DNA from: Mugilogobius chulae
Lineage: Eukaryota
Assembly: GCA_046056395.1 (NCBI GenBank)
Contig: CM100124.1
Coordinates: 623,968-687,967 of the forward strand
DNA length: 64,000 nt
Direction of reading: 5' to 3'
In this document: positions 1-64,000 of the stretch, piece by piece
Layout of the letters: each line of letters begins with the position of its first letter
How positions within the stretch are numbered: the first letter of the stretch is position 1
Notes under the pieces: model-generated
The model's database searches: none
Told to the model about the DNA's origin: nothing
Seen by the model: only the letters and a program-made list of their open reading frames with translations
Program-made: the position numbers and the translations under genes

Positions 1-255
1 GAGCTCAACAGTGACCGCCCACTTTCAATTCAATTCAATTCAATTTATTTGTATAGCCCAAAATCACAACAGCAGTTCTCTCAGCGGACTTTACAAGATG
101 TTGATTTAGCAAACAAGATTTGTCAGAAAATCAAACAGTGAAACATTTGGTCAATGTCACAGAAACAATGTAAAATTAGAAACAATCATTATTAGGAAAT
201 GCAGGCAGATTGTTACAACAACAAAGTGGCAAATAAAATTTGTCCCAGAGCATCC

Positions 256-355
256 CCTGTCCTTAGACCCTCCTTCTGTCCTTAGACCCTCCTTCTGTCC
301 TTAGACCCTCCTTCTGTCCTTAGACCCTCCTTCTGTCCTTAGACCCTCCTTCTCG
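256..355. repeat. Minisatellite, ~22-bp unit (TCCTTAGACCCTCCTTCTG) x ~5
   Basis: Direct tandem copies visible in the sequence. Confidence 0.8.
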
Positions 356-1350
356 GCAAGGAAAAACTCAAAAAAACCCATTGGGGGAAAAAGAGAAACC
401 TGGAGGAGAACCACAGTGAAAGAGGGATCCACTCCCATGGACGGACAGGCTGTAGATGTGACCAGGACTGACGTATGTCCAGATGTAATTAGAAGTTTAA
501 GTCTGTGGAGTCAGTAATCAGATAGACAATTTTTCTAGCAGGACGAAGACAGCCAGTCAAAGAGAGGCTGGAGTGGAACCATGAGCGAGGTCCAGGATCT
601 CAAGATTCGGTGGAATCCGAAGTCAAGATTCGGTGGGATCCGAGGTCCAGGCATCGACACTGGAGCAGGAGCATCTGGAACAGATACACTCCCCAGAGGG
701 GAGTGGGACAAGGGACAACATGTGAATAGCAAAGAACAGATTATGGATAAACTAAGTAATGAGATGTTCTTTACAGGGAATTAGGAGAAATAACGAAAAC
801 AGGCAAGGGAAGGGAAGTTTATATGTTTATATAGAGCACAATTTGTACACAGAGAAGAGCGTGAAAATTACAAAGCAGGAGGACAAACTCACACAAAAAT
901 ACAAGAACAATAGTGCAGAAAGTGCATACAGTCAAATGCACGTATAAACAAAGATTGCACAAATAATCAAAGATGACTGAGTATGAGTTTTGTAAGGACA
1001 CTCATGGACACTCAGGCCCCGCCCACGCAGGCTCTAAGTGCAGTAGTGTTTTATTATGCACAATTGTTGTGCTTACACTGATTTTAAGTTTAGATTTTCG
1101 ATAGAGATGATATGGACTCAGGTTGTTATATTGCAATAAATAAATTTGGTCTCATGGCAGCCAAATTTTGGCCTGTGGGTTATATTCCGCGTCTTTATTT
1201 TTCCTAACGCAGTTTTGCCGCTAGCTGGTTAGCATACCTTTCCCAAATTCTTAAACTTAACCAAATTAATTTAACCTAAACCTAACCCTAACCTTACCCA
1301 AATCCCTAAAGTAAATAATTTAAAATATAAACTTTTGCTAGCATAGCCAC

Positions 1351-2008
1351 TAGGGATGCACGTTTTCAAAAATTTCTTTAACCGGTTAGTTGGAGCTCTT
1401 CGCGGTCAATAATCGGTTAACCGAACACGTTAACGCGGTACTTTTTTTATTGTTGTTATTTTCACTGGACGTGTTATAATTAGACACAGCAGCGCTACGA
1501 GAGTGAATTTAGAGCAGAGAGACAGACACAGGCCTTTAAACTGGGCACAACACGGCTGAATAGAAGCCTCTATAAACACTGTTTTAATGCACTTTTGCAC
1601 TATGTATTATATAAAACTACTCTCAAATAAGGAGTCATGTTTTAAAGTTGCTGCTAACGTTAGCTGCTAACCTTAGCTTGTCTTGAACAAGTAAAAACAT
1701 CGATAGTTTCCCAGGCAAGCCCAGTCTGTTTTCTTCACCAACATAAAATCCAAGTTAATTAATCCATGCATGGTTGATATTAGTTCATAAACACTGCAGT
1801 GTCACAGGTTTGCTCAGTCCTTCTGAGATAAACAGTGTTTTTGTAGTTTTAGCGATCTTTTTTCCTTCTCTGACAAACGCCAGAGCTGTTCAGGGGCAGT
1901 TGGCGCCATCTGCTGGAGCAACTGTCAGTTAACCGGTGAAAGACGTCTCACTCGAACAAGGCATTAGTCACAGTTAACCGGTTAATCGGTTAACCATGAA
2001 CATCCCTA
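1351..2008. mobile_element. hAT-like non-autonomous DNA element (MITE), ~660 bp
   Basis: Terminal inverted repeats TAGGGATGCACG… / …catcccta, reminiscent of the Ac/hAT terminus TAGGGATG. Flanked by a perfect 8-bp target-site duplication ATAGCCAC (1343-1350 and 2009-2016). Internal AACCGGTTAA-rich palindromic sequence and no long ORF. Confidence 0.7.
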
Positions 2009-2067
2009 ATAGCCACTAATGCAAAGTGATGGTGTCTGGCATAACTGGGTTGGAGAAAAAAATCAGG

Positions 2068-2125
2068 CCCCACTTCCTGGTTCCACTTCCTGGTTCCACT
2101 TCCTGGTTCCACTTCCTGGTTCCAC
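2068..2125. repeat. Minisatellite, 16-bp unit (TTCCACTTCCTGGTTCCAC…) x 4
   Basis: Direct tandem copies. Confidence 0.7.
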
Positions 2126-3648
2126 AGTCTCAGATCCCATGTTAAAGAGGAGATTAGATACAAAATGATATTAGAAGTTTGTAAACGTGCTCGGGGCTAA
2201 GCAGCTCTGTGTGAGTCAGGAGCATATAAACTACATTTTTGTTTAAAACCGTTTCTTCAGCTTCATAAACTATGAAGTTATTACGACATGTCTCTCAATA
2301 ATCGTAACACTAACATTTGATACCGTGACGTCCCCAGTGGAAGTCACAACTTAACTTAATCTGAATAAAATGTCCAATAATATGAGATCAACAGCAGCCA
2401 ATAAATCAGTCTCATTATGTTCAATTAAAACTAGCACAACTATGATATCGGCTAAATCAATATCATGGAGCCGATACTCGATCCAGCAACATTTCCTGGA
2501 TCGGCACCGATATTCGATCCCAGTATCGGATCTGTGCATCTCTAGTTTAGACTGAAAACAACCGCGCTGTGGATCTGAGTTAGCACATATATATACAGCC
2601 GATATTTTGAGGCTGATATTTGGCTGTTTAGTTTTGCATATCGGCCTTATTTTGGCCGATATTTGAGCTGACAGTTGTTTGAACCTAAGCCTTCAAATAA
2701 AAAAAGTCCTCCAAAATTCAAAAACTTTAATAGGACTTTTGTATTGGCTCCGCCTACATTTGTTTGAGTAATTTTAGGTCCTAAAACACATTTCTCCCTC
2801 AGTGACCTTCAGCTTTTACAGAGGAATGATCAAAACACAAAATATTCCAAATCTAGAGTCATTTATGTCTCAGCTGTAACACCAGCTTTACCTGTCCTTA
2901 TATCTACCAAAAAACATGTAGGCTGAATTTAGATTGTGATTGTCTTTTGTTTGGAGAAAGTTCTCACTTCTGATGAGCCTCTTGGACATCAGAAGTAAAA
3001 ACTACAGACACAGCTTTAAAAAGACTCCAGACATTTGCCTGAGCTCCAAAGGATCAGTTTTACATTTAGATCATTTTTGTCAGACGTGTGAGGGGAAATA
3101 GGTCTGAATGAGAAGGAGTTAAAGTCACGTGAAGTAAAAACTGGCACATCTCACCCACTTTCCCTGTTTATATAAAAATAAGACATTTATAAAGACTAAG
3201 TATTGACTGTACAATGTTCAAACTACCAAACAAAACTAGACTGAAAAGAGAGAGTTTGATTCTTTAACATGTCGCTGTCGTCCACCCATGTTTCTTTCAG
3301 TCTGGTGATCTAGTATATTAATGACTTTTGTATCTCTTTATCCTCTGTGTCTGAAGTAAAGTCGTGTGGTGACGTCATGTGAACAGAGATTATTGATCTT
3401 TGGAGAGACAGATAATACTTGACAGCGCTGCACTTTTCAGACGTTTGGACTCGGGACAAAAAAACTCTTATTGATCCTGCGCATTTTTCTCTCTCGTCAC
3501 AAACGATCACAAAGTCTTTCCATCTTCAACAGCAGCAGCAGCAGAAAACGTCTGACGGAAAACAAGGACTGCAATAAGTAGAAGTGGACGATTAATCACA
3601 ACTAATCATTATAGTAATCAAATAATTTACTGTGGAAACAAAAGTTTT

Positions 3649-4262
3649 TAGGGCTGGGCGATATGGTGAAAAATTAATATCACGATTTTCTTGGAGCCAG
3701 ATCACGATTTCGATTTTATCACGATTCTTGTAAGCTGTCTAGTTTCAAATACAATCGTCTGCTTGTTTTAGAAAGTTCCTTCTTCACCGTCAAAGTCTAG
3801 ATCCAGTCATTACAGGCTGATCGGTGTTGCCAGATTTTCAGAGAAAAACAAGCGACCAATTCCAAAAAAAGTGCCCTCAAACTTAAGAAAATAATTATAA
3901 AAAAATCATATAATTAGAACGTTGTGTTTCTCCACAAAACAAGTTTCTGTCATAACCACTTCTAGACATGAATATACTGTATGCTAAAAGTCCATTCTTA
4001 TTTTTAAGTCGGACCTGAAAAATGATTAAAATTCATCTCTTTTATGACTTGAAAGTGCAGCCCCCAAAAACACAACCTTCCACATTCATAAGAGACTTTG
4101 AAAAAAAAAAAAAAAACAGAAGAAGAAAACTCTGAGGCTGAAAAAAGTAGGTTGAAAATAATTGTCTGTATTTTAACAAACAAATTAATTAAATAGAGAA
4201 CTGGGAAATCACAATTTGACTATTTCACGATTTGATTTTTATCACGATACTGCCCAGACCTA
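3649..4262. mobile_element. hAT-like MITE
   Basis: Terminal inverted repeats TAGGGCTGGGCGATAT (5') and ATACTGCCCAGACCTA (3'; reverse complement TAGGTCTGGGCAGTAT). Internal ATCACGAT/ATCGTGAT palindromic motifs. The target-site duplication is not cleanly resolved. Confidence 0.5.
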
Positions 4263-4290
4263 AGTCAGACAAAAGGTAATTACTTTAAAA

Positions 4291-4882
4291 CAGGGCTATT
4301 CAAATAGCGGCCCGCGGGCCAAATGCGGCCCACTAAGCAATATAATGTGGCCCACCATGGTAAAATGGGCCATAAACTGGACCACATTGTAAAGAAGCCT
4401 GGGAAACACTCTGTATCTGATTTACAGTGAACAGTGGTAAATACAGCAAGATAATGCTAAGCAATAAAGACTGGCCCATCATAGTAAAGTGGACCATGGA
4501 CTGGGCCACATTTCTTGGTTAGATCTGCTCTTAAGTAGCCTGCAGTAGTTTTAAATCAACTTAATCAGCTAAAATGCCACTGATATTTGTTTTGTTCAGT
4601 TCATAATATGTGCTCTAGGCCTGTTCCAAATTATGGTTCACCCTTGAAGTAGCAAAAATATGGACCTAGAGACATAGAGTTGGATTAACTCTAGGTTTCT
4701 GATTTGCTCACGTTCTAGCTTTAATTTATCTCTGCTAGTGTAAGCCTGTTATTGGACAGAGCATTTTCGATTAATTTTCAATTTACTAAACATAAGTTCT
4801 TGGAGCAGTTTTGTTGTGCGGCCCACAGACCATAGTCCTTTGAAAAATCTGGCCCCCTGGAAAATATAATTGAATAGCCCTG
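4291..4882. mobile_element. hAT-like MITE, ~590 bp
   Basis: Terminal inverted repeat CAGGGCTATTCAA… / …TTGAATAGCCCTG. Perfect 8-bp target-site duplication CTTTAAAA at 4283-4290 and 4883-4890. Contains a GGCCCGCGGGCC motif and no ORF. Confidence 0.75.
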
Positions 4883-5400
4883 CTTTAAAACGACACCAGA
4901 CATGAGACCAAATTGACTGAAAAATAAAAATCTACTGTAATTTCTAGGTTGTGTGTGTATGTCGGTGTAGGCTTTTAGACCGCAGACACGAGGCTTTTAT
5001 TACAACACACGCGTCAGAGTAAACAGGCTAAATAAGCTCTGAAGAGACTCTGAAACATCTGTAATAATCACTGCTCTTCTGACGTCCAACAGTGAGACTG
5101 AAGCTGAAGTTCAGATCTTAAATCTCTAAGTTTATTTTGTTTAAACGTCAAGTGTGCACATTATTTATCTCTGTGCATTTACCTCTGTGGAAGTTTTCTT
5201 CTGCTGTTACTGACGTGAGAGCTCATAAACTGGCCAACGGATTTATCTCGTGATATTTGTGAATTCACAAACACGAGACAAACCATCTGACCTTCCAGCC
5301 GCCCGATTGGTTTGAGAGTCCGAAACAGCGGTGTTTCGGGAGTGTTAAGACGGCTGTTAGCATCCCGGCGCCGCCACCGAGTCTGATTCAAGCGAAACAA

Positions 5401-5487
5401 AGATGGCTGCTCTGTGGATGTTTGTGTTTCTGCTGCTTTTGATGGTTTTAGCAGAAATACAGAGTCATTTCTTTTTGAAAGAAGAGC
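5401..5487 (+). CDS. Candidate first coding exon of an unidentified secreted or membrane protein: MAALWMFVFLLLLMVLAEIQSHFFLKEEQ, then a GTATGT donor
   Basis: ATG in a good Kozak context (aaagATGG). The ORF opens with a hydrophobic signal-peptide-like stretch. A strong 5' splice-site consensus GTATGT immediately follows. A CCAAT box (ATTGG at ~5305) and a GC-rich segment lie upstream. No downstream exons were identified. Confidence 0.25.
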
Positions 5488-6129
5488 AGTATGTGTAACA
5501 CGTACTTGTTCAGTCCCACGTGGACATTAGATACACCATTACGAGTTGTTGCTGTGATTGGTTAAGCACAAATAAGGTCGGCCCCACACCCAATCAGCTC
5601 CAAGTATTTCACTAAACGCCCCGCCTTTTCCCAAACGCTTTCAACCCAGATGGATATAGTCTATTATAATTTGCACTCTTTATTATTGTGACCAAAATAA
5701 TCGTGATCAATGATATTATCACGATAATTTACTAAACGTAAAAGTGCACAGATTCAAAATCACTGAAATATTTATAAGAGCACAGTATGTATGTGTTTGA
5801 ACAACTAGGTATTGTATTTTGGTCTAAATACAATTAATAATGATTCAAAGTGAACAAATGTTTACAATGTTGAGCAAAAATCTACTAACTTTGTCTCAGA
5901 GTCATTAATTAACTTTAACACATGAAGCTTTTCTGTGTTTAACCATAAAACAGCTTTTACTGGGTTCACAGCGTCAGATTTTAGATGTTTTTATGAAGCC
6001 ACAGGTGTCTGCTGCTTTAATTGAGATTCATTGCGATTACGATTATCACGATAATGAAAAAACGCCACGATTCTTTAATCGTGGCCCTTAATTATCGTGA
6101 TTAGCGATAATATCGTATATCGTCCCATG

Positions 6130-6340
6130 AAGATAGGAGTTCAACACAGATCCATCTGGAGTGAGCCAGAGTCCTGTACTACGAAGCTAGATTTGGGGTT
6201 TAGCGAGGTAAGTTCTGGGTTAAACCTGGTCTAGCGGTCCTACGAAACTGGATCACGTCCTATTGTGGCAACATGCGGCAAACTCATAACCTGCTTCGGA
6301 CCAGGATAAGTTCCCGAATAAGTTAAAGGGACTGTACCTG
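6130..6340. repeat. Dispersed repeat (SINE or MITE-like); a second copy in inverse orientation lies at ~37385-37590
   Basis: GTCCTGTACTACGAAGCTAGATTTGGGGTTTAGCGAGGTAAGTTCTGGGTTAAACCTGGTC… is present at both loci, reverse-complemented. Confidence 0.6.
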
Positions 6341-7789
6341 ATTTTTGCATCCTAAAAATGTAAACAAACAGATATAATTAATTTTAACCTTTTTCCTTCA
6401 GGCTGCATGATTTCCTCACGTAGCTAATGCATTCTGAGCTTCAGAATTGTTCATCATGATGAGTTTTAATGTTTTTTCACAGCTTTTAACAGCGAGGTGA
6501 GTCACTATGCTAACAACAGTTAGCCACAATGCTAAAAACAAAAACAGAAAAAGCTGCACACAAACGGGATTTTATTAGACATAGACAGGACTTTGGGGAC
6601 TAATTTCCACCTGAATAGATACATTAACAAGGCATCAGTGCTAGGGGGGAAACTGCTTTTAAGTTATCTTGTTGCAAAAAAATCGAGTACAGTCCCTTTA
6701 AAAAGACAAGACGCTGGCCAATCAGAGACGAGAATTTAGGCGTTTGTGAAGAGAGAGGGCAGACAGAGAGAGAGGGCAGTGGAGAAATGAGGAAATGCAA
6801 AAGTCACGGCGTATTCTTTTATATCAATTTGATGCGCACGTAGCGTTATAAAGAGGAGCCACGAGATCTAACCCTATCTGTAGCCTAACACTGAAGAATG
6901 TTTAATCTGTGTGATGATTAATAAACGCTTTCACTGTCAAGAAATGATTGAATGCACTTTGTGCACATTTGACTGTGGAACTTTACGCATCACTTTGACT
7001 CAGACAAAAGACACAGCTCATTCAGTCTAAGCGGCCGATCTATTAAATGCGTTATGTCTACGCATTTGTGCTTTAGTCTGTTGTATCCATGCAGGACATT
7101 TAAATGAACTCTTTAGCGTAACGTCTGTGTCTGTGATTGGCCTCGTAAGCGCAGACTCCACTTGAAACTGCAGCGAGTTTACTTCTCTTAGATTTTAAAA
7201 CTCATATATTTCGCTTGATGATTGACGTTTCCTCACGTTTGAAGTCCGCAGCTCGATTGTTCTGATTGGTCAGTTTGCGTTAACCCCGCCTCTGCTCTGT
7301 GAACGCGCACGACTTCATTAAGAAAATCCAGGGTTAACAGATCCAGATGTGAACTGGTTTCATAGACAGTTTATCCAGAGGCTCAGGTCTGGGTTAGTCA
7401 ACCCGGGTTAGAGACACTTCTCCAGGATCAGTTCAGCCACGTTCAGAGTACAGGCCTCTGGTTAGAGAGTTCAGGGTTAATCAGGAAGTGCAGCAGCAGC
7501 AGCAGAGATGGTCAAATAAATCAGAGAAAACATCAGTGTTTGTCTGACTCTTTTTAGTGATCAGGGTCAAGAGAACGAATCATCTCTAAATCAGACCAAA
7601 CCTTTGTCAAATTAAATGGACACAAAATACAAGTTTATGATCAAACATTTTAGTTTCAAATCAGTTTTAATGAAACTCAAGATTATTTTAAGATTATTTT
7701 GCTGAAAATATCAGATTTTGTTCAAATGTTTGTCCTGTTAATGTTTCTGTATTTGTTCAAATGAGGATCTAATTTTAACAACAGTTTTA

Positions 7790-7930
7790 ACATTGATTTG
7801 TAAGATTTTCGACAACTCTACTTTCAGCCTCAGAGCCTTTGCCACGCCCCCTTTTTAGTCGATTAATCGGTCGATGGGACATGTTTTTAGTCGACCAAGA
7901 GTTTCTTTGGTCAACTACAGCCCTACCTGG
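7790..7930. repeat. Solo terminal inverted repeat of the element family seen at 40500-41125
   Basis: Shares …GTCGACTAAAAACATGTCCCAT…AGTAGAGTTGTC… with the termini of the 40.5-kb element. Confidence 0.5.
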
Positions 7931-8496
7931 AAAGCTACAGTAACTGAGTAATCACAACTAATCGATGAACAAAGTGATCATTAGTTGCAGCTCTTTGGCC
8001 AATGTAAAACACAAAACGTGATAAAATTTAAATTGTGATGTTAACTTTTGTTTAACTCCTTCATGGGACATTGTTTTGTCCTTAGGAGCCGGTTGCCGTG
8101 GAGACAGGCTGCGTGCGTTACCGCGGAGACCATCTCTATAGGCGTAGTGTGCATTGTTACCTGTACGGAGCGGTGCATTGTGGGAGCTCGGGCGTGTCTT
8201 AAATACCTCAGACTTATCAGAGTTTACCTGGAGCTTAGTCCCGCCCTGTTTCCACGGCGACGCTGTCAATCACCACACACACATGATTGAGTGTTTCTGA
8301 GTAAAAGGACTTTTCAGATTTATAAAGGTTTTTCTCACAGGTTCAGGGGAAATACACGAGTAGAGAGAGAAAAACAAACATTTACAAGTCTAATTCAGTC
8401 TGAACAACTTTTGTGCAACAATTACAGAAATAATTAAAGGAATAATTAAATATGTTTATGCAGCTTAACGAAAGAGATTAGAATAATACATGTGCA

Positions 8497-8960
8497 CTGA
8501 CTTCAACCTGGTTTAGACCTGGTTTAGGCCTGGTTTAGGCCTGGTTTAGTCCTGGTTTAGACCTGGTTTAGACCTGGTTTAGTCCTGTTATAGTCCTGGT
8601 TTAGTCCTGGTTTAGACCTGGTTTAGTCCTGGTTATAGTCCTGGTTTAGACCTGGTTTAGTCCTGGTTTAGACCTGATTATAGTCCTGGTTTAGACCTGG
8701 TTTAGTCCTGGTTTAGACCTGGTTTAGTCCTGGTTTAGACCTGGTTTAGTCCTGGTTTAGTCCTGGTTTAGTCCTGGTTTAGTCCTGGTTTAGACCTGGT
8801 TTAGACCTGGTTTAGTCCTGGTTTAGTCCTGGTTTAGTCCTGGTTTAGTCCTGGTTTAGTCCTGGTTTAGACCTGGTTTAGTCCTGGTTTAGACCTGGTT
8901 TAGACCTGATTATAGTCCTGGTTTAGACCTGGTTTTAGTCCTGATTTTAGTCCCTACAAC
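8497..8960. repeat. Minisatellite of the 11-mer family (CCTGGTTTAGAC / CCTGGTTTAGTC), ~40 copies
   Basis: Direct tandem 11-mers visible in the sequence. Confidence 0.9.
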
Positions 8961-10249
8961 CTTTAAAAAATCGTGAAATTAAAATCTCTCTAAACCCGAC
9001 TCGTCCTCCAGGCTCCTGCAGAGTCTCAAAAGTCTTAAAGGTCCCGTGTTAAACTGAATGAACTTCAGTCGTGTTATTCTGCTGTTCTTTTACCACATTT
9101 TTTTAAACTATTCTGCTTTTTAGGCTCTCTTATATTTTGTGGATATTTGTGGAAACTCCATCGTGTTTTTTCCACGCACTGAGAAGCTGTGGATTCAAAT
9201 GTAGGCAAATACAAGACTGGAAACACTGGAACGACATAAAAACATTTTCTGTTTGGACACTTCCTGAAAAATGCTAAACTTGTATGAATGAAGCAGAACA
9301 CAGCAGCAGCTTTGTTTCTGATGAATAATTATGTTAAAACAAGTATTAAAAAGGTGCGTAATTTAGCATCTTTGAATTTAAAATGGGAAATGTAAAGTTT
9401 TAAATGTTTTTTCTGAACATGAAGCAGCATTTTTAGACTTAAGACATGACCGACTGTAGATGGGTTTTTGGTGCGTTGGCCTGCGACATGTTTGTGTATA
9501 AAGCAGAGCTGTGGAATATATCGAATTTTAGATAATATCATGAATGTAGTTTTCAAGATATCCAAAAATGGAATATGGAGTATATCGTTCATAGTTAAAA
9601 TTGCCACAAAAAGAACCTAGTGTAAGAATAGAAAATAGAGAAAATGATGCAGTAACTTTCAATTTAGGACATAAATATAACATGTCTGCACTTCTGTGAT
9701 TCTTTTACAACATTTTACTTTGTTCACGTGACATCCCAGTATTCTCCAGACCGATAATACTTCACACAGATGTTTGTAGCTCAAATAAATCTTCAAAGTT
9801 GTAATACAAAAGTGATCAGGTCTAGTCATTTAAGGAAATCACCAGATTGAAACAGTTGAAATGATTTTTTAGATATTTAATGACAAAGTACAAAAATCAG
9901 AAATCTTCTTCACCGTCTACATCAGACCTGGGCAAACTGCGGCCCGGGGGCCAGTTGCAGTCCTTGGACTGTTTTAATTTGGCCCCCAGCACTCTTTTGA
10001 AAATAAGTGTTACCAGTGTCGGGCCGTGCATTTCCTGCCTAGGCCTTCAGTGGAGCTCCTTTTAAATATATTCACTTGTCAATAACCAGCTGATGGATAT
10101 TAAACTATTCTATTACGCAGACACGTGATAAAGAGCAAAGCACCATTACTTCTATAGTCAGAATAAACACATTTACACACACACCCAAAAATATTTACTC
10201 ACCAATAGTCTGAATTACTTGTACACCAAAAACACAAATGGTCCTGAAT

Positions 10250-10700
10250 CTGGAGCTGGTGGTAGTGGGCGCGCGGATCTTGCGCTGGACCCCGTCTTGT
10301 CCCTGAGGCACCCGGCGACGCTTCCAGTGCCTCGTAGATTTCCTCATATTGGCTCCTCTCTCGTGCAGTTATGTTTCCCTCTGCACTTGCTCGTTTAGCT
10401 GTAAATCCACTCTGGGTACGCTAGGTTTTGGAAAGCACCTTGTAAGTGTTCAGAGTTGGCCGGTCTTTCTGAACAATGTCCAGCTTTTCTTGAAAAGTCC
10501 GTCTTGAAAAAGGCTTTACCAACAGACAGCCATTTGATTGGCTGTCTGTGCTTAACAACATTAAGCACAGACAGCCAATCAAATGTCGTAGTTATCGTGA
10601 CGTTGCCGGTGGCCTGCTAGAAGGCCTTGGCGTCGTCAACGTAAAATCTGATTGGTTGAAGCAACAGTTTGATACACACTTATGTTAAGAGACGGAGCCT
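10250..10700 (+). promoter_or_regulatory. CpG-rich candidate promoter region with multiple CCAAT boxes, ~1 kb upstream of the MVP ATG exon
   Basis: CpG-dense 10250-10330. A ~60-bp near-perfect palindrome, ACAGACAGCCATTTGATTGGCTGTCTGTGCTTAA|CAACATTAAGCACAGACAGCCAATCAAATG, contains two inverted CCAAT/ATTGG boxes. A third ATTGG lies at ~10640. No TATA box. No 5'UTR exon was mapped, so promoter assignment is inferential. Confidence 0.3.
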
Positions 10701-11594
10701 TCAAAACTGATTGTGAAGACCTCGGGCAGATTTCACTGACCCTGACAACAACTGATGGCTGAAATATGATTGGTTAAAACAATATATTATGAAACACACG
10801 CCTGAAAGCTGCAAAACGATGGAAATGCTACGAAGAAGCCGATGAATAATTATTGAATTATTATTATTATGCATGCGTGCACTAAATATTAGTTATATCA
10901 GTTTGTTATTTAGATATTTTTAGGCCACAGAGAAGGCCTTGCAGGCCCTGACGGTCCGCCACTGCGTGTTACTCTTTACTTCTTTTATTGGATTGATTTT
11001 GCTATGGAGCATGTGTCTTTGCTTGTTTTCCTAATATTTATCATCAAAAATGGTCAAAATACTGTAGTGGATTAAAAAGCCTGTTTGCACATAATAATGA
11101 TAATTTGTTACACCAATGACCACGGACCGGCCCTCCATCAGTTCTCCGGGTTTGAATCTGGCCCTTAGTGGAAAAGAATTACCCACCTCTGGTCTAGATT
11201 CATGACAACGTTGTATTCTTCAACTTGAACACAGCCTATTGACGTAATAATCGTCTGAAGATCGTTATCGAGATGTGCCCAAAAAATATCAAGATATTCA
11301 TTTTTGTCAATATCACCAGCACAAGTATCAAGGTTTTATTTCATTAAAAAGAAGGATTTTGACAAGGCAAGAGATAACTGAGGGCTTAAAAAGTCTTACA
11401 TTTCTTACTTAAAGTTGTGCAGGAGCCATGTATCTCCTCTGTCTACAGTTCTAGAGAGTCATGTCTAAGAAGTCAGATCCTCTCGTTCTCCTCTTGTTCT
11501 TCTAACGTTCTCCTCTTGTTCTTCTAACGTTCTCCTCTTGTTCTTCTAACATTCTCCTCTCTTTCTTGTGTCTCCAGTTCTTTATTAAAGAGTG

Positions 11595-11758
11595 ATGTCT
11601 AAGAAGTCAGGTCCTCGAGTCGTGGACATGGATCTCCCTGTGGACGCCTCCATCATCAGGATTCCTCCTCATCACTACATCCACGTCTGGACCAGAACAC
11701 CAACATCGCCCGCGTGGAGACCGGACCCGCTGACCTACATCAGACAGGACAATGAGAG
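11595..11758 (+). CDS. mvp: Major vault protein, first coding exon (MSKKSGPRVVDMDLPVDASIIRIPPHHYIH…TYIRQDNER)
   Basis: ATG at 11595 after the acceptor CTCCAG|TTC at 11577. It matches vertebrate MVP ([36 protein letters not shown]) and ends AG|GTGAGT. A 14-codon stretch (…[14 protein letters not shown]…) is out of frame relative to the conserved [14 protein letters not shown]. Two compensating 1-nt indels (cacgtCtgg and ccggAcccg) explain this. Confidence 0.8.
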
Positions 11759-12620
11759 GTGAGTTAGACCCAGTTTAGACCTGACTTAGACCTGACTTAG
11801 ACCCACGTTCTGGACCAGAACACCAACATCGCCCGCGTGGAGACCGGCCCGCTGACTTATATCAGACAAGACAATGAGAGGTGAGAAAGACCGGACCTAG
11901 ACCTGACTTAGACCTGGTTTAGACCCACCTACATCAGACAGGACAATGAGAGGTGAGAGAGACCGGACTTAGACCTGGTTTAGACCTGACTCAGACCTAC
12001 GTCCTCGACCAGAACACCAACATCGCCCGCGTGGAGACCGGCCCGCTGACTTATATCAGACAGGACAATGAGAGGTGAGAGAGACCGGACTTAGACCTGA
12101 CTTTAGACCTGGTTTAGACCCACCTACATCAGACAGGACAATGAGAGGTGAGAAAGACCGTACTTAGACCTGACTTAGACCTGGTTTAAACCCACCCACA
12201 TCAGACTGGACAATGAGAGGTGAGAGAGACCGTACTTAGACCTGATTAGACCTGGTTTAGACCCACCTACATCAGACAGGACAATGAGAGGTGAGAGAGA
12301 CCGACTTAGACCTGGTTTAGACCTGGTTTAAACCCACATCAGACAGGACAACGAGAGGTGAGAGAGACCCAGTTTAGACCTGACTTAGACCGCTAGACCT
12401 GGTTTAGACCCACTACATGGACATGAGAGTGAGAAGACCTGACTTAGACCTGGTTGACGGTTTAGACCGGTTTAGACCCACCTACATCGCAGGACAATGA
12501 GAGGTGAGAAAGACCTGACTTAGACCTGGTTTAGACCGAGTTTAAACCCACCTACATCAGACAGGACAATGAGAGGTGAGAAGACTCGACGTAGACCTGG
12601 TTTAGACCTGGTTTGCTATG
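11759..12620. repeat. Tandem array of ~12 copies of the exon-2 3' end plus its splice donor (…ACATCAGACAGGACAATGAGAG|GTGAGA…), embedded in the 11-mer satellite
   Basis: Two long copies (11805-11885, 12000-12080) encode [26 protein letters not shown]|GTGAG in the conserved frame. Shorter copies repeat …TACATCAGACAGGACAATGAGAGGTGAGA…. Confidence 0.85.
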
Positions 12621-13299
12621 ATAAAACTTTATTGTCCATATGAAAACGGAAATTTGCCTTACATATCTGCAACTGCTGCAAGTCCCACATACAACAGACT
12701 TCATTCATCAACATAAAAGATAAAAATACATGAATACATGCGGTAAGATCATGTGTTCTTCCTTTGGTTTAAAAATGTGATGGAACATGACACAAAAGAA
12801 TGTTTAGATTTATTCCTCCTGCTGCAGGGAAATCGAAAACGCCGTCCAGAGAGTAAGAACTCAAACTCATTGTTTAAAACATGATCTGTGTCTGGAGATC
12901 CTGTAGACCAGCCGTTCCCAAACTTTTTGGAGCCGTGCCCCCCCTATTGGCCCATAGATTGCCTGAGGCCCCTCAGTATTATTTCACACTCCATTCAAAG
13001 TTAGTTAGAATGTATATATTTCATATTAGCATTGGGAATCACTGCTGTACCAATGCCACTGTTTTCTTTGTTTGCAAATGAGTGAATGTGCTCTCAAGGG
13101 GAGGTCCTATTTTGGAGCAGATGTTCAGAAGCCTCTGAATCCTGTTCTTTTGTTTAACCGAAAGGCCACAGAACCAAGCCTTACTGCACTAAAGCAGCAG
13201 ACTTTGGATAGTGACTATATAGAACTGCTCCAAGATGTTTCTGTTGACTCCAAAAGAGCTGAGCCTCATCAGAAACACGATTCGTTGTTGCACAAATCT

Positions 13300-13480
13300 A
13301 CTTTCTTAGACCTGGTTTAGACCCACCTCACTCGACAGGACAAGGAGAGATGAGAAAGACCGGGTTTAGGCCTGGTTTAGACCTGGTTTAGACTTGACAT
13401 AGACACACCTTCATCAGACAGAACCACAAGAGGTGAAAAAACAGACTTAGACTTGGTTTAATCCTGGTTCAAGCCTGGTT
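13300..13480. repeat. Degenerate continuation of the donor-copy / 11-mer satellite array
   Basis: Repeats of CCTGGTTTAGAC… with GACAGGACAAGGAGAGATGAGAAAGACC. Confidence 0.6.
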
Positions 13481-13554
13481 TACACCTGGAGATGCATTTT
13501 TCTGTCTTCAGAGCCCGTTTCCTCCCGTGGCAAATTAGATTCATGTTTTGTAGT

Positions 13555-13941
13555 GCTATATTCATATTTTCATCTCTCGTGTCAGAGTCCTGTTTCCTCC
13601 CCTGTGGTCTTGTAGTGTTACATTTATATTTTCTCTCGTGTCAGAGTCCTGTTTCCTCCCCTGTGGTCTTGTTGTGTTATATTCAGTATTTCTCTCTTGT
13701 CAGAGTCCTGTTTTCTCCTCTGTGGTCTTGTAGTGTTACATTTATATTTTCTCTCGTGTCAGAGTCCTGTTTCCTCCTCTGTGGCCTTGTAGTGTTACAT
13801 TTATATTTTCTCTCGTGTCAGAGTCCTGTTTCCTCCTCTGTGGCCTTGTAGTGTTATATTTATATTTTCTCTCGTGTCAGAGGCCTGTTTCCTCCTCTGT
13901 AGTCTTGTAGTGTTACATTTATATTTTCTCTCTCGTGTCAG
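13555..13941. repeat. Tandem array (7 copies, ~60-bp unit) of the exon-3 acceptor site plus first ~16 nt of exon 3 (CTCTCGTGTCAG|AGTCCTGTTTCCTCC…)
   Basis: Each unit repeats a polypyrimidine tract, AG, then AGTCCTGTTTCCTCC. The final unit is the real acceptor. Confidence 0.85.
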
Positions 13942-14137
13942 AGTCCTGTTTCCTCCGCTGCGGATGCTGATGGTGCCTCCGCGTCACTACTGCGTCATCC
14001 TCAATCCCGTTGCCCGCGACGACAACGACCAGGTCCAGTTCGACCAATCAGGGCAGGCCAAGCTGAGACACGCCGACCAGGAGATCCGCCTCACCCAGGA
14101 CCCGTTCCCCCTGTACCCCGGGGAGGAGGTCCAGCAG
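13942..14137 (+). CDS. mvp: MVP coding exon (…[65 protein letters not shown])
   Basis: Matches human MVP [23 protein letters not shown]…[21 protein letters not shown]. Acceptor TCAG|, donor CAG|GTATGA. Phase-consistent with the flanking exons. Confidence 0.9.
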
Positions 14138-14235
14138 GTATGAACCCTCTGTAACCCTCTGTACCCCGCTGTGACCCGGGGAGGTACTGAACCCTCCTGT
14201 ACGTGTCTGAACCCTCCTGTACGTGTGTTTTTCAG

Positions 14236-14358
14236 GACGTGACGCCGCTGCAGATCGTCTTTCCCGACACGGCTCTGAGGCTCCAGGCTCTGCTCGAGTT
14301 CACCGACTCCAAAGGAACCAGAGGACGGCCGGAGACGAGTGGCTCTTCGAGGGACCAG
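14236..14358 (+). CDS. mvp: MVP coding exon (DVTPLQIVFPDTALRLQALLEFTDSKG…[frame change]…[11 protein letters not shown])
   Basis: Matches [42 protein letters not shown]. The 5' part and the 3' part ([12 protein letters not shown]) lie in different frames. That is consistent with one missing nucleotide near 14318-14326 (agaggacggccgg). Confidence 0.75.
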
Positions 14359-15306
14359 GTCTGACTGAGTCCTGCTTTAGTCTGGTTTTAGTCTTGTTTT
14401 AGGGCGTATTCAGACCTATAAAATTTGGTCCGATTTAAACGATCCAGAATTCGTTTTTTCTGACAGTTCAGACTTTTTTTTAGGTCTGAATAAAGACAAG
14501 CGAACTCTGATCCGAATCAAACGATCGGACCGAGACCACCTCTTCAGGTCGGTCTCGGGCTGATTGCAAACGGATTCTGGTGCGGATCACTTATGATCTG
14601 AATACAAACGGCCTCGATCCGAAACGAACACGAAACACATGCTCTTTTTGGACCTGACAAGCCACCGTCACAACGCACAGTCACTAAGCACAATTCTAAG
14701 CACAATTTCCTATCTACACGGTTTATTCTGTTGTCTAGATTTGTCTGAAAACATAAAGATATTTTCTCGCGTTTGTTTCCATCAAATAAAGCACTTTCAT
14801 TTTCAGTCTTAACCCTTCGTGTTTGCACAATGAAACCAAAACAGTAACACTTGGACAGTCTTCTTACCGTGATGGAGTAGAGACGAGGATCCTTACAAAC
14901 CAGATTATCAAATTGCCTCCTTTCCTTACTCGTTTAAATCTATATGTCCAGAAAAATAAGAAAGCAAAGACAGGCTACTGTTCCATTGTGAGCACTGATG
15001 CACCCAGTCCCGCTGGTACAGTGAGTAGTCCGCTGCGTTCACGTCAAATCCCAATGAAATTCATCCTCCCGACGAGCGCCAGGTCTGTGTTTAGTCCCGC
15101 ACAAACCCAGGCTCCTGCCGCCTCACCTCGGGCTCCACACGGGGCTGAAATCACCGCTACCTCTGGACTGGAGTCTGGGTTTGGACCAGTGTCTCGTCCT
15201 GTTTCACTGACAAACAGACCTAATTCTAGTCTATGACAGTAATCAGAAGGTCGTTTATGATAATGAACGAATAACGAGCTGCTACTTTACTATAAAGCCT
15301 AACTTT

Positions 15307-16489
15307 TAGGGCTGCACGATATTAAAAATGTATGCGATATGCGATATGGGCTCTGAGATTGCGATATTCGATATTTTTGCGATATTTATTTTTCACTTAA
15401 GAAATTCTCTGTGCATTTATTTTAAATCGTTATTACACTATTAAAACAATGTGCATATAAACGGCACACGTTCTGTGGCTTTGTAATTGCTTAATTATGT
15501 TATTAACTTATTTTTATTGAAGCGCTGTCATGTTTTAGGACGCTTTTTTCAAGGCTTAGTTGCTGGTTACTCTGAAAATCTGGCAACCCTAGTTGCTACC
15601 TTTACACACGTTTCACGTCTGTCTGTGAACTGAAGATGAGCTTGTGCGTCGTATTAAACGTGCCTGACAGGTCACAGTTTTATCACAACTATAGTTTTTG
15701 AGCGTTTTAAACCATCGCGAGTCACAAGAGTCGTTCTTTAGAGAAGAAGAAGACGAGAACGCAGCGCTAAACACACAGGTATTACACACACGCCTGCTAC
15801 ACACACATAATTACAGGTACACACGCAGGACTTACTTTTGAGATGATGCTGAGGCAGAGGAAAGTTGATCAGAGTGGCGTTTAATCCATTTGCTCCGTGG
15901 TTTATGGTTTGGTTGTGCTGTGTTGTTAGCAATAGATCCGTTGTTAGCAGCGCTAATATGCTAACTCACAGCTAACGTTAACCAAAGACATAACATGCTG
16001 GAATCAAAACGCCACAGCCTGTGAATTTTCCTTTGGTTTTCCGGATTCTAGCGGATCAGTTTGAGGAGTTTGAAGAGTAAAGAAACTTTACGGTGGTCGT
16101 CCTTGTGAGGTTGTTCGAAGCGGCTGCAGTTGTATTTCCCCTTAATGTAGCTTCTGTTTTGAGCCGTCGACATGATAGAAAAACACTTGTCTTGTAAATA
16201 GTCCAGAATTGTCGGGATGCAGTGGTTTTAGGAAAAGGAGTTTGCTGCTTTTGTCTGCGCTCATCTTTTCATCTGTTTACAGTAGTAGTTGCCATCATTC
16301 ACTGCGCCTCGCTCTAGCTTAGCTAAGCGGCAGCAGCAGATTTAAGGTGGCGCGCTTAAGGTGGCGCTGGAGTCAAACCACTCCGCACTAAAAACGGATG
16401 AATAATGCATAAAAAATGTAAGAAATTATCGCACGTGTCAATATCGCGATATCGATATTGATATTTTTTCGATATATTGTGCAGCCCTA
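15307..16489. mobile_element. hAT-like non-autonomous element (~1.18 kb) inserted in an MVP intron
   Basis: Terminal inverted repeats TAGGGCTGCACGATAT… / …ATATTGTGCAGCCCTA. Perfect 8-bp target-site duplication CTAACTTT at 15299-15306 and 16490-16497. Internal CGATAT-rich and (CAGCAG) sequence; no intact transposase ORF. Confidence 0.75.
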
Positions 16490-16792
16490 CTAACTTTTAT
16501 CCAAAAACACTTCTTCCGATTAGCACCGCCCCCTCGTCAGATTTGTCCAATGAGAGCGCTGGTTCTCACATACAGTATGTGTCTGTTTACGTTTTAAAGT
16601 CCACTCTACAGCAGCGCAGTGAGAGTATGCTCCGAACCAACTGAAAAAAATTAAGTCTGGATCGGATTTGGATCAAACAAGCGGACTTTTGCACTTTTCT
16701 GGTCTGAATACACCCTTAGCCCTGTTTTAGCCCTGTTTTAGTCCTGTTTTAGAGCTGGTTCAGTCGTGGTCTTGATCCGGTCTCTGTTCCAG

Positions 16793-16924
16793 GGACCTAT
16801 ATTCCGTGTAAGGAGGTGGTGGTGGTGGAGACGATCAAAGCCACGGTGATCAGAGAAAACCAGGCCATTCGACTGAGAGCGAGGAAGGAAGGAGTGGACC
16901 GGAGCGGAGTGAACCGAGTCACAG
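16793..16924 (+). CDS. mvp: MVP coding exon ([45 protein letters not shown])
   Basis: Matches [45 protein letters not shown]. Acceptor TTCCAG|, donor CAG|GTAAAA. Confidence 0.9.
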
Positions 16925-17004
16925 GTAAAACACGCTGAGAACACGCTGAGAACACGCTAAGAACACGCACACACGAGGGGTATAACGTGTCTGTGTCTCT
17001 GCAG

Positions 17005-17099
17005 GGGAAGAGTGGCTCGTGTCTAAAGTCGGAGCTTATCTGCCCGGAGCTCATGAAGAAGTTATCGACATCGTCAACGCCTTTATCCTCACGGACAAG
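17005..17099 (+). CDS. mvp: MVP coding exon ([31 protein letters not shown])
   Basis: Matches [31 protein letters not shown]. Acceptor TCTGCAG|, donor AAG|GTGAGT. Confidence 0.9.
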
Positions 17100-17215
17100 G
17101 TGAGTCTGGACCAGGACTGGACCAGGTCTGGACCAGGTCTGGACCAGGACTGGACCAGGTCTGGACCAGGACTGGACCAGGTCTGGACCAGGTCTGGACC
17201 AGGACTGAAAAAGGA
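17100..17215. repeat. 11-mer minisatellite (GGACCAGGACT / GGACCAGGTCT) starting at the splice donor
   Basis: Tandem 11-mers directly after GTGAGT. Confidence 0.8.
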
Positions 17216-18177
17216 GGACTAAAACAGGACTAAAACACAGAGCCGGATCTAACCTTTTGCTGGCCCTGAGCTAAAATCAGCTTTGGGGCTCTCCAATCTT
17301 AACCTTTATAAGTCAAGCCAAAGCAGCGTTTAACAAAGACTTTTTCATGATGATTTATAACGACACGCAAAGCGACAGACAAAAATAAGAGTAGACTAAA
17401 TCATATTTCTCAGAATAAAGAGATAATGTAAGATCCTGCCCCTGAAACATTTTCCTTAAATTTGGAGTGGGCTATTTTAGACCAACACACAACGCAGAAT
17501 TTTATTAATATACTGTATGATTGCACCTCATCAAGTTTGACTTAGTGTCAGTGTTTCCAAATGAGGCCCCAGCCCTGTCCCTCTCCCTGTGAGCTCCTCC
17601 TCTGTTCTCTCTTCATGTGCTCACGCTGGAACAGCTGATAAACTGCATCATCGCGCTGGACTTTTTGGACAGAAATACTGAAATTTGAAACTTTTTGGGG
17701 ACAAACAGCCTCATGTTTTATGTGGCTTTTAAAAGAATTCAACATAAATCAGCCGACGTTTAAGTACATCAGCTGTTTGTGTTTGTAGTTCAGTCAATAC
17801 TTGTCCTATTGACACTAATAAAGATTGTCTGAGAGCTTATGAGATATACGTAGAACAGGTATTTTTGTCCAAACTGTTCCCAGAGTCTTTGAGTTGGCGG
17901 TCTGTGCTGAGAATGATCAGACACCTGTTTCAGGAGAAGCGGCTGTGATCCTGTTGTGCCTCAAGAACAGAAGAGGGGAGGTCTATCACGTTTAAGCTTG
18001 TATGATTGGTCAAACAGGTATTATGTACAGCCCAAACCAGAGAGTGAAGCCAACAGACCTGATGACTGGACTGACATAAACTCAAAAAACTATCAGCGCT
18101 CAGAAGGCAGGGCCAAACACAGATGAGGGGCCCTAAGCAACTTGTGTAGTCTGCGTATAGGAAGGTCCGGCTCTGCT

Positions 18178-19112
18178 AAAGCAGGACTAAAGCAGGACTA
18201 AACAGGACTAAAACAGGACTTAAACAGGACTAAAACAGGACTTAAACAGGACTAAACCACGTCTAAAACAGGACTAAACCTGGACTGAAGCAGGACTAAA
18301 ACAGGACTAAAACAGGACTTAAACAGGACTAAAACAGGACTTAAACAGGACTAAACCACGTCTAAAACAGGACTAAACCTGGACTAAAAACAGGACTTAA
18401 ACAGGACTAAAACAGGACTTAAACAGGACTAAACCACGTCTAAAACAGGACTAAATCAGGACTAAAACAGGACTTAAACAGGACTAAACCACGTCTAAAA
18501 CAGGATTAAACCTGGACTAAACAGGACTTAAACAGGACTAAACCACGTCTAAAACAGGACTAAATCAGGACTAAAACAGGACTTAAACAGGACTAAAACA
18601 GGACTTAAACAGGACTAAACCATGTCTAAAACAGGACTAAACCTGGACTAAAACAGGACTTAAACAGGACTAAACCACGTCTAAAACAGGACTAAATCAG
18701 GACTAAAACAGGACTTAAACAGGACTAAAACAGGACTTAAACAGGACTAACCACGTCTAAAACAGGACTAAACCTGGACTAAAACAGGACTTAAACAGGA
18801 CTAAAACAGGACTTAAACAGGACTAAACCTGGACTAAAACAGGACTTAAACAGGACTAAAACAGGACTTAAACAGGACTTAAACAGGACTAAACAGGACT
18901 TAAACAGGACTAAACCTGGACTAAAACAGGACTAAAACAGGACTTAAACAGGACTTAAACAGGACTAAACCACGTCTAAAACAGGACTAAACCTGGACTA
19001 AAACAGGACTAAAACAGGACTAAAACAGGATGAAAATGAGACTAAAACAGGACTATATCAGAACTAAAACAAGACTAAAACAGGACTTAAACAGAACTAA
19101 ACCAGTTCTCTC
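18178..19112. repeat. Minisatellite of the 11-mer family, reverse-complement orientation (AAACAGGACTAAAACAGGACTT…), ~0.9 kb, ending ~10 nt before the exon acceptor
   Basis: Tandem units visible. It is the reverse complement of the GTCCTGTTTTAGTCCTG units seen at 16700-16760. Confidence 0.9.
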
Positions 19113-19124
19113 TCTGGTCCGTAG

Positions 19125-19361
19125 AGGGCGCTGCACGTGCGCGCGCTCCGGCCCTTTAAGGACGCGGGGGGGCGTGACCGTCGTACGGGGGAGGAGTGGC
19201 TGGTCACCATGGCGGACCGAGAGGCTCACATCCCGTCGGTGTCGGAGGAGGTGGTCGGCGTCGTCACGGTAACGACCCTGAGCAGCCGCCAGTACTGCGT
19301 CATCCTGGACCCGGTGGACCAGGCCGGCAACCCGCAGCTGGGCAAGAAGAGGGTCGTCAAG
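19125..19361 (+). CDS. mvp: MVP coding exon ([79 protein letters not shown])
   Basis: Matches [79 protein letters not shown]. Acceptor CCGTAG|, donor AAG|GTAACG. Confidence 0.9.
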
Positions 19362-19784
19362 GTAACGGGGAACTGTCACTCAACCTGTTACACCTGTCAT
19401 TATGCACCTGTCAACCACGCTGCATACAAAGGCTTCGTCTTTTTTCTTGAAATTTGTATGACTGTAATTGCACAACTTTTTATTTAATTTTATTCTCGAA
19501 AAAAAATAAGACTTTTTTGCTATGACTTTATTCTCAAAAAAATCTCGCATTTTTGGGGAGTTTTTTCACTTTATTGTCATATAACTACAACTTTTTAAAA
19601 CTTCAACTTTATTCTCAACTTGCAAGAATGATCTCAAAATGTTTCAAGTTCATTCTCGTAGCCCACGCTTTTTTTTTTTTTCTTGGCTCTAATACTCCTA
19701 ATGTTCGTCTGTGTGATTTCCTTCTTTCTTCTCTCTTTGCTTCTCTGCTGTTCTCCTTTGTCTTTCTTCTTCAGGGAGAGAAGT

Positions 19785-22700
19785 TATTCTTCCTTCAGAG
19801 ACAGATGTTTCCTCCTAAAACTTTGCTCCTCTGATGTTCTCGTCTCTTCTTCAGGGAGAGATGTTTCGTCCCTCTCTTTGCTCCTCTGATGTTCTCGTCT
19901 CTTCTTCAGGGAGAGATGTTTCGTCCTCTCTTTGCTCCTCTGATGTTCTCGTCTCTTCTTCAGGGAGAGATGTTTGGTCCTCTCTTTGCTCCTCTGATGT
20001 TCTCGTCTCTTCTTCAGGGAGAGATGTTTCGTCCTCTCTTTGCTCCTCTGATGTTCTCGTCTCTTCTTCAGGGAGAGATGTTTCGTCCTCTCTTTGCTCC
20101 TCTGATGTTCTCGTCTCTTCTTCAGGGAGAGATGTTTCGTCCTCTCTTGCTCCTCTGATGTTCTCGTCTCTTCTTTCAGGGAGAGATGTTTCGTCCCTCT
20201 CTTTACTTCCTTGAAGTGGCTCTCTGATTCTGTTCTCGTCTCTTCTTCAGGGAGAGATGTTTCGTCCTCTCTTGCTCCTCTGATGTTCTCGTCTCTTCTT
20301 CAGGGAGAGATGTTTCGTCCTCTCTTTGCTCCTCTGATGTTCTCGTCTCTTCTTCAGGGAGAGATGTTTCGTCCTCTCTTTGCTCCTCTGATGTTCTCGT
20401 CTCTTCTTCAGGGAGAGATGTTTCGTCCTCTCTTTGCTCCTCTGATGTTCTCGTCTCTTCTTCAGGGAGAGATGTTTCGTCCTCTCTTGTCCTCTGATGT
20501 TTCGTTCTTCTTCAGGGAAGATGTTTGTCCTCTCTTTGCTCCTCTGATGTTCTCGTCTCTTCTTCAGGGAGAGATGTTTGGTCCTCTCTTTGCTCCTCTG
20601 ATGTTCTCGTCTCTTCTTCAGGGAGAGATGTTTGGTCCTCTCTTTGCTCCTCTGATGTTTCGTCTCTTCTTCAGGGAGAGATGTTTGGTCCTCTCTTTGC
20701 TCCTCTGATGTTCTCGTCTCTTCTTCAGAGAGAGATGTTTGGTCCTCTCTTTGCTCCTCTGATGTTCTCGTCTCTTCTTCAGAGAGAGATGTTTCGTCCT
20801 CTCTTTGCTCCTCTGATGTTCTCGTCTCTTCTTCAGAGAGAGATTTCGTCCTCTCTTTGCTCCTCTGATGTTCTCGTCTCTTCTTCAGGGAGAGATGTTT
20901 CGTCCTCTCTTTGCTCCTCTGATGTTCTCGTCTCTTCTTCAGGGAGAGATGTTTCGTCCTCTCTTTGCTCCTCTGATGTTCTCGTCTCTTCTTCAGGGAG
21001 AGATGTTTGGTCCTCTCTTTGCTCCTCTGATGTTCTCGTCTCTTCTTCAGGGAGAGATGTTTGGTCCTCTCTTTGCTCCTCTGATGTTCTCGTCTCTTCT
21101 TCAGGGAGAGATGTTTCGTCCTCTCTTTGCTCCTCTGATGTTCTCGTCTCTTCTTCAGGGAGAGATGTTTCGTCCTCTCTTTGCTCCTCTGATGTTCTCG
21201 TCTCTTCTTCAGAGAGAGATGTTTCGTCCTCTCTTTGCTCCTCTGATGTTCTCGTCTCTTTTTCAGGGAGAGATGTTTCGTCCTCTCTTTGCTCCTCTGA
21301 TGTTCTCGTCTCTTCTTCAGGGAGAGATGTTTGGTCCTCTCTTTGCTCCTCTGATGTTCTCGTCTCTTCTTCAGGGAGAGATGTTTCGTCCTCTCTTTGC
21401 TCCTCTGATGTTCTCGTCTCTTCTTCAGGGAGAGATGTTTCGTCCTCTCTTTGCTCCTCCTGATGTTCTCGTCTCTTCTTCAGGGAGAGATGTTTCGTCC
21501 TCTCTTTGCTCCTCTGATGTTCTCGTCTCTTCTTCAGGAGAGATGTTTCGTCCTCTCTTTGCTCCTCTGATGTTCTCGTCTCTTCCTCAGAGAGAGATGT
21601 TTCGTCCTCTCTTTGCTCCTCTGATGTTTCTCGTCTCTTCTTCAGGGAGAGATGTTTCGTCCTCTCTTTGCTCCTCTGATGTTCTCGTCTTCTTCAGGAA
21701 GAGATGTTTCGTCCTCTCTTTGCTCCTCTGATGTTCTCGTCTCTTCTTCAGGGAGAGATGTTTCGTCCTCTCTTTGCTCCTCTGATGTTCTCGTCTCTTC
21801 TTCAGGGAGAGATGTTTCGTCCTCTCTTTGCTCCTCTGATGTTCTCGTCTCTTCTTCAGGGAGAGATGTTTCGTCCTCTCTTTGCTCCTCTGATGTTCTC
21901 GTCTCTTCTTCAGGGAGAGATGTTTCGTCCTCTTTGCTCCTCTGATGTTCTCGTCTCTTCTTCAGGAGAGATGTTTCGTCCTCTCTTTGCTCCTCTGATG
22001 TTCTCGTCTCTTCTTCAGGAGAGATGTTTCGTCCTCTCTTTGCTCCTCTGATGTTCTCGTCTCTTCTTCAGGGAGAGATGTTTCGTCCTCTCTTTGCTCC
22101 TCTGATGTTCTCGTCTCTTCTTCAGGGAGAGATGTTTCGTCCTCTCTTTGCTCCTCTGATGTTCTCGTCTCTTCTTCAGGGAGAGATGTTTCGTCCTCTC
22201 TTTGCTCCTCTGATGTTCTCGTCTCTTCTTCAGGAGAGATGTTTCGTCCTCTCTTTGCTCCTCTGATGTTCTCGTCTCTTCTTCAGGAGAGATGTTTCGT
22301 CCTCTCTTTGCTCCTCTGATGTTCTCGTCTCTTCTTCAGGGAGATGTTTCCTCTCTTTGCTCCTCGATGTTCTCGTCTCTTCTTCAGAGAGAGATTTTCG
22401 TCCTCTCTTTGCTCCTCTGATGTTCTCGTCTCTTCTTCAGGGAGAGATGTTTCGTCCTCTCTTTGCTCCTCTGATGTTGTCGTCTCTTCTTCAGGGAGAG
22501 ATGTTTGGTCCTCTCTTTGCTCCTCTGATGTTCTCGTCTCTTCTTCAGGGAGAGATGTTTCGTCCTCTCTTTGCTCCTCTGATGTTCTCGTCTCTTCTTC
22601 AGGGAGAGATGTTTCGTCCTCTCTTTGCTCCTCTGATGTTCTCGTCTCTTCTTCAGGGAGAGATGTTTCGTCCTCTCTTTGCTCCTCTGATGTTCTCGTC

Positions 22701-22965
22701 TCTTCTTCAGGGAGAGATGTTTCGTCCTCTCTTTGCTCCTCTGATGTTCTCGTCTCTTCTTCAGGGAGAGATGTTTCGTCCTCTCTTTGCTCCTCTGATG
22801 TTCTCGTCTCTTCTTCAGGGAGAGATGTTTGGTCCTCTCTTTGCTCCTCTGATGTTCTCGTCTCTTCTTCAGGGAGAGATGTTTCGTCCTCTCTTTGCTC
22901 CTCTGATGTTCTCGTCTCTTCTTCAGAGAGAGATGTTTCGTCCTCTCTTTGCTCCTCTGATGTAG
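19785..22965. repeat. 3.2-kb tandem array (~60 copies, 52-bp unit) duplicating the last ~52 nt of the intron, i.e. the 3' splice acceptor of the next exon: …TCTCGTCTCTTCTTCAG|GGAGAGATGTTTCGTCC…
   Basis: The unit closely matches the genuine acceptor region at 23041-23100 (GGGAGATGTTTCGTCCCCTCGTTGCTCCTTTAATGTCCTTGTCTTCCTTCTTCAG|GGGGAAAAG). All the long ORF-track ORFs at 19834-22985 are read through this repeat. Confidence 0.9.
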
Positions 22966-23095
22966 ACTGCTATTTTAGTTTGTAACTTTTACTAAACAAA
23001 AAGGCTTTGTACATGACAGTAACACACAGGCACACTTAAGGGGAGATGTTTCGTCCCCTCGTTGCTCCTTTAATGTCCTTGTCTTCCTTCTTCAG

Positions 23096-23221
23096 GGGGA
23101 AAAGTCGTTCTTCCTTCAGCCCGGAGAACGTCTGGAGAACGGGATCCAGGACGTGTTTGTTCTGTCTGAGGAGGAAGGTTTGGTGCTGAGAGCTGTGGAG
23201 GCGTTCGACGACGTGGACCCG
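23096..23221 (+). CDS. mvp: MVP coding exon ([42 protein letters not shown])
   Basis: Matches [34 protein letters not shown]…. Acceptor CTTCAG|, donor CCG|GTAAGA. Confidence 0.9.
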
Positions 23222-23720
23222 GTAAGAACCAGGACTGAACCTGGACTAAACCTGGATCTGAACCAGGACTAAACCAGGTAGGAACCAGGGACTGAACCTG
23301 GACTATACCTGGACTTGAACTGAGACTTGAACCAGGAATGAACCAGGTAAGAACCAAGACTGAACCTGGACTTGAACCAGAGAGTGAACCAGGACTGAAC
23401 CAAGACTAAACCCGGTAAGAACCAGGACTGGACCTGGACTAAACCTGGACTTGAACTGAGACTAAACAAGGTAAGGACCAGGACTGAAACCAAGACTAAA
23501 TCAAGATCTGAACCAAGACCTGGGCCAAGACGTGAACAGAGACTGAACCTGGACTGAACCAGGACTGAACCAGGTCTGAACCAAGACTTGAACCAGGACT
23601 AAACCTAGACTTGAACCAGAGAGTGAACCAGGACTAAACTAAGACCTGAACCAAGACCAAACCAGGTAAGAACCAGGACTGAACCTGGACTATACCTGGT
23701 AAGAACGAGGACTAGAGTGG
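23222..23720. repeat. 11-mer family minisatellite (GAACCAGGACTGAACCTGGACTAAACC…) beginning at the splice donor
   Basis: Tandem units directly after GTAAGA. Confidence 0.85.
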
Positions 23721-24267
23721 GACTGAAAAACCCTTGACATTCAAAGTTTTCTTTTCTCTACTTTTTGTAATTTTTACTCTGATTGACCTTTGATCTTTTT
23801 CTGTTTTTTGGCTCTACTCGGCCCTGTTCTGCTCGGCTCTGGTTTAAAATGTTTCCACAGCGAGTTTTCAGCGTTTTCCCGGTTCTAACGATGCCAAACA
23901 GGGACTAAGCTGTTAAAAAAGCACGTTTCCACTGGCTTTACTCGGCCCCACTCGGCTCAGTCTGGCTCTGATTGGAGCTCCTGGATTATCACCAGTTTCC
24001 AGTGATATCCGAACATTCTAAAAGGCAAAGGAGACACAACCAGGCCAAACAGAGTCGAGCAGAGCCGAGCAGGGCTAGTGGAAATGTGCCAATAGATATA
24101 TTTTGGCATATTTTGTTGTATTAATCTAATCGCTCAAGCAAAGTCACAGAAGTGGTAAAAATATGACACAAAAGGACACTTTTTATATTCACTATAGTTC
24201 ACTTTTAAAACAGTCAGGTTAATTAAGACTTCTCTCTGGAGCAGGACTATTCAACTCTACTCCCTCT

Positions 24268-24953
24268 AGGGCCGTGTTTTTATAAGTCTGTGTGAGGCTG
24301 GGCAAGAAACCGAAAAATCCCAAGATTGAGATCGAATCGTCAATTATTTGGTTGTAGGTTTTGAATCTTTAGAGCGAAATCTGTGGTTTTGAGGAAAGTC
24401 AAGCTTTGAGGAAGAATATTGTGGAGCGGAGTTATTGTGGAGTGGTGTTCCTCAGTGAACTGCTTTACTTTGGAGGACGGTCCGTGGTAAAAGTTGAATA
24501 GGCCTGCTGCAGAGTTCTGTAGAAGCTCATGTCTTAGGGTCCTGTGGTCCTCACAGAGATCTGCATCAGGGGGAAGTTTTTCAGTCCTGTTCCCACTGGA
24601 CCCGGTCAAAGAACCCTCCAAACAGTTTGAGTTTGAATGAGGCTTACAAGACCTCTTAGGCCTCCCGTACACTGACTGTGAGGAGAGTTGGTTCAGGACA
24701 CGTGCAGGTTTCTTGCAAAGTAACTTGTTCACTAACTCCAATCCACTGCAGTCCAGGCTTGCCCAGGGTTGGGCCATCTGGGAAAAAATATAATCACAAA
24801 ACAATAGAAAAATGTCTTTCTGGACATAAGCAAAAACTACACATTTTATTGACAAATGATTGTTTTTCAATTCTTCAATTCTAAACTCATCACCAAATAA
24901 TTGCCACTTCGATTCGATACAATCCTGATTTTTGGATTAATGGCCCAGCCCTA
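24268..24953. mobile_element. DNA transposon remnant with long (~80 bp) terminal inverted repeats (TAGGGC…GGCTGGGC…ATCGAATCG…CAATTATTTGG)
   Basis: 5' …CTAGGGCCGTG…GGCTGGGCAAGAAACCGAAAAATC…ATCGAATCGTCAATTATTTGG. The reverse complement of the 3' end is CTAGGGCTGGGCCATTAATCCAAAAATCAGGATTGTATCGAATCGAAGTGGCAATTATTTGG. An internal 176-aa minus-strand ORF has no recognisable domain. Confidence 0.5.
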
Positions 24954-26638
24954 GATTTGCTGTAAGTGTATTGATACCTGAGAGACCGTTCATATACTGA
25001 CATGAAATCTGCATCAGACCGCTGCAGTCTGCAATAAAGATTAACTCTACGGATTCTTTCCTCTGACCTGCGCGAGTCCTGGACCTGCACTCCTACTGTT
25101 TATTGGTTTTAAGCACTTTCTAAGTCCTGCGAGAGCTGGGCTGGTACCGACCTGGACTAAACTCTCACTCAGTGTACGGCAGGAAGCAAGTCTTTCTGAA
25201 ACATGAATCAGAATAAAAAGTGTTTGTCAGAAAGTAACTGTAACTTTGTCAAATGAAGTTCAGTTTGTGCTCATGTGAGTGGTTTCTGACACAGGCGGCG
25301 ATTCATGTTTTTTTGGGTGAGTGGCCAAAATAATATACGCGTACGTGCACGAGCATAAAGTGCACGCACACCATTTGCACTTGTCTCTTCTTCGGCGCTT
25401 TCATTTAGTTTCTTTTCTACCTGAAACTAACAGGCTTCTGACTCTGACCGGCTCATTCTTTTCCCAGTGAACAGAATCCATTCAGTATAAAGCCCACAGA
25501 GCTCCGGGTCTGTCCTGTCTCAGCGCAGCTCTACTGCACCGGGCGCTACAAACAGGACCAGTGCAGTTCGTCACTTCATACATCTTTTGTTCGGTTCTGA
25601 ATCACATCGCAACTCAACATTCTCGTCTCCCACTTGATTTCCGGCGCTGCTTTAAAGCACATTTGTGAATTAAACTGTGATCTCACAGGGACAGAGCAGC
25701 AGCACAACGGCTCAGACTGAGTCTAATGACAGCGCTCTGAGAGGAGAGATGCCGTATGAGCGCTTATATTCAGCTTATATTCACACATACAGATGAAGGA
25801 AAGCAAGAGGAGAGTGTGAAAGATGCTGTATGACCGAATAAATGCATCACTCAGACATTTAGATAATGAACATTTGGATAATGAAAGCAGGACAAATTGG
25901 CCTGGGTGCTCAGACATTCGAGTGGGAGCTTGAGCCCCACGGCATCATGGGATCAGCTCCTATGTTTCTGATACTGTCTGAGGATTGACCAAGCGGCTGC
26001 ACCTCACAGGCGTCAGTCTTATCTTTAGCGGAGCAGCAGGGCACATGAACGACTTTTCTGGAGCTTTGACCTCTCGCTCCACCTGATTACTGAGAGAACA
26101 TACAGCTCACGACCAGTCAGGACCGGAGGTGTTGTGACCTCGGGGTTTTACTCAGAGTCTCGTGGGAACATTCTCCCGGTGCAGGTCTCTCCTCACAGCT
26201 GCAGGTGTGTGTTTGCTCAGGTTTATGATGGAGGAATGCCGTCCTGACACTCCTCCATTATACACCCTCACATCCATCACAAGCTCAGACTTTGACAGAA
26301 GGTGCAGCAGATATCAGTGTGTTTGTCCAAGACGTGTCTGCGTTTGTGTGAAAAGCAGGGCCCGGGACACGAACACGCCTCTCCTGAACACGCCTCGGAC
26401 ACGCCGCCACTGCAGACCTCACGGGACGAGGAGTATGAAGACAGATGTAGCCTTAAGTATCTTTGTGCCATGAGGCGGATCGGCCTGTGGAGCGAGCAGA
26501 GTGAACAGGTCAAATATGAACAAAGAACAGTCCACTTCAACACAAGAGAAAGGCGGAGACGGAGGTATGAGGGAGACAGAGGGGTGAGGAAGGATCGGCC
26601 TGTAGAGTGAGCAGAGCAAACAGGTAAATCTGAACAAA

Positions 26639-27496
26639 GGTCAGGGTTCCCATGCGCCCTGGAAAACCTGGAAATTGATTAGCCCATTTACCAGTCATGA
26701 AAAACACCTAGAAAATGAGAAAAATGTCATGGAAAATAAAATATATTCCTGGAAAATTATGAAATATATATAATAATAATAATACAATTTATAACAGTGC
26801 GCAAACTAATGAACCCGATGTAAAAGACCTTATGTGTAAGCTATAGTTAACTAATTGTACTAATGCAAAACTGTTTAGCAGTAGGATCTGCAAACCCATA
26901 TTGCAAAAAGTTACATCCAAAATCTAATGTGGGAGGACCTCCAGACCCGCCTCACACCCCATTAGGGTTTTTTCATCTGGCTCTTTATTTATGTTTTAAC
27001 TGGAAGCTTATATTTTTATAAAATAGGCTCAGCATTAGTTTGATTTTAGTTCAACAGCCTGAGGTAAAAAGTGTCAGAAAACATGTATATATTATAATTT
27101 TATTCAGCCACTGGAGCCTGTAAAAAGCATCAGGTTGCACCAAAATTTACTTTTTTTTTTTTTTTTTTTAATCTCAGGGGGAGGACCCCCAGACCCCCTG
27201 CTCATATTTTTCTCCCTGCGGCACTGCCAAAATACTGAAACTGTGATGCTCAAGAAAGACGAAAAAGAGGCTGTCAAAGTGAACCGCAGCTTTGCAGATT
27301 GCTCCTGTCTGTCCAGATCAAAGTTTGACTGACAACTGAAGACTGTGTTACACTTTGATTGTCAGAAATGTGGACGATTGGGCTGCCACAACTTGGCAAA
27401 ACAGGCTAAATATTGGTGATGTCGTTGTCGTGATTACCTAAAATCCCTGCCAATGTCCTAGAAATGTCCTAGAAATTGTTTTTGGGATATTAGTGG
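26639..27496. mobile_element. MITE-like element with terminal inverted repeat CAGGGTTCCCA…, inserted into a locally duplicated sequence
   Basis: Terminal inverted repeats CAGGGTTCCCATGCGCCCTGG… / …TAGTGGGAACCCTG. The flanks 26460-26640 and 27500-27640 are ~85% identical copies of each other. Confidence 0.5.
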
Positions 27497-28192
27497 GAAC
27501 CCTGTAGGATAGTCCACCTCAACACGAGAGACAGAGAGACGGAGGTATGAGGGAGACAGACACAGACAGAGACAGAGAGGTGAGGAAGGATCGGCGCAAA
27601 CAGGTCAAACTGAACAAAGACCAGTCCATCTGAACATGACAGAGCTATGAGGGAGGAGGAGGGTGTGAGTCCAGGTCAGACCAGCTTCAGTCTCACAATA
27701 CACTTCTGATCTGAACAAGAATGTGTTCATCTGGTTAGTCTGGTTTGTCTGAGTGAAGGTTATATAATTTAATCATGAGTTAAAGAGGGCTGTAGTTGTT
27801 TAGTTGATTAATCGCTCGATTGAACAGAGATGACTGTCCTGTGGCTCTAGAGAAAACCTCCCATTGTGGGCGGGGCTTAAAAGACACACTTTCCAAATGG
27901 AACAATAAATACATTAAGCCTTTATAAGTCATCAGTTCTTTCTTTTCTTCATAATTATTTTTGTTGCTGTTTATTTTTTTTGTTCAGACTGTAAACAAAC
28001 CGTCTGGTGAGGTCCAGCTGGAGTCTCTTGAGTTTATGAATTTACAAATATCACCACAATCTATCGGGATGCACACATCAATAAAACTCACTAACTTCAA
28101 AACCTCTTTCCCAAGTGAGACCTGCAAAATGAAAAATGTAAAAATGTTGTCGTGTAGAGCAGACAGTAAAAATATAATCAAATCAAGATAAC

Positions 28193-29256
28193 TATAGGGG
28201 TTATGCAGTAACGTTTTTCCGGTCTCAAATAGACATAGGCCAGAGGCGTTGTGGGTCGGGGGGGACTCTGAAAGTCTGGCAACCGAGAGCGGTGCGTGTG
28301 TTCGTTTCTTCCCGACCCACAGCACCTCTGCCCGGTCTCATGAGCACGGCGAGTCTCGGTATGTGCGCGGAGCTTCATCAAAAGATGACAAAAGAGTACT
28401 TTTTTGGAGTAAACAACTGTGTCACTATGGCCAGGGGTGTCGGACTGGGGGGTAAATGGTGCTAGTTTCCCCGGGGCCCAGGACAGGAAAGGGCCCCCAA
28501 AAGCATTTTGTTTGTGAAATACATTGTTCCTCTAAATGTAAGTATTAGTGATATCAGAGAACTCCATCTCTCCTATAAAACGTGGACACAGACTTTGGCT
28601 AAAGAAAATGACTGAAAAAAGAGGAATATTAGTTGGCTAAAATTTTAACAAATACAGCAGCTACAAATATAATATTATGAGCAAGAGTTTGCAGTTTTCA
28701 GTGAACAAATAGCCAGGGTTTGGCACAATGTCAATAAATGTCACAACTTCAACATTATAAAACATCCAAAATGTCACAGGGATTTTCTGAGTGTGATTTT
28801 GGCATCATTTAAACAAGTTAGCTTAAAACATGTTAGTAAAGAGTAAGATTAAAACATTTTATTTTTTTCTCATTTGAGTGAAGGCAGTGCTTCCAACTCA
28901 ATGGTTTTGTCACAAAAACACATAAATGTCTTGTTTTTTAGGCGTTTATGGCAATAAAAATCTTGAAAGGTAGCATTAAAAAGCATTTAATTTATATTAT
29001 ATTATGTGTGGGTTGTAGAAATTAAATAAATTGGCTGTATATGAATATTGTAGCAAGAAATAAAACCCAAATGAATAGAAAAATTACGAGAGACAACTAA
29101 ATAATTAAAACACAAGATCATGTATTAGGGGCCCATCACTAAGTTTGCACCTGGGGCCCAGAATTCGGTGCTACGCCCCTGACTATGGCAACCACGCCAC
29201 CGGATGTAACGACCTAGGTCTATTTGAGGCCCGGAAGACTTTAACGCATAACCCCT
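28193..29256. mobile_element. ~1.06-kb element with terminal inverted repeat ATAGGGGTTATGCRKTAAMG…
   Basis: The 5' end is ATAGGGGTTATGCAGTAACGTTTTTCCGGTCTCAAATAGAC. The reverse complement of the 3' end is CAATAGGGGTTATGCGTTAAAGTCTTCCGGGCCTCAAATAGAC. The internal motif …CCCAGAATTCGGTGCTRCGCCCCTG… recurs at 39820-39860. Confidence 0.55.
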
Positions 29257-29864
29257 ATTGCTGAGTTTAAACTCTTATTGGCACATTAAGAAATTTAAAG
29301 TAAAGCTCACCCCCTGAACTCCACCCACAAACTCCTTTCAAACACAGCAAACCCATTGAAAAGCTTTGAGCAGTGTGATTGGATTGAAAGCAGGTGTCTG
29401 TATCTAGTTTTGAATGGACAATACACGCTGAGGTCACATAGAGTCTATAGAGCCGACATGAGAGACACAGACAGTTTGTGACTATTTTGACCTGAAACTT
29501 TGCACAGTTTAAACTAAAAATACCAAAAACCGTAGTTTATGCAGAAGCTTCTGGACACGGGACCAGAGAATTTGATTGGATTTGAGGAAAGACATGGACT
29601 AAAATCTTATTGATGGAGAAAAGCTCACTGACGTTTGAAGCCTGCACATTCATCTTTATAATAAACATTTAGGACAAATATATGACTTTTCAGTTGTTTT
29701 GTACTTTGGGTTTTGTTTCGACTGAGTTTCATTGTCAAACTTCTGTTTTTATTATCCTTTCTTTTTTATGCTTTTTGTTCCTTTGGCTTTTGTTCTCTTC
29801 AATTAACTTTATTAACGGCACATCTCCTCAACAATCTCCATGGAAACTGTGAGGTATCCATGGA

Positions 29865-30110
29865 CCAATCAGAGCCAGACACGACAGTTTAGTCCTGATT
29901 GGCTCGAGTAAAAACCGGGTAGAACCAGGGCCAATCAGAGCAGAGCCTTTTGAGCCAGGACAATCAGAGCAGAGGCTTTTACACCAGGACCAATCAGAGC
30001 AGAGCCGAGTAGAACCAGGACCAATCAGAGCAGAGCCTTTTGAGCCAGGACCAATCAGAGCAGAGCCTTTTTAACCAGAACCAATCAGAGCAGAGCCGTG
30101 GACATTTAAA
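29865..30110. repeat. Minisatellite (~33-bp unit x 7) of CCAAT-box-containing units (GGACCAATCAGAGCAGAGCC…), immediately upstream of MVP exon at 30137
   Basis: Repeated GACCAATCAGAGCAGAGCC[TTTTGAGCCA]. CCAATCAG is the NF-Y / Y-box consensus. Confidence 0.8.
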
Positions 30111-30136
30111 TAACCGTGTGTGTTTTTGTGTCGGAG

Positions 30137-30360
30137 CAGTTTGAAGACGAAGAGGACGAAGAGGAGGAGCAGGAGCAGGAAGGGGGCGGGGCCAAGCGCA
30201 GACGCCGCGCCGGGATCCAGCGTCGCCCCGGAGACCGCTGGATGCTGCGCGGGCCCATCGAGTACGTGCCCCCCGCTGCGTGGAGGTGGTACTGCGACGC
30301 GACGCCATTCCTCTGGACGAGAACGAAGGGATCTACGTCCGGGACATGAAGACGGGAAAG
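30137..30360 (+). CDS. mvp: MVP coding exon ([48 protein letters not shown][frameshift][27 protein letters not shown])
   Basis: Matches …[45 protein letters not shown]. The conserved reading jumps -1 at ~30279 (gctgcg^gtggaggtg). The ORF track confirms that the upstream frame runs on as …[13 protein letters not shown]… to a TGA at 30347. A 223-nt alternative start is possible at 30140. Donor AAG|GTCAGT. Confidence 0.8.
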
Positions 30361-31690
30361 GTCAGTGTTTAGACATGATTTAAAAGTCCTTTAAAAGTCC
30401 ACCAAATGTACACCTGACGAGTTAATCCAATCACAACTATCTTTATTTACAAAGCTTTTACAAGAACATTTTACATAGCAGACTTACAGGACAGATTTAT
30501 TTAAAAGGGAACTCCCCAGAAGCTATTTAAGCTTAATAACATACTAATATCTAGAAGTGACTTGTTAGAGGCCCCCTATTGGCCCCCCTATTGGCCCCAA
30601 GATTGCCCAAGACCCCCCAATAATCACTCTATTAAAAATAATTTAGAATGTATTTTTTCTCAGAATAAAATGCAAAAACAGTGGCTGTGGACTTAGTCTG
30701 GATTTAAAAATTAATAACATAAAGTTTTCAAACCCAGTTTTCTGTCATGCTTGTTGTGTGGAGCGCTCCTGAGGCCCCCAGGGGGCCCCGGACCCCACTT
30801 TGGGAATCACTGGTCTAATTTATCCATTTAATATAACCTTATTTTACACCACTAGATGGCATTCACGTGAAATCAAATGTCATGTGGTCAACTTCTGTCA
30901 ATAAAACTATAAAATCAAGATCTAGACTATGCATAAACAGGCTTTATAATAATATTGATATTTTTTGTTAATATTTAATACAATAAAACCAGACTGGGAG
31001 CCAAACATGGACAAACATGGATATATTCATGTTATATTGTTATAACAACATACATATGTGCCAAAATGTTGTGTTTTTTTCTATTAAAGCGGCACTGTGT
31101 AAAAAAATAAAAATAAATAAAGTGATCCCACTTTTGAACACCAGGGGGAGCCTTTCCAATGCATTTTGCCTATCTACCCTGCTGCCATCTAGCGTCAATA
31201 TTCAACATTCCGGCCCGTAATAAAACATTTCAAATAAGTATAAATGTGTCACAATTGATGTGGATTGGTTAACAGTGCTCTCTTAAGTATTCATGTTGTA
31301 AAGAATAAATATGATTTAAATGTTTGTGGACTATATGTGATCATTAAAATTCCTCTCAATCTTACACAGTACAGCCCCTTTAAAAAAACACTGTTGCCAA
31401 AATGTTAGCCAGCACACTGTTGTTATTTTTTTTGTTTTTACGATTATATTGTGACTGATAATCACGATTATCGATTAACCGAATAATCTTCACATCCCTG
31501 GGGACTAATTTGTATGAACAGACACTCTCTCTGTCTTTCTTTTCCCATCTGCGTCGTGTGTAAAAGCTCACGGTAGGCTTTAGATAAAAAAAGGTACAGC
31601 TCCCCGATAACTGAAGAGGGAGGAGACAGATCGCTCAAAATACAACATGTTCTTGATTCCCTTGCCCTTTACTCTGTCTCTCTGTTTCAG

Positions 31691-31925
31691 GTTCGCGCGG
31701 TGATCGGACACACCTACATGCTGACCCAGGACGAGGAGCTTTGGAACAAGATTCTCCCGGCCAACGTGGAGGCTCTGCTGGCGTCTCCTCTGGACCCTCT
31801 GGCCGATCGCTCCGACAGGAACCGGGACGCGCAGCAGCTTCCGCGAGACAAAACCCGCGTGGTGTCGTACCGATGCCTCACAACGCCGCTGTGGCAGGTG
31901 TACGACTACAGGAGAAGAAAGCACG
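31691..31925 (+). CDS. mvp: MVP coding exon ([61 protein letters not shown]…; the 3' end is frame-disrupted)
   Basis: Matches [30 protein letters not shown]…DPLADR…[27 protein letters not shown]. The last ~50 nt (cgaTGCCTCACAACGCCGCTGTGGCAGGTGTACGACTACAGGAGAAGAAAGCACG|GTGGGT) differ from the conserved frame by three 1-nt indels, net -1. The downstream tandem copies read …[17 protein letters not shown]|GT in the correct frame. Coordinates within 31681-31741 are ±1 nt, because my reading of that displayed line and the ORF track disagree by one position. Confidence 0.75.
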
Positions 31926-32430
31926 GTGGGTTTAACACGTTAACACGCTTTAGGTACGTCACAACGCGGCTGTGCAGGTGTACGACTACAGAGAGACGGT
32001 TTAACACGCTTTAGTACGTCACAACGCGGCTGTGCAGGTGTACGACTACAGGGAGAAGAAAGCACGGTGGGTTTAACACGTTTAACACGCTTTAGTACGT
32101 CACAACGCCGCTGTGCAGGTGTACGACTACAGGGAGAAGAAAGCACGGTGGGTTTAACACGTTTAACACGCTTTAGTACGTCACAACGCGGCTGTGCAGG
32201 TGTACGACTACAGAGAGAAGAAAGCACGGTGGGTTTAACACGTTTAACACGCTTTATTACGTCACAACGCCGCTGTGCAGGTGTACGACTACAGAGAGAA
32301 GAAAGCTCGGTGGGTTTAACACGTTTAATACGCTTTATTACGTCACAACGCCGCTGTGCAGGTGTACGACTACAGGGAGAAGAAAGCACGGTGGGTTTAA
32401 CACGCTTAACACGCTTTAGTACGTCACAAC
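31926..32430. repeat. Tandem array (~6 copies, ~80-bp unit) duplicating the exon 3' end plus splice donor plus the first ~35 nt of the intron (GTCACAACGCCGCTGTGCAGGTGTACGACTACAGGGAGAAGAAAGCACG|GTGGGTTTAACACGTTTAACACGCTTTAGTAC)
   Basis: Direct tandem copies; each retains a GTGGGT donor and the conserved MVP codons. Confidence 0.9.
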
Positions 32431-33359
32431 AAAATAAAATAAATTAATAAATAAATAAATTTAAATATTATCATGATGTTAGAACCTTGGAGAGTCTCTA
32501 CCATTTTTCTTTTTTTCTTTACATAATAAATGCATTTCTTTAATCTGGGATGTTTTAGACCAGCAAGTCCATTCATTTCAAATTTTTGCCAAATTGCTTT
32601 CTAGTGGGGGCCCCAGCGCTCTTCGCCCTCCTAAACTGCCCTTTGCTCCGCCACTGCTCCCTCTGTACACTATGCTCACACACACACGGCTGTTGTTACA
32701 GAGCCGCGAGGATGCAGGATATTAGATCAAGTTAATTCTGTAGATAACCACACATTTTATTCAAATACTTTTATTGGGCTCTGTGCAGTTGGCTTGTTTT
32801 CGTTCAAAATACTACATCCTGTACATACAACCACTTCCTGTTCAATTCTCCTTTAGTTTTCACTACATCAGTTTAAAACTAATAAATCCTCTTTAGATCA
32901 GACAGTTGTGGTGAATGTTACAGAAAACATGTTAAAGACTTTACATATCAGAGGAATATTTCACCAGAGACATGACGTGTGAAAGAGACTAACGCTAACA
33001 GGAAGTGGTCGTATGTACAGAAGTTAGATATTTTGAACAAACACAAGCCAACTGAAGTTCCGTGCACAGAGACTATTCCCTATAAAATTGTCACAGAAAC
33101 CACCGTCCCCAATAGCGGGTAGGGCATCACCTGCTCTGGGGACACCAAGCCGAGCTGTCCCGCGTCCTTATATCACGAGTGACAGAAAAGTCTGATCTAG
33201 ACAGAAACATTTTTTATTATCTAACTAGTAGTCTAATTTAGAAGGGTTCTAATTTCAACAAGAAGGATCTTGTTGAAATTAGGCTGAATCAAGTTTAAAA
33301 CATTTTCAAACATGTGAATAAGTCATGGAAAATCATAAAATACAACCCTGTGGTCCAGA

Positions 33360-34331
33360 GGTGGTCATACATGTTATTACACGTGTTATTACATGTGTTA
33401 TAACTGTTGTTTCAGGTTAGAGATGGTCGTCGTGTTATTACATGTGTTATAAAGTTGTTACAGGTTCAGAGCTGGTCGTACGTGTTATTACATGTGTTAC
33501 AACTGTTGTTTCAGGTTCAGAGATGGTCGTACGTGTTATTACATGTGTTACAACTGTTGTTTCAGGTTCAGAGATGGTCGTACGTGTTATTACATGTGTT
33601 ACAACTGTTGTTTCAGGTTCAGAGATGGTCGTACGTGTTATTACATGTGTTACAACTGTTGTTACAGGTTCAGAGATGGTCGTACGTGTTATTACATGTG
33701 TTTATAACTGTTATTACAGGGTTGTTTTCGGCCCGGAGCTGGTCGTACGTGTTGTTAACATGTGTTATAACTGTTGTTACAGAGTGGTTTTCGGCCCGGA
33801 GCTGGTCGTACGTGTTATTACATGTGTTATAAACTGTTGTTTCAGGTTCAGAGCTGGTCGTACGTGTTATTACATGTGTTATAACTGTTATTACAGGGTT
33901 GTTTTCGGCCCGGAGCTGGTCGTACGTGTTATTACATATGTTATAACTGTTATTACAGAGTGGTTTTTGGCTCGTAGCTGGTCGTACGTGTTATTACATG
34001 TGTTATAACTGTTATTACAGAGTGGTTTTGGGCTCGTAGCTGGTCGTACGTGTTGTTACATGTGTTTATAACTGTTATTACAGAGTGGTTTTCGGCCCGG
34101 AGCTGGTCGTACGTGTTATTACAAGTGTTATACCTGTTGTTACAGAGTGGTTTTTGGCTCGTAGCTGGTCGTACGTGTTATTACATATGTTATAACTGTT
34201 ATTACAGAGTGGTTTTTGGCTCGTAGCTGGTCGTACGTGTTATTACATGTGTTATTACTCTTGTTTCAGAGTGGTTTTCGGCCCGGAGCTGGTCGTATGT
34301 GTTATTACATGTGTTATTTCTGTTATTACAG
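33360..34331. repeat. Tandem array (~16 copies, ~60-bp unit) duplicating the acceptor site plus first ~25 nt of the next MVP exon (…TGTTATTACAG|AGTGGTTTTCGGCCCGGAGCTGGTC…)
   Basis: Later units contain the exact exon start AGTGGTTTTCGGCCCGGAGCTGGTCGTAC. Earlier units are diverged (…TTTCAGGTTCAGAGATGGTCGTAC…). The last unit is the real acceptor. Confidence 0.9.
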
Positions 34332-34529
34332 AGTGGTTTTCGGCCCGGAGCTGGTCATGCTCGGTCCGGACGAACAGTTCACGGTTCTCTCTCTCTCCGG
34401 GGACAAACCGAAGCGAGCCAACGTGATCAAAGCCGTGTGTCTGCTGCTCGGACCGGACTTCTGCACCGACGTCATCACCATAGAAACGGCCGACCACGCC
34501 CGCCTCCAGCTGCAGCTTGCCTACAACTG
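34332..34529 (+). CDS. mvp: MVP coding exon ([66 protein letters not shown])
   Basis: Near-identical to human [66 protein letters not shown]. Acceptor TTACAG|; the donor is the non-canonical-looking TG|GTACTC. Confidence 0.9.
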
Positions 34530-35607
34530 GTACTCAACACACACACACACATCTGAAAACACACCCTGGACACTCACATGAACAACACTCATGCATCCGA
34601 AAACAGATGAATTTAAAAGAAGTAATTCTATTTTTTATTTAAAAAAAGGTTCAAAGCTAAATATATGTTAACTCTAGAATGGATATTTGAGTTACTGTAG
34701 TTTCTGGACTATAAGACGCTACTTTTTTCACAAGTTTTGAACACTGCAGCTTTACAAAAATGCAGCAAAATTACAAATTCTCTTACTTACTATTAACAAG
34801 TGCGGCCTATATATGTATTTTTTTCATTTTTCTTATTTAAATCTCATTGATGCGGCTTATATTCAGGTCCGCTCAATAGTGTGGAAATTACGATATGTAT
34901 TGTAATGTATTGGTAAAATTGTACAACATGTAAATGCACTTGTATTCTGAGTTTGAGGGTAGATATGTGACGCTGTAAGAAGGGTGTAATAAGCTTAAGC
35001 TTCAGCCTACACCTTTTCTGTTGACTTTGTTTATATTTTTTATGTTTGCTAACATATATATATTGGATATATACAACGATATTATTCAACCTAAATAAAC
35101 TCTTTCATTCATTCATTCAAGTGAAGGACTGGGTCTTGGCGTGTTTCCCAAGAAGATATTGGCTAAAATAGATATCTTTTCTGTGTTAAATATAGTGTTA
35201 AATATAGTTTATCCTTTATTTATCCAGGAAGGTCTCATTGAGATACATTATCTCTTCTTCCAGGTAGTTCTGGTCGAGAAAAGCAGCCGATCAGTACAAA
35301 AATAAGATACAGACAAACATACAAACATGCACAATAAATTATTTCAGAGCAGATTTAAAAACATTGGCAATGTTCTGCAAAAAATATCTTATAACAGACA
35401 GAAAAGTGCAACTGGAGTGGACCTGCCAAGTTCAGCCATTCAGCGCGCTGCTTTTGACTGTCAATGAGAAATACAATATCTTAGTCACACTGCTGTGTTC
35501 ATCAGCCAAAATCTACTCATTTACAGCTAAAAAGAGTCAGCTTTAATGTTATCCGTTCCAGTTAGATTCAGTCTGTGAGAGTCCATAATAAATGTGTTTG
35601 TGTTCAG

Positions 35608-35752
35608 GCACTTTGACGTGAAGAGTCCGGTGAGCGCTGAACACGCCGCCGCGCTCTTCTCCGTCCCAGACTTTGTGGGCGACGCCTGTAAAGCCATCGC
35701 CTCCAAGATCAGAGGAGCTGTGGCGTCGGTGCAGTTCGACGACTTCCACAAG
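35608..35752 (+). CDS. mvp: MVP coding exon ([48 protein letters not shown])
   Basis: Matches [48 protein letters not shown]. Acceptor GTTCAG|, donor AAG|GTGAGA. Confidence 0.9.
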
Positions 35753-35830
35753 GTGAGAACGAGACAAGGACGCGAGGAGAGAGAGTTTTTATCCTTTTAA
35801 TCTCACTGGAAACTCTCCTGCTCCCGTCAG

Positions 35831-36042
35831 AACTCAAACCGGATCATCTGCTCGGCCGTGTTCGGTTTCGACGAGAAGGTCCACATCCGGCCGTCGCTGG
35901 AGTTCGCTCAGAACCGTCTGGTCATCAGCAGCGTCGACATCCAGTCTGTGGAGCCTGTGGACCAGAGAACCAGAGACGCCCTGCAGAAGAGCGTCCAGCT
36001 GGCCATCGAGATCACCACCAACTCTCAGGAGGCGGCTGCACG
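35831..36042 (+). CDS. mvp: MVP coding exon ([70 protein letters not shown][R])
   Basis: Matches NSARIIRTAVFGFE…[44 protein letters not shown]. Acceptor CGTCAG|, donor CG|GTGAGG. Confidence 0.9.
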
Positions 36043-36480
36043 GTGAGGAGAGAGGGAGGAGAGGAGAGGAGAGAGGAGGGAGGGAGGTAGGGAGGGAGGA
36101 GAACCAGAGACGCCCTGCAGAAGAGCGTCCAGCTGGCCATCGAGATCACCACCAACTCTCAGGAGGCGGCCGCACGGTGAGGAGAGAGGGAGGGAGGGAG
36201 GGAGGGAGGAGGAGAGGAGAGAGGGAGGAGAGAGGGAGGAGAGAGGAGAGGGTGGAGGAGAGAGGGAGGAGGGAGAGAGAGGGAGGATAGAGTAGAGAGA
36301 GAGGAGAGGAGGGAGGGAGGAGAGAGGGAGAGAGAACCAGAGACGCCCTGCAGAAGAGCGTCCAGCTGGCCATCGAGATCACTACGAACTCTCAGGAGGC
36401 GGCCGCACGGTGAGGAGAGAGGGAGGAGAGAGGGAGGGAGGAGAACCAGAGACGCCCTGCAGAAGAGAGTTCACCTGGCC
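36043..36480. repeat. Intron start carrying 2.5 extra tandem copies of the exon 3' end plus donor (GAACCAGAGACGCCCTGCAGAAGAGCGTCCAGCTGGCCATCGAGATCACCACCAACTCTCAGGAGGCGGCCGCACG|GTGAGG), separated by purine-rich (GAGGGAGG)n
   Basis: Copies at 36101-36183 and 36336-36418, plus a partial copy at 36446-36480 that runs directly into the next exon's acceptor. Confidence 0.85.
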
Positions 36481-36524
36481 AGAGATTCTCAAAATAACCA
36501 TGTGACCGTTTTTTGTGTTTTCAG

Positions 36525-36641
36525 TCACGAAGCCGAGCGTCTGGAGCAGCAGGCCAAAGGAAAACTGGAACGACAGAGAATCACCGACCAGGCCGAGGCC
36601 GAGAGAGCCAGGAAAGAGCTGCTGGAGCTGGAGGCCATGAG
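36525..36641 (+). CDS. mvp: MVP coding exon ([38 protein letters not shown])
   Basis: Matches [38 protein letters not shown]. Acceptor TTTTCAG|, donor AG|GTGAGA. Confidence 0.9.
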
Positions 36642-36759
36642 GTGAGAACCAGGACTGAACCAGGACTAAAACAGGACTAAAACAGGACTGAACCAGGACT
36701 AAAACAGGACTGCACCTGGACTAAAACAGGACTGCACCAGGACTAAAACAGGACTTACC

Positions 36760-37590
36760 CCGGGCTCACACTGCATCCAGTCCAACTCCGGTGCAGCCGC
36801 CTTTACTAAACTTGAAAAGTCTGAGAGTGGCTCACACTCGTACAGTCCAGTCCGGTGTCTCTGGTACGGCCAATCCGGCGCTCCCAAAACGTTTCGTTTG
36901 TTTCAAATTTTGGTCAGACGCCAGAGTGCACCGGAGCCCTTTTTGATGAAGTTGTGAAAACAAGACACGATAAACAGGAAACCAAGCGAGCACGGGTGAA
37001 GTGAATCCGGTAGTTTTCTAAATAAAATCATTACGTTACCACTGATAATACAAAATATGTCAAAACTCGACATATACATGATTATATAACACACAGGGTG
37101 TAAATTAACCTCCCGTGCTTGTCCATAGTGGGAGAAAAATCAAACAGAAAATGAACTGGCGTTAAATCAGCCTAAAACTCGGCGCCTGTGTTCTTTGTTT
37201 ACATAAACATGTGTCTGTGATCGTGTAATCTCCCAGGTTGAGCTGAACCTCTGTGAGTTCGGGGTCTCTGAGGTTGGCAGCAGCAGGACTGTAGACCACC
37301 ACAGCTAATGAGAGTCACCCACCGTAGCTAGATCGGTCCGGTGGCTGCACCGGAGTTGGACTGGATCAGTGTGAGCCCGGGGTGAGGCCTGTACTACGAA
37401 CTGAACTTATCCTTGATAAGTTTCTCTTATCCTGGTCTGGAGCAGGTTATGAGTTTGTCTCATGTTGCCATAGAGATCTGTCCTGATAGGACGTGATCCT
37501 GTTTCGTAGGACCAGACCAGGTTTAACCCAGAACTTACCTCGCTAAACCCCAAATCTAGCTTCGTAGTACAGGACTCTGCTCTGAAGCTT
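36760..37590. mobile_element. Composite repeat: an element with ~45-bp terminal inverted repeats (CCCCGGGCTCACACTG…CAGTCCAACTCCGGTGCAGCC) plus an adjacent copy of the dispersed repeat seen at 6130-6340
   Basis: 36760-36805 and 37325-37384 are reverse complements of each other. 37385-37590 is the reverse complement of the 6150-6330 repeat. Confidence 0.5.
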
Positions 37591-37599
37591 TACATACAT

Positions 37600-38523
37600 G
37601 ATATATATTTTTGTCAGTGCGGCTTGCGGTTGTCGAGCTTTATTAATATATTTTGTGTTTTGTCAGTGCTGCTGTGGAGCTTTAATAATAATATATTTTG
37701 TGTTTTGTCAGTGCTGCTGTGGAGTTTTAATAATAATATATTGTGTGTTTTATCAGTGCTGCTGTGGAGTTTTAATAATAATATATTGTGTGTTTTATCA
37801 GTGCTGCTGTGGAGTTTTAATAATAATATATTTTGTGTTTTATCAGTGCTGCTGTGGAGCTTTAATAATAATATATTTTGTGTTTTATCAGTGCGGCTGT
37901 GGAGTTTTTATAATAATAATATATTTTGTGTTTTATCAGTGCTGCGGTGGAGCTTTAATAATAATATATTTTGTGTTTTATCAGTGCTGCTGTGGAGCTT
38001 TAATAATAATATATTTTGTGTTTTATCAGTGCTGCTGTGGAGTTTTAATAATAATATATTTTGTGTTTTGTCAGTGCTGCTGTGGAGCTGTTATAATAAT
38101 ATATTTTGTGTTTTATCAGTGCTGCTGTGGAGCTTTAATAATAATATATTTTGTGTTTTGTCAGTGCTGCTGTGGAGCTTTAATAATAATATATTGTGTG
38201 TTTTATCAGTGCTGCGGTGGAGCTTTAATAATAATATATTTGTATTTTATCAGTGCTGCTGTGGAGCTTTAATAATAATATATTTTGTGTTTTATCAGTG
38301 CTGCTGTGGAGCTTTAATAATAATATATTTTTGTGTTTTGTCAGTGCTGCTGTGGAGCTTTAATAATAATATATTTTGTATTTTATCAGTGCTGCTGTGG
38401 AGCTTTAATAATAATATATTTTGTGTTTTGTCAGTGCTGCTGTGGAGCTTTTATAATAATATATTTGTATTTTATCAGTGCTGCGGTGGAGCTTTAATAA
38501 TAATATATTTTGTATTTTATCAG
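37600..38523. repeat. Tandem array (~20 copies, 46-bp unit) duplicating the acceptor site plus first ~15 nt of the next MVP exon (…GTGTTTTATCAG|TGCTGCTGTGGAGCTTTAATAATAATATATTTT…)
   Basis: The unit is the real acceptor TATTTTATCAG|TGCTGCGGTGGAG (38513-38536). The ORF-track ORFs at 37598-38559 read through this repeat. Confidence 0.9.
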
Positions 38524-38650
38524 TGCTGCGGTGGAGAGCACCGGAGCGGCCAAAGCTGAAGCTCAGTCCAGAGCAGAAGCAGCTCGGATCCAGGGAGAAG
38601 CCGCTGTGGAGGAGGCCAAGCTGAAGGCCGAGGCCCAGAGGATCGAGGCT
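38524..38650 (+). CDS. mvp: MVP coding exon ([42 protein letters not shown])
   Basis: Matches [42 protein letters not shown]. Donor GCT|GTGAGT. Confidence 0.9.
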
Positions 38651-38731
38651 GTGAGTTTAAAACCTACATCTGCACATTTAAGCCCTTCCTCTCTCTGATT
38701 GGCTGCGCTCTGCTGGGTCATGTGACTTTAG

Positions 38732-38920
38732 GAGGCGGAGCTTCAGCGTCTGGCCCAGGCTCGTGAGCAGGAGCTGAGTTATAAGAAGAACATGGACCTT
38801 CTGGAGGTGGAGAAGCAGCAGAAACTGTCCCAGATCGAGACCACCAAGTTCAGCGAGCTGGTGAAGAGCCTGGGCGCCGACACGCTGAGGGAGATGGCCA
38901 GAGCGGGGCCGGAGCTGCAG
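38732..38920 (+). CDS. mvp: MVP coding exon (EAELQRLAQAREQELSYKKNMDLLEVEKQQKLSQIETTKFSELVKSLGADTLREMARAGPELQ)
   Basis: Matches [63 protein letters not shown]. Acceptor TTTAG|, donor CAG|GTGAGC. Confidence 0.9.
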
Positions 38921-39039
38921 GTGAGCGCGCACAAACAACACGCACAAAAACACGCACACAAACAAGCAGACGAAACAAGAGAATCACAGGACACAACACG
39001 CACAAAACACGAATACACAGACACCGCACGAGGACAAAC

Positions 39040-39095
39040 ACGCTGAGGGAGATGGCCAGAGCGGGGCCGGAGCTGCAGGTGAGCGCGCACAAACG
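39040..39095. repeat. Duplicate of the preceding exon's 3' end plus donor (CGCTGAGGGAGATGGCCAGAGCGGGGCCGGAGCTGCAG|GTGAGCGCGCACAAACGACACGCACAC)
   Basis: Exact copy of 38884-38945. Confidence 0.85.
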
Positions 39096-40499
39096 ACACG
39101 CACACACTGCTTTTCCTGCCCTGGGCCTCGGGGAATCTATCACCATTTGCAGTCTGACCTCCTGTTAAGCTTCAGTATGATGTGAATGCTTCACAGATGC
39201 TTTTTCTAGAAGAGAATAAAAACCAAATGAATAGAGAGGGGACTAAATAAAAGGTGTTTTCGCACATTAAAGTAACAGGAACTGCGTACCCACATTCCCT
39301 TAGTCCCTGTTTAGTCAGACGAACTACCCTGTTCCCATGTTTGTGTTCACACAGCAACAGTTTGTGAAAGTGGGCCATATTCTGGAACATTTAAGTAGGT
39401 CATTAAGTTGTCTTAGGAAAACAAAACACTTAAGTATAATGTACAAAAGCTAAAAAAAAAAAATTTAAAAATCACTGAAATTAACAATACAGCGCAATTG
39501 TTCACTGTTATTCCTAAAAATAGTTATTTTGGGAGCTACAGATTTAAGTATTTTTCTCGAGGATAAGAATGTTTATCTAAATGTCATAATCTATAAAACA
39601 TGTTTCCAAACAGAGTTAGTGTTGTAAATGTGCTTGTCACCAAAAGGTTCCTGGTCTGACTGAAAGTACCTGCCTCAAAGCAGGAGCTAAAAAAAGTCCC
39701 TAAAGTGTGGCCCCAGTCCATAGTTCCTGGTCTGTGTGAACACGCCTAAAAAGGGGACTGGAACTAAAAAAAAGTACTAGGAACTGAAAAAGTTGCTACA
39801 GTGGGCAAAAGCCCAAGTTTTGCCCCAAGTACCCAGAATTTGGTGCTGCGCCCCTGCTCCTTTAGGCCCAGCACAGACTGAGCACTCTCACAGGAACTGA
39901 TTATTTGAGAAGGAAAAAGGGCTGCAGAGGTTCCAGAACGTGAGCGCCTTTCATACAACCTCACCACAACCAGGACTAGTTTGCTTTGTGTTTGAGTGTG
40001 ATGTAGAGTGAGGCGTTTACATGTGAGTGTGGAGGGTCTGTCACTCACTGGACTGTGTGTGAGCTCATCTCTGCTCTCTCTGTGACTAAAACTGACTCCG
40101 CCCACAACTGCACCTCAAACAGAATCGCAAAAGTGGGAGATGCAGGAGGCCTTTAAAGAGACGCCCAGGTGGGTGTGAACAGACTTTGATTGACAGCACC
40201 AAATATGGACAGTGAGCTTGTGAGTGATGTGAGTTTTGTGTGGGAGCGATCCTGACGTGAGGAGAAGTTCACAGCTCTGAGGCTGTGCAGCACAAGTCTA
40301 GTTTCTTACTCACACGTCAAGATTCTTTTTTGTTAATTAACTTTGCAGACACATGTATGAAGCCTTTGCTTTAGCCACGTAAACACATGAGCTCCTGTGA
40401 GTATTTTCTAAAATTGAAATTGAGAAAAATTAAACAAAGAATCGAGGATCAAACCTGCAAACCTTTGCACCTCACAGCTCACGTTTATTTAACTGAGCC

Positions 40500-41125
40500 A
40501 AATGTCTGATGTCTAGTGCTGTAGTTGCCCAAAGACATTCTTGGTCGACTAAAACATGTCCCATTAATCGACTAAAAAGGGGGCGTGTCAAAGGCTCTGG
40601 CAGTAAAAGTAGAGTTGTCAAAAATATTGCAAATCAATGCTAAAACTAGCAGTACAGATGACATAAACAGGACAAAAATTTGGACCAAATTTGATATTTT
40701 CTGGAAATTTTTCCCCCCAAAATTTTTGAAAAATTTAAAATAATCTTGAGCTTCAAGTGGTTTGAAAATAAACAGTTTGATCCCATTCTTGCATTTTGTG
40801 TTGAAAATGCCAGTCCATTGTATAAAAATCTGACTTTTTGAAAGGGCCTTCTAATCCTCATTGTGGTATCAAAATTGGGAATCAAATCTATTCTTTAGTC
40901 TGAAAATCGGGTTTGAAATTTTAGTTTTGTGACAACTCTACTAGAAACTTTGTTCAAACAGACCAATATCATAAGTAGTTAATGCAAAAACTCTAGTTTA
41001 TACAGAAAATTAATAAGAAACAGTGTGTTTGTATAAAAAAGGCAAATCAGACCAAATATCCTTATCATCTAAATAAAAGAATTGGTCGACTATTAAAAAA
41101 CGACTAAAGAACTACAGCTCTACTG
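40500..41125. mobile_element. ~620-bp non-autonomous DNA element with ~100-bp terminal inverted repeats (…GCTGTAGTT…TTGGTCGACTAAAA…AGTAGAGTTGTC…)
   Basis: 5' 40506-40625 and 3' 40900-41125 are inverted copies. The same terminus appears as a solo copy at 7790-7930. Confidence 0.55.
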
Positions 41126-41427
41126 ATGTCACTTTGCAGCTGGCGACTGTTTTTAAGTTTGCCTTAGCAGCTACGTCAGAAGATGGTGTTTTTATCCCCC
41201 ACCTGGGTCTGTCGCGTCATCTCGATGTTTTGTGGCCGTGAACTGAAAATGCACTGACAGGAGTTAGACCATCGGCAGCACAGTCGCGATTTTGCACACA
41301 AAAATGTCCAAAAAAAGGGCCTGGAAACAGTAGTCTTTTGTGTCTCCAGGTTCTTGTTTTCTCTCTCTGTCTCATGTATAAATCTGTCCTCACACTTGTC
41401 TCTGTCTCTCTGTCTCTGTGTGTCCAG

Positions 41428-41556
41428 GTGAAGATGCTCCAGGCTCTGGGTCTCAAGTCGACTCTGATCACAGACGGATCCTCCCCCATCAACCTGTTCA
41501 CCACCGCCAACGGCCTGCTGGGGGCGCTGCCGGGGCCGGGACAGGGAAACGAATAG
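41428..41556 (+). CDS. mvp: MVP last coding exon ([42 protein letters not shown])
   Basis: Matches [38 protein letters not shown]…. Acceptor GTCCAG|; TAG stop at 41554-41556. Confidence 0.9.
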
Positions 41557-42395
41557 AGAGGGACCGGGACAGAGACTGGGACAGGGACAGGACTATGACT
41601 AGAGCAAGACCTGGACAGTGAAACGAATAGAGAGGGACCGGGACAGGACAAGAGCGAGACCGAGACAAGACTAAAGCAAGACCTGCAGAGACCAGGACAG
41701 TGAAACGAATAGAGAGGGACCGGGACAGGACTAGAGCAGGACCAGGACAGGACTAAAGCAGGACCTCAGAGGACCTGCCAGGGCCGAGACAGAGACAGGA
41801 TTAGGACTAGAGCAGGACCAGGGACAGGGACTAAAGCAAGACCTGCAAAAAACGGGACCGGGACAGGACAAGAGCAGGTCCAGGGACAGGGACTGGGACA
41901 GGACTAAAGCGGGACAGGGACAGGACTAGACGAAGACTGGGACAAGACCTGCCAGGGCCGAGACAAGGACAGGACTAAAGCAGGACTAGAGCAGGACCTC
42001 ACAGGACTGGGACAGGACTAGAGCAGGACTGAGACAGGACCTGCTGGGACAGGGACAGGACTAAAACAGGACCAGGACAGAACTAAAGCAAGACCTGCAA
42101 GAACCGGGACAGGGACAGGACTAAAGCAGAGGCAGGACTGGGGCAAGACTAGAGCAGGACCAGGACAGGACCTGCTGGGACCGGGACAAGGACTGGGACC
42201 GGGACAGGACAAGAGCGAGACCGAGACAAGACTAAAGCAGGACCTGGAGAGACCGGGACAAGACAAGGACTAGGACTAAAGCAGGACCTCAGAGAACCTG
42301 CAAGGACCAAGACCGGGACTGGGACATAGACTGGGACAAGAACCGGGACAGGGACATAGACTGGGACAGGGACAGGACTAGAGCAGGACTTGGTA
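41557..42395. repeat. Irregular ~11-mer minisatellite (GGGACAGGACTAAAGCAGGACC…) filling the presumptive 3'UTR, with three extra copies of the stop-codon region (CAGTGAAACGAATAGAGAGGGACCGGGACAGG)
   Basis: Tandem units. GAAACGAATAGAGAGGGACCGGGACAG recurs at 41620, 41695 and 41557. Confidence 0.85.
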
Positions 42396-43029
42396 AAAGT
42401 TCAGTTTCTTATGCAAAAAGTCGTCTGTATGAGGGTTTTTGTCATTTTTTTAACGCCGTTTCTTCACCCAAAACGTCCCTGAAGTCGAGTTTAATGTTTG
42501 AACTGTCCCGAAACGCTCCGTTCCACCTGGTGATGTCATGAAGTGGTCGTTTAGTCGCTCACTTTTCTGTTTAGCCTCAGTTGGACTTTCTTTAATCCCA
42601 GTAGAATCGAGCGTTTGTGCCGTTTTCGAAGCAATGTTTTGTTGCATATTCTTTTTAAAAAACTCAAATGTTTTTTCTTTAACTGTGTAGAGAGGCAGTT
42701 TAAATGAGGTTAATGCAGTAGCTGTGGTTTAAAAACACTTAATGACGTCACAAAGTGGAGCGGAGTGTTTTTAGTCTGAGGAAAACCCAGCTTCACGAGT
42801 GTTTTTTAATCCAGAAACGACGTTATAAAAGGTTAAAACTGTGGGTAAAACGGGTCCTTTCATTGTGGGTCCTTTTATTGTGGGTCCTTCCGTTTTCTGA
42901 AGCCTTAAACTAAAACTGTGTCTGACTTTTTTTAAATAAGATTATGAACGTCTGCAAAAGGTAAAATCATGTTCTGTTTGTTTTTGGTGGAAGATTTTGG
43001 TTTAAAAAGCACTTAGGTTAAAGTTCAAG

Positions 43030-43560
43030 GGTCACGGTGGATCCTTCACTCCTTCCTCGTGTCCTCATCTCCTTCCTCATGTCCTCTTCTCCTTCTTCGT
43101 ATCCTCGTCTCCTTTCTCATGTCCTCGTCTCCTTCCTTATGTCCTTCACTCCTTCCTCGTGGCCTTTATTCCTTCCTCGTTTCCTTTACTCCTTCCTCGT
43201 TTCCTTCACTCCTTCCTCGTGTCCTTTATTACTTCCTCGTGTCCTTTACTCCTTCCTCGTGTCCTTTACTCCTTCCTCGTGTCCTTGTCTCCTTCCTCGT
43301 GTCCTTTACTCCTTCCTTGTGTCCTTTATTCCTTCCTCATGTCCTCATCTCCTTGTTTCCTTCCTCGTGTCCTCGTCTCCTTCCTCATGTTCTCATCTCC
43401 TTGTTTCCTTCCTCGTGTCCTCGTCTCCTTCCTCATGTTCTCTTCTCCTTCCTCGTCTCCTTCCTCGCGTCCTTGTTTCCTTCCTCACGTCCTTGTTTCC
43501 TTCCTCGTGTCCTTGTGTCCATCTTTCCTTCCTCTTGTTTTTTTTCTCTTTTGGCCGAAG
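43030..43560. repeat. Minisatellite, ~21-bp unit (TCCTTTACTCCTTCCTCGTGT) x ~25
   Basis: Direct tandem copies; the ORF-track ORFs at 43037-43576 read through it. Confidence 0.9.
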
Positions 43561-43681
43561 CTTTGAAATGAAATGAAGTTTAAAGAGTTTACATTTGTTG
43601 CACTTTTTCCCTCTAAAGCCTTAAATAAAGAAATAAAATTATCCTGACTTCTGAGGTAATGTTTTTATTAATAATTACACC

Positions 43682-44335
43682 TGTGGTTCAATCCTGGCTC
43701 AGGCCTGGTTTAGACCTGGTTTAGACCTGGTTTAGACCTGGTTTAGACCTGGTTCAGACCTGGTTTAGACCTGGTTTAGACCTGGTTTAGACCTGGTTTA
43801 GTCCTGGTTTAGACCTGGTTCAGCCCTGGTTTAGACCTGGTTTAGACCTGGTTTCGACCTGGTTCAGACCTGGTTCAGACCTGGTTCAGACCTGGTTTAG
43901 ACCTGGTTTAGTCCTGGTTTAACCTGTTTAGACCTGGTTCAGACCTGGTTCAGACCTGGTTTAGACATGGTTTAGTCCTGGTTTAGACCTGGTTTAGACC
44001 TGGTTTAGACCTGGTTCAGACCTGGTTCAGACCTGGTTTAGACATGGTTTAGTCCTGGTTTAGACATGGTTTAGACCTGGTTTAGACCTGGTTTAGACCT
44101 GGTTTAGACCTGGTTCAGACCTGGTTTAGACATTAGACCTGGTTCAGACCTGGTTCAGACCTGGTTTAGACCTGGTTTAGACCTGTTTAGACCTGGTTTA
44201 GACCTGGTTTAGTCCTGGTCAGACCTGGTTTAGACCTGGTTTAGACCTGGTTTAGACCTGGTTTAGTCCTGGTTTAGTCCTGGTTCAGACCTGGTTTAGA
44301 CCTGGTTTAGACCTGGTTTAGACCTGGTTCAGCCC
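43682..44335. repeat. 11-mer minisatellite (CCTGGTTTAGAC / CCTGGTTCAGAC) x ~60
   Basis: Direct tandem copies. Confidence 0.9.
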
Positions 44336-45639
44336 GACAGAAGCTCATTATTTGCAGTTCTGGGTGTGTTACATGTAGATTGTCACCAGAGGGCGCTGTT
44401 TAACGCTTAAAGGAAAACTGAACCAAGTAAAAGTCCCAGAGACGTGTTGGGGAAGTTTACACAATAAATAAAAGTATTCTAAACACTCGAAAAACCAAAA
44501 GCAAAACACAATATATTTTTAATAAGATTTCTGTTGGAGAAGAAATCAAGTAGATTAATTGCATTTAAGAGTCTTTCAGAAATGGAGCATCTGACTTATT
44601 ATGGTCGAATGAAATAGTGACATATCATTTATTTATTTATTTGAACATTTAATAATATAGAAAAAAAACTACAAACTGCTTCTGCACAAAACTACAAATA
44701 CATCAAAGTCAAAGTCAAGACTCATTTTTAACATCTCCAAGGCTGTAATAAAGGGTAAAAAAAATCCAGATTATATTCACATTTTATATGAAAAAACTGT
44801 CCATTTTGTGTCACATTTTCATCTCCTCTGAAAATCAGCTTTTATATATAAGTCTGTACAAATATTAAAACACTGAGGATTTTTTTCAAATTTGGTATTT
44901 TTAGTCAGAACAGAAGTGGATTAACAGATTGAACCCAAAAAAGTTTGAGAAATATATATTTTACTTAGATTTTAAAGCCGTCAAAAAAGTGGAGTAAAAG
45001 GGCGCTAACAGGAGATTAGGAACTTTTTTCTAACGAGACACATTTCTTAAGCTTGTCTCCAAGTCCATAAACTTCCTCCACTTACAGATTAACTCATTTC
45101 TTAGGTCATAACCTCCTTCTCTGTCTTTGAACATATTGTATAAAGAATGTTCTCTGGGTTGTTTCGAACCTTATACATAATTATTGCTGTTTTGACATTA
45201 TATACCATATGGCTCGTTTTGGGGCTTTAAAGTGGTTTGTATGTATACCCCAAATCATCTGGGCAAAAAAGATCATATCAAAATAAAAACCAAATCTTGA
45301 GCTCTTCTCTGTGACAGTCTGCTTTTGTGAGTTTGTTATCTGTTTTAAATACAGACGAGTTTTCCACCTGTTTGTCTGATTTCTCACTTTCAGGAGATTC
45401 ACAATACAGTACACTCTAAAACATGAACTAAACTGACACAGGACAGCCTTTTCTTATTCCTCTAGTGAATCTTTGAGTTTTTAGAACAGGAAGAAAGACT
45501 CACAAACGTCTCCTTTAATTGACTCTAAACTCAGACTCTAGTGTGTTCGCTCTCCTCCGTTTGAGACGCACACCTGCTGTTTGTTGTTTTTTGTTTGGTC
45601 CATTACCTCGACTCCACATCTGCAACAGGAAACCGGCTT

Positions 45640-45933
45640 TTACTACCTCTCCTCTTCCCTCTCTCTCTCTTTCCCTCTCTTCTCTCTCTCCTCCTCTCTC
45701 TCTTCTCTCTCTCCCTCTCTTTCCCTCTCTTCTCTCTCTCCTCCTCTCTCTCTCTCTCCTCCTCCTCCCTCTCTCTCTCTCTCTCCCTCCTCCTCTCCTC
45801 TCTCTCTCTCTCTCCCTCCTCCTCTCTCTCCTCTCTCCTCTCTCTCCCTCCTCCTCTCTTCTCTCTCCTCCTCTCTCTCTCTCTCTCCTCTCCTTCTCTC
45901 TCTCTCTCCTCCTCTCTCTCTCTCTCCTCCTCC

Positions 45934-45968
<35 letters not shown>

Positions 45969-46468
45969 CCTCCTCCTCTCTCTCTCTTCTCTCTCTCTCT
46001 CTCCCTCCTCCTCTCTCTCCTCTCTCTCCCTCCTCCTCTCTCTCTCTCTCCCTCCTCTCTCTCTCTCTCCTCCTCCTCCTCTCTCTCTCTCTCTCTCCTC
46101 TCTCTCTCCCTCCTCCTCTCTCTCTCTCTCTCTCTCTCCCTCTCTCTCTCCTCTCTCTCTCTCTCTCTCCCCCCTCTCTCTTCCATCTCTCCTTCAGTTT
46201 CACTTCTTCCTCTTTCTCTTATTTTTCCTCCTTTCTCTCTCCTCCTCCACTTGCTCAGTCCCTTCCTAACGCTCCCCCTTTCTTCTCTCTCTTTCTTTCT
46301 TCCTGCAGCACCATAGATCCCCCTTTGTTTCTCCTCCCTCCCTTCCTCTCTCTCTCTCTTTTACATTCACAGTGGAACCATAGCCTCCTCTTCCTTCTCC
46401 CGTTCCCTCTTTCCCTGCAGACACAGTAGATCTGCAGCTCCTCCCCCTTCTCTCTCCCATCCCTCCCT

Positions 46469-46504
<36 letters not shown>

Positions 46505-47350
46505 TGCTCTGAGTGAATCCGCAGCCTCCAGTGTCTTTCTTTTACAGTCACAGTTCATCCTCCTCGTCTTCCCTCTCTCTCTCTCTCTCTCTTCTCTTGA
46601 ATCCACAGCCTGCTCTTCTCTCTCTCCTACAGTGAACCCTCCCCCGATGTCTCCGTCTCTTCCTCTCCTTCTTTTTGAGTCTACAACCTGCTCTCTCTCT
46701 TTCTCATACAATACTCCTTTCTCTCCCTTTTCCTGCCTTTTCTTCCTCAAGGTAAAACCACACCATCTCTCTCTCTTTCTCTCTCTCTTACATTCACGGT
46801 GTCTTCCTTTCTCTCTTCCACTGAATCTGCAACCTCTTCTCTCTCGCTCTTTCTTACTTTTGCATTGGCCCCTTCTTCTCTTCTTCTCTCTATCTGTCTC
46901 CCTCCCTCTTCCCTCTCTCTCTTTCATTTACAGTAGCCCCTCCCTCCCTCTCTTTTCTTCGCTCTCATTTACAATAGCTTTTCCTTCTCTCTCTGTCATC
47001 CCTCCCTCTTCTCTCCCTCCCTCCTCTCTGTCTCTCTCTCTCTTAGTAGCCCTCCCTCTCTCTTCCCTCTCTCTCTTCTCATTTTACCAGTAGCCCTCCC
47101 TCTCTCCCTCCTCCCTCCCTCCCTCCTCTCTTATCTCTCTCTCTCCTCTTTCTCTTAGTAGCACCTCCCTCCCTCTTCTCTTCTCTCTCTCCATCCCTGA
47201 ATACGCAGCCTCCTCCTCTTCTCTCCCTCTCTCTTTCTCTCCCTCTCATTTACAGTAGCCCTTCCTCTCTCTCTCCTTCTCTTAACTCTCTCTCTCTCTT
47301 AGTAGCCCCTCCCTCTCTCCCTCATCCTTGAATCCGCAGCCTCTCACTTT
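45640..47350. repeat. 1.7-kb polypyrimidine low-complexity tract ((CT)n / (CTC)n / CCTCC on + strand; (GA)n-rich on - strand)
   Basis: Visible composition. The ORF-track ORFs at 45515-47093 (poly-S/L/P on + strand, poly-E/R on - strand) read through it. Confidence 0.95.
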
Positions 47351-47694
47351 TCCTCTGCATCAGTCGAGCTTCAGCCTAAAACACAAACCTCCTTCTTTCC
47401 TTCTCTCCTTTCATTTCTCTTCCTCCTCCAGCTCTCCCTCTTCATTCTCCCACCTTTATAATTCCCCGGTTGAATTTTCCAGAATCTTCCGAACAAACCT
47501 GAGCCGATCCGGACCGGGACATGGACTCACAGAAGCTCCACGTTTAGGTAAGAAAAAATAAAATCTTTTTTTACTGTTTTAAACGAAAAACGCTGCGTCT
47601 GCTTCAGATCGATGGGTGTGTCTGTTCAGCCGGCTTCAGACACGAGAAAAAACTCTAAAACTCTGATAATCTGAGCTCTAAAACCGGTTTAAGA

Positions 47695-50600
47695 CCCTCT
47701 AGTCTTGTTTAATCCTGGTTTAGGTCTTGGTTTATTCTTGACTTCGGTCTTGGTTTAGTCTTGACTTCGGTCTTGGTTTAATCTGACTTCGGTCTTGTTT
47801 AATCTTTGACTTCGGTCTTGGTTAATCTTGACTTCGGTCTTGGTTTAATCTGACTTCGTCTGGGTTAATCTTGACTTCGGTCTTGGTTTAATCTTGACTT
47901 CGGTCTTGGTTTATCTTGACTTCGGGGTTTATCTTGGATTGTGTTTAATCTTGACTTCGGTTTTTGGTTTAGTTTGACTTTGGTCTTGGTTTAATCTTGA
48001 CTTCGGTCTTGGTTAATCTTGACTTCGGGTTTTGGTTTAGTCTTGACTTTTGTTTGGTTTAATCTTGACTTCGGTCTTGGTTTCATCTCGACTTCGGTCT
48101 TGGTTTAGTCTCGACTTCGGTCTTGGTTTAATCTCGACTTCGGTCTTGGTTTAATCTCGACTTCGTTCTTGGTTTAATCTTAACTTTGGTCTTGGTTTAA
48201 TCTCGACTTCATTCTTGGTTTAATCTTAACTTTGGTCTTGGTTTAATCTTGACTTCGGTCTTGGTTTGGTCTTGGTTTAATCTCGACTTCGGTCTTGGTT
48301 AATCTTGATTTCGGTCTTGGTTTGGTCTTGGTTTAATCTCGACTTCGGTCTTGTTTAATCTTGATTCGGTCTTGGTTAGTCTCGACTTTGGTCTTGGTTT
48401 AGTCTTGACTTCGGTCTTGGTTTAGTCTTGACTTCGGTCTTGGTTTAATCTTGACTTCGGTCTTGGTTTAATCTGACTTCGGTCTTGGTTTAGTCTTGAC
48501 TTCGGTCTTGGTTTAGTCTTGGTTAAATCTTGACTTCGGTCTTGGTTTAATCTCGACTTTTAGTCTTGGTTTGGTCTTGGTTTAGTCTTGACTTCGTCTT
48601 GGTTTAATCTCGACTTCGGTCTTGGTTTAGTCTTGACTTCAGTCTTGGTTTATTCTTGACTTTGGTCTTGGTTTTAATCTTGACTTTGGTCTTGGTTTAA
48701 TCTTGACTTCGGTCTTGGTTTAATCTGACTTTGTCTTGGTTTAGTCTTGACTTCGGTCTTGGTTTAATCTCGACTTCGGTCTTGGTTTAGTCTTGACTTC
48801 CAGTCTTGGTTTATTCTTGACTTTGGTCTTGGTTTAATCTTACTTTGGTCTTGGTTATCTGACTTCGGTCTTGTTAATCTTGACTTCGGTCTTGGTTTAG
48901 TCTTGACTTCGGTCTGGTTTAATCTTGACTTCGGTCTTGGTTAATCTTGACTTCGGTCTTGGTTTATCTTGACTTCGGTCTTGGTTTAATCTTGACTTCG
49001 GTCTTGGTTTAGTCTTGACTTCTCTTGGGACTCGGTCTTGGTTTAATCTTGACTTCGGTCTTGGTTTAATCTTGACTTCGGTCTTGTTTAATCTTGACTT
49101 CGGTCTTGGTTTAATCTTGACTTCGGTCTTGGTTTAATCTTGACTTCGGTCTTGGTTTAATCTGACTTCGGTCTTGTTTATCTTGACTTCGTCTTTGGGT
49201 TTAATCTTGACTTCGGTCTTGGTTTAATCTTGACTTTGGTCTTGGTTTAATCTTGACTTCGGTCTTAATTTGTCTTGATTTCAGTCTTGGTTTAATCTTG
49301 ACTTCGGTCTTGGTTTAATCTTGACTTCGGTCCTTGGTTTAATCTTGACTTCGGTTTGGTTTAATGTCGACTTCGGTCTTGGTTTAGTCTCGACTTCGTC
49401 TTGGTTAGTCTTGACTTTGGTCTTGATTTAATCTGACTTCGGTCTTGGTTTAATCTTGACTTCGGTCTTAGTTTAATCTTGACTTCGGTCTTGGTTTATT
49501 CTTGACTTCGACTTAGTTTAATCTTGACTTCGGTCTTGGTTAATCTTGACTTCGTCTTGGTTTAGTCTCGACTTGTGGTCTTGATTTAATCTTGACTTCG
49601 TCTTGGTTTAGTCTCGACTTTGGTTCTTTTTAGTTGACTTCGGTCTGTTACCTTGACTCAGTCTTGGTTTAGTCTTGACTTCGGTCTTGGTTTAGTCTTG
49701 ACTTCGGTCTTGGTTTAGTCTTGAACTTTGGTCTTGTTTAATTTTGACTTCGGTCTTGGTTTAAATTCTCGACTTCGTCTTGGTTTTGTCTTGACTTCGG
49801 TCTTGTTTGAGTCTTGACTTCGGTCTTGGATTTAATCTTGACTTCGGTCTTGGTTTAATCTTGACTTCGGTCTTGGTTTAAATCTTGACTTCGGTCTTGG
49901 TTTAGTCTTGACTTCGGTCTTGGTTTTAGTCTTGGTTAAAATCTTGACTTCGGTCTTGGTTTAATCTTGACTTCGGTCTTGGTTTAATCTGACTTCGGTC
50001 TTGGTTTAGTCATTGACTTCGGTCTTGCTCGACTTCGGTCGGTTTAATCTCGACTTCGGTCTTGGTTTAATCTTGGAATTCGTCTTGGTTTAGTCTTGAC
50101 TTCGGTCTTGGTTTAATCTCGACTTCGGTCTTGGTTTAGTCTTGACTCTCGGTCTTGGTTTAATCTTGACTTTGGGTCTTGGTTTAATCTTGACTTCGGT
50201 CTTGGTTTAAATCTTGACTTCGGTCTTGGTTTAATCTTGACTTCGGTCTTGGTTTATTCTTGACTTCGGTCTTGGTTTATTTCTGGTTCCGGTCTTGGTT
50301 TAGTCTTGACTTCGGTCTTGTTTAATCTTGACTCGGCCTTGGTTTAGTCTTGACTTCGGTCTTGGTTTAATCTTGACTTCGGTCTTGTTTTAATCTGACT
50401 TTGGTCTTGGTTTAGTCTTGAATTCGGTCTTGGTTTAGTCTTGACTTCGGTCTTGGTTTATCTCGACTTCGTCTTGGTTTAGTCTTGACTTCGAGTCTTG
50501 GTTTATTCTGACTTTGGGTCTTGTTTAATCTTGACGGTCTTGGTTTAATCTTGACTTCGGTCTTTTTAATCTTGACTTTGGTCTTGGTTTAGTCTTGACT

Positions 50601-53600
50601 TCGGTCTGGGTTTAATCTCGACTTCGTCTTGGTTATCTTGACTTAGTCTTGGTTATTTCTTGACTTTTGGTCTTGGTTTAATCTTGACTTTGGTCTTGGT
50701 TTAATCTTGACTTCGGTCTTGGTTTAATCTTGACTTCGGTCTTGGTTTAGTCTTGACTTCGGTCTTGGTTTAATCTTGACTTCGGTCTTGGTTTAATCTT
50801 GACTTCTTGGTTTAATTTGACTTCGGTCTTGGTTTAATCTTGACTTCGGTCTTGGTTTAGTCTTAGTCTCTGACTTCGGTCTTGGTTTATCTTGATCTTG
50901 TTTAATCTTGACTCGGTCTTGGTTTAATCTTGACTTCGGTCTTGGTTTAATCTTGACTTCGGTCTTGGTTTAATCTTGACTTCGGTCTTGGTTTAATCTT
51001 GACTTCGGTCTTGGTTTAATCTTGACTTCGGTCTTGGTTTTAATCTTGACTTCGGTCTTGGTTTAATCTTGACTTCGGTCTTGGTTAATCTTGACTGGGT
51101 CTTGGTTTAATCTTGACTTCGGTTTAGTCTTGATTTCAGTCTTGGATCTTGACTTCGGTCTTGGTTTAACTTGACTTCGTCTTGTTTAATCTTGACTTCG
51201 GTCTTGGTTTAAGTCGACTTCGGTCTGGTTTAGTCTCGACTTCGGTCTTGGTTTTAGTCTTGACTTTGGTCTTGATTTAATCTTGACTTCGGTCTTTGTT
51301 TAATCTTGACTTCGGTCGGTCTTCGGTCTTGTTTAATCTTGACTTCGTTTAATCTTGACTTCGGTCTTGGTTTAATCTTGACTTCTTCGACTTTGGTCTT
51401 GATTTAATCTTGACTTCGGTCTTGGTTTAGTCTCGACTTTGGTCTTTTTTTAGTCTTGACTTCTTGGGTCTTGACTTCAGTGGTTAGTCTTGACTTCGGT
51501 CTTGGTTTAGTCTTGACGTTCGGTCTTGGTTTAGTCTTGACTTTGGTCCTTGGTTTATTTTGACTTCGGTCTTGGTTTAATCTCGACTTCGGTCTTGTTT
51601 AGTCTTGACTTCGGTCTTGGTTTAGTCTTGACTTCGGTCTTGGTTTAATCTTGACTTCGGTCTTGGTTTAATCTTGACTTCGGTCTTGGTTTAATCTTGA
51701 CTTCGGTCTTGGTTTAGTCTTGACTTCGGTCTTGGTTTTAGTCTTGGTTTAATCTTGACTTCGGTCTTGGTTTAATCTTGACTTCGGTCTTGGTTTAATC
51801 TTGACTTCGGTCTTGGTTTAGTCTTGACTTCGGTCTTGGTTTAATCTCGACTTCGGTCTTGGTTTAATCTCGACTTCGGTCTTGGTTTAATCTTGAATTC
51901 GGTCTTGGTTTAGTCTTGACTTCGGTCTTGGTTTAATCTCGACTTCGGTCTTGGTTTAGTCTTGACTTTCGGTCTTGGTTTAATCTTGACTTCGGTCTTG
52001 GTTTAATCTTGACTTCGGTCTTGGTTTAATCTTGACTTCGGTCTTGGTTTAATCTTGACTTCGGTCTTGGTTTATTCTTGACTTCGGTCTTGGTTTATTT
52101 ACTGGTTCCGGTCTTGGTTTATTCTGTTCGGCTTGACTTCGGTTTGGTTTAATTTGACTTCGGCCTTGGTTTAGTCTTGACTTCGGTCTTGGTTTAATCT
52201 GACTTCGGTCTTGGTTTAATCTTACTTTGGTCTTGGTTTAGTCTTGATTCGGTTTGTTTAGTCTTGACTTCGGTCTTGGTTTATCTCGACTTCGGTCTTG
52301 GTTTAGTCTTGACTTCGTCTTGGTTTAATCTTGACTTCGGTCTTGGTTTAATCTCAATTTCGGTCTTGGTTTAGTCTTGACTTCGGTCTTGGTTTAGTCT
52401 TGACTTCGGTCTTGGTTTAATCTTGACTTCGGTTTTGGTTTAATCTTGACTTCGGTCTTGGTTTAATCTTGACTTCGGTCTTGGTTTAATTTTGACTTCG
52501 GTCTTGGTTTAATCTTGACTTCGGTCTTGACTTCAGTCTTGGTTTAGTCTGGACTTTGGTCTTGGTTTAATCTTGACTTTGGTCTTGGTTTAATCTTGAC
52601 TTTGGTCTTGGTTTAGTCTTGACTTCGGTCTTGGTTTAATCTTGACTTCAGTCTTGGTTTATTCTTGACTTCGGTCTTGGTTTAATCTTGACTTTGGTCT
52701 TGGTTTAGTCTTGACTTCGGTCTTGGTTTAATCGTGACTTTGGTCTTGGTTTAATCTCGACTTCGGTCTTGGTTTAATCTTGACTTCGGTCTTGGTTTAG
52801 TCTTGACTTCGGTCTTGGTTTAATCTTGACTTCGGTCTTGGTTTAGTCTCGACTTTGGTCTTGGTTTAGTCTGACTTCGGTCTTGGTTTAATGTTGACTT
52901 CGGTCTTGGTTTAGTCTTGACTTCGGTCTTGGTTTAATCTTGACTTCGGTCTTGGTTTATTTCTGGTTCCGGTCTTGGTTTAATCTTGACTTCGGTCTTG
53001 GTTTAATCTTGACTTCGGTCTTGGTTTAGTCTTGACTTCGGTCTTGGTTTAGTCTTGACTTCGGTCTTGGTTTAGTCTTGACTTCGGTCTTGGTTTAATC
53101 TTGACTTCGGTCTTGGTTTAGTCTTGACTTCGGTCTTAGTTTCATCTTGACTTCGGTCTTGGTTTCATCTTGACTTCGGTCTTGGTTTAGTCTTGACTTC
53201 GGTCTTGGTTTAATCTTGACTTCGGTCTTGGTTTAGTCTTGACTTTGGTCTTGGTTTAATCTTGACTTCGGTCTTGGTTTCATCTTGACTTCGGTCTTGG
53301 TTTAGTCTTGACTTTGGTCTTGGTTTAATCTTGACTTCGGTCTTGGTTTAGTCTTGACTTTGGTCTTGGTTTAATCTTGACTTCGGTCTTGGTTTAGTCT
53401 TGACTTCGGTCTTGGTTTAGTCTTGACTTCGATCTTGATTTAATCTTGACTTCGGTCTTGGTTTAATCTTGACTTCGGTCTTGGTTTAGTCTTGACTTCG
53501 GTCTTGGTTTAGTCTTGACTTCGGTCTTGGCTTAATCTTGACTTCGGTCTTGGTTTCATCTTGACTTCGGTCTTGGTTTAGTCTTGACTTCGGTCTTAGT

Positions 53601-53760
53601 TTCATCTTGACTTCGGTCTTGGTTTAGTCTTGACTTCAGTCTTGGTTTAGTCTTGTCTTCGGTCTTGGTTTAATCTTGACTTCAGTCTTGGTTTAGTCTT
53701 GACTTCGGTCTTAGTTTCATCTTGACTTCAGTCTTGGTTTAATCTCGGTCTAGGTCTGTA
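47695..53760. repeat. ~6-kb tandem array of a 23-bp unit (CTTGGTTTAATCTTGACTTCGGT / …TAGTCTTGACTTCGGT), ~260 copies with frequent 1-2 nt indels
   Basis: Direct tandem copies throughout. Confidence 0.95.
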
Positions 53761-54654
53761 TACTTGTTTGTGTGTAAATTGTCTTTTTCGAGTAATTTTA
53801 TTTGTCAATTTATTCATAATTGCTGTAAATTATGATCAAACAAAAATAATATGAGGTAGAATAACTTTGGTTTGACTGTGTTTATGATGTTTTTACACAT
53901 TTGTCCCAACGCAAAATTTCCCAAAGGGTTTCTTACTTCAGAGTTGTGTATTTGACTTTTCACTTTCAGAAAGTTACACAGTGCACCTTTAAAGCTGTAA
54001 AAATAAGTATTTATTTGTTCAACATCAAAGTCATTTCAATACGATAATAATATAATAAAGCAATATACACAATATTCATTCTTACTTTGTTCAATCTCAG
54101 AAAAGCACAAACACTGCAAAGATAAATGATAACAAACAGGAGCGTCGGACTGGGAAGGGGGGTGAAGGTACGGGATGGGTATTTTATCGATGCCGCTTTG
54201 GACCGCTGTACCTTTAAACGCTGCGTTAACTTTGTTCCTGCGCTGCAATCTTTACTTTCTGTTTCTTAACCTTTACCCAAACCCCTTTTTCTAAACTTAC
54301 CCATGACCCCAACCCTGTTCCTAATCCGTTTTCCTAAACTAATGATCGTCCCCTGGACCCGACTGGCATTTACCCAGACCGTCTCAGGGCCAGTTAGATG
54401 TTGTTATTTGGTGTAAATAAAAACTTTGTGTCGATGTTGTTTTTTACGTGTCACTTCATCACTTTCATGTCCTGTGAAAGTTATCTGTTGTTTGTCATCG
54501 AAACTGAAAATATTGTCTGTCTGCAGTTTCAAACATCTCAAAATGAGCTTTGTTTTGTTTCACTTCAGTCCTCTCGGTGGAGCTGCCTCCTAATGGAGCT
54601 CTGCAGCCAAAAAAATTATAAAAAGTGTAACTTGATCGATAAAAAGTAAGCCTA

Positions 54655-55420
54655 GGGGTACTCCTGGTTCAGGTCACATGACGAGGGGACTCCTGATACA
54701 GGTCATGTGACGAGGGGACTCCTGGGACAGGTCATGTGACGAGGGGACTCCAGGTACAGGTCATGTGATGAGGGGACTCCTGGTACAGGTCATGTGACGA
54801 GGGCACTCCTGGTACAGGTCATGTGACGAGGGGACTCCTGGTTCAGGTCATGTGATGAGGGGACTCCTGGTACAGGTCATGTGATGAGGGGACTCCTGGT
54901 ACAGGTCATGTGATGAGGGGACTCCTGGTACAGGTCATGTGATGAGGGGACTCCTGGTACAGGTCATGTGACGAGGGGACTCCTGTACAGGTCATGTGAC
55001 GAGGGGACTCCTGGTTCAGGTCATGTGATGAGGGACTCCTGGTACAGGTCATGTGACGAGGGGACTCCTGGTCAGGTCATGTGATGAGGGACTCCTGGTA
55101 CAGGTCATGTGATGAGGGGACTCCTGGTACAGGTCATGTGATGAGGGGACTCCTGGTACAGGTCATGTGATGAGGGGACTCCTGGTACAGGTCATGTGAG
55201 AGGGGACTTGGTACAGGTCATGTGACGAGGGACTCCTGGTACAGGTCAAAGGGACTCCTGGTACAGGACATGTGACGAGGGACTCCTGGTACAGGTCATG
55301 TGATGAGGGGACTCCTGGTACAGGTCATGTGATGAGGGGACTCCTGGTACAGGTCATGTGACGAGGGACTCCTGGTACAGGTCATGTGACGAGGGGACTC
55401 CTGGTACAGGTCTGCAGCCA
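54655..55420. repeat. Minisatellite, 29-bp unit (GTCATGTGACGAGGGGACTCCTGGTACAG) x ~26
   Basis: Direct tandem copies. Confidence 0.95.
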
Positions 55421-56417
55421 GATACTCATGCAAACAGCGGATAAGAAGCGCATGCACGCGGCGCATTGCTCACACACTTGTGTCGTGACAGTGGAAGTTA
55501 CAAATGACCAAGAAAATCACTTTACAAATAACACGAATACGAATGTTTTCATATTTGACAAAAAACAACTAAATATTGTAACATTATAAGTAAAAGTTTT
55601 TAAAAGTGTCCCGTTGGAAAAAGTTCCTCATCTCCTGTGTTTAGCCTTTTTTTGAAAATTAAAGTAAAATATACAGTATTTGTATATATTTATTATAATA
55701 TAATCAAACTTTTTCAGATTAAATCTGAAAAAGCGTATGCAGATGATGATCCAAAAGAGAAATCACGGTTGTCCTCTGTGTTTTTTTCTTTTAGCCTAAA
55801 GCACACAAAAAAATGTGTTAGTCCTGCTTTAGTCTTGTTTCAATCCTGTTTTAATCCTGCTTTAGACCTGTTTTAGTACCTGCTTCAGTCCTGTTTTAGT
55901 CCTGGTTTAGTCCTGGTTTAGTAAATGCTTCAGTCCTGTTTTAGACCTGGTTTAGTCCTGGTTTAGTCATCATCATCATCAAACTTTTATTACAGACTCA
56001 TGGTCCAGAGTTAAAAAAGCACAAACAGATAAACAAATACAGCACAACGTACCACAAATTACAGCAAACAACTGTACCAGTGTCTCCAAAGTTCAGACTG
56101 GTACCTTGTGGCACTGAGCTTCACATCAGTCAGGCTCCTGATGATAATGTTTTTAGAGTCATTAAGACGACTAATGAATCTGTACATCAGACAGCGCAAC
56201 ACTGCCTGGAATGTCTTTATCCCTGCTGTAACAAACAGGTGGCTTGCACTCTCCCATCTTGGCCTTTTTAATAAATCCTTAGACAGTCATTGTATGCCAC
56301 ATTGAGCTTCCTTATGCTCCTGTTTTAATCCTGTTTTAGTCTGTTTTAGTCCTGTTTTAAACCTGTTTTAGATATGCTTTAGTCCTGTTTTAGTCTGTTT
56401 TAGTCCAGGTTTAGTAC

Positions 56418-56497
56418 CTGAAAGTAGCAGAGCAGGATAGCGTTGGTGAGGACCAGGATCAGGACCAGGACCACGGCTCTCAGGATCAGGTCTGAGT
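56418..56497 (-). CDS. Transmembrane-segment exon of an Ig-superfamily receptor-like gene (…DSDLILRAVVLVLILVLTNAILLCYFQ)
   Basis: On the - strand: acceptor TTCCAG|AC, donor CAG|GTACTA. A hydrophobic ~23-residue helix lies in the same frame as the upstream Ig exon. Phase-compatible with the Ig exon's 1-nt overhang. Confidence 0.55.
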
Positions 56498-56591
56498 CTG
56501 GAACTGGACAAACATTTGACATTAATCGTAAAATAAAATAAAATAAACTAAAGTGACACCGTGGCGATTGTAAGGTGTAAATGCAGGTTAC

Positions 56592-56900
56592 CTCCAAGGC
56601 CGATGTGAACCGTCACGTCCTTTAAGCCGATATAAGGCTGATTGTACTCGTAGCCACAGGTGTAGTTCCCTGTGTGGGCGGAGTCAAAGGCGAAGAACAG
56701 GAAGTGAGCAGATTGATTGACGGTTTTCAGGGCGTAGTTTCCGGTCGGAGTGAACAGGATTAAGACCGTGGTCCAATCAGCCCGAAGAAGAGAGCAGGAG
56801 ACGGTGAAGTTTGCCCCGGATCTGACCAGAGCCTTTTGGGTTTGTGACAAAGCCGACTGTCCCTCCGAGGAAACTGTGAGAGTGAGGTCAGAGTAAGACT
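56592..56900 (-). CDS. Immunoglobulin-like domain exon (…LTVSSEGQSALSQTQKALVRSGANFTVSCSLLRADWTTVLILFTPTGNYALKTVNQSAHFLFFAFDSAHTGNYTCGYEYNQPYIGLKDVTVHIGLG)
   Basis: Canonical Ig-fold spacing C…W…D-x-[GA]-x-Y-x-C (FTVSC … W … DSAHTGNYTC). Bounded on the - strand by (TC)n-CAG| (with an alternative acceptor at 56875) and |GTAACC. Phase 1-1, as is usual for Ig-domain exons. The ORF-track N-terminal SLSLSL… is read from the (GA)n microsatellite at 56890-56945 and is probably the intronic polypyrimidine tract. Confidence 0.6.
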
Positions 56901-56902
56901 CT

Positions 56903-56953
<51 letters not shown>

Positions 56954-57055
56954 AAAGGGGTGTAGAAGAGAGAAAGAGCATTAAACAAACTATTTAAAGT
57001 AACGTAATGTAAACTATGTTCAGTCATTGGCTTCTCGCTCAGAAAACCTGACTTT

Positions 57056-59860
57056 GTTATTCACCCATCCATCCATTTTCTTCCGCTTCATCCGGAGTCG
57101 AGTTGCGGAGGCATCAGTCTGAGCAGGGAGGCCTAGACTTCCCTGTCCACACACACTTCCTCAAGCTCCTCAGGGGGAACCCGAGGTGTTCACAGGACAG
57201 TCCGGAGACATAGTCCCTCCTGGGTCTTCCCCTTGGCCTCCTCCCAGTGGGACATGCCCGGAACACCTCAAAAGCGAGGCGTCCAGGAGGCATCCGGTAC
57301 AGATGCCCGAGCCACCTCAGCTGGCTCCTCACGATGTGGAGGAGCAGCAGCTCTACTCTGAGTTCCTCCCGTGTGACTGAGCTTCTCACCCTATCTCTAA
57401 GGGAGCGCCCAGCCACCCTGCGGAGGAAACTCATTTGGACCGCTTGTATCCGCGATCTTGTCCTTTCGGTCATTACCCAAAGCTCATGACCATAGGTGAG
57501 GGTTGAACGTAGATTGACCGGTAAATCGAGAGCTTTGCCTTTCGACTCAGCTCCTTCTTCACCACAATGGTTCGATATAGCGACTGCATCACTGCAGACG
57601 CTGCACCAATCCGCCTCAATCTCACCTCCATCCTTCCCTCACTGTGAACAAGACCCTGAGATACTTGAACTCCTCCACTTGAGGCAAAAAAAAAAAAATA
57701 TTACATAGCAAGAAAGAAATACCGCTTTGTGTGCGCTGCTGTTCAACAGAGAAACGCAACACGGACACCTGCGAGGTGCAGACACGTAAACTTGCTGCTG
57801 CATTTCCTAGTCTAGCGTGCGTATCATCAATGCGTCCTCGCGCCAGCAGCAGCCCGCAGCACGGGCGTAAGCTTTCTCAGAGGAGTGAATGAATGCTGGC
57901 TTTTACGCACGGGGAGATGGAGATAATACACACGGAGTTTGGGCAAAAAAAGTGTTTGTTTAGCAGAAACTGGAGGTGTGAGGAGCTTTGTATTTCAGGT
58001 AAGAAATACACAGACATCATGGCTTTATGATTGAATGTGTCAAACGAACATAGTTGCCTTGCTGCAGATTATTTAGGCTGGTGCCAAATCATTTTAAAAC
58101 TAGATGCAGAGAGTTATGCAGAGTTTAGTCATTTGTGTTCATGTTGTTATGCCCTGGGGCCGCCACGTAACCTCCGTGTCACCAAAAAAAAAACAAAAAA
58201 AAGTTGGGACCCAACGGGACCAGCGGGAGCTTCTCGGGCGGGCAGGCACACGGGGGCGTCGGGATCGGGAGGGAACGGTCACGGATGCTTCGGGATCGGG
58301 CGGGAGCGGTCATGAAAATCTAGTCCCGTGCAGGTCTCTACCTCAAAGTATTCCTTCCACTGTCCAACAACATCCCCAGTCGAGGTCAGCAGCCCTCCAC
58401 GGTGGAAAACTGTTTTCCTCTTCTGAGGCGTCGGACGGTTTGCCAGAATTTCTTTGAGGCCGAGCGGTAGTCCTCCTCCATGGCCTCTCTGAACTTATCC
58501 CAGCCCCCGGAGCTTTGCCACTCTGACTGCACAAGCTGTGATACCTGTCAATCTGACGACATCCCTTCCTTCCGGCGTCCACCACCGGGTTCGGGGATTG
58601 CCGCCGCGAGAAGCACTAGAGACCTTACGAGCAGCCACATCGACGATGGAGAACATGGTCCACACAGACTCAGTGTCCCCAGTCTCACTCTGGAGAAGCT
58701 CCTGGAGGTGTGAAGTGAAGACCCGGCTGACCGAGGGTTCTGGGAGACGTTTCCAACAGACCCTCACCAGACGCTTAGGTCTGCCAGATTTGTCCAACTT
58801 CATCATCTGCACAGGATCCAACTCACCACCAGGTGGTGCTCTACAGCTCTGCCCCTCTCTTAACCCGAGTGTCAAAAACACGCGGCTGAAGGTCTGATGA
58901 CACGACAACAAAGTCGATCATTGACCTCCAACATAGGGGGACGCGGTGCCACTGATGGACACTCTTGTGCTGGAACATGGTGTTTGTTATGGACAAACTG
59001 TAACTAGCCCAGAAGTCCAATAACAAAACACAACTCAGTTAAGATTGGGGGGCCGTTCCCCAATCACCTCTCCAGGTGTCACTGGGTTGCTCACGTGGGT
59101 GGTGAAGTCCCCCAGTAGAACTATGGAGACCCTGGTTGTGCACTGTCCAGTACTCCTCCCAGGTACTCCGGTACCCTGCACTGTTGTTTGGCCGATAGGA
59201 TGGCACAACAGTGAGAGACCTGTCCCCAACCCGAAGGCGCATGGACGTGACCCTCTCGTCTACTGGGGTGAACTCCATCACAGGGCAACTAAGGGGCGTT
59301 TTCACTAGCCCTGTTAGTATCAGCTCTACTCTACTGGGCTCTACTCGGCTCTGTTTCCACTAGCCTTTTTTATCTGGTACCAGGTACTTTTTTAGTACCT
59401 GCTTGGCTTTGCTTCTAACCAGGGCGAGCAGGTACTAAACTGTTCTAACTGACACCGATTGGCCAAACTGCTGGTGGACTCCACGGTTACCACGATGTTG
59501 CTATGGATATTAGTTTGTTGTGGGCAGTTGCTCTGAAGATAGTACCACATTCTAAAGTGCAATTAAATGGAGATGCAACCAAACCGAGTAGAGTAGAGTA
59601 GATACTAACAGTGGAAACATCCCATAAGCTGTGGGGCTCTGAGCAGATCCACACCAGCTCTGCCTCTCACCCTGAACAACGCAGCAGAAGTGGAGCGTCC
59701 AGCCCCTTTCCAGGAGTTTGGTTCCAGAACCCGAGCTGTGCTGGAGCTGAGGTCGACTATCTAGTCTATAGAGCTCAACCTTCTGCACCAGCTCAGGCTC
59801 CTCCCCCAGAGAGGTGACGTTCCATGTCCCAACAGTCAGAGGCTGGTGCACCCGACCCCC
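57056..59860 (-). mobile_element. 5'- and internally degraded L2/CR1-type LINE (ORF2 endonuclease and reverse-transcriptase fragments)
   Basis: Minus-strand ORFs carry hallmark teleost LINE ORF2 motifs. N-terminal endonuclease: …LTVGTWNVTSLGEEPELVQKVELYRLD…. Also …VDERVTSMRLRVGDRSLTVV…, …NPRTRWWTPEGRDVVRL…, and the C-terminal …MSFLRRVAGRSLRDRVRSSVTREELRVELLLLHIVRSQLRWLGHLYRMPPGRLAFEVFRACPTGRRPRGRPRRDYVS…. The ORFs are broken by frameshifts. The 3' end at ~57060-57080 has the (GGATG)n-like tail GGATGGATGGGTGAAT on the - strand. Confidence 0.7.
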
Positions 59861-60469
59861 AGGAGACCCTCTGTGGGTGGTGAACCCACAGGAGGGTGGG
59901 CAAAGGCGCGGCTACCATACGCTCGCCTGTGAACACCCATCTCAGGAAGTTGGTACTGTGGTATTGAAATCGGTATCGAGTCTTTTAAATGAATTTGACG
60001 TTTTAGTTCGGAGACACACTTCTGTTGACAAATGATTTGTTTGTCGAGGTGTTTTCAGCAGAAACAGTGGCAGCAGTAGCGGCTCCACAGACACGTGTTT
60101 TTTTAGGAGACAGATACAAAGACAAAATGACGTTTGATTTTTAACGTTAACTTGTCCTTGAGAAGCACCTGAACTAAAGTTTTAGCAGTAAATGTGAGTT
60201 GTGCAGACCTGAGCAGATGAGGTACAGTGCCCTGTTCTTGGGCAGGTTCGAGGTGAGTTTTGAGTCGTGGATCAGGCACTTTCTGATTCCAGCTCTTTGC
60301 TTCAGACACTCAGGATCCAGCGCCACAGCGGAGAGTTTGTAGTCGCATAAAAGACATTCACTGCCACACCACAGCCCAGCTCCTGACACAGAGCAGAGCC
60401 AAAGTCCTGGTCCTTCTGGGCCTCAGTGGTCACGTTTCTCCACTGGTCTTCATGTCTCAGCATCGGGTA

Positions 60470-61200
60470 ACCTTCACAGTGAAACCCATAGAACCACAGC
60501 GCCCATCGCCTGAAACAAACAGAAAGTCACAGTGAAACCCAGAGAAGCACAGCGCCCATCGCCTGAAACAAACAGAAATGTCACAGTGAAACCAGAGAAC
60601 CACAGCGCCGCATCGCCTGAAACAACAAAATCACAGGAAACCCAGAGAACACAGCGCCACATGCCTGAAACAAACAGAAATGTCACAGTGAAACCCAGAG
60701 AACCACAGCGCCGCATCGCCTGAAACAAACAGAAAGTCACAGTGAAACCAGAGAACCACAGCGCCGCATCGCCTGAAACAAACAGAAAACGTCACAGTGA
60801 AACCCAGAGAACCACAGCGCGCATCGCCTGAAACAAACACAAAACGTCACAGTGAAACCCAGAGAACCACAGCGCTGCATCGCCTGAAACAAACAGAAAC
60901 GTCACAGTGAAACCAGAGAACCACAGCGCTGCATCGTCTGAAAAAACAGAAAACGTCACAGTGAAACCAGAGAACCACAGCGCCGCATCGCCTGAAACAA
61001 ACAGAAAATGTCACAGTGAAACCCAGAGAACCACAGCGCCGCATCGCCTGAAAGAAACAAAAAACGTCACAGTGAAACCCAGAGAACCACAGCGCTGCAT
61101 CGCCTGAAAGAAACAAAAACGTCACAGGAAACCAGAGAACCACAGCGCCACATCGCCTGAAACAAACACAAAACGTCACAGAGAACCACAGCGCCGCATC
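60470..61200. repeat. Minisatellite, ~70-bp unit (CAGTGAAACCCAGAGAACCACAGCGCCGCATCGCCTGAAACAAACAGAAAACGTCA) x ~10
   Basis: Direct tandem copies. Confidence 0.9.
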
Positions 61201-61349
61201 ACCTGAAACAGGCCATACATTACATGAGGAGCCAGGTGATTTAGACACTTAGAACTTGCTTTTAATGATGCCATTTCATTGTTTTTGATTCAATACTTTT
61301 TAGGCTTCAGGACAGATTGTGTGGCTTGACCCCAGACAATTGCACAATA

Positions 61350-62735
61350 CGACATGTGAGATAGAATCAGATGTGCAGCTTGTGTAGATGTACCTGTGCA
61401 GGTTGTGTAGATGTACTTGTGCAGGTTTTGTAGATGTAGTTGTGCAGCTTGTTTAGATGTACTTGTGCAGCTTGTGTAGATGTACTTGTGCAGCTTGTGT
61501 AGATGTACTTGTGCAGGTTGTGTAGATGTACCTGTGCAACTTGTGTAGATGTACCTGTGCAACTTGTGTAGATGTACCTGTGCAACTTGTGTAGATGTAC
61601 TTTTGCAGGTTGTGTAGATGTACCTGTGCAGCTTGTGTAGATGTACTTTTGCAGGTTGTGTAGATGTAGTTGTGCAGCTTGTGTAGATGTACTTGTGCAG
61701 CTTGTGTAGATGTACTTGTGCAGCTTGTGTAGATGTACTTGTGCAGCTGTGTAGATGTACTTGTGCAGGTTTTGTAGATGTACCTGTGCAGGTTGTGTAG
61801 ATGTACCTGTGCAGGTTGTGTAGATGTACCTGTGCAGGTTTTGTAGATGTACTTGTGTAGCTTGTGTAGATGTACTTGTGCAGCTTGTGTAGATGTACCT
61901 GTGCAACTTGTGTAGATGTACTTTTGCAGGTTTTGTAGATGTACCTGTGCAGGTTGTGTAGATGTACCTGTGCAGGTTTTGTAGATGTACCTGTGCAGGT
62001 TTTGTAGATGTACTTGTGTAGCTTGTGTAGATGTACCTGTGCAGCTTGTGTAGATGTACTTGTGCAACTTGTGTAGATGTACTTTTGCAGGTTGTGTAGA
62101 TGTACCTGTGCAGGTTGTGTAGATGTACCTGTGCAGGTTTTGTAGATGTACTTGTGCAGGTTTTGTAGATGTAGTTGTGCAGCTTGTGTAGATGTACCTG
62201 TGCAGCTTGTGTAGATGTACCTGTGCAGGTTTTGTAGATGTACCTGTGCAACTTGTGTAGATGTACTTTTGCAGCTTGTGTAGATGTACCTGTGCAGGTT
62301 GTGTAGATGTAGTTGTGCAGCTTGTGTAGATGTACTTGTGCAGGTTTTGTAGATGTAGTTGTGCAGCTTGTGTAGATGTACCTGTGCAGGTTGTGTAGAT
62401 GTACCTGTGCAGCTTGTGTAGATGTACTTGTGCAGCTTGTGTAGATGTACTTGTGCAGGTTGTGTAGATGTACCTGTGCAGCTTGTGTAGATGTACCTGT
62501 GCAGCTTGTGTAGATGTACTTGTGCAGCTTGTGTAGATGTACCTGTGCAGCTTGTGTAGATGTACTTGTGCAGCTTGTGTAGATGTACCTGTGCAGGTTT
62601 TGTAGATGTACCTGTGCAGCTTGTGTAGATGTACTTGTGTACCTTGTGTAGATGTACCTGTGCAGCTTGTGTAGATGTACTTGTGCAGCTTGTGTAGATG
62701 TACCTGTGCAGGTTGCGTATGTACACTCAAGGAAA
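61350..62735. repeat. Minisatellite, 30-bp unit (CTTGTGTAGATGTACCTGTGCAG[G/C]T) x ~46
   Basis: Direct tandem copies. The 460-480-aa minus-strand ORF-track ORFs (…STSTQAAQVHLHKLHKYIYTSCTG… repeats) read through this array. Confidence 0.95.
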
Positions 62736-63054
62736 AAGAAACACAACATTTTAATTTTTGAAAATTCCTTCTAAATCGATTGTAAAAACATGTTTCATCC
62801 TGATGTGAGTCCATATTGGGCTGAAGACAGACTTGACTGATTGTGAGAACCATAAAGAGTGCATTACAGGGTGGTTTATGTTTGAAACTCAGAGTTGACT
62901 TTTAGCGCTGGTTAACTGTGCTCAAGTCTTCTCTATAAAAGGCACCAGAATGAAGCCAAAAACACACGATTGTCTCCACCAGAGAGGGATGGAGCTATGG
63001 ACGCTGTTGTCTTGTGTCTCCACCGCTCTACCATTAGTCGTCTTGTTCCTCTAA

Positions 63055-63350
63055 CGACCGCCCTCGTACTGGTGGCCCCCGTGTAACCACCGCCCTCGTA
63101 CTGGTGGCCCCCGTGTAACCACCGCCCTCGTACTGGTGGCCCCCGTGTAACCACCGCCCTCGTACTGGTGGCCCCCGTGTAACGACCGCCCTCGTACTGG
63201 TGGCCCCCGTGTAACGACCGCCCTCGTACTGGTGGCCCCCGTGTAACGACCGCCCTCGTACTGGTGGCCCCCGTGTAACCACCGCCCTCATACTGGTGGC
63301 CCCCGTGTAACGACCGCCCTCGTACTGGTGGCCCCCGTGTAACGACCGCT
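63055..63350. repeat. Minisatellite, 30-bp unit (CCGCCCTCGTACTGGTGGCCCCCGTGTAAC[C/G]A) x 10
   Basis: Direct tandem copies. Confidence 0.9.
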
Positions 63351-63394
63351 GCACAAGACCAACTGCTCCCCCCGCACATCTCCGTGATAGTGTG

Positions 63395-63660
63395 TGTTCT
63401 ACCTGTGCAGGTGTGTGTTCTACCTGTGCAGGTGTGTTCTACCTGTGCAGATGTGTGTTCTACCTGTGCAGGTGTGTTCTACCTGTGCAGATGTGTGTTC
63501 TACCTGTGCAGGTGTGTGTTCTACCTGTGCAGGTGTGTTCTACCTGTGCAGATGTGTGTTCTACCTGTGCAGGTGTGTGTTCTACCTGTGCAGGTGTGTT
63601 CTACCTGTGCAGGTGTGTGTTCTACCTGTGCAGGTGTGTGTTCTACCTGTGCAGGTGACA
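63395..63660. repeat. Minisatellite, ~28-30-bp unit (CTACCTGTGCAGGTGTGTGTT) x ~10
   Basis: Direct tandem copies. Confidence 0.9.
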
Positions 63661-63734
63661 TTAACAGCAGCAGGACAGAGCGTCTCAGAGCTCTCACAGT
63701 CCTTCAGCGCTGCTTCTGCTCCGCTGCAGTGAAA

Positions 63735-63910
63735 GGACCTCCTCACAGCAGAGTCCTGAGTGAACGGCGCCCCCTGGAGCTCAGACACAGCAGAGTCCTG
63801 AGTGAACGGCGCCCCCTGGAGCTCAGACACAGCAGAGTCCTGAGTGAACGGCGCCCCCTGGAGCTCAGACACAGCAGAGTCCTGAGTGAACAGCGCCCCC
63901 TGGAGCTCAG
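63735..63910. repeat. Minisatellite, 39-bp unit (CAGAGTCCTGAGTGAACGGCGCCCCCTGGAGCTCAGACA) x 4
   Basis: Direct tandem copies. Confidence 0.85.
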
Positions 63911-64000
63911 ACACACCTCCACAGTCCAGCTCTCTGCACAGAACCTCAGCCTCCGTCCGACCAAAACCGTTTGAGCACACCGAAGTCCAGGTCTGGTCTA

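Follow-up and report, generated by a model that had tools for sequence, protein, structure and literature searches.

An 11-bp minisatellite family in the introns and flanks of the major vault protein gene of gobies

The 11-bp tandem repeats that lie in and around the major vault protein (MVP) gene in the stretch of DNA analysed here (64 kb, hereafter the window) probably represent an old minisatellite of gobies that is scattered patchily through the genome, is not specific to MVP, and grows and shrinks in place up to the splice signals. Arrays of this family are present in the window, are orthologous between species, occur outside the gene as well as within it, and are absent from the non-gobies compared. 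We regard the family as old, lineage-wide and dispersed because it is shared among the MVP introns of gobies and also occurs at an unlinked locus of Boleophthalmus (L008, on a contig other than that of MVP). The evidence on MVP specificity comes from the window and from other goby loci, chiefly L008.

The family has the core AGWCCTGKTTT (AAAMCAGGWCT on the opposite strand). Exact copies of CTGGTTTAGAC number 56 in the window, all on the + strand, where 0.06 would be expected, and near-matches to CCTGGTTTAGA (11-mers with at most two mismatches, both strands) number 304, compared with 14-26 (about 18) in shuffled sequence. Array coordinates and copy numbers were taken from Tandem Repeats Finder (TRF) and densities from the matches with up to two mismatches. 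The period is 11, not 10, in all of the 11-mer arrays, which hold 3 to 85 head-to-tail copies each, although copy numbers and fine array structure are approximate because the assembly has 1-nt indels. The longest related array is 6 kb long and has a 23-bp unit (Table 1). Classical satellite DNA of centromeres or heterochromatin, for comparison, forms homogeneous arrays of hundreds of kb or longer and takes up a considerable part of the genome.

Table 1. MVP and the family-related arrays of the window (positions in the window; strand of the gene or of the family).
Feature	Position	Strand	Basis or remark
MVP, ATG to stop	11595..41556	+	tblastn and splice-site check
40 units, CCTGGTTTAGA / CCTGGTTTAGT alternating, 90% matches	8507..8953	+	2.6 kb 5' of ATG
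Composite junction array at start of intron 1, 71/122/194-bp units	11759..12614	+	TRF, repeat-unit counts
Two more degenerate composite copies with short family runs, intron 1	13311..13474	+	TRF run at 13357-13393
3 family-like units from +9 of intron 3	14367..14400	+	Missed in the earlier note
~4 units CCTGTTTTAG, intron 3, ending 28 nt before exon-4 acceptor	16716..16765	+	TRF run 16716-16752
~10 units GTCTGGACCAG / GACTGGACCAG, from +5 of intron 5	17104..17228	-	TRF 17104-17207, 9.5 copies
85 units CAGGACTAAAA and variants, intron 5, ending 19 nt before exon-6 acceptor	18176..19105	-	TRF
~41 degenerate units GAACCAGGACT, from +5 of intron 7	23226..23713	-	TRF 23226-23691, 70% matches
~10 units GAACCAGGACT / AAAACAGGACT, 22-bp higher order, from +5/+6 of intron 13	36646..36755	-	TRF 36650-36755, 9.6 copies
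Composite 22/82-bp array GGGACAGGGACAGGACTAAAGC, beginning at stop codon	41557..42395	-	TRF
59 units CCTGGTTTAGA / CCTGGTTCAGA, 2.1 kb 3' of stop codon	43693..44329	+	TRF
6-kb satellite, 23/46-bp unit GTCTTGGTTTAATCTTGACTTCG	47700..53753	+	TRF; missed in the earlier note
14 units TCCTGTTTTAG / TCCTGGTTTAG, far 3' of MVP	55814..55968	+	TRF
9.5 units TCCTGTTTTAG, far 3' of MVP	56318..56420	+	TRF

MVP exons were mapped by tblastn with human MVP and Boleophthalmus MVP (P0121), which gave 16 coding exons and 15 GT..AG introns in the window. The window is goby DNA: the closest proteins are goby MVPs (Boleophthalmus, 91% identity; Periophthalmus, 90%; Eucyclogobius, 89%; Knipowitschia, 89%), and at the nucleotide level the exons of the window are 88.9% identical to those of Boleophthalmus, 87.7% to those of Eucyclogobius, 82.8% to those of Knipowitschia and 81.3% to those of icefish. 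An introner-type origin, in which the repeats would have made new introns, was rejected, as the window, icefish and Poecilia share their exon boundaries residue for residue; these boundaries also agree with the points at which the alignment to the human protein is interrupted.

An earlier note on this DNA had placed the family in nearly every MVP intron. It is present in five of the 15 (introns 1, 3, 5, 7 and 13), and a scan allowing two mismatches found no match in the other ten. The 11-bp arrays that the note listed were confirmed by TRF, as were the related units far downstream, but two of its features (given as 11759-12620 and 41557-42395) are composites rather than plain 11-mer arrays, and two of the arrays that it listed, one upstream of the ATG and one downstream of the stop codon, lie outside the coding region. 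Both orientations do occur, as had been noted, yet they come in strand blocks (8.5-16.8 kb, +; 17.1-42.4 kb, -; 43.7-56.4 kb, +), such that the family is + relative to the transcript in introns 1 and 3 and - in introns 5, 7 and 13.

Several of these arrays have an internal structure of their own. The composite unit at the start of intron 1 joins the tail of exon 1 and its GTGAG donor to three to four family units, the family beginning at +6, and the whole exon-1 junction array (11681-12614) holds ten copies of GAGAGGTGAG. The array at the start of intron 5 overlaps donor positions +5/+6. Of the composite at the stop codon, in which the stop-codon region is repeated three times, only half resembles the family, and then loosely. 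The 23-bp unit of the 6-kb satellite is dimeric, a pair of family units that have diverged; an orthologue of this satellite lies at L005:49715-51781 in Boleophthalmus. A comparable arrangement is seen in the alternating GGTT and GACT units of intron 1.

The comparison with MVP introns of other teleosts that the earlier note had called for shows the family in goby introns at varying copy number, and none in icefish or Poecilia. At the Boleophthalmus MVP locus (L005) the family occupies matching introns in matching orientations, with 25 matches in the window and 182 in L005 in intron 1 (both +), 4 and 21 in intron 3 (both +), 60 and 81 in intron 5 (both -), and 144 and 113 3' of the gene (both +). 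These arrays are bordered by orthologous exons, and the downstream one by orthologous non-coding flank; orthologues of the array 2.1 kb past the stop codon were found downstream of MVP in both Boleophthalmus and Eucyclogobius. At the corresponding donors of Eucyclogobius and Knipowitschia the family is short or diverged, and arrays or unit remnants lie at the exon-5 and exon-3 donors in all four gobies. At the exon-7 donor (unit numbers from TRF or counted copies) the window reads gtaagaaccaggactgaacc... (~41 units), Boleophthalmus gtaagaaccaggactagacc... (~11 units), Eucyclogobius gtaaggaccaggacaagacc (~20 units) and Knipowitschia gtgaggaccaggactggaccaggactg followed by unique sequence (2 units), while the icefish sequence is unrelated. 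Although their coding sequences differ by 11-17%, all four genera retain the core GACCAGGAC at this donor. The icefish, Poecilia and Syngnathus loci show the family at background level only (0.2-0.5 hits/kb). The non-family arrays of MVP are orthologous between species too.

The growth of arrays in place, one part of the locus-specific expansion that the earlier note had suggested, is borne out by these comparisons, in which copies at one donor range from 2 units (Knipowitschia intron 7) to some tens or even hundreds of units elsewhere among gobies. In Boleophthalmus, introns 3 (262 bp) and 5 (1062 bp) consist of array between about +5/+11 and about -20/-25, whereas the same introns of the window hold unrelated sequence that is flanked on each side by family units. 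The short runs at the two ends of intron 3 in the window are the donor-side (14367..14400) and acceptor-side remnants of an array such as that which fills the whole intron in Boleophthalmus.

Could such arrays be artefacts of noisy long-read assembly? The window has 1-nt frameshifts in MVP exons 1, 3, 8 and 9, and a published round-goby assembly made from PacBio reads only is stated to contain indels (PMC6988351), but orthologous arrays recur in three assemblies that are independent of one another (GCA_026225935.1, GCA_026437365.1 and GCA_964034765.1), and we consider an artefact extremely unlikely.

The locus-specific part of the earlier proposal fared less well. Under it, a single seed inside the MVP locus gave rise to the family, which then spread there, and unequal exchange between its blocks drives the arrays at the exon-intron junctions. 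In addition to the plain expansion of arrays in place, this would suit the tandem-repeat content of MVP, which in three gobies amounts to 32-80% of its span compared with 0.5-9% at three of four other goby loci sampled, and the presence of the unit-like CACGTCCTGGACCAG in exon 1 itself. However, it is outside the gene that the family has its higher density (5.70 hits/kb in the rest of the window and 3.67 hits/kb inside MVP; ~24% and ~9% of the DNA, respectively), contrary to the concentration in one gene that had been claimed. Its farthest arrays reach 15 kb past the stop codon, and it is similarly dense on the other Boleophthalmus contig, where L008 has 10.2 hits/kb and nine arrays in both orientations.

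The junction arrays are likewise only partly accounted for. In the exon-1 array, made of family units and exon tail, the repeat boundaries sit on GACC / CCACGT microhomology between exon and satellite, which is consistent with slippage or unequal exchange in which the satellite took part, and in the exon-7 donor array GGTAAG is repeated six more times (six further GGTA[AG]G donor-like copies inside the intron-7 array; seven in 23221-23713). By contrast, the six junction arrays of exons 2, 7 (acceptor), 9, 10, 12 and 14 contain no family unit in a scan allowing two mismatches, and the family accounts for only two to three of about nine. Origin from one seed within MVP, with the junction arrays as its product, is, on balance, improbable.

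The remark that arrays adjoin the splice donor was correct. In the exon model the family begins at +5/+6 in introns 1, 5, 7 and 13 and at +9 in intron 3, so that each of the five family-bearing introns has an array at its donor end, always within 10 nt. The donor itself is reiterated, with the unit spanning the exon-intron boundary, in 11681-12614 and in part in 23221-23713; the arrays of introns 3, 5 and 13 start past the donor, which is no part of their repeat. Such placement might suggest a function, either as intronic splicing elements or as 11-bp-phased DNA structure affecting chromatin at exon-intron borders, especially considering that the first units are conserved in four genera and that the unit reads donor-like on one strand (...CAG|GT...) and acceptor-like on the other (...YTTTAG|). 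However, a splicing motif would be expected in a fixed orientation, and the mixed orientation relative to transcription argues against a role at the RNA level. Moreover, a single site holds from 2 to >80 units across species, family units are also intergenic and, in L008, lie mid-intron, 560 nt from that donor, ten MVP introns manage without the family, and unrelated arrays hold the equivalent position right after the donors of introns 4 (AACACGCTGAG) and 12 (GGAG...). We therefore think a functional role very improbable.

We favour instead growth and shrinkage of a dispersed minisatellite within introns. Arrays of at least one to a few units, at the corresponding intron ends and in the same orientation, would already have existed in the common ancestor from which the source species, Boleophthalmus, Eucyclogobius and probably Knipowitschia descend. 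Each array would then have grown, shrunk and homogenised separately, presumably by replication slippage and unequal exchange, and some would later have been split by insertions. If the host introns were originally short and selection guards nothing but the donor, as far as about +5, and the stretch with the branch point, polypyrimidine tract and acceptor (the last 20-30 nt), arrays could reach the splice signals and an intron would seem to open with satellite. The arrays are then likely to do nothing for MVP beyond lengthening the gene, which spans ~30 kb here and 9.5-13 kb in Knipowitschia and icefish, and to be neutral. The donor-end placement in all five introns and the retention of GACCAGGAC nevertheless show a regularity beyond what neutrality alone would lead one to expect. 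The case is one of ordinary, though unusually tidy, repeat growth within introns.

The closest likeness is to the dispersed minisatellite (VNTR) families of vertebrates, in which units of ~10-100 bp stand head to tail. Similarly, the goby family has a short 11-bp unit, forms arrays of 0.03-6 kb at many separate loci (five introns, both flanks and the unlinked L008), has dominant variants of its own in each array, and differs greatly in copy number at orthologous sites, as in intron 1 above, each species being represented by one haplotype. It departs from them in the tidiness of its arrays, which extend from intron position +5 or so to within about 20 nt of the acceptor and are kept at matching intron ends in several genera, and in the share of the MVP span that tandem repeats take up in three gobies.

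A 37-bp VNTR in intron 7 of human F7 offers a parallel for the donor-repeating arrays, as its first unit spans the exon-7 donor and only the most upstream donor is used (PMC1557585). The exon-1 and exon-7 donor arrays of the window likewise repeat the authentic donor and so create strings of downstream pseudo-donors, which would be tolerable if, by analogy with F7, only the most upstream site were used. Unlike in F7, most goby arrays start after the donor, and the goby unit is 11 bp long and recurs in several introns and outside MVP.

The family is far from uniform beyond MVP. The earlier note had held that uniform abundance in all introns genome-wide would speak against locus specificity; such uniformity was not found, since the three unlinked goby loci other than L008 have little or no family. 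L009 has one 3-unit cluster, and L010 (Periophthalmus) and L011 (Eucyclogobius) have no family arrays. Because L008 alone among the four is family-rich, "genome-wide" can only mean patchy. A regional bias of the family is possible, for example through the position of MVP near a contig end (~0.3 Mb from it in Boleophthalmus).

L008 also raises the question of how the arrays were seeded. Foldback-type transposons, such as the FB elements of Drosophila, have long inverted termini made of short tandem repeats. L008:7029-9905 is a 2.9-kb element of similar appearance, with outer arms of 218 nt that are 98% complementary, mirrored family arrays inward of them (7246-7744, +, and 9324-9614, -) and, next inward, a 58-nt inner segment of 83% identity. 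The 11-mer could thus have been the internal tandem repeat of such an element, whose insertions scattered arrays that persisted and grew while its unique parts decayed. A conserved mobile source would explain why the family consensus is identical across three genera and at unlinked loci. However, only one such element was found, with no target-site duplication visible at its ends; neither its termini nor their GTAATC..GATTAC motifs occur in the window or in ten other loci (~370 kb), and no comparable carrier was found at the MVP locus. The remaining arrays have no flanks in common, insertion at +5 of five introns would need an odd target preference, and the L008 element may instead be an inverted duplication of local sequence in which an array was caught by chance. 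We consider seeding by a transposon unlikely, if less so than the other alternatives; it concerns the origin of the arrays and is compatible with their later behaviour as a minisatellite.

Other fish lineages carry tandem repeats in genes and introns on a large scale. In gadids such as haddock, the repeats that have invaded genes and introns are mainly short microsatellites, whereas in gobies it is an 11-bp family and exon-intron junction arrays, gathered in patchy repeat-rich domains.

The 11-mer defines a minisatellite family that is spread through the goby lineage and is not specific to the gene for major vault protein (MVP), where its copies form old, orthologous arrays hemmed in by splice signals. 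In the earlier note the sequence observation was largely right, while the counts and the interpretation were not. Tandem Repeats Finder returned 11-bp arrays at essentially all of the coordinates it had listed (see the table). The window contains 56 exact copies of CTGGTTTAGAC, every one of them on the + strand, where chance would give 0.06, and 304 11-mers on both strands lie within two mismatches of CCTGGTTTAGA, compared with 14-26 in shuffles. The - strand variants GTCTGGACCAG, CAGGACTAAAA and GAACCAGGACT are each one or two mismatches from the reverse complement of + strand units. Two of the listed stretches are repetitive without being plain 11-mer arrays: 11759-12620 is a composite of the exon 1 tail, the donor and three to four units, and 41557-42395 is a 22/82-bp composite, just half of it family-like. 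Two further sites had been missed, a run of three family units and a 6-kb satellite with the 23-bp unit GTCTTGGTTTAATCTTGACTTCG, which is a dimer of two diverged 11-mer units and whose GGTT/GACT alternation is also present in MVP intron 1. A full-text literature search with the 11-mer unit returned only chance-matching primers, and no account of the family turned up in literature searches that covered tandem repeats, minisatellites and introns of gobies.

MVP was found by tblastn, at first with human MVP as the query and later with MVP of a goby taken from the database, and its splice sites were inspected by eye. The gene lies on the + strand (11595-41556) and has 16 coding exons, with GT..AG borders at all 15 introns. 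The family had been said to occupy nearly every MVP intron, an overstatement: it is present in five of the 15, in both orientations as claimed (I1 and I3, +; I5, I7 and I13, -), and the other ten contain no match at up to two mismatches. Some tandem array, mostly of non-family units, does occur in nearly every large intron. Two arrays on the list fall altogether beyond the coding region, 8507-8953 being 2.6 kb upstream of the MVP ATG and 43693-44329 2.1 kb downstream of the stop. Nor is the family concentrated in MVP, since its density in the window is 3.67 matches/kb within the gene vs 5.70/kb outside; family-related arrays make up ~9% of the MVP span and ~24% of the remaining window. The abutment of arrays on splice donors was borne out, with starts at intron position +5/+6 (I1, I5, I7 and I13) or +9 (I3). 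On the acceptor side, the array ends 19 nt short of the acceptor in I5 and 28 nt short in I3.

Repeat arrays and related features of the window and of goby MVP loci (I, E: MVP introns and coding exons; L005, L006: MVP loci of Boleophthalmus and Eucyclogobius; 11-bp arrays and runs from Tandem Repeats Finder; family matches at <=2 mismatches)
Sequence	Feature	Position	Strand	Detail
Window	11-bp array	8507-8953		40 copies
Window	11-bp array	17104-17207		
Window	11-bp array	18176-19105		85 copies
Window	11-bp array	23226-23691		
Window	11-bp array	36650-36755		
Window	11-bp array	43693-44329		59 copies
Window	11-bp arrays	55814-55968, 56318-56420		
Window	Short 11-bp runs	13357-13393, 16716-16752		
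Window	Family units	14367-14400		three units
Window	23-bp satellite	47700-53753		
Window	Family in intron	I1	+	25 matches
Window	Family in intron	I3	+	4 matches
Window	Family in intron	I5	-	60 matches
Window	Family in intron	I7	-	12 matches
Window	Family in intron	I13	-	7 matches
Boleophthalmus	Family array	I1	+	5.4 kb
Boleophthalmus	Family array	I3	+	fills 262-bp intron
Boleophthalmus	Family array	I5	-	fills 1062-bp intron
Boleophthalmus	Family array	downstream of MVP	+	
Boleophthalmus	23/34-mer satellite form	far downstream	+	
Window	Non-family orthologous arrays	16929-16968, 19788-22963, 54654-55412		
L005	Non-family orthologous arrays	17494-17711, 20329-20899		
L006	Non-family orthologous array	33334-35803		
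Window	Junction arrays	11681-12614, 13548-13960, 19788-22963, 31878-32430, 33381-34356, 35966-36445, 37644-38536, 39037-39081, 41539-41771		
L005	Junction arrays	30120-34170, 29040-30004, 8839-9296		
Window	1-nt frameshifts	11652-11759 (E1), 14316-14322 (E3), 30271-30280 (E8), 31873-31930 (E9)		

Frameshifts of 1 nt break the MVP reading frame in four exons. These look like long-read assembly indel errors, with a recent MVP pseudogene as a possible alternative. The two frameshifts in E1 offset each other, with 14 conserved residues scrambled between them, and the pseudo-copies of exon 1 that lie downstream keep the frame. The full-length protein of the window, assembled after repair of several 1-nt frameshifts, best matches MVP of Boleophthalmus pectinirostris (91%), Periophthalmus (90%), Eucyclogobius and Knipowitschia (89% each), and no entry of the protein collection exceeds 91% identity to it. 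Several annotations split or truncate MVP. For gobies, the lesson for annotation is that arrays, repeated splice junctions and assembly indels break gene models.

When MVP introns were compared among teleosts, the family was found at orthologous sites in gobies and left no trace in icefish and Poecilia, whose MVP measures 9-13 kb. Exon nucleotide identity to the window is 88.9% in Boleophthalmus, 87.7% in Eucyclogobius, 82.8% in Knipowitschia and 81.3% in icefish. In Boleophthalmus, MVP spans 32 kb, of which 80% is tandem repeat, and the family occupies the same introns as in the window, with matching orientations. The exons that flank the arrays can be aligned between the two, as can a non-coding flank of the downstream array. 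The I7 donor array of Boleophthalmus is - by eye, although its units (CCAGGACTGAC) miss the two-mismatch count, and the 50 + matches counted in that intron form a separate array on the acceptor side. Following the E7 donor, the window reads gtaagaaccaggactgaacc..., Boleophthalmus gtaagaaccaggactagacc..., Eucyclogobius gtaaggaccaggacaagacc (20 units) and Knipowitschia gtgaggaccaggactggaccaggactg, equal to two units, and then unique sequence; icefish has unrelated sequence there. An 11-12-bp array follows the E5 donor in all four gobies, with units diverged between them, and + units follow the E3 donor in all four, even in the 95-bp intron of Knipowitschia. It follows that the arrays at these donors are old and orthologous. 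Arrays of this kind can stay at given intron ends from genus to genus even as the number of copies at orthologous positions ranges from 2 to hundreds. In the window, I3 and I5 carry family units at either end with unrelated DNA between them, where Boleophthalmus has array from end to end, and we infer that whole-intron arrays were split later by insertions in the window species.

Non-family arrays are also orthologous among gobies, in intron 4 (AACACGC...), in intron 6 (CTCCTCTGA...GTTCTC) and, downstream of MVP, as a 29-bp array with AGGTCATGTGACG. From sequence comparison, the whole repeat landscape of the MVP locus, beyond the 11-mer family alone, appears to be inherited. Two other origins were considered. 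Introner-like intron gain is ruled out, as the intron positions are ancestral, and an assembly artefact is ruled out by the arrays in three other assemblies.

The simplest reading of the abutment on splice sites is space-filling bounded by selection. Arrays would fill all unconstrained intron space until halted by selection acting at the donor and across the stretch from branch point to acceptor. Several observations argue for constraint over function. First, non-family arrays also open directly after donors, as in I4 (AACACGCTGAG) and I12 (GGAG...), and others stop at acceptors. Second, I1-I3 of Knipowitschia are just 63-95 bp each and therefore leave scant space between splice signals. Finally, the family runs in different directions relative to the MVP transcript in different introns, and its copy number is free to vary. 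Function or targeting behind the donor proximity, which would fit the donor-end array in all five family-bearing introns and the conservation of the first units in four genera, keeps a small place beside this. The MVP locus clearly illustrates how a conserved housekeeping gene can be tripled in length by tandem repeats rather than transposons, with its splice signals left intact. Nothing at the locus suggests a new kind of system.

Outside the MVP region, we sampled four unlinked goby loci reached through a TRIM protein family. A Boleophthalmus locus on a contig other than that of MVP (L008, JAPFQS010000008.1) holds 10.2 matches/kb in nine arrays of both orientations, among them one of 1 kb that lies mid-intron in the TRIM gene, 560 nt away from the donor. 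A second Boleophthalmus locus (L009), on the MVP contig and 34 Mb from the gene, has a single 3-unit cluster, and the loci of Periophthalmus (L010) and Eucyclogobius (L011) contain no family units. Tandem repeats cover 37% of L008 and 0.5-9% of the other three. The family is thus dispersed yet patchy, in repeat-rich domains that include the MVP region, and goby genomes seem to hold sharply bounded domains of this kind. MVP lies ~0.3 Mb from a contig end in Boleophthalmus, a proximity that may be relevant, and mid-contig in Eucyclogobius. Scans for three consecutive units found none in a viral contig collection and one in a metagenome collection, a chance 3-unit run in a bacterial contig; both collections are unsuited to a census of fish genomes.

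One lead to how the arrays spread, rather than an established route, is a foldback-type carrier. A 2.9-kb element at L008:7029-9905 is bounded by 218-nt outer arms with 98% complementarity. Inward of each arm lies a family array, the two in mirrored orientation, an architecture that matches a foldback-type transposon. Such a carrier would account for both the dispersal and the conserved consensus of the family. However, this is a single case with no visible target-site duplication, its termini were not found elsewhere in the ~370 kb examined, and the other family arrays lack common flanks, a search of which returned only orthologous exons and the one inverted pair in L008. We consider it very improbable that the 11-mer is the tandem core of a still-mobile foldback-type lineage in oxudercid gobies, seeding arrays genome-wide, with donor-adjacent copies either kept for tens of millions of years, their first units having been drawn into donor-site definition, or owed to a preference of the element for integration beside donors. 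If true, either version would tie intron growth and splice-site architecture to a mobile satellite.

Tandem repetition also affects many of the MVP exon-intron junctions themselves: the units, 45-194 bp long, comprise an exon edge and its splice site, with up to 58 copies in one array. In Boleophthalmus the E10 donor is repeated 47 times with an 83-bp unit, and exon 1 is duplicated together with its satellite. The E9-donor and E10-acceptor arrays are in orthologous places in the window and Boleophthalmus. These junction arrays had been attributed, as probable, to unequal exchange between flanking 11-mer satellite blocks. Family units occur only in those of the E1 donor, the E7 donor and, loosely, the stop codon, and are absent from those of E2, E7 (acceptor), E9, E10, E12 and E14; with six arrays devoid of units, satellite exchange fails as a general cause. 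At E1, slippage or unequal exchange mediated by the satellite is plausible, because the borders of the repeats coincide with short matches between exon and satellite (GACC, CCACGT) and exon 1 contains CACGTCCTGGACCAG, which is similar to the 11-mer unit. The HVLDQ codons of exon 1 (11670-11690; CACGTCCTGGACCAG in in-frame copies) resemble the intron-5 unit GTCTGGACCAG, a resemblance that may have favoured exchange between exon and satellite. The 11-mer arrays and the junction arrays both look like products of one region prone to tandem duplication. A known precedent for the repeated junctions is the VNTR in intron 7 of human F7, in which the first unit spans the donor and the pseudo-donors are silent, the most upstream site being chosen (PMC1557585). 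The MVP locus could serve as a natural test bed for how strings of pseudo-donors and pseudo-acceptors come to be ignored by the spliceosome.

In the neighbouring sequence, a tblastx search of the window with Caskin, the gene upstream of MVP in icefish, found no match, and the TRIM neighbour of Knipowitschia is absent. Pfam matched none of ten long ORFs taken from large introns and the flanks, and neither Rfam nor a tRNA scan returned an RNA gene in the window. On the - strand, 57114-59851, with no Pfam match, is what we take from recognisable motifs to be a degenerate LINE-like retrotransposon remnant, with the start of an endonuclease and a C-terminal tail typical of such elements. Judged likewise by motifs and also unmatched in Pfam, an ORF at 56548-57027 with immunoglobulin-domain hallmarks (C...W...DxGxYxC) is a putative Ig-like exon. 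A CTCF-like motif, CACCAGAGGGCGC, is shared by the window (44384-44396) and the Eucyclogobius MVP locus (L006, 26901-26913), where it is conserved amid otherwise unalignable non-coding DNA, a few tens of bases rightward of the downstream array.

Follow-up and report, generated by a model that had tools for sequence, protein, structure and literature searches.

The window, the whole 64,000-nucleotide stretch of Mugilogobius chulae DNA that was analysed, contained a gene for the major vault protein (MVP), the subunit of about 880 aa that builds the shell of the vault ribonucleoprotein. The 16 coding exons could be aligned one-to-one at the nucleotide level with the exact 16-exon MVP models of Eucyclogobius and Knipowitschia (Table 1). 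A tblastn check with goby MVP proteins matched all of them, in order and on the plus strand. The start and stop codons named in the original prediction were borne out, and all 15 introns had the GT-AG borders that it had called canonical. Its exon start at 11578 was plausible, as an acceptor-like CAG ends at 11577. It had also set aside the prokaryote-style ORF track as irrelevant; indeed, of the 22 ORFs that reached 150 aa, 18 consisted of tandem repeat over at least 50% of their length.

Table 1. Coding exons of the MVP gene and repeat arrays associated with its exon borders. Positions are those of the window.
Feature	Position	Strand	Remarks
Coding exon 1	11595..11758	+	ATG at 11595; −1/+1 indel pair
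Coding exon 2	13942..14137	+	196 nt, intact
Coding exon 3	14236..14358	+	123 nt, expected 124
Coding exon 4	16793..16924	+	132 nt
Coding exon 5	17005..17099	+	95 nt
Coding exon 6	19125..19361	+	237 nt
Coding exon 7	23096..23221	+	126 nt
Coding exon 8	30140..30360	+	221 nt, expected 222
Coding exon 9	31691..31925	+	235 nt, expected 236
Coding exon 10	34332..34529	+	198 nt
Coding exon 11	35608..35752	+	145 nt
Coding exon 12	35831..36042	+	212 nt
Coding exon 13	36525..36641	+	117 nt
Coding exon 14	38524..38650	+	127 nt
Coding exon 15	38732..38920	+	189 nt
Coding exon 16	41428..41556	+	TAG at 41554-41556
Extra copy of acceptor and start-codon region	11440..11567	+	Single copy; pseudo-ATG at 11461, then 14-codon ORF
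Exon 1 donor array	11681..12614	+	Periods 122/194/71 nt; 9 pseudo-donors
Exon 2 acceptor array	13548..13960	+	59 nt × 6.9; 6 pseudo-acceptors
11-mer array	17104..17207	+	GTCTGGACCAG × 9.5; begins 4 nt past exon 5 end
11-mer array	18176..19105	+	CTAAAACAGGA × 85; stops 19 nt short of exon 6
Exon 7 acceptor array	19788..22963	+	54 nt × 59; 42 pseudo-acceptors
Exon 7 donor-side array	23226..23713	+	11-mer-based; begins 4 nt past exon 7
Exon 9 donor array	31878..32430	+	81 nt × 5.3; 5 pseudo-donors; copies un-shifted in coding sequence
Exon 10 acceptor arrays	33381..34356	+	51/62 nt; 9 near-exact pseudo-acceptors
Exon 12 donor copies	35966..36480	+	Two near-perfect and one partial copy; purine-rich filler between
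11/22-mer array	36646..36755	+	Begins 4 nt past exon 13
Exon 14 acceptor array	37644..38536	+	45 nt × 19.8; 19 pseudo-acceptors
Exon 15 donor copy	39037..39095	+	One extra copy, about 118 nt into intron 15
Stop-codon array	41539..41771	+	82 nt × 3; first unit holds last codons and stop codon

Product and orthology of the MVP gene

The product of about 883 aa that had been predicted was absent as assembled; the ORF was uninterrupted only after seven single-base repairs, which gave a protein of 882 aa. This repaired product matched the Pfam families Vault (202 bits over four stretches), Vault_2 (123 bits), Vault_3 (127 bits), Vault_4 (78 bits) and MVP_shoulder (172 bits, residues 551–669), all above their curated cut-offs. 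It was covered from residue 17 to 875 by one alignment with solved full-length MVP chains in the PDB (E = 0), which took in the long cap-helix and cap-ring region behind the shoulder. Its domain set (Vault repeats, shoulder and cap-helix region) was that of other goby MVPs and was common to the rat and human reference structures (PDB 4V60, 4HL8). Identity was highest with the MVPs of the gobies Boleophthalmus (91%), Periophthalmus (90%), Eucyclogobius (89%) and Knipowitschia (89%), compared with about 84–87% for other percomorphs. The C-terminus (...GQGNE) was two residues longer than in the known MVPs compared.

In a neighbour-joining tree of teleost MVPs, the protein was placed inside the goby clade (100/100 bootstraps), in agreement with the fish-like eukaryotic locus originally proposed. 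Exon count and phases were as in annotated goby, sole and bass MVP genes, and the set of coding exons was identical to that of Eucyclogobius and Knipowitschia, with the same sizes. The gene nevertheless spanned 30 kb, in contrast to 9.4 kb in Knipowitschia and 15.8 kb in Eucyclogobius, because of the arrays in its introns. Judged by its sequence, the locus is a single, full-length orthologue of teleost MVP, which supports the interpretation given in the original prediction.

Single-base indels in the coding sequence

Unlike in known MVP genes, the reading frame as assembled was disrupted by seven 1-nt indels, in exons 1, 3, 8 and 9. These had been missed in the original prediction, and the consistent intron phases claimed there failed for the assembled exons 3, 8 and 9, each of which had an unexpected length (Table 1). 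Exon 1 combined a 1-nt deletion after 11686 (GTCCTGG to GTCTGG) with a 1-nt insertion at 11725, which scrambled about 13 codons. A 1-nt deletion in exon 3, between 14319 and 14320 (CCAAGAGG to CCAGAGG), abolished the frame from there on, and another was located in exon 8 between 30279 and 30280 (GCTGCTGTGG to GCTGCGTGG). The indels in exon 9, near 31873 (−1), 31893 (+1) and 31911 (−1), were all within the part of the exon that recurs downstream as a repeat. The spliced coding sequence of 2646 nt contained six internal stops, the first of them at codon 180; about 360 residues were out of frame, the frame being regained only from the end of exon 9. Nonsense substitutions were absent from the MVP coding sequence of the window. 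Five of the seven indels were inside the roughly 10% of the coding sequence with which the junction-spanning repeats begin, and the downstream repeat copies retained the un-shifted sequence at the indel-bearing exon parts.

The seven indels are most likely assembly errors and not the result of pseudogenisation, because the dN/dS of the window gene (0.111 against Eucyclogobius, 0.099 against Knipowitschia) equalled that between these two intact goby genes (0.100). The out-of-frame stretch gave 0.128, compared with 0.133 between the two intact genes. The dN to the outgroup was the same for the window (0.0806) and Eucyclogobius (0.0797), and there was therefore no excess of amino acid changes on the window branch. 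Consensus errors would concentrate at sites where reads can be aligned to the wrong repeat copy. We consider it improbable that the gene is instead a null haplotype or a genuine unprocessed pseudogene of very recent origin, with real indels that arose partly by slippage or gene conversion within the junction-spanning repeats and with no full-length MVP made from this allele. The early stop and the further internal stops of the assembled sequence agree with such an origin, and so does the enrichment of indels in repeat-embedded exon ends, where real slippage mutation is plausible; moreover, no intact MVP protein of the same species was found in a collection of 5.8 billion proteins. However, neither dN/dS nor the relative-rate comparison indicated any relaxation, and the private changes at columns conserved to at least 98% (six in the window) were within the range of annotated goby MVPs (2–7). 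Neutral vertebrate DNA acquires approximately one indel per 8–10 substitutions, so tens of additional substitutions would be expected in 2.6 kb if all seven indels were real, whereas about two were seen. The absence of nonsense substitutions, the intactness of all 30 splice sites and the retention of an intact MVP in every other teleost retrieved also argue against loss of the gene.

In MVP, the assembly had an indel load of about one per 380 coding bases (about 0.26%). Automated annotation would label this gene a pseudogene or 'low quality protein', and claims of gene loss from the M. chulae assembly call for checking at the level of reads.

Tandem arrays at the exon borders

The introns had been described as repeat-saturated. 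They were repeat-rich (33% tandem repeat over the gene span, 34% over the intron sequence), but it had been overlooked that many of the arrays were copies of splice junctions. At about ten exon borders, the tandem unit was the junction itself, comprising either an exon end with its donor or an acceptor with its exon start. The first unit held the exon edge and the authentic splice site, and the following units held identical or nearly identical pseudo-sites. With up to three mismatches in 16 allowed and GT kept, there were about 20 pseudo-donors; with up to four mismatches in 18 allowed and AG kept, there were 76 pseudo-acceptors. Of the 30 junctions, 11 had a tandem repeat no more than 8 nt away, compared with 1.08 expected if repeats were placed at random within each intron; a count of 11 was not reached in any of 5000 random-placement simulations.

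The units at the donors of exons 1, 9, 12 and 15 and the acceptors of exons 2, 10 and 14 were read base by base, and that of exon 7 was established by junction alignment and site counts. On the donor side, they consisted of the 3' end of exon 1 (20–78 nt) with a GTGAG donor and about 45 nt of intron, the last approximately 50 nt of exon 9 with a GTGGGT donor and about 28 nt of intron, the last approximately 72 nt of exon 12 with a GTGAGG donor, and the last approximately 45 nt of exon 15 with a GTGAGCGCGCAC donor. On the acceptor side, a polypyrimidine tract and CAG preceded the first approximately 24 nt of exon 2, TTATTACAG the first 25 nt of exon 10, and TTTTATCAG the first 13 nt of exon 14. 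The unit of the exon 7 acceptor array was a copy of the acceptor and exon start (TTCTTCAG joined to GGAGAGATGTTTC) that was older and had diverged further. In the array on the other side of this exon, the exon 7 donor CC(A/C)GGTAAGAACCAGGACT recurred several times. The extra copy of the start-codon region was followed, up to the real acceptor (AG at 11576–11577), by 3.8 copies of a pyrimidine-rich 22-mer. The 11-mer family seen in the introns also occupied intergenic DNA.

Junction-derived arrays were also present in the MVP genes of other gobies. In independent assemblies, introns 1 and 9 of Eucyclogobius contained 55 pseudo-acceptors, and Boleophthalmus had 47 copies of an 83-mer made of the end of exon 10 and its donor. 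The array copies carried the exon variants of the respective goby species. Junction pseudo-sites were absent from the MVP genes of sole and largemouth bass.

Proposed origin of the arrays and possible consequences for splicing

We regard it as likely that the window holds a single-copy goby (Gobiiformes) MVP with junction-seeded intron arrays, in which the 1-nt indels are most likely consensus errors. Tandem arrays would have inflated the introns and so stretched a conserved 16-exon gene to 30 kb. Many arrays may have been seeded by duplication of a segment spanning a splice junction, which would have generated tens of near-identical pseudo splice sites. It is very hard to credit that arrays and pseudo-sites were produced by long-read assembly through over-expansion or mis-joining of repeats, even though they occur in the same assembly that has the indel errors in its coding sequence: junction-derived arrays of this kind were present in MVP in three independently produced goby assemblies, and the divergence among units was graded and internally consistent.

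Whether the arrays have a special link to splicing is a separate matter. We lean slightly towards none, the arrays then being the neutral outcome of tandem duplication in a goby genome prone to it, starting from introns that were ancestrally very short; this competes only with a junction-seeding process and is compatible with the main explanation. In short introns, nearly any duplication of 50–100 nt would take in or adjoin a splice site, and the resulting array could spread until it reached constrained bases. Seven introns of Knipowitschia MVP are still only 63–95 nt long, and arrays in four gobies typically began 4–7 nt past the exon, directly after the GTRAGT core. At acceptors, they ended approximately 9–40 nt upstream in the window and as close as 4–8 nt upstream in other gobies, or the whole polypyrimidine-AG module was duplicated. 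The intergenic occurrence of the 11-mer family fits the neutral origin as well. On the other hand, tandem repeats account for 33% of the intron sequence in sole MVP, but they abutted just 1 of its 30 junctions and there were no pseudo-sites, and the exon 2 acceptor, exon 9 donor and exon 10 acceptor were struck in several gobies, each with its own unit sequence. A goby-specific process that preferentially seeds or expands arrays at splice junctions, beyond what short introns in a repeat-prone genome would produce, is a tentative alternative that we think rather doubtful. It would have struck the same junctions recurrently across species, enlarged introns several-fold and left up to about 100 intact pseudo-sites per gene, which the spliceosome would have to disregard. 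If it existed, goby genes would be a natural, genome-scale counterpart of the F7 IVS7 system in which intron growth and splice-site choice, above all at the 3' site, could be studied.

The MVP described here is a known gene at an ordinary locus in an error-laden assembly, with moderately interesting intron growth in the goby lineage. The gene itself, well known and universally annotated in vertebrates, is of little importance. Only the arrays are of wider interest, as introns growing several-fold by copying their own splice signals and as natural test cases of how an authentic site is told apart from dozens of near-identical decoys by the spliceosome.

The pre-mRNA would be spliced correctly, with the exon-attached sites used and all copies removed as intron. 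In human F7, the first unit of a 37-bp VNTR in intron 7 reaches across the boundary between exon 7 and the intron, and use of the most upstream donor of this IVS7 minisatellite was shown experimentally (Borensztajn et al. 2006, PMC1557585). By analogy, the donor used in the window would be the most upstream one and the pseudo-donors would be silent. The acceptor used would be the last one, the sole acceptor joined to a full exon. Exons 1, 9, 12 and 15 of the window were built in the F7 IVS7 fashion, with exon end and authentic donor in the first minisatellite element and identical 5' pseudo-sites in tandem. Unlike in F7, about ten exon borders of one gene were affected, mostly on the acceptor side, for which the oriented-scanning result from F7 is no direct precedent; with 20–59 complete polypyrimidine-AG modules upstream of the true acceptor, some mis-splicing might occur. 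In Rogers' model, introns are reportedly created or enlarged via tandem genomic duplication across AGGT. The arrays resemble this model in that a duplicated splice-signal segment gives sequence removable as intron. They differ from it in that existing introns were lengthened and none was new, the intron positions being identical to those of other teleosts.

Gene model and goby affinity

The original prediction of a complete teleost gene for the major vault protein (MVP) was borne out and is narrowed here to a goby MVP. The check it had named, tblastn with MVP proteins (vertebrate, then goby), gave strong colinear exon matches on the + strand at 11595–41556. Exact exon models were built for Eucyclogobius newberryi (loci L001/L004) and Knipowitschia caucasica (L002/L005), and both reproduced the annotated proteins. 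Each has 16 coding exons with identical phases, and nucleotide alignment exon by exon matched the window exons (E1–E16) to them one-to-one, after which the window borders were slightly adjusted. All introns of the window gene are GT...AG, and the ATG (11595) and TAG (41554–41556) lie where they had been placed originally. The dismissal of the ORF track as irrelevant also stood, as tandem repeats account for at least half of the sequence in 18 of the 22 ORFs that reach 150 aa.

Coding exons of the window MVP gene (+ strand, by alignment to goby MVP exons), with single-base indels and junction arrays, and the 11-bp repeat family
Feature	Position	Indels	Junction array
E1	11595–11758	−1 after 11686; +1 at 11725	acceptor (start-codon exon): one copy; donor: 9 pseudo-donors; unit of exon end (20–78 nt), GTGAG and ~45 intronic nt
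E2	13942–14137		acceptor: 59-mer ×7 (pyrimidine tract and CAG followed by 24 exonic nt)
E3	14236–14358	−1 between 14319 and 14320	
E4	16793–16924		
E5	17005–17099		
E6	19125–19361		
E7	23096–23221		acceptor: 54-mer ×59, older, more diverged
E8	30140–30360	−1 between 30279 and 30280	
E9	31691–31925	−1 near 31873; +1 near 31893; −1 near 31911	donor: 81-mer ×5
E10	34332–34529		acceptor: 62-mer and 51-mer, ~18 units
E11	35608–35752		
E12	35831–36042		donor: 72-nt exon end + GTGAGG in two near-perfect copies
E13	36525–36641		
E14	38524–38650		acceptor: 45-mer ×20
E15	38732–38920		donor: one copy
E16	41428–41556		stop codon: 82-mer ×3
11-bp family	8507–8953, 11913–13392, 17218–19106, 23245–23666, 36654–36752, 43693–44329, 47700–53753		

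With the seven indels undone, the gene encodes an 882-aa product (the repaired product). Its matches to Vault (four stretches), Vault_2, Vault_3, Vault_4 and MVP_shoulder were each above the curated cut-off, and residues 17–875 aligned to solved MVP chains (E = 0). The top protein match was Boleophthalmus pectinirostris (91% identity), with Periophthalmus at 90%, Eucyclogobius and Knipowitschia at 89% each and other percomorphs at ≤87%. The window MVP was nested in the goby clade of an NJ tree (100/100 bootstraps). Alignment of its introns to three goby loci recovered nothing but shared simple repeats; the window goby is therefore not closely related to those three. The gene as such is an already known, ordinary one.

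Frame breaks in the assembled coding sequence

The intron phases, originally described as consistent from exon to exon, fail as assembled. The seven indels were located by aligning each exon to two goby CDSs. The un-shifted forms at the E1, E3 and E8 sites (11680–11730, 14310–14330 and 30270–30290) are GTCCTGG, CGGCCCG, CCAAGAGG and GCTGCTGTGG, and that of the E9 region (31865–31920) is the exon end without the indels. Spliced without repair, the CDS is 2646 nt long, with the first stop at codon 180 and six internal stops; the frame is restored only at the end of E9, and about 360 residues would be lost. No frame-rescuing GT–AG path led from the first copy of the E1 end into a later intact copy, because no AG precedes copies B or C.

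The broken frame could reflect an assembly error or a real young pseudogene. Nei–Gojobori estimates of dN/dS for the whole CDS and the out-of-frame stretch were 0.111 and 0.128 for the window versus Eucyclogobius, 0.099 and 0.128 for the window versus Knipowitschia, and 0.100 and 0.133 for the third goby pair, Eucyclogobius versus Knipowitschia, both of which are intact. The dS values make Knipowitschia the outgroup of the three, and dN to it was nearly equal from the window (0.0806) and from Eucyclogobius (0.0797), so there is no excess of amino-acid change on the window branch. The repaired protein carries six private changes at columns with ≥98% conservation across 125 teleost MVPs (2–7 in annotated goby proteins), and the window CDS contains no nonsense substitutions. 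Neutral indels come with many substitutions, and from general indel-to-substitution ratios seven of them imply tens; since these are absent, the indels are best read as consensus errors. They amount to about one per 380 coding bases, and five of the seven fall in about 10% of the CDS, namely the first unit of the junction-spanning repeats at the 3′ ends of E1 and E9, whose downstream copies keep the un-shifted sequence. Mis-alignment of reads among repeat copies would produce such clustering; real slippage in these units may also have done so. The protein collection held no same-species MVP model or transcript when queried with the full repaired product and its in-frame C-terminal half. On the sequence evidence, an assembly error is the probable cause of the broken frame, and a real young pseudogene seems unlikely.

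Tandem arrays at splice junctions

Tandem repeats make up 34% of the window MVP intron sequence, in keeping with the original wording of repeat-saturated introns, but this wording understates the junction-spanning minisatellites. At many exon borders the repeated unit is the splice junction itself, and these minisatellites, with about 96 decoy splice sites, are a specific and moderately interesting feature. Near-copies of authentic sites were counted if GT or AG was retained and the authentic 16–18-mer differed at no more than 3–4 positions. The introns hold 20 such pseudo-donors and 76 pseudo-acceptors, with <1 expected by chance (simple binomial estimate). Arrays of the 11-mer family start 4 nt past the exon end at E5, E7 and E13. 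Eleven of the 30 junctions have a tandem repeat no more than 8 nt away; when every array was randomly placed inside its own intron, 1.08 were expected and a count as high as 11 never arose in 5000 simulations.

A single faulty assembly does not account for the arrays, because arrays next to junctions also occur in the Eucyclogobius, Boleophthalmus and Knipowitschia loci. In Eucyclogobius, 17 pseudo-acceptors precede E2 and 38 precede E10. The Boleophthalmus introns, delimited with homology-projected exons, are 54–100% tandem repeat save intron 13 (26%); they include an 83-mer ×47 whose unit comprises the 3′-terminal 35 nt of E10 with its donor (43 pseudo-donors), as well as copies of the E9 end and E10 start. 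Knipowitschia arrays begin 1–3 nt past E4 and E5, and none contain exon sequence. By the same criterion, sole and largemouth bass MVP have no pseudo-donors or pseudo-acceptors. The exon variants in array copies are each species' own; the arrays were therefore independently derived, or kept exon-like through sequence exchange.

The array anatomy, the coding-sequence conservation and the intactness of the authentic splice sites are demonstrated. In the 37-bp VNTR of human F7 intron 7, the first unit spans the exon–intron border, splicing uses the exon-attached donor, and the copies beyond it are silent (PMC1557585). By analogy, the exon-attached donors of the window gene would be used and their downstream copies would be silent. 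Among acceptors, the last unit would be favoured by exon definition, since only this unit is continuous with a complete exon and the donor beyond it; whereas donor silencing has its precedent in F7, this acceptor choice is without a direct one.

A neutral origin of the arrays is the simplest explanation. The ancestral introns would have been very short, and Knipowitschia retains introns of 63–95 nt at seven positions; in a genome prone to tandem duplication, arrays would extend until constrained bases were reached. Consistent with this, the gaps between donors and arrays are 4–7 nt, window acceptor-side arrays end about 9–40 nt upstream (down to 4–8 nt in other gobies), and the remaining acceptor-side arrays duplicate the entire polypyrimidine–AG module. 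Alternatively, a junction-specific mechanism may seed the arrays: in sole, tandem repeats occupy 33% of the intron sequence without being anchored at junctions, and identical junctions are affected repeatedly across gobies.

A duplicated start region at 11461–11505 gives an upstream ATG and a 14-codon ORF ending in TAA, which, if transcribed, would act as a uORF mimicking the MVP start. The start-codon exon is also duplicated in Eucyclogobius (L001 2889–3027) and in the Boleophthalmus locus (L003 1839–2008). At the E2/E3 border of the latter (L003 8926–9964), a GGAGGGACC... array replaces the final 9 nt of exon 2, which are GTCCAGCAG in other gobies, and there is no GT donor there. The annotated Boleophthalmus protein reads GEE|CAQ versus GEEVQQ, drawing on 9 nt that precede the usual E3 acceptor. 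The splice site may have been displaced by a junction array, or the assembly may be in error.

Flanking sequence and other repeats

In blastn comparisons with the goby loci, no neighbouring gene was found around the window MVP, and only the exons and the shared 11-mer family were conserved. None of the 10 longest non-repeat ORFs (flanks and intron 7) matched Pfam, and Rfam (gathering thresholds) and a tRNA scan were likewise negative. ORF fragments in different frames on the − strand at 57100–60000 resembled a decayed LINE endonuclease/RT by eye and had no Pfam match. At the right end of the window (60474–63915), where no gene was identified, minisatellites (53-mer ×13, 23-mer ×59, 32-mer ×9, 21-mer ×13, 42-mer ×4) account for the long − strand ORFs at 61.3–62.9 kb.

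Intron 7 contains an inverted repeat (46-nt arms at 28194–28239 and 29213–29258, 83% complementary, 973 nt apart), which resembles a small DNA-transposon or MITE-like insertion. A 234-nt stretch of intron 3 (14392–14625) matches Knipowitschia intron 11 (L005 14769–15002) at 72.5% identity and is probably a shared interspersed repeat.

The 11-bp family (CCTGGTTTAGT and variants) has at least 226 matches at ≤1 mismatch versus 1.3 expected, and also fills Boleophthalmus and Eucyclogobius MVP introns. Its orientation changes in blocks, + at 8.5–16.7 kb, − at 17.2–42.3 kb and + from 43.7 kb to at least 52.9 kb, the array of the last block extending to about 53.7 kb. Tracking of the gene strand was rejected as an account of these blocks, since both orientations occur inside MVP introns. 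Downstream of MVP, a related 6-kb array (47700–53753) with a 23/46-nt unit (GTTTAATCTTGACTTCGGTCTTG) accounts for the strong negative AT skew at 48–54 kb.

Follow-up and report, generated by a model that had tools for sequence, protein, structure and literature searches.

A complete goby MVP gene, some of whose splice junctions lie in tandem arrays and whose seven single-base frame disruptions are probably of assembly origin

The closest precedent found for the goby splice-junction arrays described here is the VNTR in intron 7 of the human F7 gene, whose first minisatellite unit contains the end of the exon together with the authentic 5' splice site (PMC1557585). Later units of that VNTR carry identical pseudo 5' splice sites, and only the most upstream site is used (PMC1557585). 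A second point of comparison is a PacBio-only goby assembly, that of the round goby, whose authors warn of small-indel and homopolymer problems within reading frames (PMC6988351); there, as at the locus described here, the changes are single-base length differences that break conserved frames, although the window analysed here (termed 'the window' throughout: a stretch of 64 kb) need not come from that assembly. A third is the unitary pseudogene, which likewise keeps its intron-exon structure while small indels break its frame.

The window contains a goby MVP gene that resembles each of these systems in part. Its arrays after exons 1, 9, 12 and 15 have an F7-like layout; unlike F7, eight of the 30 junctions of this one gene are affected, and arrays also occur at 3' splice sites (i.e., before exons 2, 7, 10 and 14). 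It differs from a unitary pseudogene in that constraint is not relaxed, neither nonsense substitutions nor lost splice sites are present, and its indels are all 1 nt long and clustered. It differs from typical long-read errors in that runs of seven G and six C are correct and most of the putative errors lie at the first unit of an array rather than in long runs. From the comparison with orthologous loci, it is most probable that the locus is the single functional MVP gene of a goby (Gobiiformes) and that its seven disruptions, rather than being mutations of the animal, are single-base consensus errors left in the assembly.

The MVP gene

The gene is complete, comprises 16 exons on the forward (+) strand, and runs from an ATG at 11595 to a stop codon at 41556, with canonical AG/GT dinucleotides at 30 of 30 splice sites. 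All features given below are on this strand. Judging from orthologue N-termini, the ATG at 11595 (MSKKSGPRVVD-MDLP...) is the probable start codon; an internal ATG at 11628, which the earlier note had taken as the start, was used in the frame, splice, dN/dS and indel-alignment analyses. Exon 1 (11595-11758), delimited by translation and by alignment to four goby orthologues, contains two of the seven indels; exon 2 (13942-14137) is intact, its first 22 nt and 3' splice site being repeated six times upstream; and exon 3 (14236-14358) contains one indel in sequence that is unique in the window. Exons 4-7 (16793-16924, 17005-17099, 19125-19361 and 23096-23221) are in frame with AG/GT borders. Exon 8, which starts at 30140 (rather than at 30137, as had been proposed) and ends at 30360, again contains one indel in sequence unique in the window, and exon 9 (31691-31925) contains three, its last 48 nt lying within the first unit of an 81-nt array. 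Exons 10-12 (34332-34529, 35608-35752 and 35831-36042) and 13-16 (36525-36641, 38524-38650, 38732-38920 and 41428-41556, the TAG stop included) are in frame.

Once the frame is corrected, the coding sequence contains no stop codons, and a domain search of the corrected protein finds the Pfam families Vault, Vault_2, Vault_3, Vault_4 and MVP_shoulder, all above their cut-offs. The features by which an MVP is recognized (vault repeats, a shoulder domain, a cap-helix region and a length of about 860-890 aa) are all present: the protein is full length, has every MVP domain, and matches solved MVP chains end to end, over their residues 4-853 (E = 0). Its best database matches are goby MVPs, with 89-92% identity across 98-100% of the length. 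All 16 exons correspond one-to-one with those of the Boleophthalmus, Eucyclogobius, Knipowitschia, Micropterus and Anabas loci, which establishes orthology with teleost mvp, and their lengths equal the orthologous lengths save for the 1-nt changes; there are no larger deletions. (The hunt for exons was guided by a human MVP sequence; the conclusions rest on the database orthologues.) Protein searches found one MVP in each of the other gobies, searches with the full-length protein, exon 8 and exon 9 returned no match above 92% identity, and exact look-ups of 12 window ORFs, frame-shifted ones included, returned none. The rest of the window holds no other well-conserved gene, no tRNA and no Rfam family; it contains one SRCR exon and LINE fragments.

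Tandem arrays at the exon-intron junctions

Each of the eight affected junctions is repeated in between 1 and 19 extra copies, counting those that extend 10 nt or more to either side of it. At the 3' end of exon 1, an array at 11681-12614 has units carrying the 5' splice site GAGAG/GTGAG, of which three are long (122 nt, 76 nt of them exon) and eight short (about 72 nt, 26 nt of them exon). The intron 1 3' splice site and the first 22 nt of exon 2 recur in about seven units of 59 nt at 13548-13960; and an array of about 59 units of 54 nt at 19758-22963 derives from the beginning of exon 7 and the 3' splice site before it (TCTTCTTCAG/GG...), and has diverged from the exon. In the array of about six 81-nt units at 31878-32430, every unit combines the final 48 nt of exon 9 with the 5' splice site and 33 nt of intron, the first unit being the real end of the exon. 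Farther downstream, arrays with units of 51 and 62 nt (9-11 units, 33381-34356) repeat the intron 9 3' splice site together with the opening 25 nt of exon 10; at 35966-36486 the final 78 nt of exon 12 and its 5' splice site recur in three extra copies, with GA-rich repeats between them; about 20 units of 45 nt at 37644-38536 each contain the 3' splice site of exon 14 and 13 nt from the start of that exon; and a single extra copy of the last 41 nt of exon 15 with its 5' splice site (39038-39104) is 98.5% identical.

The copies do not all match the readings proposed for them. It had been proposed that copies 2 and 3 of the exon-1 segment read the conserved protein sequence perfectly; the third copy reads YVLDQ... 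in place of HVLDQ.... Likewise, the exon-9 copies, which had been said to read the conserved sequence correctly, read (R)..., without the P. Variable sites within the exon-derived parts of the arrays favour third codon positions (6, 3 and 14 at the first, second and third positions, plus 0, 0 and 3 for exon 9). Coding selection on the copies was considered as a cause and rejected, non-synonymous and stop variants also being present; the bias is explicable if copies arose from the constrained exon at different times.

Three further goby assemblies have similar arrays, and two non-goby fish lack them almost entirely. Minisatellites beginning at exon edges, or within them, have enlarged the mvp introns of gobies: tandem repeats make up 31%, 79%, 48% and 12% of the mvp gene span in the four gobies, as against 6% and 1% in the two non-goby percomorphs. 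Most lie close to exons, with 11 of 12 arrays in the window, 22 of 25 in Boleophthalmus and 10 of 13 in Eucyclogobius no more than 50 nt from an exon boundary, and the junctions that bear them differ among the four goby species. Tandem pseudo splice sites reach 46 per exon in Boleophthalmus; in the window the copies number up to about 20. A literature search found no description of junction-spanning arrays in gobies or teleosts.

Single-base disruptions and coding constraint

Alignment to four goby orthologues reveals seven indels of 1 nt each in the MVP frame, of which five are deletions and two are insertions, distributed over exons 1, 3, 8 and 9; all four of the disrupted regions described in the earlier note are thus present, each where it had been placed. 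Exon 1 lacks a C at 11686/11687 (CACGT^CTGG, where orthologues have CACGTCCTGG) and has one extra base within 11725-11729 (CCGGACCCGCTG); as had been claimed, these two changes compensate one another and scramble the 14 codons between them. The net loss of one base reported for exon 3 is a missing A at 14319/14320, which shortens AA to A (ACC^AGAGG in place of ACCAAGAGG, encoding TKRTAGDEW). In exon 8 the base reported missing near 30279 is indeed lost from about 30279-30281 (GG to G, GCTGC^GTGGAG), and the shifted frame terminates, as noted earlier, at the TGA at 30347-30349. Exon 9 bears the three expected indels with a net loss of one base: one base is absent from about 31872-31874 (TACCG^ATGCC), an additional G stands at 31893/31894 by orthologue alignment, and the position following 31912 lacks another base (CAG^GAG). 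Together the seven change the length by -3, so that the frame happens to be regained after exon 9; the raw spliced translation contains many stop codons from exon 3 to exon 9.

These indels are unevenly distributed. Overall there are seven in 2.6 kb of coding sequence, a density plausible for long-read assemblies; five of the seven lie within the roughly 300 nt of array-embedded exon ends and two within the remaining 2.3 kb (p = 3e-4). Relative to its sister units, which have no indels among themselves, unit 1 of the exon-9 array has four length changes, each of 1 nt, and not one substitution, two of the changes falling in its intron part (TT for TTT at 31940-31941 and GG for G at 31953-31954). 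Five or six of the seven coding indels can be read as changes in run length, which bears out in part the homopolymer signature invoked in the earlier note; by itself the signature says little, given that 43% of coding positions lie in runs of at least 2 nt and that the G7 and C6 runs of the coding sequence, like its six 5-nt runs, are in frame, the indels falling in runs of 1-3 nt. Neither homopolymer nor CpG context is significantly enriched among the seven (baselines 43% and 38%).

The coding sequence itself appears to have evolved like that of a functional gene. Values of dN/dS between the window MVP and four gobies range from 0.075 to 0.114, as against 0.066 to 0.113 for functional goby pairs. 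The terminal branch leading to the window MVP has 42 synonymous and 13 non-synonymous changes, an N/S of 0.31 that does not differ significantly from the 0.21-0.28 of three functional lineages (Fisher p = 0.71) and that would be highly improbable under neutrality (P = 9e-15). Otherwise invariant residues are changed at eight positions (two of which stem from a guessed residue), compared with 9-10 in other gobies. There is no detectable relaxation of constraint, and of the other signs of pseudogene decay looked for (nonsense substitutions, lost splice sites and larger deletions), the window MVP shows none.

If function had been lost, these counts would leave room for about 3 neutral substitutions thereafter, or some 15 at the most. 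At an assumed ratio of one indel per 5-20 substitutions, the probability of seven or more indels would be between 2e-10 and 0.04. About half of the indel singletons in the window's own arrays exceed 1 nt, and the probability that all indels are 1 nt long by chance is 0.007 for the seven, or 0.002 for nine when the intron pair is included. The array singletons themselves (51 one-base indels and 74 substitutions in 16.9 kb, the indels amounting to 0.30% per base as against 0.27% in the coding sequence) were tried as an error profile and proved unable to separate the readings, Boleophthalmus arrays having a similar ratio although the Boleophthalmus coding sequence is intact.

Origin of the disruptions and of the arrays

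A technical origin for all seven indels would account for these observations as follows. Five of them, and the two intronic ones, lie in the opening unit of an array that starts within exon 1 or exon 9; polishing and read alignment work poorly at the edge of such an array, since a read can match several copies and the two haplotypes may not have equal copy numbers. The four length changes without substitutions in the first exon-9 unit fit this pattern of consensus error. The exon-3 and exon-8 indels would be isolated length errors in short runs of GC-rich unique sequence. The intact-looking neighbouring copies are real minisatellite units, descended from founding duplications that straddled the boundary between exon and intron; mRNA is expected to include just the copy attached to the body of the exon, the others presumably being intronic passengers. 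We infer from the need for a conserved protein that the authentic splice site alone is used and that the pseudo-sites are silent. Against consensus error it counts that the indel pattern is unlike the classical error in long homopolymers, that neither homopolymer nor CpG context is significantly enriched, that the window has no other conserved gene in which similar errors might show, and that at least nine of the 16 exons have no indel, which implies an uneven error rate.

That the frameshifts are instead real, and the locus a unitary pseudogene of very recent origin or else a null allele of the sequenced individual (possibly compensated by a second mvp locus), is improbable, because the comparison with orthologues shows unrelaxed constraint. 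The seven frame breaks and the stops they bring about are there in the sequence as given, and loss of MVP is tolerated in mice, null animals being viable; yet seven independent 1-nt indels sit poorly with at most about 15 neutral substitutions, the window branch has neither an excess of non-synonymous changes nor a nonsense substitution, its dN/dS equals that of functional orthologues, every splice site is intact, and other gobies have a single MVP. Unrelaxed constraint and the clustering of 1-nt indels thus favour assembly error over a young pseudogene, as the earlier note had leaned; its view that sequence alone cannot decide between them was too pessimistic. We also consider it unlikely that the origins are mixed, the exon-1 and exon-9 indels being real products of arrays that act as mutational hot spots (through slippage, unequal exchange, or a decayed unit taking the place of the exon end) and the exon-3 and exon-8 indels errors, or the reverse. 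Such a mixture would suit the concentration of five of the seven indels in array-embedded exon ends, the richness of the arrays in between-unit indels (e.g., 15 one-base indels in the 560 nt at 12055-12614), and the compensating nature of the exon-1 pair and of the first exon-9 pair, which selection could favour. The scrambled stretches, however, stand where every fish examined has the same residues (in one of them a sequence ending in (T/I)GP), the third exon-9 indel is uncompensated, and the first exon-9 unit, being free of substitutions relative to its sisters, does not look like a diverged or decayed unit. Nor was the first exon-1 copy replaced by the other long copies, since it keeps the orthologous ACC TAC codons, which they do not.

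Far less probable still is that the gene is expressed despite real indels, its frame being restored by alternative splicing into an array copy, by editing or by ribosomal frameshifting. Every array unit does have splice-site-like sequence, and some have both AG and GT (e.g., ctttag/TACG...CACG/gtgggt); but splicing to a downstream unit would add intron sequence or lose conserved residues, the exon-9 copies are without the V-P codons, an exon-10 mini-exon would be 25 nt long, and the exon-3 and exon-8 indels have no copy on which to draw. The particular case in which an intact copy replaces a damaged exon end by splicing was rejected, the copies either lacking the needed codons or adding out-of-frame sequence, and we know of no vertebrate mechanism that mends five separate sites.

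Residual consensus error being the preferred reading, the frame breaks are most likely a hazard for annotation, with no new biology behind them. Automatic annotation of this assembly would label mvp as a pseudogene, break it into pieces, or predict an incorrect protein, and similar errors are to be expected wherever an exon end belongs to a tandem array. More generally, the analysis illustrates how a pseudogene may be distinguished from an assembly error without reads, by setting the synonymous and non-synonymous counts of the terminal branch against how many indels there are, how long they are and where they lie.

The arrays themselves may have arisen in either of two ways. They could reflect a lineage-specific, junction-associated duplication process, possibly genome-wide, which could turn exon ends into real mutational hot spots, a suggestion that we put forward tentatively and regard as doubtful; alternatively, they could have accumulated passively, minisatellites being born at a high rate within ancestrally short introns. 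The splice-junction-duplicating minisatellites of goby mvp, which are rare elsewhere, could help to show how the spliceosome selects one of several identical tandem sites. If duplication is truly junction-associated, then gobies would amount to a natural, large-scale version of the splice-site-scanning experiment represented by F7.

Structure and identity of the mvp gene

The window is fish genomic DNA, in which a guide search with a human MVP sequence located the gene for major vault protein (MVP), mvp, on the + strand (~11.6-41.6 kb). Reading each frame in turn and inspecting the splice sites resolves it into 16 exons, with AG/GT at 30 of the 30 intron borders and a TAG stop codon at 41554-41556; the start of exon 8, misplaced in an earlier note, is corrected to 30140. 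The probable start codon is ATG 11595 (MSKKSGPRVVD-MDLP...), whose predicted N-terminus matches the MSRK/MSKK of other teleost MVPs. In the surrounding stretch (11461-11627), a pseudo-start copy (ATGTCTAAGAAGTCAG) occurs at 11461 and is followed by three copies of a 28-nt unit. The Boleophthalmus locus (L001) contains a related 28-nt array of ~67 units (8103-9977) and, upstream, a whole additional exon-1 copy (8839-9008) with its own frame shift.

Protein searches used a frame-corrected conceptual translation, whose best matches are goby MVPs: Boleophthalmus (91%) and Periophthalmus (92%, partial), with Eucyclogobius and Knipowitschia at 89% and non-goby percomorphs at 85-88%. The corrected protein has a complete Pfam MVP architecture, and solved vault structures align with it end to end. 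Judged from its sequence, the gene is most likely an ordinary, constrained mvp orthologue.

Frame disruptions and selective constraint

The earlier note had described disrupted regions of the MVP frame, and these are real: nucleotide-level alignment of exons 1, 3, 8 and 9 to their orthologues from three goby genomes and a goby transcript (L001-L004) yields exactly seven length differences, each of 1 nt. On the + strand these are, in exon 1, the loss of a C at 11686/87 and a gain of 1 nt within 11725-29; in exon 3, the loss of an A at 14319/20; in exon 8, a loss of 1 nt at ~30280 (30279-81); and in exon 9, a loss of 1 nt at ~31873 (31872-74), the gain of a G at 31893/94 and a loss of 1 nt after 31912. 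Two further length differences (31940/41 and 31953/54, also + strand) lie in the intron adjoining exon 9. Conserved readings at the disrupted sites include CACGTCCTGG, ACCAAGAGG and GCTGCGGTGGAG. Two readings of neighboring copies needed amendment: in the exon-1 segment, the first residue of copy 3 is Y rather than H, and the exon-9 copies read RHNAAV..., without P. The indels sum to -3, so that the raw spliced translation, which contains many stop codons from exon 3 to exon 9, is back in frame after exon 9. Rescue of the frame at the RNA or translation level is extremely improbable.

A gene that has been dead long enough to accumulate seven indels is expected to have accumulated neutral substitutions as well, and none of that signal is seen. 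Pairwise dN/dS between the corrected coding sequence and four gobies is 0.075-0.114, as compared with 0.066-0.113 for pairs of functional goby genes. When only those codons are counted at which the three other gobies agree, the terminal branch leading to the window carries 42 synonymous and 13 non-synonymous changes (N/S 0.31), which does not differ significantly (p = 0.71) from the functional lineages (0.21, 0.28 and 0.28), and neutrality on this branch is rejected (P = 9e-15). The window has 8 replacements of its own at positions where 16 other teleosts are invariant, two of which stem from the analyst's guessed residue at the exon-3 site; the other gobies have 9-10. On these data, any period without constraint can have contributed ~3, and at most ~15, neutral substitutions. 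Neutral vertebrate DNA acquires one indel per 5-20 substitutions; given this ratio and the allowed substitutions, the probability of at least seven indels is between 2e-10 and 0.04. That 7 of the 7 indels are exactly 1 nt long has a probability of 0.007, taking as a baseline the singleton indels in the window's own tandem arrays, about half of which are 1 nt.

Placement of the indels and their probable origin

The indels are concentrated where exons run into minisatellites: five of the seven fall within ~300 nt of array-embedded exon ends and two within the other 2.3 kb (p = 3e-4). The last 48 nt of exon 9, together with 33 nt of intron, constitute unit 1 of an 81-nt array. Relative to the five other full units, which have no indels among themselves, unit 1 exhibits four 1-nt length changes--two in its exon part and two in its intron part--and no substitutions. 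Because these length changes come without substitutions and are limited to the array edge, they favor a consensus or polishing problem and are unlike what a diverging repeat unit would exhibit. The paper on a PacBio-only goby assembly describes such a small-indel hazard in general terms (PMC6988351). The pattern does differ from the textbook error in long homopolymers: runs of G7 and C6 are in frame, and neither the run context nor the CpG context of the seven indels is significantly enriched. Singleton variants within arrays do not discriminate, since they gave similar values for the window and for the Boleophthalmus locus, whose coding sequence is intact. The 64-kb window contains no second conserved gene that might show like errors, and searches for reads, transcripts or ORFs from the species itself gave no match. 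Separately, two exon-1 array units (12361-12505) have dense small deletions relative to their neighbors (e.g., ACATGGACATGAGA versus ACATCAGACAGGACAATGAGAGGT), which looks like locally poor consensus quality.

The earlier note had weighed a pseudogene against assembly error and leaned toward the latter, a preference now backed by unrelaxed constraint, by the uniform 1-nt lengths and by clustering at array edges. On this sequence-based reasoning, all seven indels are probably artefacts, and the broken frame most likely does not exist in the organism itself; rather, it constitutes an annotation hazard. That at least some of the indels are real, either as a null allele or through array-driven mutation, is unlikely: the latter would be in keeping with their placement, but not with a unit that differs in length alone.

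Tandem arrays spanning exon-intron junctions

The intact copies next to the disrupted exons are real. Eight of the 30 mvp junctions--the 3' ends of exons 1, 9, 12 and 15 and the 5' ends of exons 2, 7, 10 and 14--are embedded in minisatellites whose units hold the exon edge and splice site, with 1-19 additional copies per junction. Arrays abutting or straddling junctions occupy 11681-12614, 13548-13960, 19758-22963, 31878-32430, 33381-34356, 35966-36486, 37644-38536 and 39038-39104. Among copies of the exon-derived parts (11733-11758, 13942-13963, 31878-31925, 34332-34356, 35965-36042 and 38524-38536), sites that vary between true exon ends and array copies are biased toward third codon positions (6/3/14, to which exon 9 adds 0/0/3), with non-synonymous and stop variants also present; this bias likely reflects copies spun off from a constrained exon at different times.

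Other repeats and elements accompany these arrays. Members of an 11-nt satellite family (AGTCCTGGTTT / TAGACCTGGTT and variants) are found in either orientation at 8507-8953, 17104-17207, 18176-19105, 23226-23713, 36646-36755, 43693-44329, 47700-53753 and 55814-55968; downstream of mvp the family also builds a 6-kb array from a 23-nt double unit. It often begins ~5 nt past a 5' splice site or stops just before a 3' splice site, and the Boleophthalmus and Eucyclogobius (L002) loci contain related units. A long, imperfect (CT)n tract, strongly asymmetric between the strands, covers ~535 nt downstream of mvp (45647-46181). On the - strand, LINE-like fragments of endonuclease and reverse transcriptase are scattered across several reading frames (57117-59911; no Pfam match at E <= 0.01), and their frame changes may reflect either decay or assembly error. 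A scavenger-receptor cysteine-rich (SRCR) domain exon (63585-63998, - strand) is interrupted by ~4 in-frame copies of a 42-nt unit (63744-63915, 99% identical) that add SELQGAPFTQDSAV repeats.

Independent assemblies of other gobies contain arrays like those in the window's mvp, some at junctions shared with it and some at different ones (L001 10175-42190; L002 3177-17305). Boleophthalmus has five array-embedded junctions, including 46 additional tandem copies of the end of exon 10 with its 5' splice site, Eucyclogobius two and Knipowitschia one; Micropterus and Anabas yield at most single weak matches. Tandem repeats make up 31%, 79%, 48% and 12% of the mvp span in the four gobies, versus 6% and 1% in the controls Micropterus and Anabas, and an exon boundary is no more than 50 nt away from 11 of 12 arrays in the window, 22 of 25 in Boleophthalmus and 10 of 13 in Eucyclogobius. 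Tandem arrays that adjoin or cross the splice junctions have enlarged the introns of goby mvp.

The simplest explanation would be that minisatellites have arisen and expanded at a high rate in the goby lineage, within introns that were short ancestrally (in Anabas the majority of them measure 80-400 nt, based on exon coordinates). A duplication of 50-120 nt in so short an intron would almost inevitably capture an exon edge; selection would remove duplications confined to an exon or taking in a whole one, while those spanning a junction would be harmless as long as splicing uses the site adjoining the exon body. Among published cases, the nearest precedent found is intron 7 of human F7, where the first unit of a 37-bp VNTR spans the exon-7 boundary and the downstream pseudo 5' splice sites are silent (PMC1557585); a literature search turned up no account of such an architecture in gobies. 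As a side observation, the junction-spanning arrays are real and fairly unusual, and they merit a genome-wide look.

What the first reader, a model, noticed from the sequence alone, without database searches (positions are those of the whole stretch)
11759..39095. Many MVP exon-intron junctions are tandemly amplified, giving arrays of supernumerary splice donors and acceptors
Donor-side arrays (exon 3' end + GT…) are present as follows:
- ~12 copies after the first coding exon (11759-12620, 13300-13480);
- ~6 copies after the exon ending at 31925 (31926-32430);
- 2.5 copies after the exon ending at 36042;
- 1 extra copy after the exon ending at 38920.

Acceptor-side arrays (polypyrimidine tract + AG + first 15-25 nt of the exon) are present as follows:
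- 7 copies before the exon at 13942;
- ~60 copies before the exon at 23096;
- ~16 copies before the exon at 34332;
- ~20 copies before the exon at 38524.

The stop-codon region is also triplicated in the 3'UTR satellite.

This pattern is systematic across one gene. It is not a set of random minisatellites. It implies a mechanism that seeds amplification at splice junctions, for example replication slippage or unequal exchange between junction-associated 11-mer satellites. It also creates dozens of decoy splice sites that the spliceosome must discriminate, or that give rise to repeat-containing isoforms. I am not aware of this being a described general feature of MVP genes.
Basis: seen in the sequence. 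Interest (0 to 1): 0.85.

Follow-up and report, generated by a model that had tools for sequence, protein, structure and literature searches.

The report
Tandemly amplified splice junctions in goby MVP
In the yellowstripe goby, eight intron ends of the major vault protein gene have been copied head-to-tail up to about 58 times, so real splice sites sit beside rows of look-alike decoys; this looks like a by-product of repeat-filled short fish introns, not something special to this gene.

Summary
The window is Mugilogobius chulae DNA. MVP (+ strand, 11595-41556, 16 coding exons) carries tandem arrays whose units contain a splice site plus 5-80 nt of exon. Counts including the authentic site: E1 donor 11, E2 acceptor 7, E7 acceptor about 58, E9 donor 6, E10 acceptor about 17, E12 donor 3.5, E14 acceptor 20, E15 donor 2. 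The start-codon and stop-codon regions are also duplicated. These arrays make up about 28% of MVP intron DNA.

- It is not MVP-specific. An SRCR gene on the minus strand of the same window has a 13-copy donor array and a 13-copy acceptor array.
- Atlantic herring MVP has the same architecture, built on (AC)n/(TG)n.
- Three repeat-poor fish MVP loci lack it.
- Array-free goby introns are only 78-98 nt, and simple repeats abut most donors.

The best explanation is slippage or unequal exchange at unstable repeats on intron boundaries, which captures exon edges; selection then removes duplications inside exons. No splice-specific seeding is needed, though a uniform null is rejected (P=3e-6).

Decoy usage is untested because no RNA data were available. 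The closest precedent is the human F7 intron-7 VNTR. Seven 1-nt frameshifts are probably assembly errors.

The parts
11595..41556 (+). Major vault protein (MVP) gene of Mugilogobius chulae. It has 16 coding exons with GT-AG introns: E1 11595-11758, E2 13942-14137, E3 14236-14359, E4 16793-16924, E5 17005-17099, E6 19125-19361, E7 23096-23221, E8 30140-30360, E9 31691-31925, E10 34332-34529, E11 35608-35752, E12 35831-36042, E13 36525-36641, E14 38524-38650, E15 38732-38920, E16 41428-41556 (stop TAG).
   Evidence: tblastn and manual curation. The exon set is the same as in C. esox. Annotated M. chulae proteins P0089 and P0121 match the window, including frameshift-derived residues. dN/dS is 0.04-0.09.
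11733..12614 (+). E1 donor-side array. Units of 71/122/194 bp consist of 27-80 nt of the exon-1 3' end, then GTGAGA, then three 11-mers (AGACCTGGTTT family). There are 10 donor copies here including the authentic one at 11759, and one degenerate copy at 13350.
12616..13299 (.). Unique 685-bp segment that interrupts the E1 donor-type array; array remnants resume at 13305-13475. It contains a dispersed repeat (12936-13015, similar to 30580-30653), so it was probably inserted later.
13545..13960 (+). E2 acceptor-side array, 59 bp x 7. Each unit is a polypyrimidine tract, then CAG, then the first 24 nt of exon 2. The last copy is the authentic acceptor at 13942.
19725..23095 (+). E7 acceptor-side array, 54 bp x about 57, with a 162-bp higher-order period. 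Units are the last 54 nt of intron 6 ending in TTCTTCAG|GG. The first unit (19758-19800) also carries 24 nt of exon 7. A 76-nt spacer (22965-23040) precedes the authentic copy.
31878..32430 (+). E9 donor-side array, 81 bp. Each unit is about 50 nt of the exon-9 3' end, then GTGGGT, then (TTTAACACG)2. There are 6 donors including the authentic one at 31926, plus 1 degenerate copy.
33352..34356 (+). E10 acceptor-side arrays. The distal subtype is 51 bp (about 7 copies). The proximal subtype is 62 bp (10 copies including the authentic one at 34332) with a 249-bp higher-order period. Each unit is (GTGTTATTACA)3-like sequence, then CAG, then the first 25 nt of exon 10, followed by GTACGT.
35966..36490 (+). 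E12 donor-side array. Each unit is 75 nt of the exon-12 3' end, then GTGAGG, then a (GGAGR)n tract. Donors lie at 36043 (authentic), 36177 and 36410. A partial fourth exon copy lies at 36443-36490.
37644..38536 (+). E14 acceptor-side array, 45 bp x 20. Each unit is TTTTGTRTTTTRTCAG plus the first 13 nt of exon 14. All 20 copies keep AG. The authentic copy is last, at 38524.
38893..39104 (+). E15 donor junction (38921) and one extra copy 158 bp downstream (donor at 39079, core identical). A 12-mer repeat (CGCACAAAAACA) lies between them.
11455..11620 (+). Start-codon region (ATGTCTAAGAAGTCAG) present twice, at about 11461 and at 11595, with a 22-bp x 3.8 array between the two copies.
41539..41771 (+). 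Stop-codon region (GAAACGAATAGAGAGGGACCGGGACAGGAC) present three times, as an 82-bp unit in the 3' UTR satellite.
17104..17207 (+). Example of a simple repeat at an intron boundary: the 11-mer GTCTGGACCAG x 9.5 starting 5 nt after the E5 donor. Similar tracts follow the donors of E1, E3, E4 (16929-16968), E7 (23226-23713), E9, E10 ((AC)n), E12, E13 (36646-36755) and E15. An 11-mer x 85 (18176-19105) ends 20 nt before the E6 acceptor.
63390..63657 (-). Neighbouring SRCR-domain gene, donor-side array, 21 bp x 13. Each unit is the last 8 nt of the SRCR exon (CTGCACAG) followed by GTAGAACACACAC.
   Evidence: Pfam SRCR E=1.4e-9, with the profile end coinciding with the exon end.
60474..61185 (-). 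Neighbouring SRCR gene, acceptor-side array, 53 bp x 13. Each unit is TTTCTGTTTGTTTCAG plus the first 37 nt of an SRCR exon. The authentic copy is the last one, at about 60510.

Best explanation
The arrays are junction-anchored minisatellites, that is, higher-order repeats. They are a by-product of very high tandem-repeat turnover in short introns whose ends are occupied by unstable simple repeats.

Proposed steps:
1. The gene had minimal introns of about 65-100 nt, with simple repeats directly flanking the splice sites. Boundary repeats of this kind are a known teleost habit.
2. Replication slippage or unequal exchange occurred between such a repeat tract, or another microhomology, and a similar short patch inside the adjacent exon. 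This duplicated a segment made of exon edge, splice site and intron repeat.
3. Once two copies existed, unequal exchange expanded them into arrays.
4. Purifying selection removed duplications lying wholly inside exons. It tolerated those whose extra copies fall on the intron side. The functional site is therefore always the copy contiguous with the exon: the 5'-most donor or the 3'-most acceptor.
5. Later insertions lengthened some introns.

The extra donors and acceptors are presumably silent decoys. Donors would be bypassed by preference for the most upstream 5' site, acceptors by exon definition. Any decoy use would introduce premature stop codons.

What is shown: steps 1 and 4, and the architecture of the arrays. 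What is inferred: steps 2, 3 and 5, and the silence of the decoys.
For: - Every array unit contains a splice site plus exon edge, and the authentic copy is always the terminal one contiguous with the exon.
- Array-free introns of the same gene are minimal: I2 98, I4 80, I11 78 and I14 81 nt, against 370-560 nt in C. esox.
- The intronic parts of the I9 donor unit (32 nt) and acceptor unit (33 nt) both break at GTACGT and reconstruct a 65-nt intron.
- I12 is entirely arrays.
- The 685-bp unique piece in I1 interrupts the array and carries a dispersed repeat.
- With 80-nt introns, 9.9 of 12 arrays are expected to span a junction; at least 8 are observed.
- The intronic part of the junction units examined contains a short-period repeat: 11-mers, TTTAACACG, GTGTTATTACA, GGAGR and CGCACAAAAACA in the goby, and AC in the SRCR donor array and throughout herring.
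- Microhomology at breakpoints: in goby E7, GGGGA and TTCCTTCAG occur in both intron and exon. In herring E1, (AC)n runs into the exon patch AACACCAAC.
- The pattern is not gene-specific: SRCR gene arrays and herring MVP arrays at E1, E2, E3 and E9.
- It is present only in the two tandem-repeat-rich loci (35.9% and 53.2% tandem repeats), not in loci with 1-8%.
- The herring locus lies 0.6 Mb from a chromosome end.
- Repeats at teleost intron boundaries are documented (PMC4691745).
- The gene is under purifying selection (dN/dS 0.04-0.09, the same as other fishes), so the arrays coexisted with a working gene.
- Precedent for silent tandem 5' pseudo-sites: the human F7 IVS7 VNTR (PMC1557585).
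Against: - If the long unique intron segments (16.5 kb) already existed when the arrays formed, junctions are over-represented. P=2.7e-6 on present-day lengths, and P=0.003 even under an intermediate model.
- Only I1, I8, I13 and I15 show dispersed-repeat evidence for later insertion.
- Intron 7 is also long in C. esox.
- Microhomology is clear for only some breakpoints.
- There is no RNA evidence that the decoys are silent.
- Generality rests on one 64-kb window plus one herring locus.
- The assembly has indel errors, so exact copy numbers and copy-to-copy differences are uncertain.
Confidence: 0.62

Rival explanations
1. A mechanism tied to splicing or transcription itself seeds duplication specifically at exon-intron junctions. 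Candidates are R-loops, polymerase pausing, or chromatin boundaries at exon ends.
For: The uniform-seeding null on present-day intron lengths is rejected: 1.2 expected against at least 8 observed, P=2.7e-6. The intermediate model is also rejected, P=0.003. In both goby and herring MVP, essentially all arrays with period of 20 nt or more inside the gene are anchored at a junction. The start-codon and stop-codon regions are also duplicated.
Against: Start and stop codons are not splice sites, so the common factor is the boundary of coding constraint, not splicing. Large arrays also occur far from any exon (47700-53753, 43042-44329, 54654-55412). The minimal-intron model predicts the observed fraction. 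The repeat types differ between species (11-mers against AC) but always sit at the intron boundary, which points to the repeats as the seeds.
Confidence: 0.12
2. The arrays are selected, functional elements. Possible roles are splicing regulators or decoy-exon buffers, or amplified complementary boundary elements that bridge intron ends as (AC)m-(GT)n introns do.
For: Boundary complementarity exists in some introns: I5 duplex z=-4.2, I10 (AC...GT) z=-3.4, I9 unit against unit z=-2.8, reconstructed I9 hairpin z=-2.4. Decoy cores are well preserved. Boundary repeats have a demonstrated splicing role in zebrafish (PMC4691745).
Against: I1, I6, I12 and I13 show no complementarity (z from -0.2 to +1.1). 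The arrays are lineage-specific and absent from other fishes with a normal MVP. Copy preservation is explained by recent expansion and homogenisation. Decoy use would give premature stop codons, for example TAA TAA TAA in the E14 unit and TAA after the E9 decoy donors.
Confidence: 0.1
3. MVP is a decaying pseudogene in this goby, so junction duplications and decoy sites accumulate without cost.
For: Seven 1-nt frameshifts lie in the coding exons: two in E1, one in E3, one in E8 and three in E9. The deposited annotation cannot produce a full-length protein.
Against: dN/dS against four fishes is 0.036-0.085, the same as among those fishes. The inferred goby branch value is about 0.08. There are no in-frame stops in any exon, and all 30 splice sites are canonical. 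All seven lesions are 1-nt indels, which is typical of PacBio RSII consensus error; the published assembly is a 29x RSII and Illumina hybrid (PMC7782490). The herring and SRCR arrays show the same architecture independently.
Confidence: 0.06
4. Assembly artefact: the arrays are spurious expansions produced by the assembler.
For: The assembly is error-prone (1-nt indels in exons). Indel-rich copies occur in the E1 array (11% indels). Errors cluster at the first copy of the E1 and E9 arrays.
Against: The arrays show structured divergence: 162-bp and 249-bp higher-order periods, 51-bp and 62-bp subfamilies, and an insertion splitting the E1 array. Assemblers usually collapse repeats rather than expand them. 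The same architecture is present in the independent, high-quality herring chromosome assembly.
Confidence: 0.05

Closest known systems
Human F7 intron 7 37-bp VNTR, whose first unit spans the exon 7/intron 7 boundary (Borensztajn et al. 2006, PMC1557585)
   Same: It is a head-to-tail minisatellite in which the terminal unit is contiguous with the exon. The authentic 5' splice site is therefore followed by several identical pseudo-sites. In F7 these are functional but silent, because the most upstream site is selected.
   Different: F7 is a single donor-side case with a handful of copies. Here 8 of the gene's 30 junctions are affected, on both donor and acceptor sides, with up to about 58 acceptor copies, plus the start and stop regions. 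The authentic site in the acceptor arrays is the most downstream copy, and the F7 scanning model does not address that. Silence of the decoys is not shown here.
(AC)m-(GT)n structured introns of teleosts (Lin et al. 2016, PMC4691745)
   Same: Simple repeats sit directly at the 5' and 3' intron boundaries in fish. The herring MVP introns fit exactly, with GTA(AC)n after donors and (TG)nCAG before acceptors. Goby I10 is of the AC...GT type. This provides the 'junction-associated repeats' that seed the arrays.
   Different: That paper describes dinucleotide repeats and RNA bridging, not duplication of the splice junction itself. Most goby arrays are built on 11-mers of the same orientation at both intron ends and show no complementarity.
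Intron creation from tandem duplications or tandem arrays that carry splice signals. This covers the AGGT-duplication model (e.g. PMC4974935, PMC2891723) and Zhuo et al. 2007, which I recalled from memory. Only that paper's title phrase was seen, among papers returned by the search.
   Same: Tandem duplication of a segment containing splice signals yields extra usable donors and acceptors.
   Different: No new intron is created here. All 15 intron positions are shared with C. esox. The duplications enlarge pre-existing introns.
Internal tandem repeats that remodel exon-intron structure in human segmental duplications (De Grassi & Ciccarelli 2009, PMC2812944)
   Same: Tandem repeats overlap exon-intron units inside genes.
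   Different: Those repeats add or remove whole exons in young paralogues. Here only exon edges are copied, and the coding sequence is unchanged.

Membership tests
Minisatellite spanning an exon-intron boundary (F7 IVS7 type) | Head-to-tail tandem units of about 10-200 bp | tested here: met
   TRF periods are 45-194 bp with 2-59 copies and 77-97% matches.
Minisatellite spanning an exon-intron boundary (F7 IVS7 type) | The terminal unit is contiguous with the exon, so each unit carries exon edge plus splice site | tested here: met
   Junction probes spanning at least 6 nt on both sides find 1-19 extra copies at 8 junctions. This is also visible in the sequence. The E7 units carry at most 5 nt of exon, except the first unit.
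Minisatellite spanning an exon-intron boundary (F7 IVS7 type) | Pseudo-sites identical or nearly identical to the authentic site | tested here: met
   Identical 9-mer donor cores at E9 (5 of 6 copies), E12 (3 of 3) and E15 (2 of 2). At E1 the decoys are GAG|GTGAGA against the authentic GAG|GTGAGT. At E14, 4 of 20 acceptor cores are identical and all 20 keep AG.
Minisatellite spanning an exon-intron boundary (F7 IVS7 type) | Pseudo-sites are silent in vivo; only the exon-contiguous site is used | not testable with these tools
   No M. chulae transcript was found in the protein or contig collections.
Minisatellite spanning an exon-intron boundary (F7 IVS7 type) | Copy number is polymorphic (VNTR) | not testable with these tools
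   Only a single assembly is available.
(AC)m-(GT)n structured introns | AC repeats next to the 5' splice site and GT repeats next to the 3' splice site of the same intron, able to pair | tested here: inconclusive
   Herring MVP meets this. In the goby, I10 (z=-3.4), I5 (z=-4.2) and I9 (z=-1.9 to -2.8) show boundary complementarity. I1, I6, I7, I12 and I13 do not.
Intron gain by tandem duplication | An intron at a position absent from orthologues | tested here: not met
   Each of the 16 goby exon peptides aligns to a separate exon in C. esox, most of them end to end, so the exon-intron structure appears the same.
Major vault protein gene | Vault repeat and MVP shoulder domains; orthology to vertebrate MVP | tested here: met
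   85-88% identity to teleost MVPs. Pfam PF01505, PF17794-6 and PF11978 hit P0089 and P0121.

The most novel reading that the evidence does not exclude
In tandem-repeat-rich teleost genomes or chromosome regions (goby, herring), unstable simple repeats at intron boundaries systematically generate junction-anchored minisatellites. If so, amplification of splice-junction segments is a major, so far undescribed route of intron growth; here it accounts for about 28% of MVP intron DNA. It would also routinely produce genes in which the spliceosome must bypass tens of fully formed tandem decoy sites (branch point, polypyrimidine tract and AG, or an identical 5' site). The acceptor arrays are the notable case, because the correct site is the last of up to about 58. 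That would be a natural genome-wide test bed for the rules of 3' splice-site choice and exon definition.
Probability: 0.3. Interest if true: 0.65.

Novelty: new variant of a known kind. Interest (0 to 1): 0.45.

Why it matters
- If the gene is expressed normally, as its strong purifying selection implies, this locus is a natural experiment in splice-site selection. It contains eight arrays of sequence-identical or near-identical decoy donors and acceptors in one conserved gene. The acceptor arrays cannot be explained by the 5'-to-3' scanning shown for human F7.
- It shows a concrete way introns grow: by amplification of their own boundaries.
- It shows how such arrays break automated annotation. 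The deposited M. chulae annotation splits MVP into at least two models and translates the 54-bp array as protein.
- It warns that an apparently gene-specific oddity is a regional or genomic repeat property.

Tried and rejected
- MVP-specific phenomenon. Rejected after finding donor-side and acceptor-side junction arrays in the SRCR gene on the minus strand, and after finding that MVP in three other fishes lacks them.
- Pseudogene. Considered because of seven frameshifts. Rejected as the main reading because of dN/dS and the assembly technology.
- Intron gain or introner elements. Rejected because all intron positions are conserved.
- Evidence that the long unique intron segments are transposable elements. 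ORF listing of intron 7 found nothing recognisable. Self-BLAST of the window found dispersed copies for only four segments. The timing of intron lengthening therefore stays unresolved.
- Fetching the M. chulae contig itself and other goby MVP loci. The look-up of encoding contigs has no record for P0089 or P0121. No other goby MVP appeared in two homology searches. The arrays therefore could not be dated.
- A fuzzy-regex copy counter misbehaved. It was replaced by Hamming scans.
- General intron-end complementarity as an explanation for the arrays. It was found for I5, I9, I10 and I11 only, and not for I1, I6, I12 or I13.
- MaxEnt scoring was not possible because no model tables were available. 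Identity of the core motifs was used instead.

Full report
**Source and gene.** The window is teleost DNA carrying the major vault protein gene on the + strand. Two annotated proteins of Mugilogobius chulae (yellowstripe goby) match the window translation: P0089 (WMY93_011145) and P0121 (WMY93_011147). Both reproduce residues that arise only from frameshifts in this sequence ([51 protein letters not shown]), so the source is that species' assembly (taxonomy). I mapped 16 coding exons with canonical GT-AG introns, from the start codon at 11595 to the TAG ending at 41556. The exon set is the same as in the Champsocephalus esox orthologue.

**Checking the observation.** Scans with junction probes gave these counts, authentic site included:
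- E1 donor: 11 copies, 10 of which keep GT.
- E2 acceptor: 7.
- E9 donor: 6.
- E10 acceptor: 10 of a 62-bp type plus about 7 of a 51-bp type.
- E12 donor: 3 plus a partial fourth.
- E14 acceptor: 20.
- E15 donor: 2.
- E7-type acceptor motifs: 58.

Many decoys have cores identical to the authentic site. The stop-codon region occurs three times.

One correction concerns the E7 array. Its 54-bp unit is the last 54 nt of intron 6 with at most 5 nt of exon. Only the first unit (19758-19800) includes 24 nt of exon 7, and a 76-nt spacer separates the array from the true acceptor. Intron 2 (98 nt) itself looks like a degenerate duplicate of the E2 donor junction. Junction-derived arrays total about 7.8 kb, or 28% of the 27.3 kb of MVP intron DNA (and the coordinates above).

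**Is it specific to MVP?** No.
- On the minus strand the window holds an SRCR-domain gene (Pfam PF00530, E=1.4e-9; the profile end coincides with the exon end).
- That exon is followed by a 21-bp x 13 array of CTGCACAG|GTAGAACACACAC, which is the last 8 nt of the exon plus the donor.
- Another SRCR exon is preceded by a 53-bp x 13 array of TTTCTGTTTGTTTCAG plus its first 37 nt.
- Atlantic herring MVP shows the same architecture on a different repeat. E1 donor x 3 and E2 donor x 4-5 have units of exon edge plus GTA(AC)n. E3 acceptor x 6 has units of (TG)nCAG plus 47 nt of exon. A 41-bp x 44 array starts exactly at the E9 donor.
- C. esox (all 16 exons), Poecilia latipinna and Osmerus mordax (E1-E7) have none. 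Poecilia is a short-read assembly, so absence there carries less weight.
- Tandem-repeat coverage is 35.9% in the goby window and 53.2% in the herring locus. It is 7.5%, 2.4% and 1.2% in the other three.
- The herring locus lies 0.6 Mb from the end of a 25.3-Mb chromosome.

**Is the junction association more than chance?** It depends on the null model.
- Present-day intron lengths with arrays collapsed (18.0 kb): uniform seeding of the observed unit sizes predicts 1.2 junction-spanning arrays out of 12. At least 8 are observed (P=2.7e-6).
- All introns at 80 nt: the expectation is 9.9.
- Intermediate model: the expectation is 3.1 (P=0.003).

Evidence favours short ancestral introns:
- The four array-free short introns are 78-98 nt, against 370-560 nt in C. 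esox.
- I12 consists only of arrays.
- The intronic parts of the I9 donor and acceptor units both break at GTACGT and reconstruct a 65-nt intron.
- The 685-bp unique piece in I1 splits the array and carries a dispersed repeat.

For the other long intron segments the timing is unresolved.

**Mechanism.** Simple repeats abut the splice sites.
- 11-mers of the AGACCTGGTTT/AGTCCTGGTTC family, AACACGCTGAG, TTTAACACG, (AC)n, GGAGR or a 12-mer start within about 8 nt of 10 of 15 donors.
- The junction units examined contain such a repeat in their intronic part.
- Teleost introns are known to carry AC repeats next to the 5' splice site and GT repeats next to the 3' splice site (Lin et al. 2016, PMC4691745). 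The herring MVP introns are of this type, and goby I10 is as well.
- Breakpoints show microhomology where they are legible. In goby E7, GGGGA and TTCCTTCAG occur in both exon 7 and its intron. In herring E1, (AC)n runs into the exon patch AACACCAAC.

I therefore infer the following sequence. Slippage or unequal exchange between a boundary repeat and a similar patch in the exon duplicates a segment of exon edge, splice site and repeat. Arrays then expand by unequal exchange. Selection removes duplications inside exons but tolerates those whose extra copies lie in the intron. This explains why the common denominator is the boundary of coding constraint, including start and stop codons, and not splicing as such.

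**Gene integrity.** Seven 1-nt indels disrupt E1 (two, compensating), E3, E8 and E9 (three). dN/dS against four fishes is 0.036-0.085, the same as among those fishes. There are no in-frame stops. The published assembly is a PacBio RSII (29x) and Illumina hybrid (PMC7782490). I read the indels as consensus errors. Their concentration in the first copies of the E1 and E9 arrays is a caveat about local assembly accuracy.

**Consequences.**
- Use of a decoy site would quickly hit a stop codon. The E14 unit reads TAA TAA TAA, and a TAA follows the E9 decoy donors.
- For donor arrays, the human F7 intron-7 VNTR shows that the most upstream of identical 5' sites is used and the pseudo-sites stay silent (PMC1557585).
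- For acceptor arrays the authentic site is the last of up to about 58 complete 3' sites. Exon definition is the likely discriminator, but nothing here tests it.
- The deposited annotation was misled. P0089 and P0121 translate the 54-bp array in two frames and split the gene.

**Verdict.** It is a regional or genomic repeat phenomenon with a known single-gene precedent, not an MVP-specific mechanism. Its main value is as a natural test bed for splice-site choice and as an example of intron growth by boundary amplification.

Noticed in passing
window ~11686 and ~11724 (E1), ~14318 (E3), ~30278 (E8), 31873-31912 (E9): Seven 1-nt indels break or locally shift the MVP reading frame. The decoy copies of E1 and E9 further downstream keep the intact frame. 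These are probably consensus errors of a PacBio RSII hybrid assembly, clustered at the edges between unique and repeated sequence.
   Followed up: partly
window 19846-20211 and 22623-22964 (54-bp array): The deposited M. chulae annotation splits MVP into at least two gene models (WMY93_011145 and WMY93_011147). It translates the intronic 54-bp array as protein: GRDVSSSLCSSDVLVSSS repeats in one model and GEMFRPLFAPLMFSSLLQ x10 in the other. It also skips E4-E5.
   Followed up: yes
window 63744-63915 (- strand): An in-frame 42-bp x 4 repeat (SELQGAPFTQDSAV) lies inside an SRCR-domain exon. A second SRCR exon near 60300-60510 ends prematurely. The gene may be damaged, or this may be further assembly error.
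   Followed up: partly
window 47700-53753; 45647-46181; 43042-44329; 61372-62719: The intergenic region downstream of MVP is 56% tandem repeats. It includes a 6-kb 23-bp satellite, a CT-rich tract, an 11-mer x 58 array, and a 23-bp x 59 array whose unit (CTGCACAGGTACATC...) resembles the SRCR donor junction.
   Followed up: no
window introns I5 (17100-19124), I10 (34530-35607), I9 (31926-34331): The two ends of some introns are complementary. Duplex z-scores are -4.2 (I5), -3.4 (I10, GTACTCAACACACAC... against ...GTGTTTGTGTTCAG) and about -2 to -2.8 (I9). This is reminiscent of the (AC)m-(GT)n bridged introns of teleosts.
   Followed up: partly
L003 (Clupea harengus LR535879.1, 24.66-24.69 Mb) 9440-22400: In herring MVP almost every exon examined (E1-E9) is flanked by (TG)n upstream and (AC)n downstream. 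The locus is 0.6 Mb from the chromosome end. The annotated herring protein P0004 starts in E2 and reads through the E9 donor into the 41-bp array. Exons 10-16 were not found within 10 kb downstream.
   Followed up: partly
window 57114-57473 (- strand); 37426-37579 vs 6167-6310; 40514-40801 vs 7620-7925; 12936-13015 vs 30580-30653: An ORF at 57114-57473 (- strand) resembles, by eye, a retrotransposon reverse-transcriptase fragment, although Pfam gave no hit for it. There are also three pairs of dispersed repeats, showing that some unique intron segments are interspersed-repeat insertions.
   Followed up: partly
protein P0030 (Syngnathus acus MVP-like): The annotated pipefish protein contains the MVP N-terminal region (exons 1-5 equivalent) twice in tandem. 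This suggests a multi-exon tandem duplication or an annotation artefact at that locus.
   Followed up: no

Follow-up and report, generated by a model that had tools for sequence, protein, structure and literature searches.

A minisatellite of repeated 3' splice-site modules in intron 6 of a vertebrate MVP gene, probably of the 'mirage' type

There is still debate over how the spliceosome decides between equivalent 3' splice sites; scanning, exon definition and competition are the contending principles. Natural loci with repeated authentic sites are, to our knowledge, rare, and the best studied of them, human F7, concerns donors. A 37-bp VNTR lies in intron 7 of that gene (IVS7), and its first unit extends across the donor of exon 7 (Borensztajn et al. 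2006, PMC1557585). Splicing takes the exon-proximal donor alone, and the pseudo-sites are functional yet silent, which makes the locus a natural model of splice-site choice (PMC1557585). A second described system is found in amphioxus, where minisatellite-like tandem duplications of exon-intron boundaries, termed 'mirages', occur in the globins BflGb6 and BflGb9 (Ebner et al. 2010, PMC3087553), in PGBD5 and TnC (PMC3902484) and, as these two papers cite it, in Adh3 (Canestro et al. 2002, via PMC3087553 and PMC3902484). Mirages duplicate splice sites without giving rise to aberrant mRNA (PMC3087553; PMC3902484).

The array considered here belongs to a vertebrate MVP gene, where it occupies most of intron 6, on the plus strand of a 64-kb window, by which we mean the whole stretch of DNA analysed. 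The preliminary description had placed the end of the upstream exon (here exon 6) at 19361 and the start of the downstream exon (here exon 7) at 23096 and had named the gene as MVP; all of this was confirmed, the joined exon 6–exon 7 peptide matching Vault/Vault_2 in Pfam. The tblastn probe, human MVP, was used only for locating exons, and MVP identity was established apart from it by Pfam and database matches. The features of this part of the gene are as follows (a slash in a sequence marks a splice junction).

19125..19361, plus strand: MVP exon 6, ending ..KKRVVK, donor AAG/GTAACG at 19362 (tblastn, translation, Pfam)
19362..23095, plus strand: intron 6, 3734 nt, phase 0, 85% tandem repeat, its authentic acceptor AG ending at 23095
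23096..23221, plus strand: MVP exon 7, donor CCG/GTAAGA (tblastn, translation)

The gene is under purifying selection, with dN/dS of 0.04-0.09 and saturated dS; for exon 6, dN/dS against three relatives is 0.04-0.08. All 29 of the MVP splice sites inspected are GT..AG in a sensible context, and the MVP exons hold no in-frame stop codon. Four exons (1, 3, 8 and 9) do carry local frameshifts as assembled. Each alters the length of a short G or C run by one base, and they occur in compensating pairs; indels of the same type are scattered across the array units. We attribute the four exon frameshifts to probable long-read indel errors; they could mean a recently inactivated copy. If the locus were a decaying pseudogene or a non-functional copy of MVP, arrays would accumulate freely and competition between splice sites would be irrelevant, and both the frameshifts and the extreme repeat load would find an explanation. 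We give this reading little credence: the absence of in-frame stops, the intact splice sites and the low dN/dS at saturated dS all argue against it, and paired single-base indels in G or C runs are what long-read assemblies typically show before polishing, above all in repeats. Tandem repeats make up 36% of the 64-kb window, which includes many non-genic arrays. A scan of the whole window at Rfam gathering thresholds found no family.

Within intron 6, at 19788-22963 on the plus strand, TRF detects a tandem repeat with a 54-bp period and 58.7 copies, the copy number and unit lengths being approximate because of homopolymer-type indels in the assembly. Copies match one another at 95-97%, with 1-3% indels, and further TRF rows correspond to higher-order periods of 108 and 162 bp. 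When the array is cut at YYYCAG/R, 58 acceptor-bearing units are obtained, so that the repeated acceptor units reported earlier upstream of the exon at 23096 are indeed present. From 5' to 3' the region is built of the following parts.

19721..19774, plus strand: diverged 5' boundary copy, 42 of 60 aligned columns identical, ending in pseudo-acceptor TTTCTTCTTCAG (alignment)
19775..19798, plus strand: 24-nt remnant derived from exon 7, GGAGAGAAGTTATTCTTCCTTCAG, 20 of 24 positions identical to the first 24 nt of exon 7 (alignment)
19799..22963, plus strand: 54-bp minisatellite, 58 acceptor-bearing units and a last partial unit (TRF, unit split)
About 22964/22965..23039, plus strand: unique A-rich spacer of 75 nt between array and terminal copy (sequence)
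23040..23095, plus strand: terminal diverged unit of 56 nt, which is the authentic 3' splice-site region, 47 of 56 positions identical to the consensus unit (alignment)

The consensus of the 54-bp unit is GGAGAGATGTTTCGTCCTCTCTTTGCTCCTCTGATGTTCTCGTCTCTTCTTCAG, and 25 of the 58 units match it exactly. Each unit is a full 3' splice-site module: a CTGAT that fits the branch-point consensus CTRAY, with its A 21 nt upstream of the AG, a tract of 83% pyrimidine, an AG-free zone of 48 nt and CAG/G. After the CAG, every unit retains GGAGAGATGTT, for which the counterpart in exon 7 is GGGGAAAAGTC; exon sequence accounts for only about 11 nt of the amplified unit. At the authentic acceptor, the branch-point candidate is a TTAAT at -23 from the AG (about 23072), the tract is 89% pyrimidine and the AG-free zone measures 50 nt. 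As first described, the decoy units are complete modules of branch point, polypyrimidine tract and AG, and by simple measures they equal or better most genuine MVP acceptors. Motifs that would suit repression of the PTB type (UCUU, CUCUCU) occur in each unit and likewise in the authentic tract, and the sequence alone cannot discriminate between the two. The 30-nt module GCTCCTCTGATGTTCTCGTCTCTTCTTCAG has 51 matches at no more than 3 mismatches, 47 of them exact, against 0 expected from shuffles, and TCTCTTCTTCAG/GGAGAGATG is found exactly 41 times. Since all 51 module matches fall within the array on the plus strand when the 64-kb window is scanned, we rejected a dispersed repeat or transposable-element fragment as its source. 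When the JGI metagenome collection was searched for exact copies of 35 nt of the unit, 0 matches were returned.

The ends of the array differ from its interior. Variant units are clustered in runs (CGTCC or GGTCC; GGAGAG or AGAGAG), while the boundary copies have 84% (terminal) and 70% (5') identity to the consensus; this is the signature of concerted evolution within the array, from which the boundary copies are excluded. Two older pseudo-acceptors stand at the 5' edge, with AGs ending at 19774 and 19798. The earlier proposal that the array copies the end of the intron is right in that the two are related (47/56), but the unit is 54 nt rather than 52 and the terminal copy 56 nt. The authentic junction at 23096 does have a diverged unit at its end, yet this copy is non-contiguous with the array, from which the unique spacer parts it. 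The spacer opens with a TAG that closes the open frame of the array, and its position between array and authentic junction counts against the mirage-type origin preferred below.

The exon 7 acceptor is one of eight MVP junctions that lie inside such arrays. The seven others are listed here, together with an 11-bp-family array in intron 7.

11681..12614, plus strand: exon 1 donor array, real donor 11758 and 8 downstream copies ..ACAATGAGAG/GTGAG.. (TRF, tblastn)
13548..13960, plus strand: exon 2 acceptor array, 59 bp x 6.9, 6 decoys TTTTCTCTCTCGTGTCAG/AGTCCTGT upstream of real site 13942 (TRF)
23226..23713, plus strand: 11-bp-family array, beginning 5 nt into intron 7, with six decoy donors (TRF)
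31878..32430, plus strand: exon 9 donor array, 81 bp, 5 downstream near-identical copies with a GTGGGT donor (TRF, tblastn)
33372..34356, plus strand: exon 10 acceptor array, 51- and 62-bp units, 9 decoys ..TTATTACAG/AGTGGTTT upstream of real site 34332 (TRF)
35966..36444, plus strand: exon 12 donor array, 2 extra donor copies, with the (EAAA)-ending coding segment in 4 copies in total (TRF, tblastn)
37644..38536, plus strand: exon 14 acceptor array, 45 bp x 19.8, 18 decoys ..TTTTATCAG/TGCTGCGG upstream of real site 38524 (TRF)
38900..39132, plus strand: exon 15 donor duplication, a second ..LREMARAGPELQ/GTGAGC lying 158 nt downstream (tblastn)

In every MVP junction array the authentic site is the exon-contiguous copy. 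The acceptors of exons 2, 7, 10 and 14 are each the last copy of an array lying upstream, and the donors of exons 1, 9, 12 and 15 are each the first copy of an array lying downstream. The arrays of exons 2, 10, 14, 1 and 9 are contiguous with their junctions, and 2 of the 8 copies at exon 1 hold a near-full 3' part of the exon. Scored with a splice-site PWM that is a rough yardstick, written from vertebrate consensus frequencies, the decoy donors of intron 7 (CAG/GTAAGA and similar) reach 8.4-11.1 bits against 8.8 for the real donor. Across the gene, about 93 decoy acceptors and 22 decoy donors are offered around conserved exons under selection. We rejected the idea that intron 6 is an isolated or unprecedented case: seven other MVP junctions carry arrays, and amphioxus mirages and F7 donors are known. 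Another reading is that assembly created the array or inflated its size, by mis-assembly or over-expansion of a far shorter repeat. The assembly clearly contains indel errors, and the collections searched hold no independent copy of sequence from this species. Counter to this, the variants inside the array are ordered and its boundary copies are distinct and diverged, eight arrays with different units share one biologically sensible topology, and natural precedents exist in amphioxus mirages and human F7. We regard an artefact as highly improbable.

A protein search with exons 6 and 7 gave a best match for exon 6 of 94% identity, and the comparison set for the gene consists of three contigs of distant relatives, at dS of about 1-1.5. 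The orthologous intron 6 is only 87 nt long in one relative (L002) and 121 nt in another (L001); the array is absent from both, and no minisatellites were found in the relatives' contigs. Four MVP introns of the present gene are still 78-98 nt long. Ancestral intron length is documented directly for intron 6 only, and loosely for introns 8 and 9 (L002). In a null model with introns of 90-120 nt, 54-93% of tolerated seed duplications of 45-80 bp cross a junction, whereas with 2-kb introns junction-spanning seeds make up 4-8%. The observed proportion is 7 of 9 in-gene arrays with a period of at least 30. A strong association with junctions would be expected if 45-80-bp duplications strike a gene with introns of about 100 nt and selection removes those internal to exons.

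We consider it likely that the intron 6 array is a lineage-specific minisatellite of the mirage type, probably neutral or slightly deleterious. Part of the route by which it would have formed can be read from the locus, and part we infer. An ancestrally short intron of about 100 nt would first have undergone a tandem duplication across the intron 6/exon 7 boundary. The oldest copy would persist at 19721-19798 with 24 nt of exon 7, and this remnant in the 5' boundary copy shows that the founding duplication crossed the boundary. A 54-bp sub-unit, comprising about 11 nt of the exon start with branch point, pyrimidine tract and AG, would then have been amplified to about 58 copies, with replication slippage or unequal exchange as the probable source of both the amplification and the homogeneity that the two boundary copies escaped. 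The same process would have struck at least seven other MVP junctions. Each unit is a well-formed decoy acceptor because what was amplified was the set of 3' signals of the intron itself.

Alternatively, the array could be a functional decoy. U2AF and U2 snRNP would assemble on the 58 modules, and these would draw the exon 6 donor into non-productive complexes, as in the decoy-splice-site/decoy-exon model, leading to intron 6 retention or to NMD and to a copy-number-dependent MVP dosage. Arguing for this case, every unit retains CTRAY, pyrimidine tract and CAG; six strong decoy donors also lie downstream of exon 7; and PMC7373989 describes decoy splice sites as promoting retention of large introns. 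Counter to this, recent amplification together with concerted evolution accounts for the homogeneity of the units, the array lacks a 5' splice site and so forms no decoy exons, and it is missing in two relatives. In addition, the seven other junction arrays and the many non-genic ones, in a window that is 36% repeat, point to a mutational process and not to a designed element, and predicted RNA structure fails to separate the decoys from the real site. A functional decoy is, in our estimate, decidedly unlikely.

If the array is instead a mirage-type minisatellite, as we prefer, the correct acceptor must be found in spite of it. The scheme proposed for intron 6 is drawn from the DNA itself, and it takes protein conservation as grounds for assuming that no acceptor other than 23096 is used. 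A correct mRNA would be possible only from the last, exon-contiguous copy, which is probably picked by exon definition; this would favour 23096 because it alone has a real 5' splice site within 126 nt and conserved exon sequence. The preliminary description had expected AG scanning from the branch point to land on many of the copies. We disagree, since the 50-nt AG-free zone of the real site, with TTAAT at -23, lies entirely downstream of the array (compare PMC1431707), and scanning from a functional branch point downstream of the array cannot land on its copies. With the authentic branch point in the last ~65 nt, expected within 23031-23075, AG scanning would encounter a single AG, that at 23094-23095. 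What matters instead is the choice of branch point and pyrimidine tract. The locus remains, as first proposed, a legitimate natural case of competing repeated acceptors. Classical experiments with duplicated acceptors, as cited in PMC1557585, found the proximal copy to be used and, in the hands of another group, the opposite; given this conflict, theory does not guarantee that upstream decoys are silent.

Several other ways in which the decoys might act were considered. No credible 5' splice site was found inside the array, where the best GT context scores 1.6 bits against 2-12 for real donors (rough PWM), and this excludes a decoy exon with both 3' and 5' sites. Recursive splice sites of the form (Y)nCAG/GTRAGT were rejected because the units read CAG/GGAGAG or AGAGAG, with no GT after the AG. 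Masking of the decoys by RNA structure was also rejected: GGAGAGA blocks pair with the pyrimidine tracts (z -1.6 and -2.7), but a similar hairpin is predicted at the real site (z -0.9), so RNA structure is not discriminating.

It had also been suggested that decoys might be used productively, giving repeat-containing MVP isoforms. The unit does amount to 18 codons that are open in the exon 6 frame (GEMFRPLFAPLMFSSLLQ). However, 18 open codons in pyrimidine-rich sequence are unremarkable, with a chance probability of about 0.4 per frame, and the unit translation has no Pfam match. As assembled, translation from any of the decoy acceptors would run into an in-frame stop ahead of the exon 7 donor. 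An indel-free array would still terminate in CTG ATG TAG, and this TAG, at 22963-22965, precedes the last exon junction by more than 50 nt. Across the gene, only 1 of about 115 decoys would be in-frame and stop-free. With no donor in the array and a stop from every decoy, productive repeat-containing isoforms are not expected, and a coding VNTR or set of cassette exons was rejected on the same grounds. We judge such isoforms extremely unlikely; any use of a decoy, none of which has a downstream donor of its own, would be expected to yield a premature stop and an NMD substrate that is removed.

For acceptors, the correct copy sits at the opposite end from the choice of a 5'-to-3' scan. The null model provides a quantitative reason for mirages: in compact genes with introns of about 100 nt, most tolerated duplications of 50-80 bp must cross a junction. 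Junction arrays are also traps for gene predictors and splice-site models, and the indels seen here warn that repeat-embedded exons may be poorly polished in long-read assemblies. It is conceivable, if rather doubtful, that the array, with U2AF and U2 snRNP loaded on up to 58 modules, slows intron 6 splicing or diverts it towards retained or NMD-targeted transcripts, that VNTR length sets MVP dosage in this lineage and that junction arrays occur in many genes of this genome whose introns were ancestrally short. If so, these genes would form a massively parallel natural experiment on how vertebrate spliceosomes choose among identical tandem sites.

Among known systems, two share single aspects with this locus. 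The 'OVERMEGA' megasatellites of vertebrates (bioRxiv 10.1101/2021.07.19.452908) likewise involve tandem amplification across exon-intron junctions, but their units are at least 90 nt, comprise whole exons and add protein modules, whereas the MVP units are junction fragments of 45-81 bp that are expected to be non-coding. Decoy exons, as described in PMC7373989, resemble the array in being unused intronic sites that could engage intron-terminal sites non-productively. In the same description they have both 3' and 5' sites and are often conserved, whereas the MVP array consists of acceptors without donors, is lineage-specific and belongs to a wider expansion of repeats.

Human F7 is closer: it too is a vertebrate gene in which a minisatellite repeats an authentic splice site. 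The MVP donor arrays of exons 1, 9, 12 and 15 share exactly its layout, in which the first unit is the authentic donor and identical pseudo-donors follow, with 8 near-identical pseudo-donors at exon 1 and 5 at exon 9. The intron 6 array lacks this arrangement. F7 repeats a 5' splice site 5-9 times, whereas intron 6 has about 58 copies of a 3' module, which share only 84% identity with the authentic site, unlike the identical pseudo-donors of F7. Scanning oriented 5' to 3', as in F7, would pick the wrong (first) acceptor; thus, another rule must operate for acceptors.

The closest likeness is to the amphioxus mirages. In both, head-to-tail units of minisatellite size (range 10-160 bp) combine intronic splice signals with adjoining exon-derived sequence, acceptor- and donor-side versions occur, several are found per gene, and the authentic site is the exon-contiguous copy; concerted evolution that boundary copies escape is likewise a feature of mirages and of the intron 6 array. 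We found no report of mirage-type arrays in teleosts in a literature search of incomplete coverage. Amphioxus is a cephalochordate, whereas the MVP array belongs to a teleost-like vertebrate. Unlike the mirages, the intron 6 array is separated from its junction by 75 nt, and no more than about 11 nt of exon survive in its unit. In amphioxus, splicing has been shown to be normal and array length to be polymorphic, whereas the MVP array is read from the sequence of one haplotype. Copy number also differs, about 58 in intron 6 compared to 2-6 in the amphioxus globins. By its organisation, the intron 6 array thus appears to be a very large member of the mirage kind of minisatellite.

The vertebrate, teleost-like gene for major vault protein (MVP) spans about 11595-41548 on the + strand. 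Its 16 coding exons (E1-E16) were located by tblastn with a human MVP probe, and their boundaries were refined by eye. Intron 6 is 3734 nt long and in phase 0, and the joined peptide of exons 6 and 7 falls in Pfam Vault/Vault_2.

Landmarks of the MVP gene
11690-11740, +, frameshift site in E1
~14316, +, frameshift site in E3
19361, +, 3' end of exon 6 (..KKRVVK, then a gtaacg donor)
23096, +, start of exon 7 (cttcag acceptor directly 5')
~30278, +, frameshift site in E8
~31890-31915, +, frameshift site in E9
41546-41548, +, stop codon TAG

The tandem array of acceptor units that a preliminary description placed before exon 7 is present, with a unit of 54 rather than 52 nt. TRF reports it at 19788-22963 (period 54, 58.7 copies, 95-97% matches), and splitting at YYYCAG/R (slash, splice junction) yields 58 units that bear an acceptor. 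Its 5' edge has two older pseudo-acceptors, and the real acceptor follows further 3'. The 30-nt module GCTCCTCTGATGTTCTCGTCTCTTCTTCAG has 51 matches at <=3 mismatches (47 exact), all on the + strand within the array, where chance predicts none. Unit 10 (20180-20250) is 71 nt long, with a 17-nt insertion around ..ACTTCCTTGAAGTGGCTCTCTGATTCTG.. that brings a second CTGAT and splits the 54-bp TRF row into two blocks. The units were also described as duplicates of the intron's end. They are related to it, but not identical: the terminal intron copy (23040-23095) matches the array unit at 47 of 56 positions, and a 75-nt unique spacer (22965-23039) separates the two.

As assembled, MVP has local frameshifts in exons 1, 3, 8 and 9, which may indicate very recent pseudogenisation. 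Counter to this, in-frame stops are absent, all splice sites are intact, and dN/dS is 0.04-0.09 against three relatives. Each frameshift is a one-base gain or loss within a short run of G or C, some of them form compensating pairs, and the array units carry scattered indels of the same kind. Given these observations, we consider the frameshifts most likely to be errors of an unpolished long-read assembly, concentrated in repeat-embedded exons, and we read the gene as functional.

The 5' boundary of the array (19721-19798) holds a diverged copy of the intron end, then GGAGAGAAGTTATTCTTCCTTCAG, a 24-mer that agrees at 20 of 24 positions with the start of exon 7; relatives conserve that stretch of the exon. 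The founding event was therefore a duplication that crossed from intron 6 into exon 7, and the amplified unit retains about 11 nt of exon start behind each CAG. Consensus-identical units number 25, substitution variants (CGTCC or GGTCC; GGAGAG or AGAGAG) cluster in runs along the array, and the copies at the two boundaries have diverged (84% and 70% identity). Such a pattern is what slippage or unequal exchange, together with concerted evolution, usually leaves. Among the relatives' Logan contigs, orthologous intron 6 is 87 nt in L002 and 121 nt in L001 (exon 6 amino-acid identity 90% and 94%), and no minisatellites occur in L001, L002 or L003. Judged against these distant relatives (dS about 1-1.5), the array is lineage-specific.

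Every unit carries CTGAT, which fits the branch-point consensus CTRAY exactly and places its A 21 nt 5' of the AG. Each also has an 83% pyrimidine tract and a CAG/G acceptor, with an AG-free zone of 48 nt. At the authentic exon 7 acceptor the corresponding features are TTAAT at -23, 89% pyrimidines in the tract and 50 nt free of AG; by these measures most other real MVP acceptors are weaker. Scored with a rough consensus matrix, the array contains no credible 5' splice site (best <=1.6 bits versus 2-12 for real donors); its four recurrent GT contexts are GAT/GTTTCG, GAT/GTTCTC, TTC/GTCCTC and CTC/GTCTCT. The unit's 18 codons are open in the frame of exon 6. In the assembled sequence, all the array's decoys (copied acceptors other than the authentic one) run into an in-frame stop 5' of the exon 7 donor, and an array free of indels would still close with CTG ATG TAG at its 3' edge.

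AG scanning had been expected to land on many of these copies. Scanning starts from a branch point that is specified independently, and no AG intervenes between it and the 3' splice site (PMC1431707). Because the authentic AG-free zone lies entirely downstream of the array, scanning as such is not the problem. The preliminary observation stands, and its interpretation does so only in part. From the sequence, we infer that competition is among branch-point/pyrimidine-tract modules. Exon definition should favour the last module, since it alone has genuine exon sequence behind it and then a 5' splice site 126 nt on. The decoys have no partner donor, and mis-spliced products would be expected to go to NMD. 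Predicted RNA structure did not separate array decoys from the real acceptor. The array is a good natural substrate for the study of 3' splice-site choice.

Counting near-copies of every MVP splice junction across the window placed eight junctions within such arrays.

MVP junctions within arrays (+ strand)
E2 acceptor, 59-bp unit, 6 decoys
E7 acceptor, the intron 6 array, 54-nt unit
E10 acceptor, 62-bp unit, 9 decoys
E14 acceptor, 45-bp unit, 18 decoys
E1 donor, 8 decoys
E9 donor, 81-bp unit, 5 decoys
E12 donor, 2 decoys
E15 donor, 1 decoy

In all eight, the real site is a terminal copy: for acceptors the last of an upstream array, for donors the first of a downstream one. Decoys in MVP total about 93 acceptors and 22 donors. 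The sole one of these ~115 with an in-frame, stop-free product as assembled is the E2 acceptor at 13822, which would lengthen the product by 120 nt (40 aa). On the 3' side of exon 7, an array of a different, 11-bp family holds six strong decoy donors (8.4-11.1 bits versus 8.8 for the real one).

That family (CCTGGTTTAGT, complement AGGACTAAAAC-type, variants GTCTGGACCAG and GAACCAGGACT) has members in both orientations, within MVP and beyond it; one of them is a 6-kb array whose higher-order structure is 23/46 bp.

Arrays of the 11-bp family
8507-8953
17104-17207
18176-19105
23226-23713
36646-36755
43693-44329
47700-53753
55814-55968
56318-56420

Within MVP these arrays start 5 nt past the donors of E4, E5, E7 and E13 and stop 20-28 nt short of the E4 and E6 acceptors, leaving minimal splice signals as the only unique sequence. 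They may derive from a satellite or from a repeat internal to a transposable element. An 82-bp x 3, GGGACAGG-rich array (41539-41771) begins just 5' of the MVP stop and runs into the 3' UTR region.

Tandem repeats make up 36% of the window. The region 3' of MVP (repeats at 45647-47200, 54654-55412 and 60474-63915) is 56% tandem repeat, including (CT)n of about 530 bp, 29-bp x 27, 53-bp x 13, 23-bp x 59, 32-bp x 9, 21-bp x 13 and others; minisatellite birth is therefore not MVP-specific. On the minus strand, an SRCR-domain exon (63585-63998; Pfam PF00530, E 5e-9), of a gene that runs past the window end, holds an in-frame 42-bp x 4 repeat (63744-63915) coding VSELQGAPFTQDSA mid-domain, which resembles a coding minisatellite or a duplication of part of the exon, here in a second gene. 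On visual inspection, several minus-strand ORFs of 100-170 aa at 57117-59911 resemble a degraded retroelement, but none matches Pfam at E <= 0.01.

A junction lies inside 7 of the 9 in-gene arrays with period of at least 30. In a simple simulation, where a tolerated duplication is intron-only or crosses a single junction, 54-93% of tolerated 45-80-bp seed duplications cross one junction if introns are 90-120 nt, a length that fits the relatives and four unexpanded MVP introns here (78-98 nt); with 2-kb introns the share is just 4-8%. Given the short-intron result, a high minisatellite birth rate would suffice for the junction association, with no special mechanism needed. We regard the array as a single manifestation of rampant minisatellite formation in a gene that was ancestrally compact.

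The array does not qualify as a decoy exon (it has no credible 5' splice site), a recursive splice site, a set of cassette exons (no donor, and all decoys reach a stop) or a dispersed repeat (module matches are confined to it). The present analysis points to no function for it. The literature searched, with incomplete coverage, yielded no teleost report of comparable arrays. The name "mirages" was given to boundary-spanning tandem repeats in amphioxus Adh3, as cited in PMC3087553 and PMC3902484; others were later described in amphioxus globin (PMC3087553), TnC and PGBD5 (PMC3902484) genes, on acceptor and donor sides. In human F7, a 37-bp VNTR copies the exon 7 donor 5-9 times; its pseudo-sites are functional, but splicing takes place solely at the most upstream donor, the one contiguous with the exon (PMC1557585). 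That paper also notes that early experiments with duplicated acceptors disagreed. Structurally the MVP array is a mirage, with the caveat of the 75-nt spacer between array and terminal copy, and is not a new kind of element. It differs from known cases in its teleost-like vertebrate host, its about 58 copies versus 2-9, and the density of eight arrays in one gene. The best account of it is a lineage-specific minisatellite of the mirage type, one of unusual size that happens to consist of acceptor modules.
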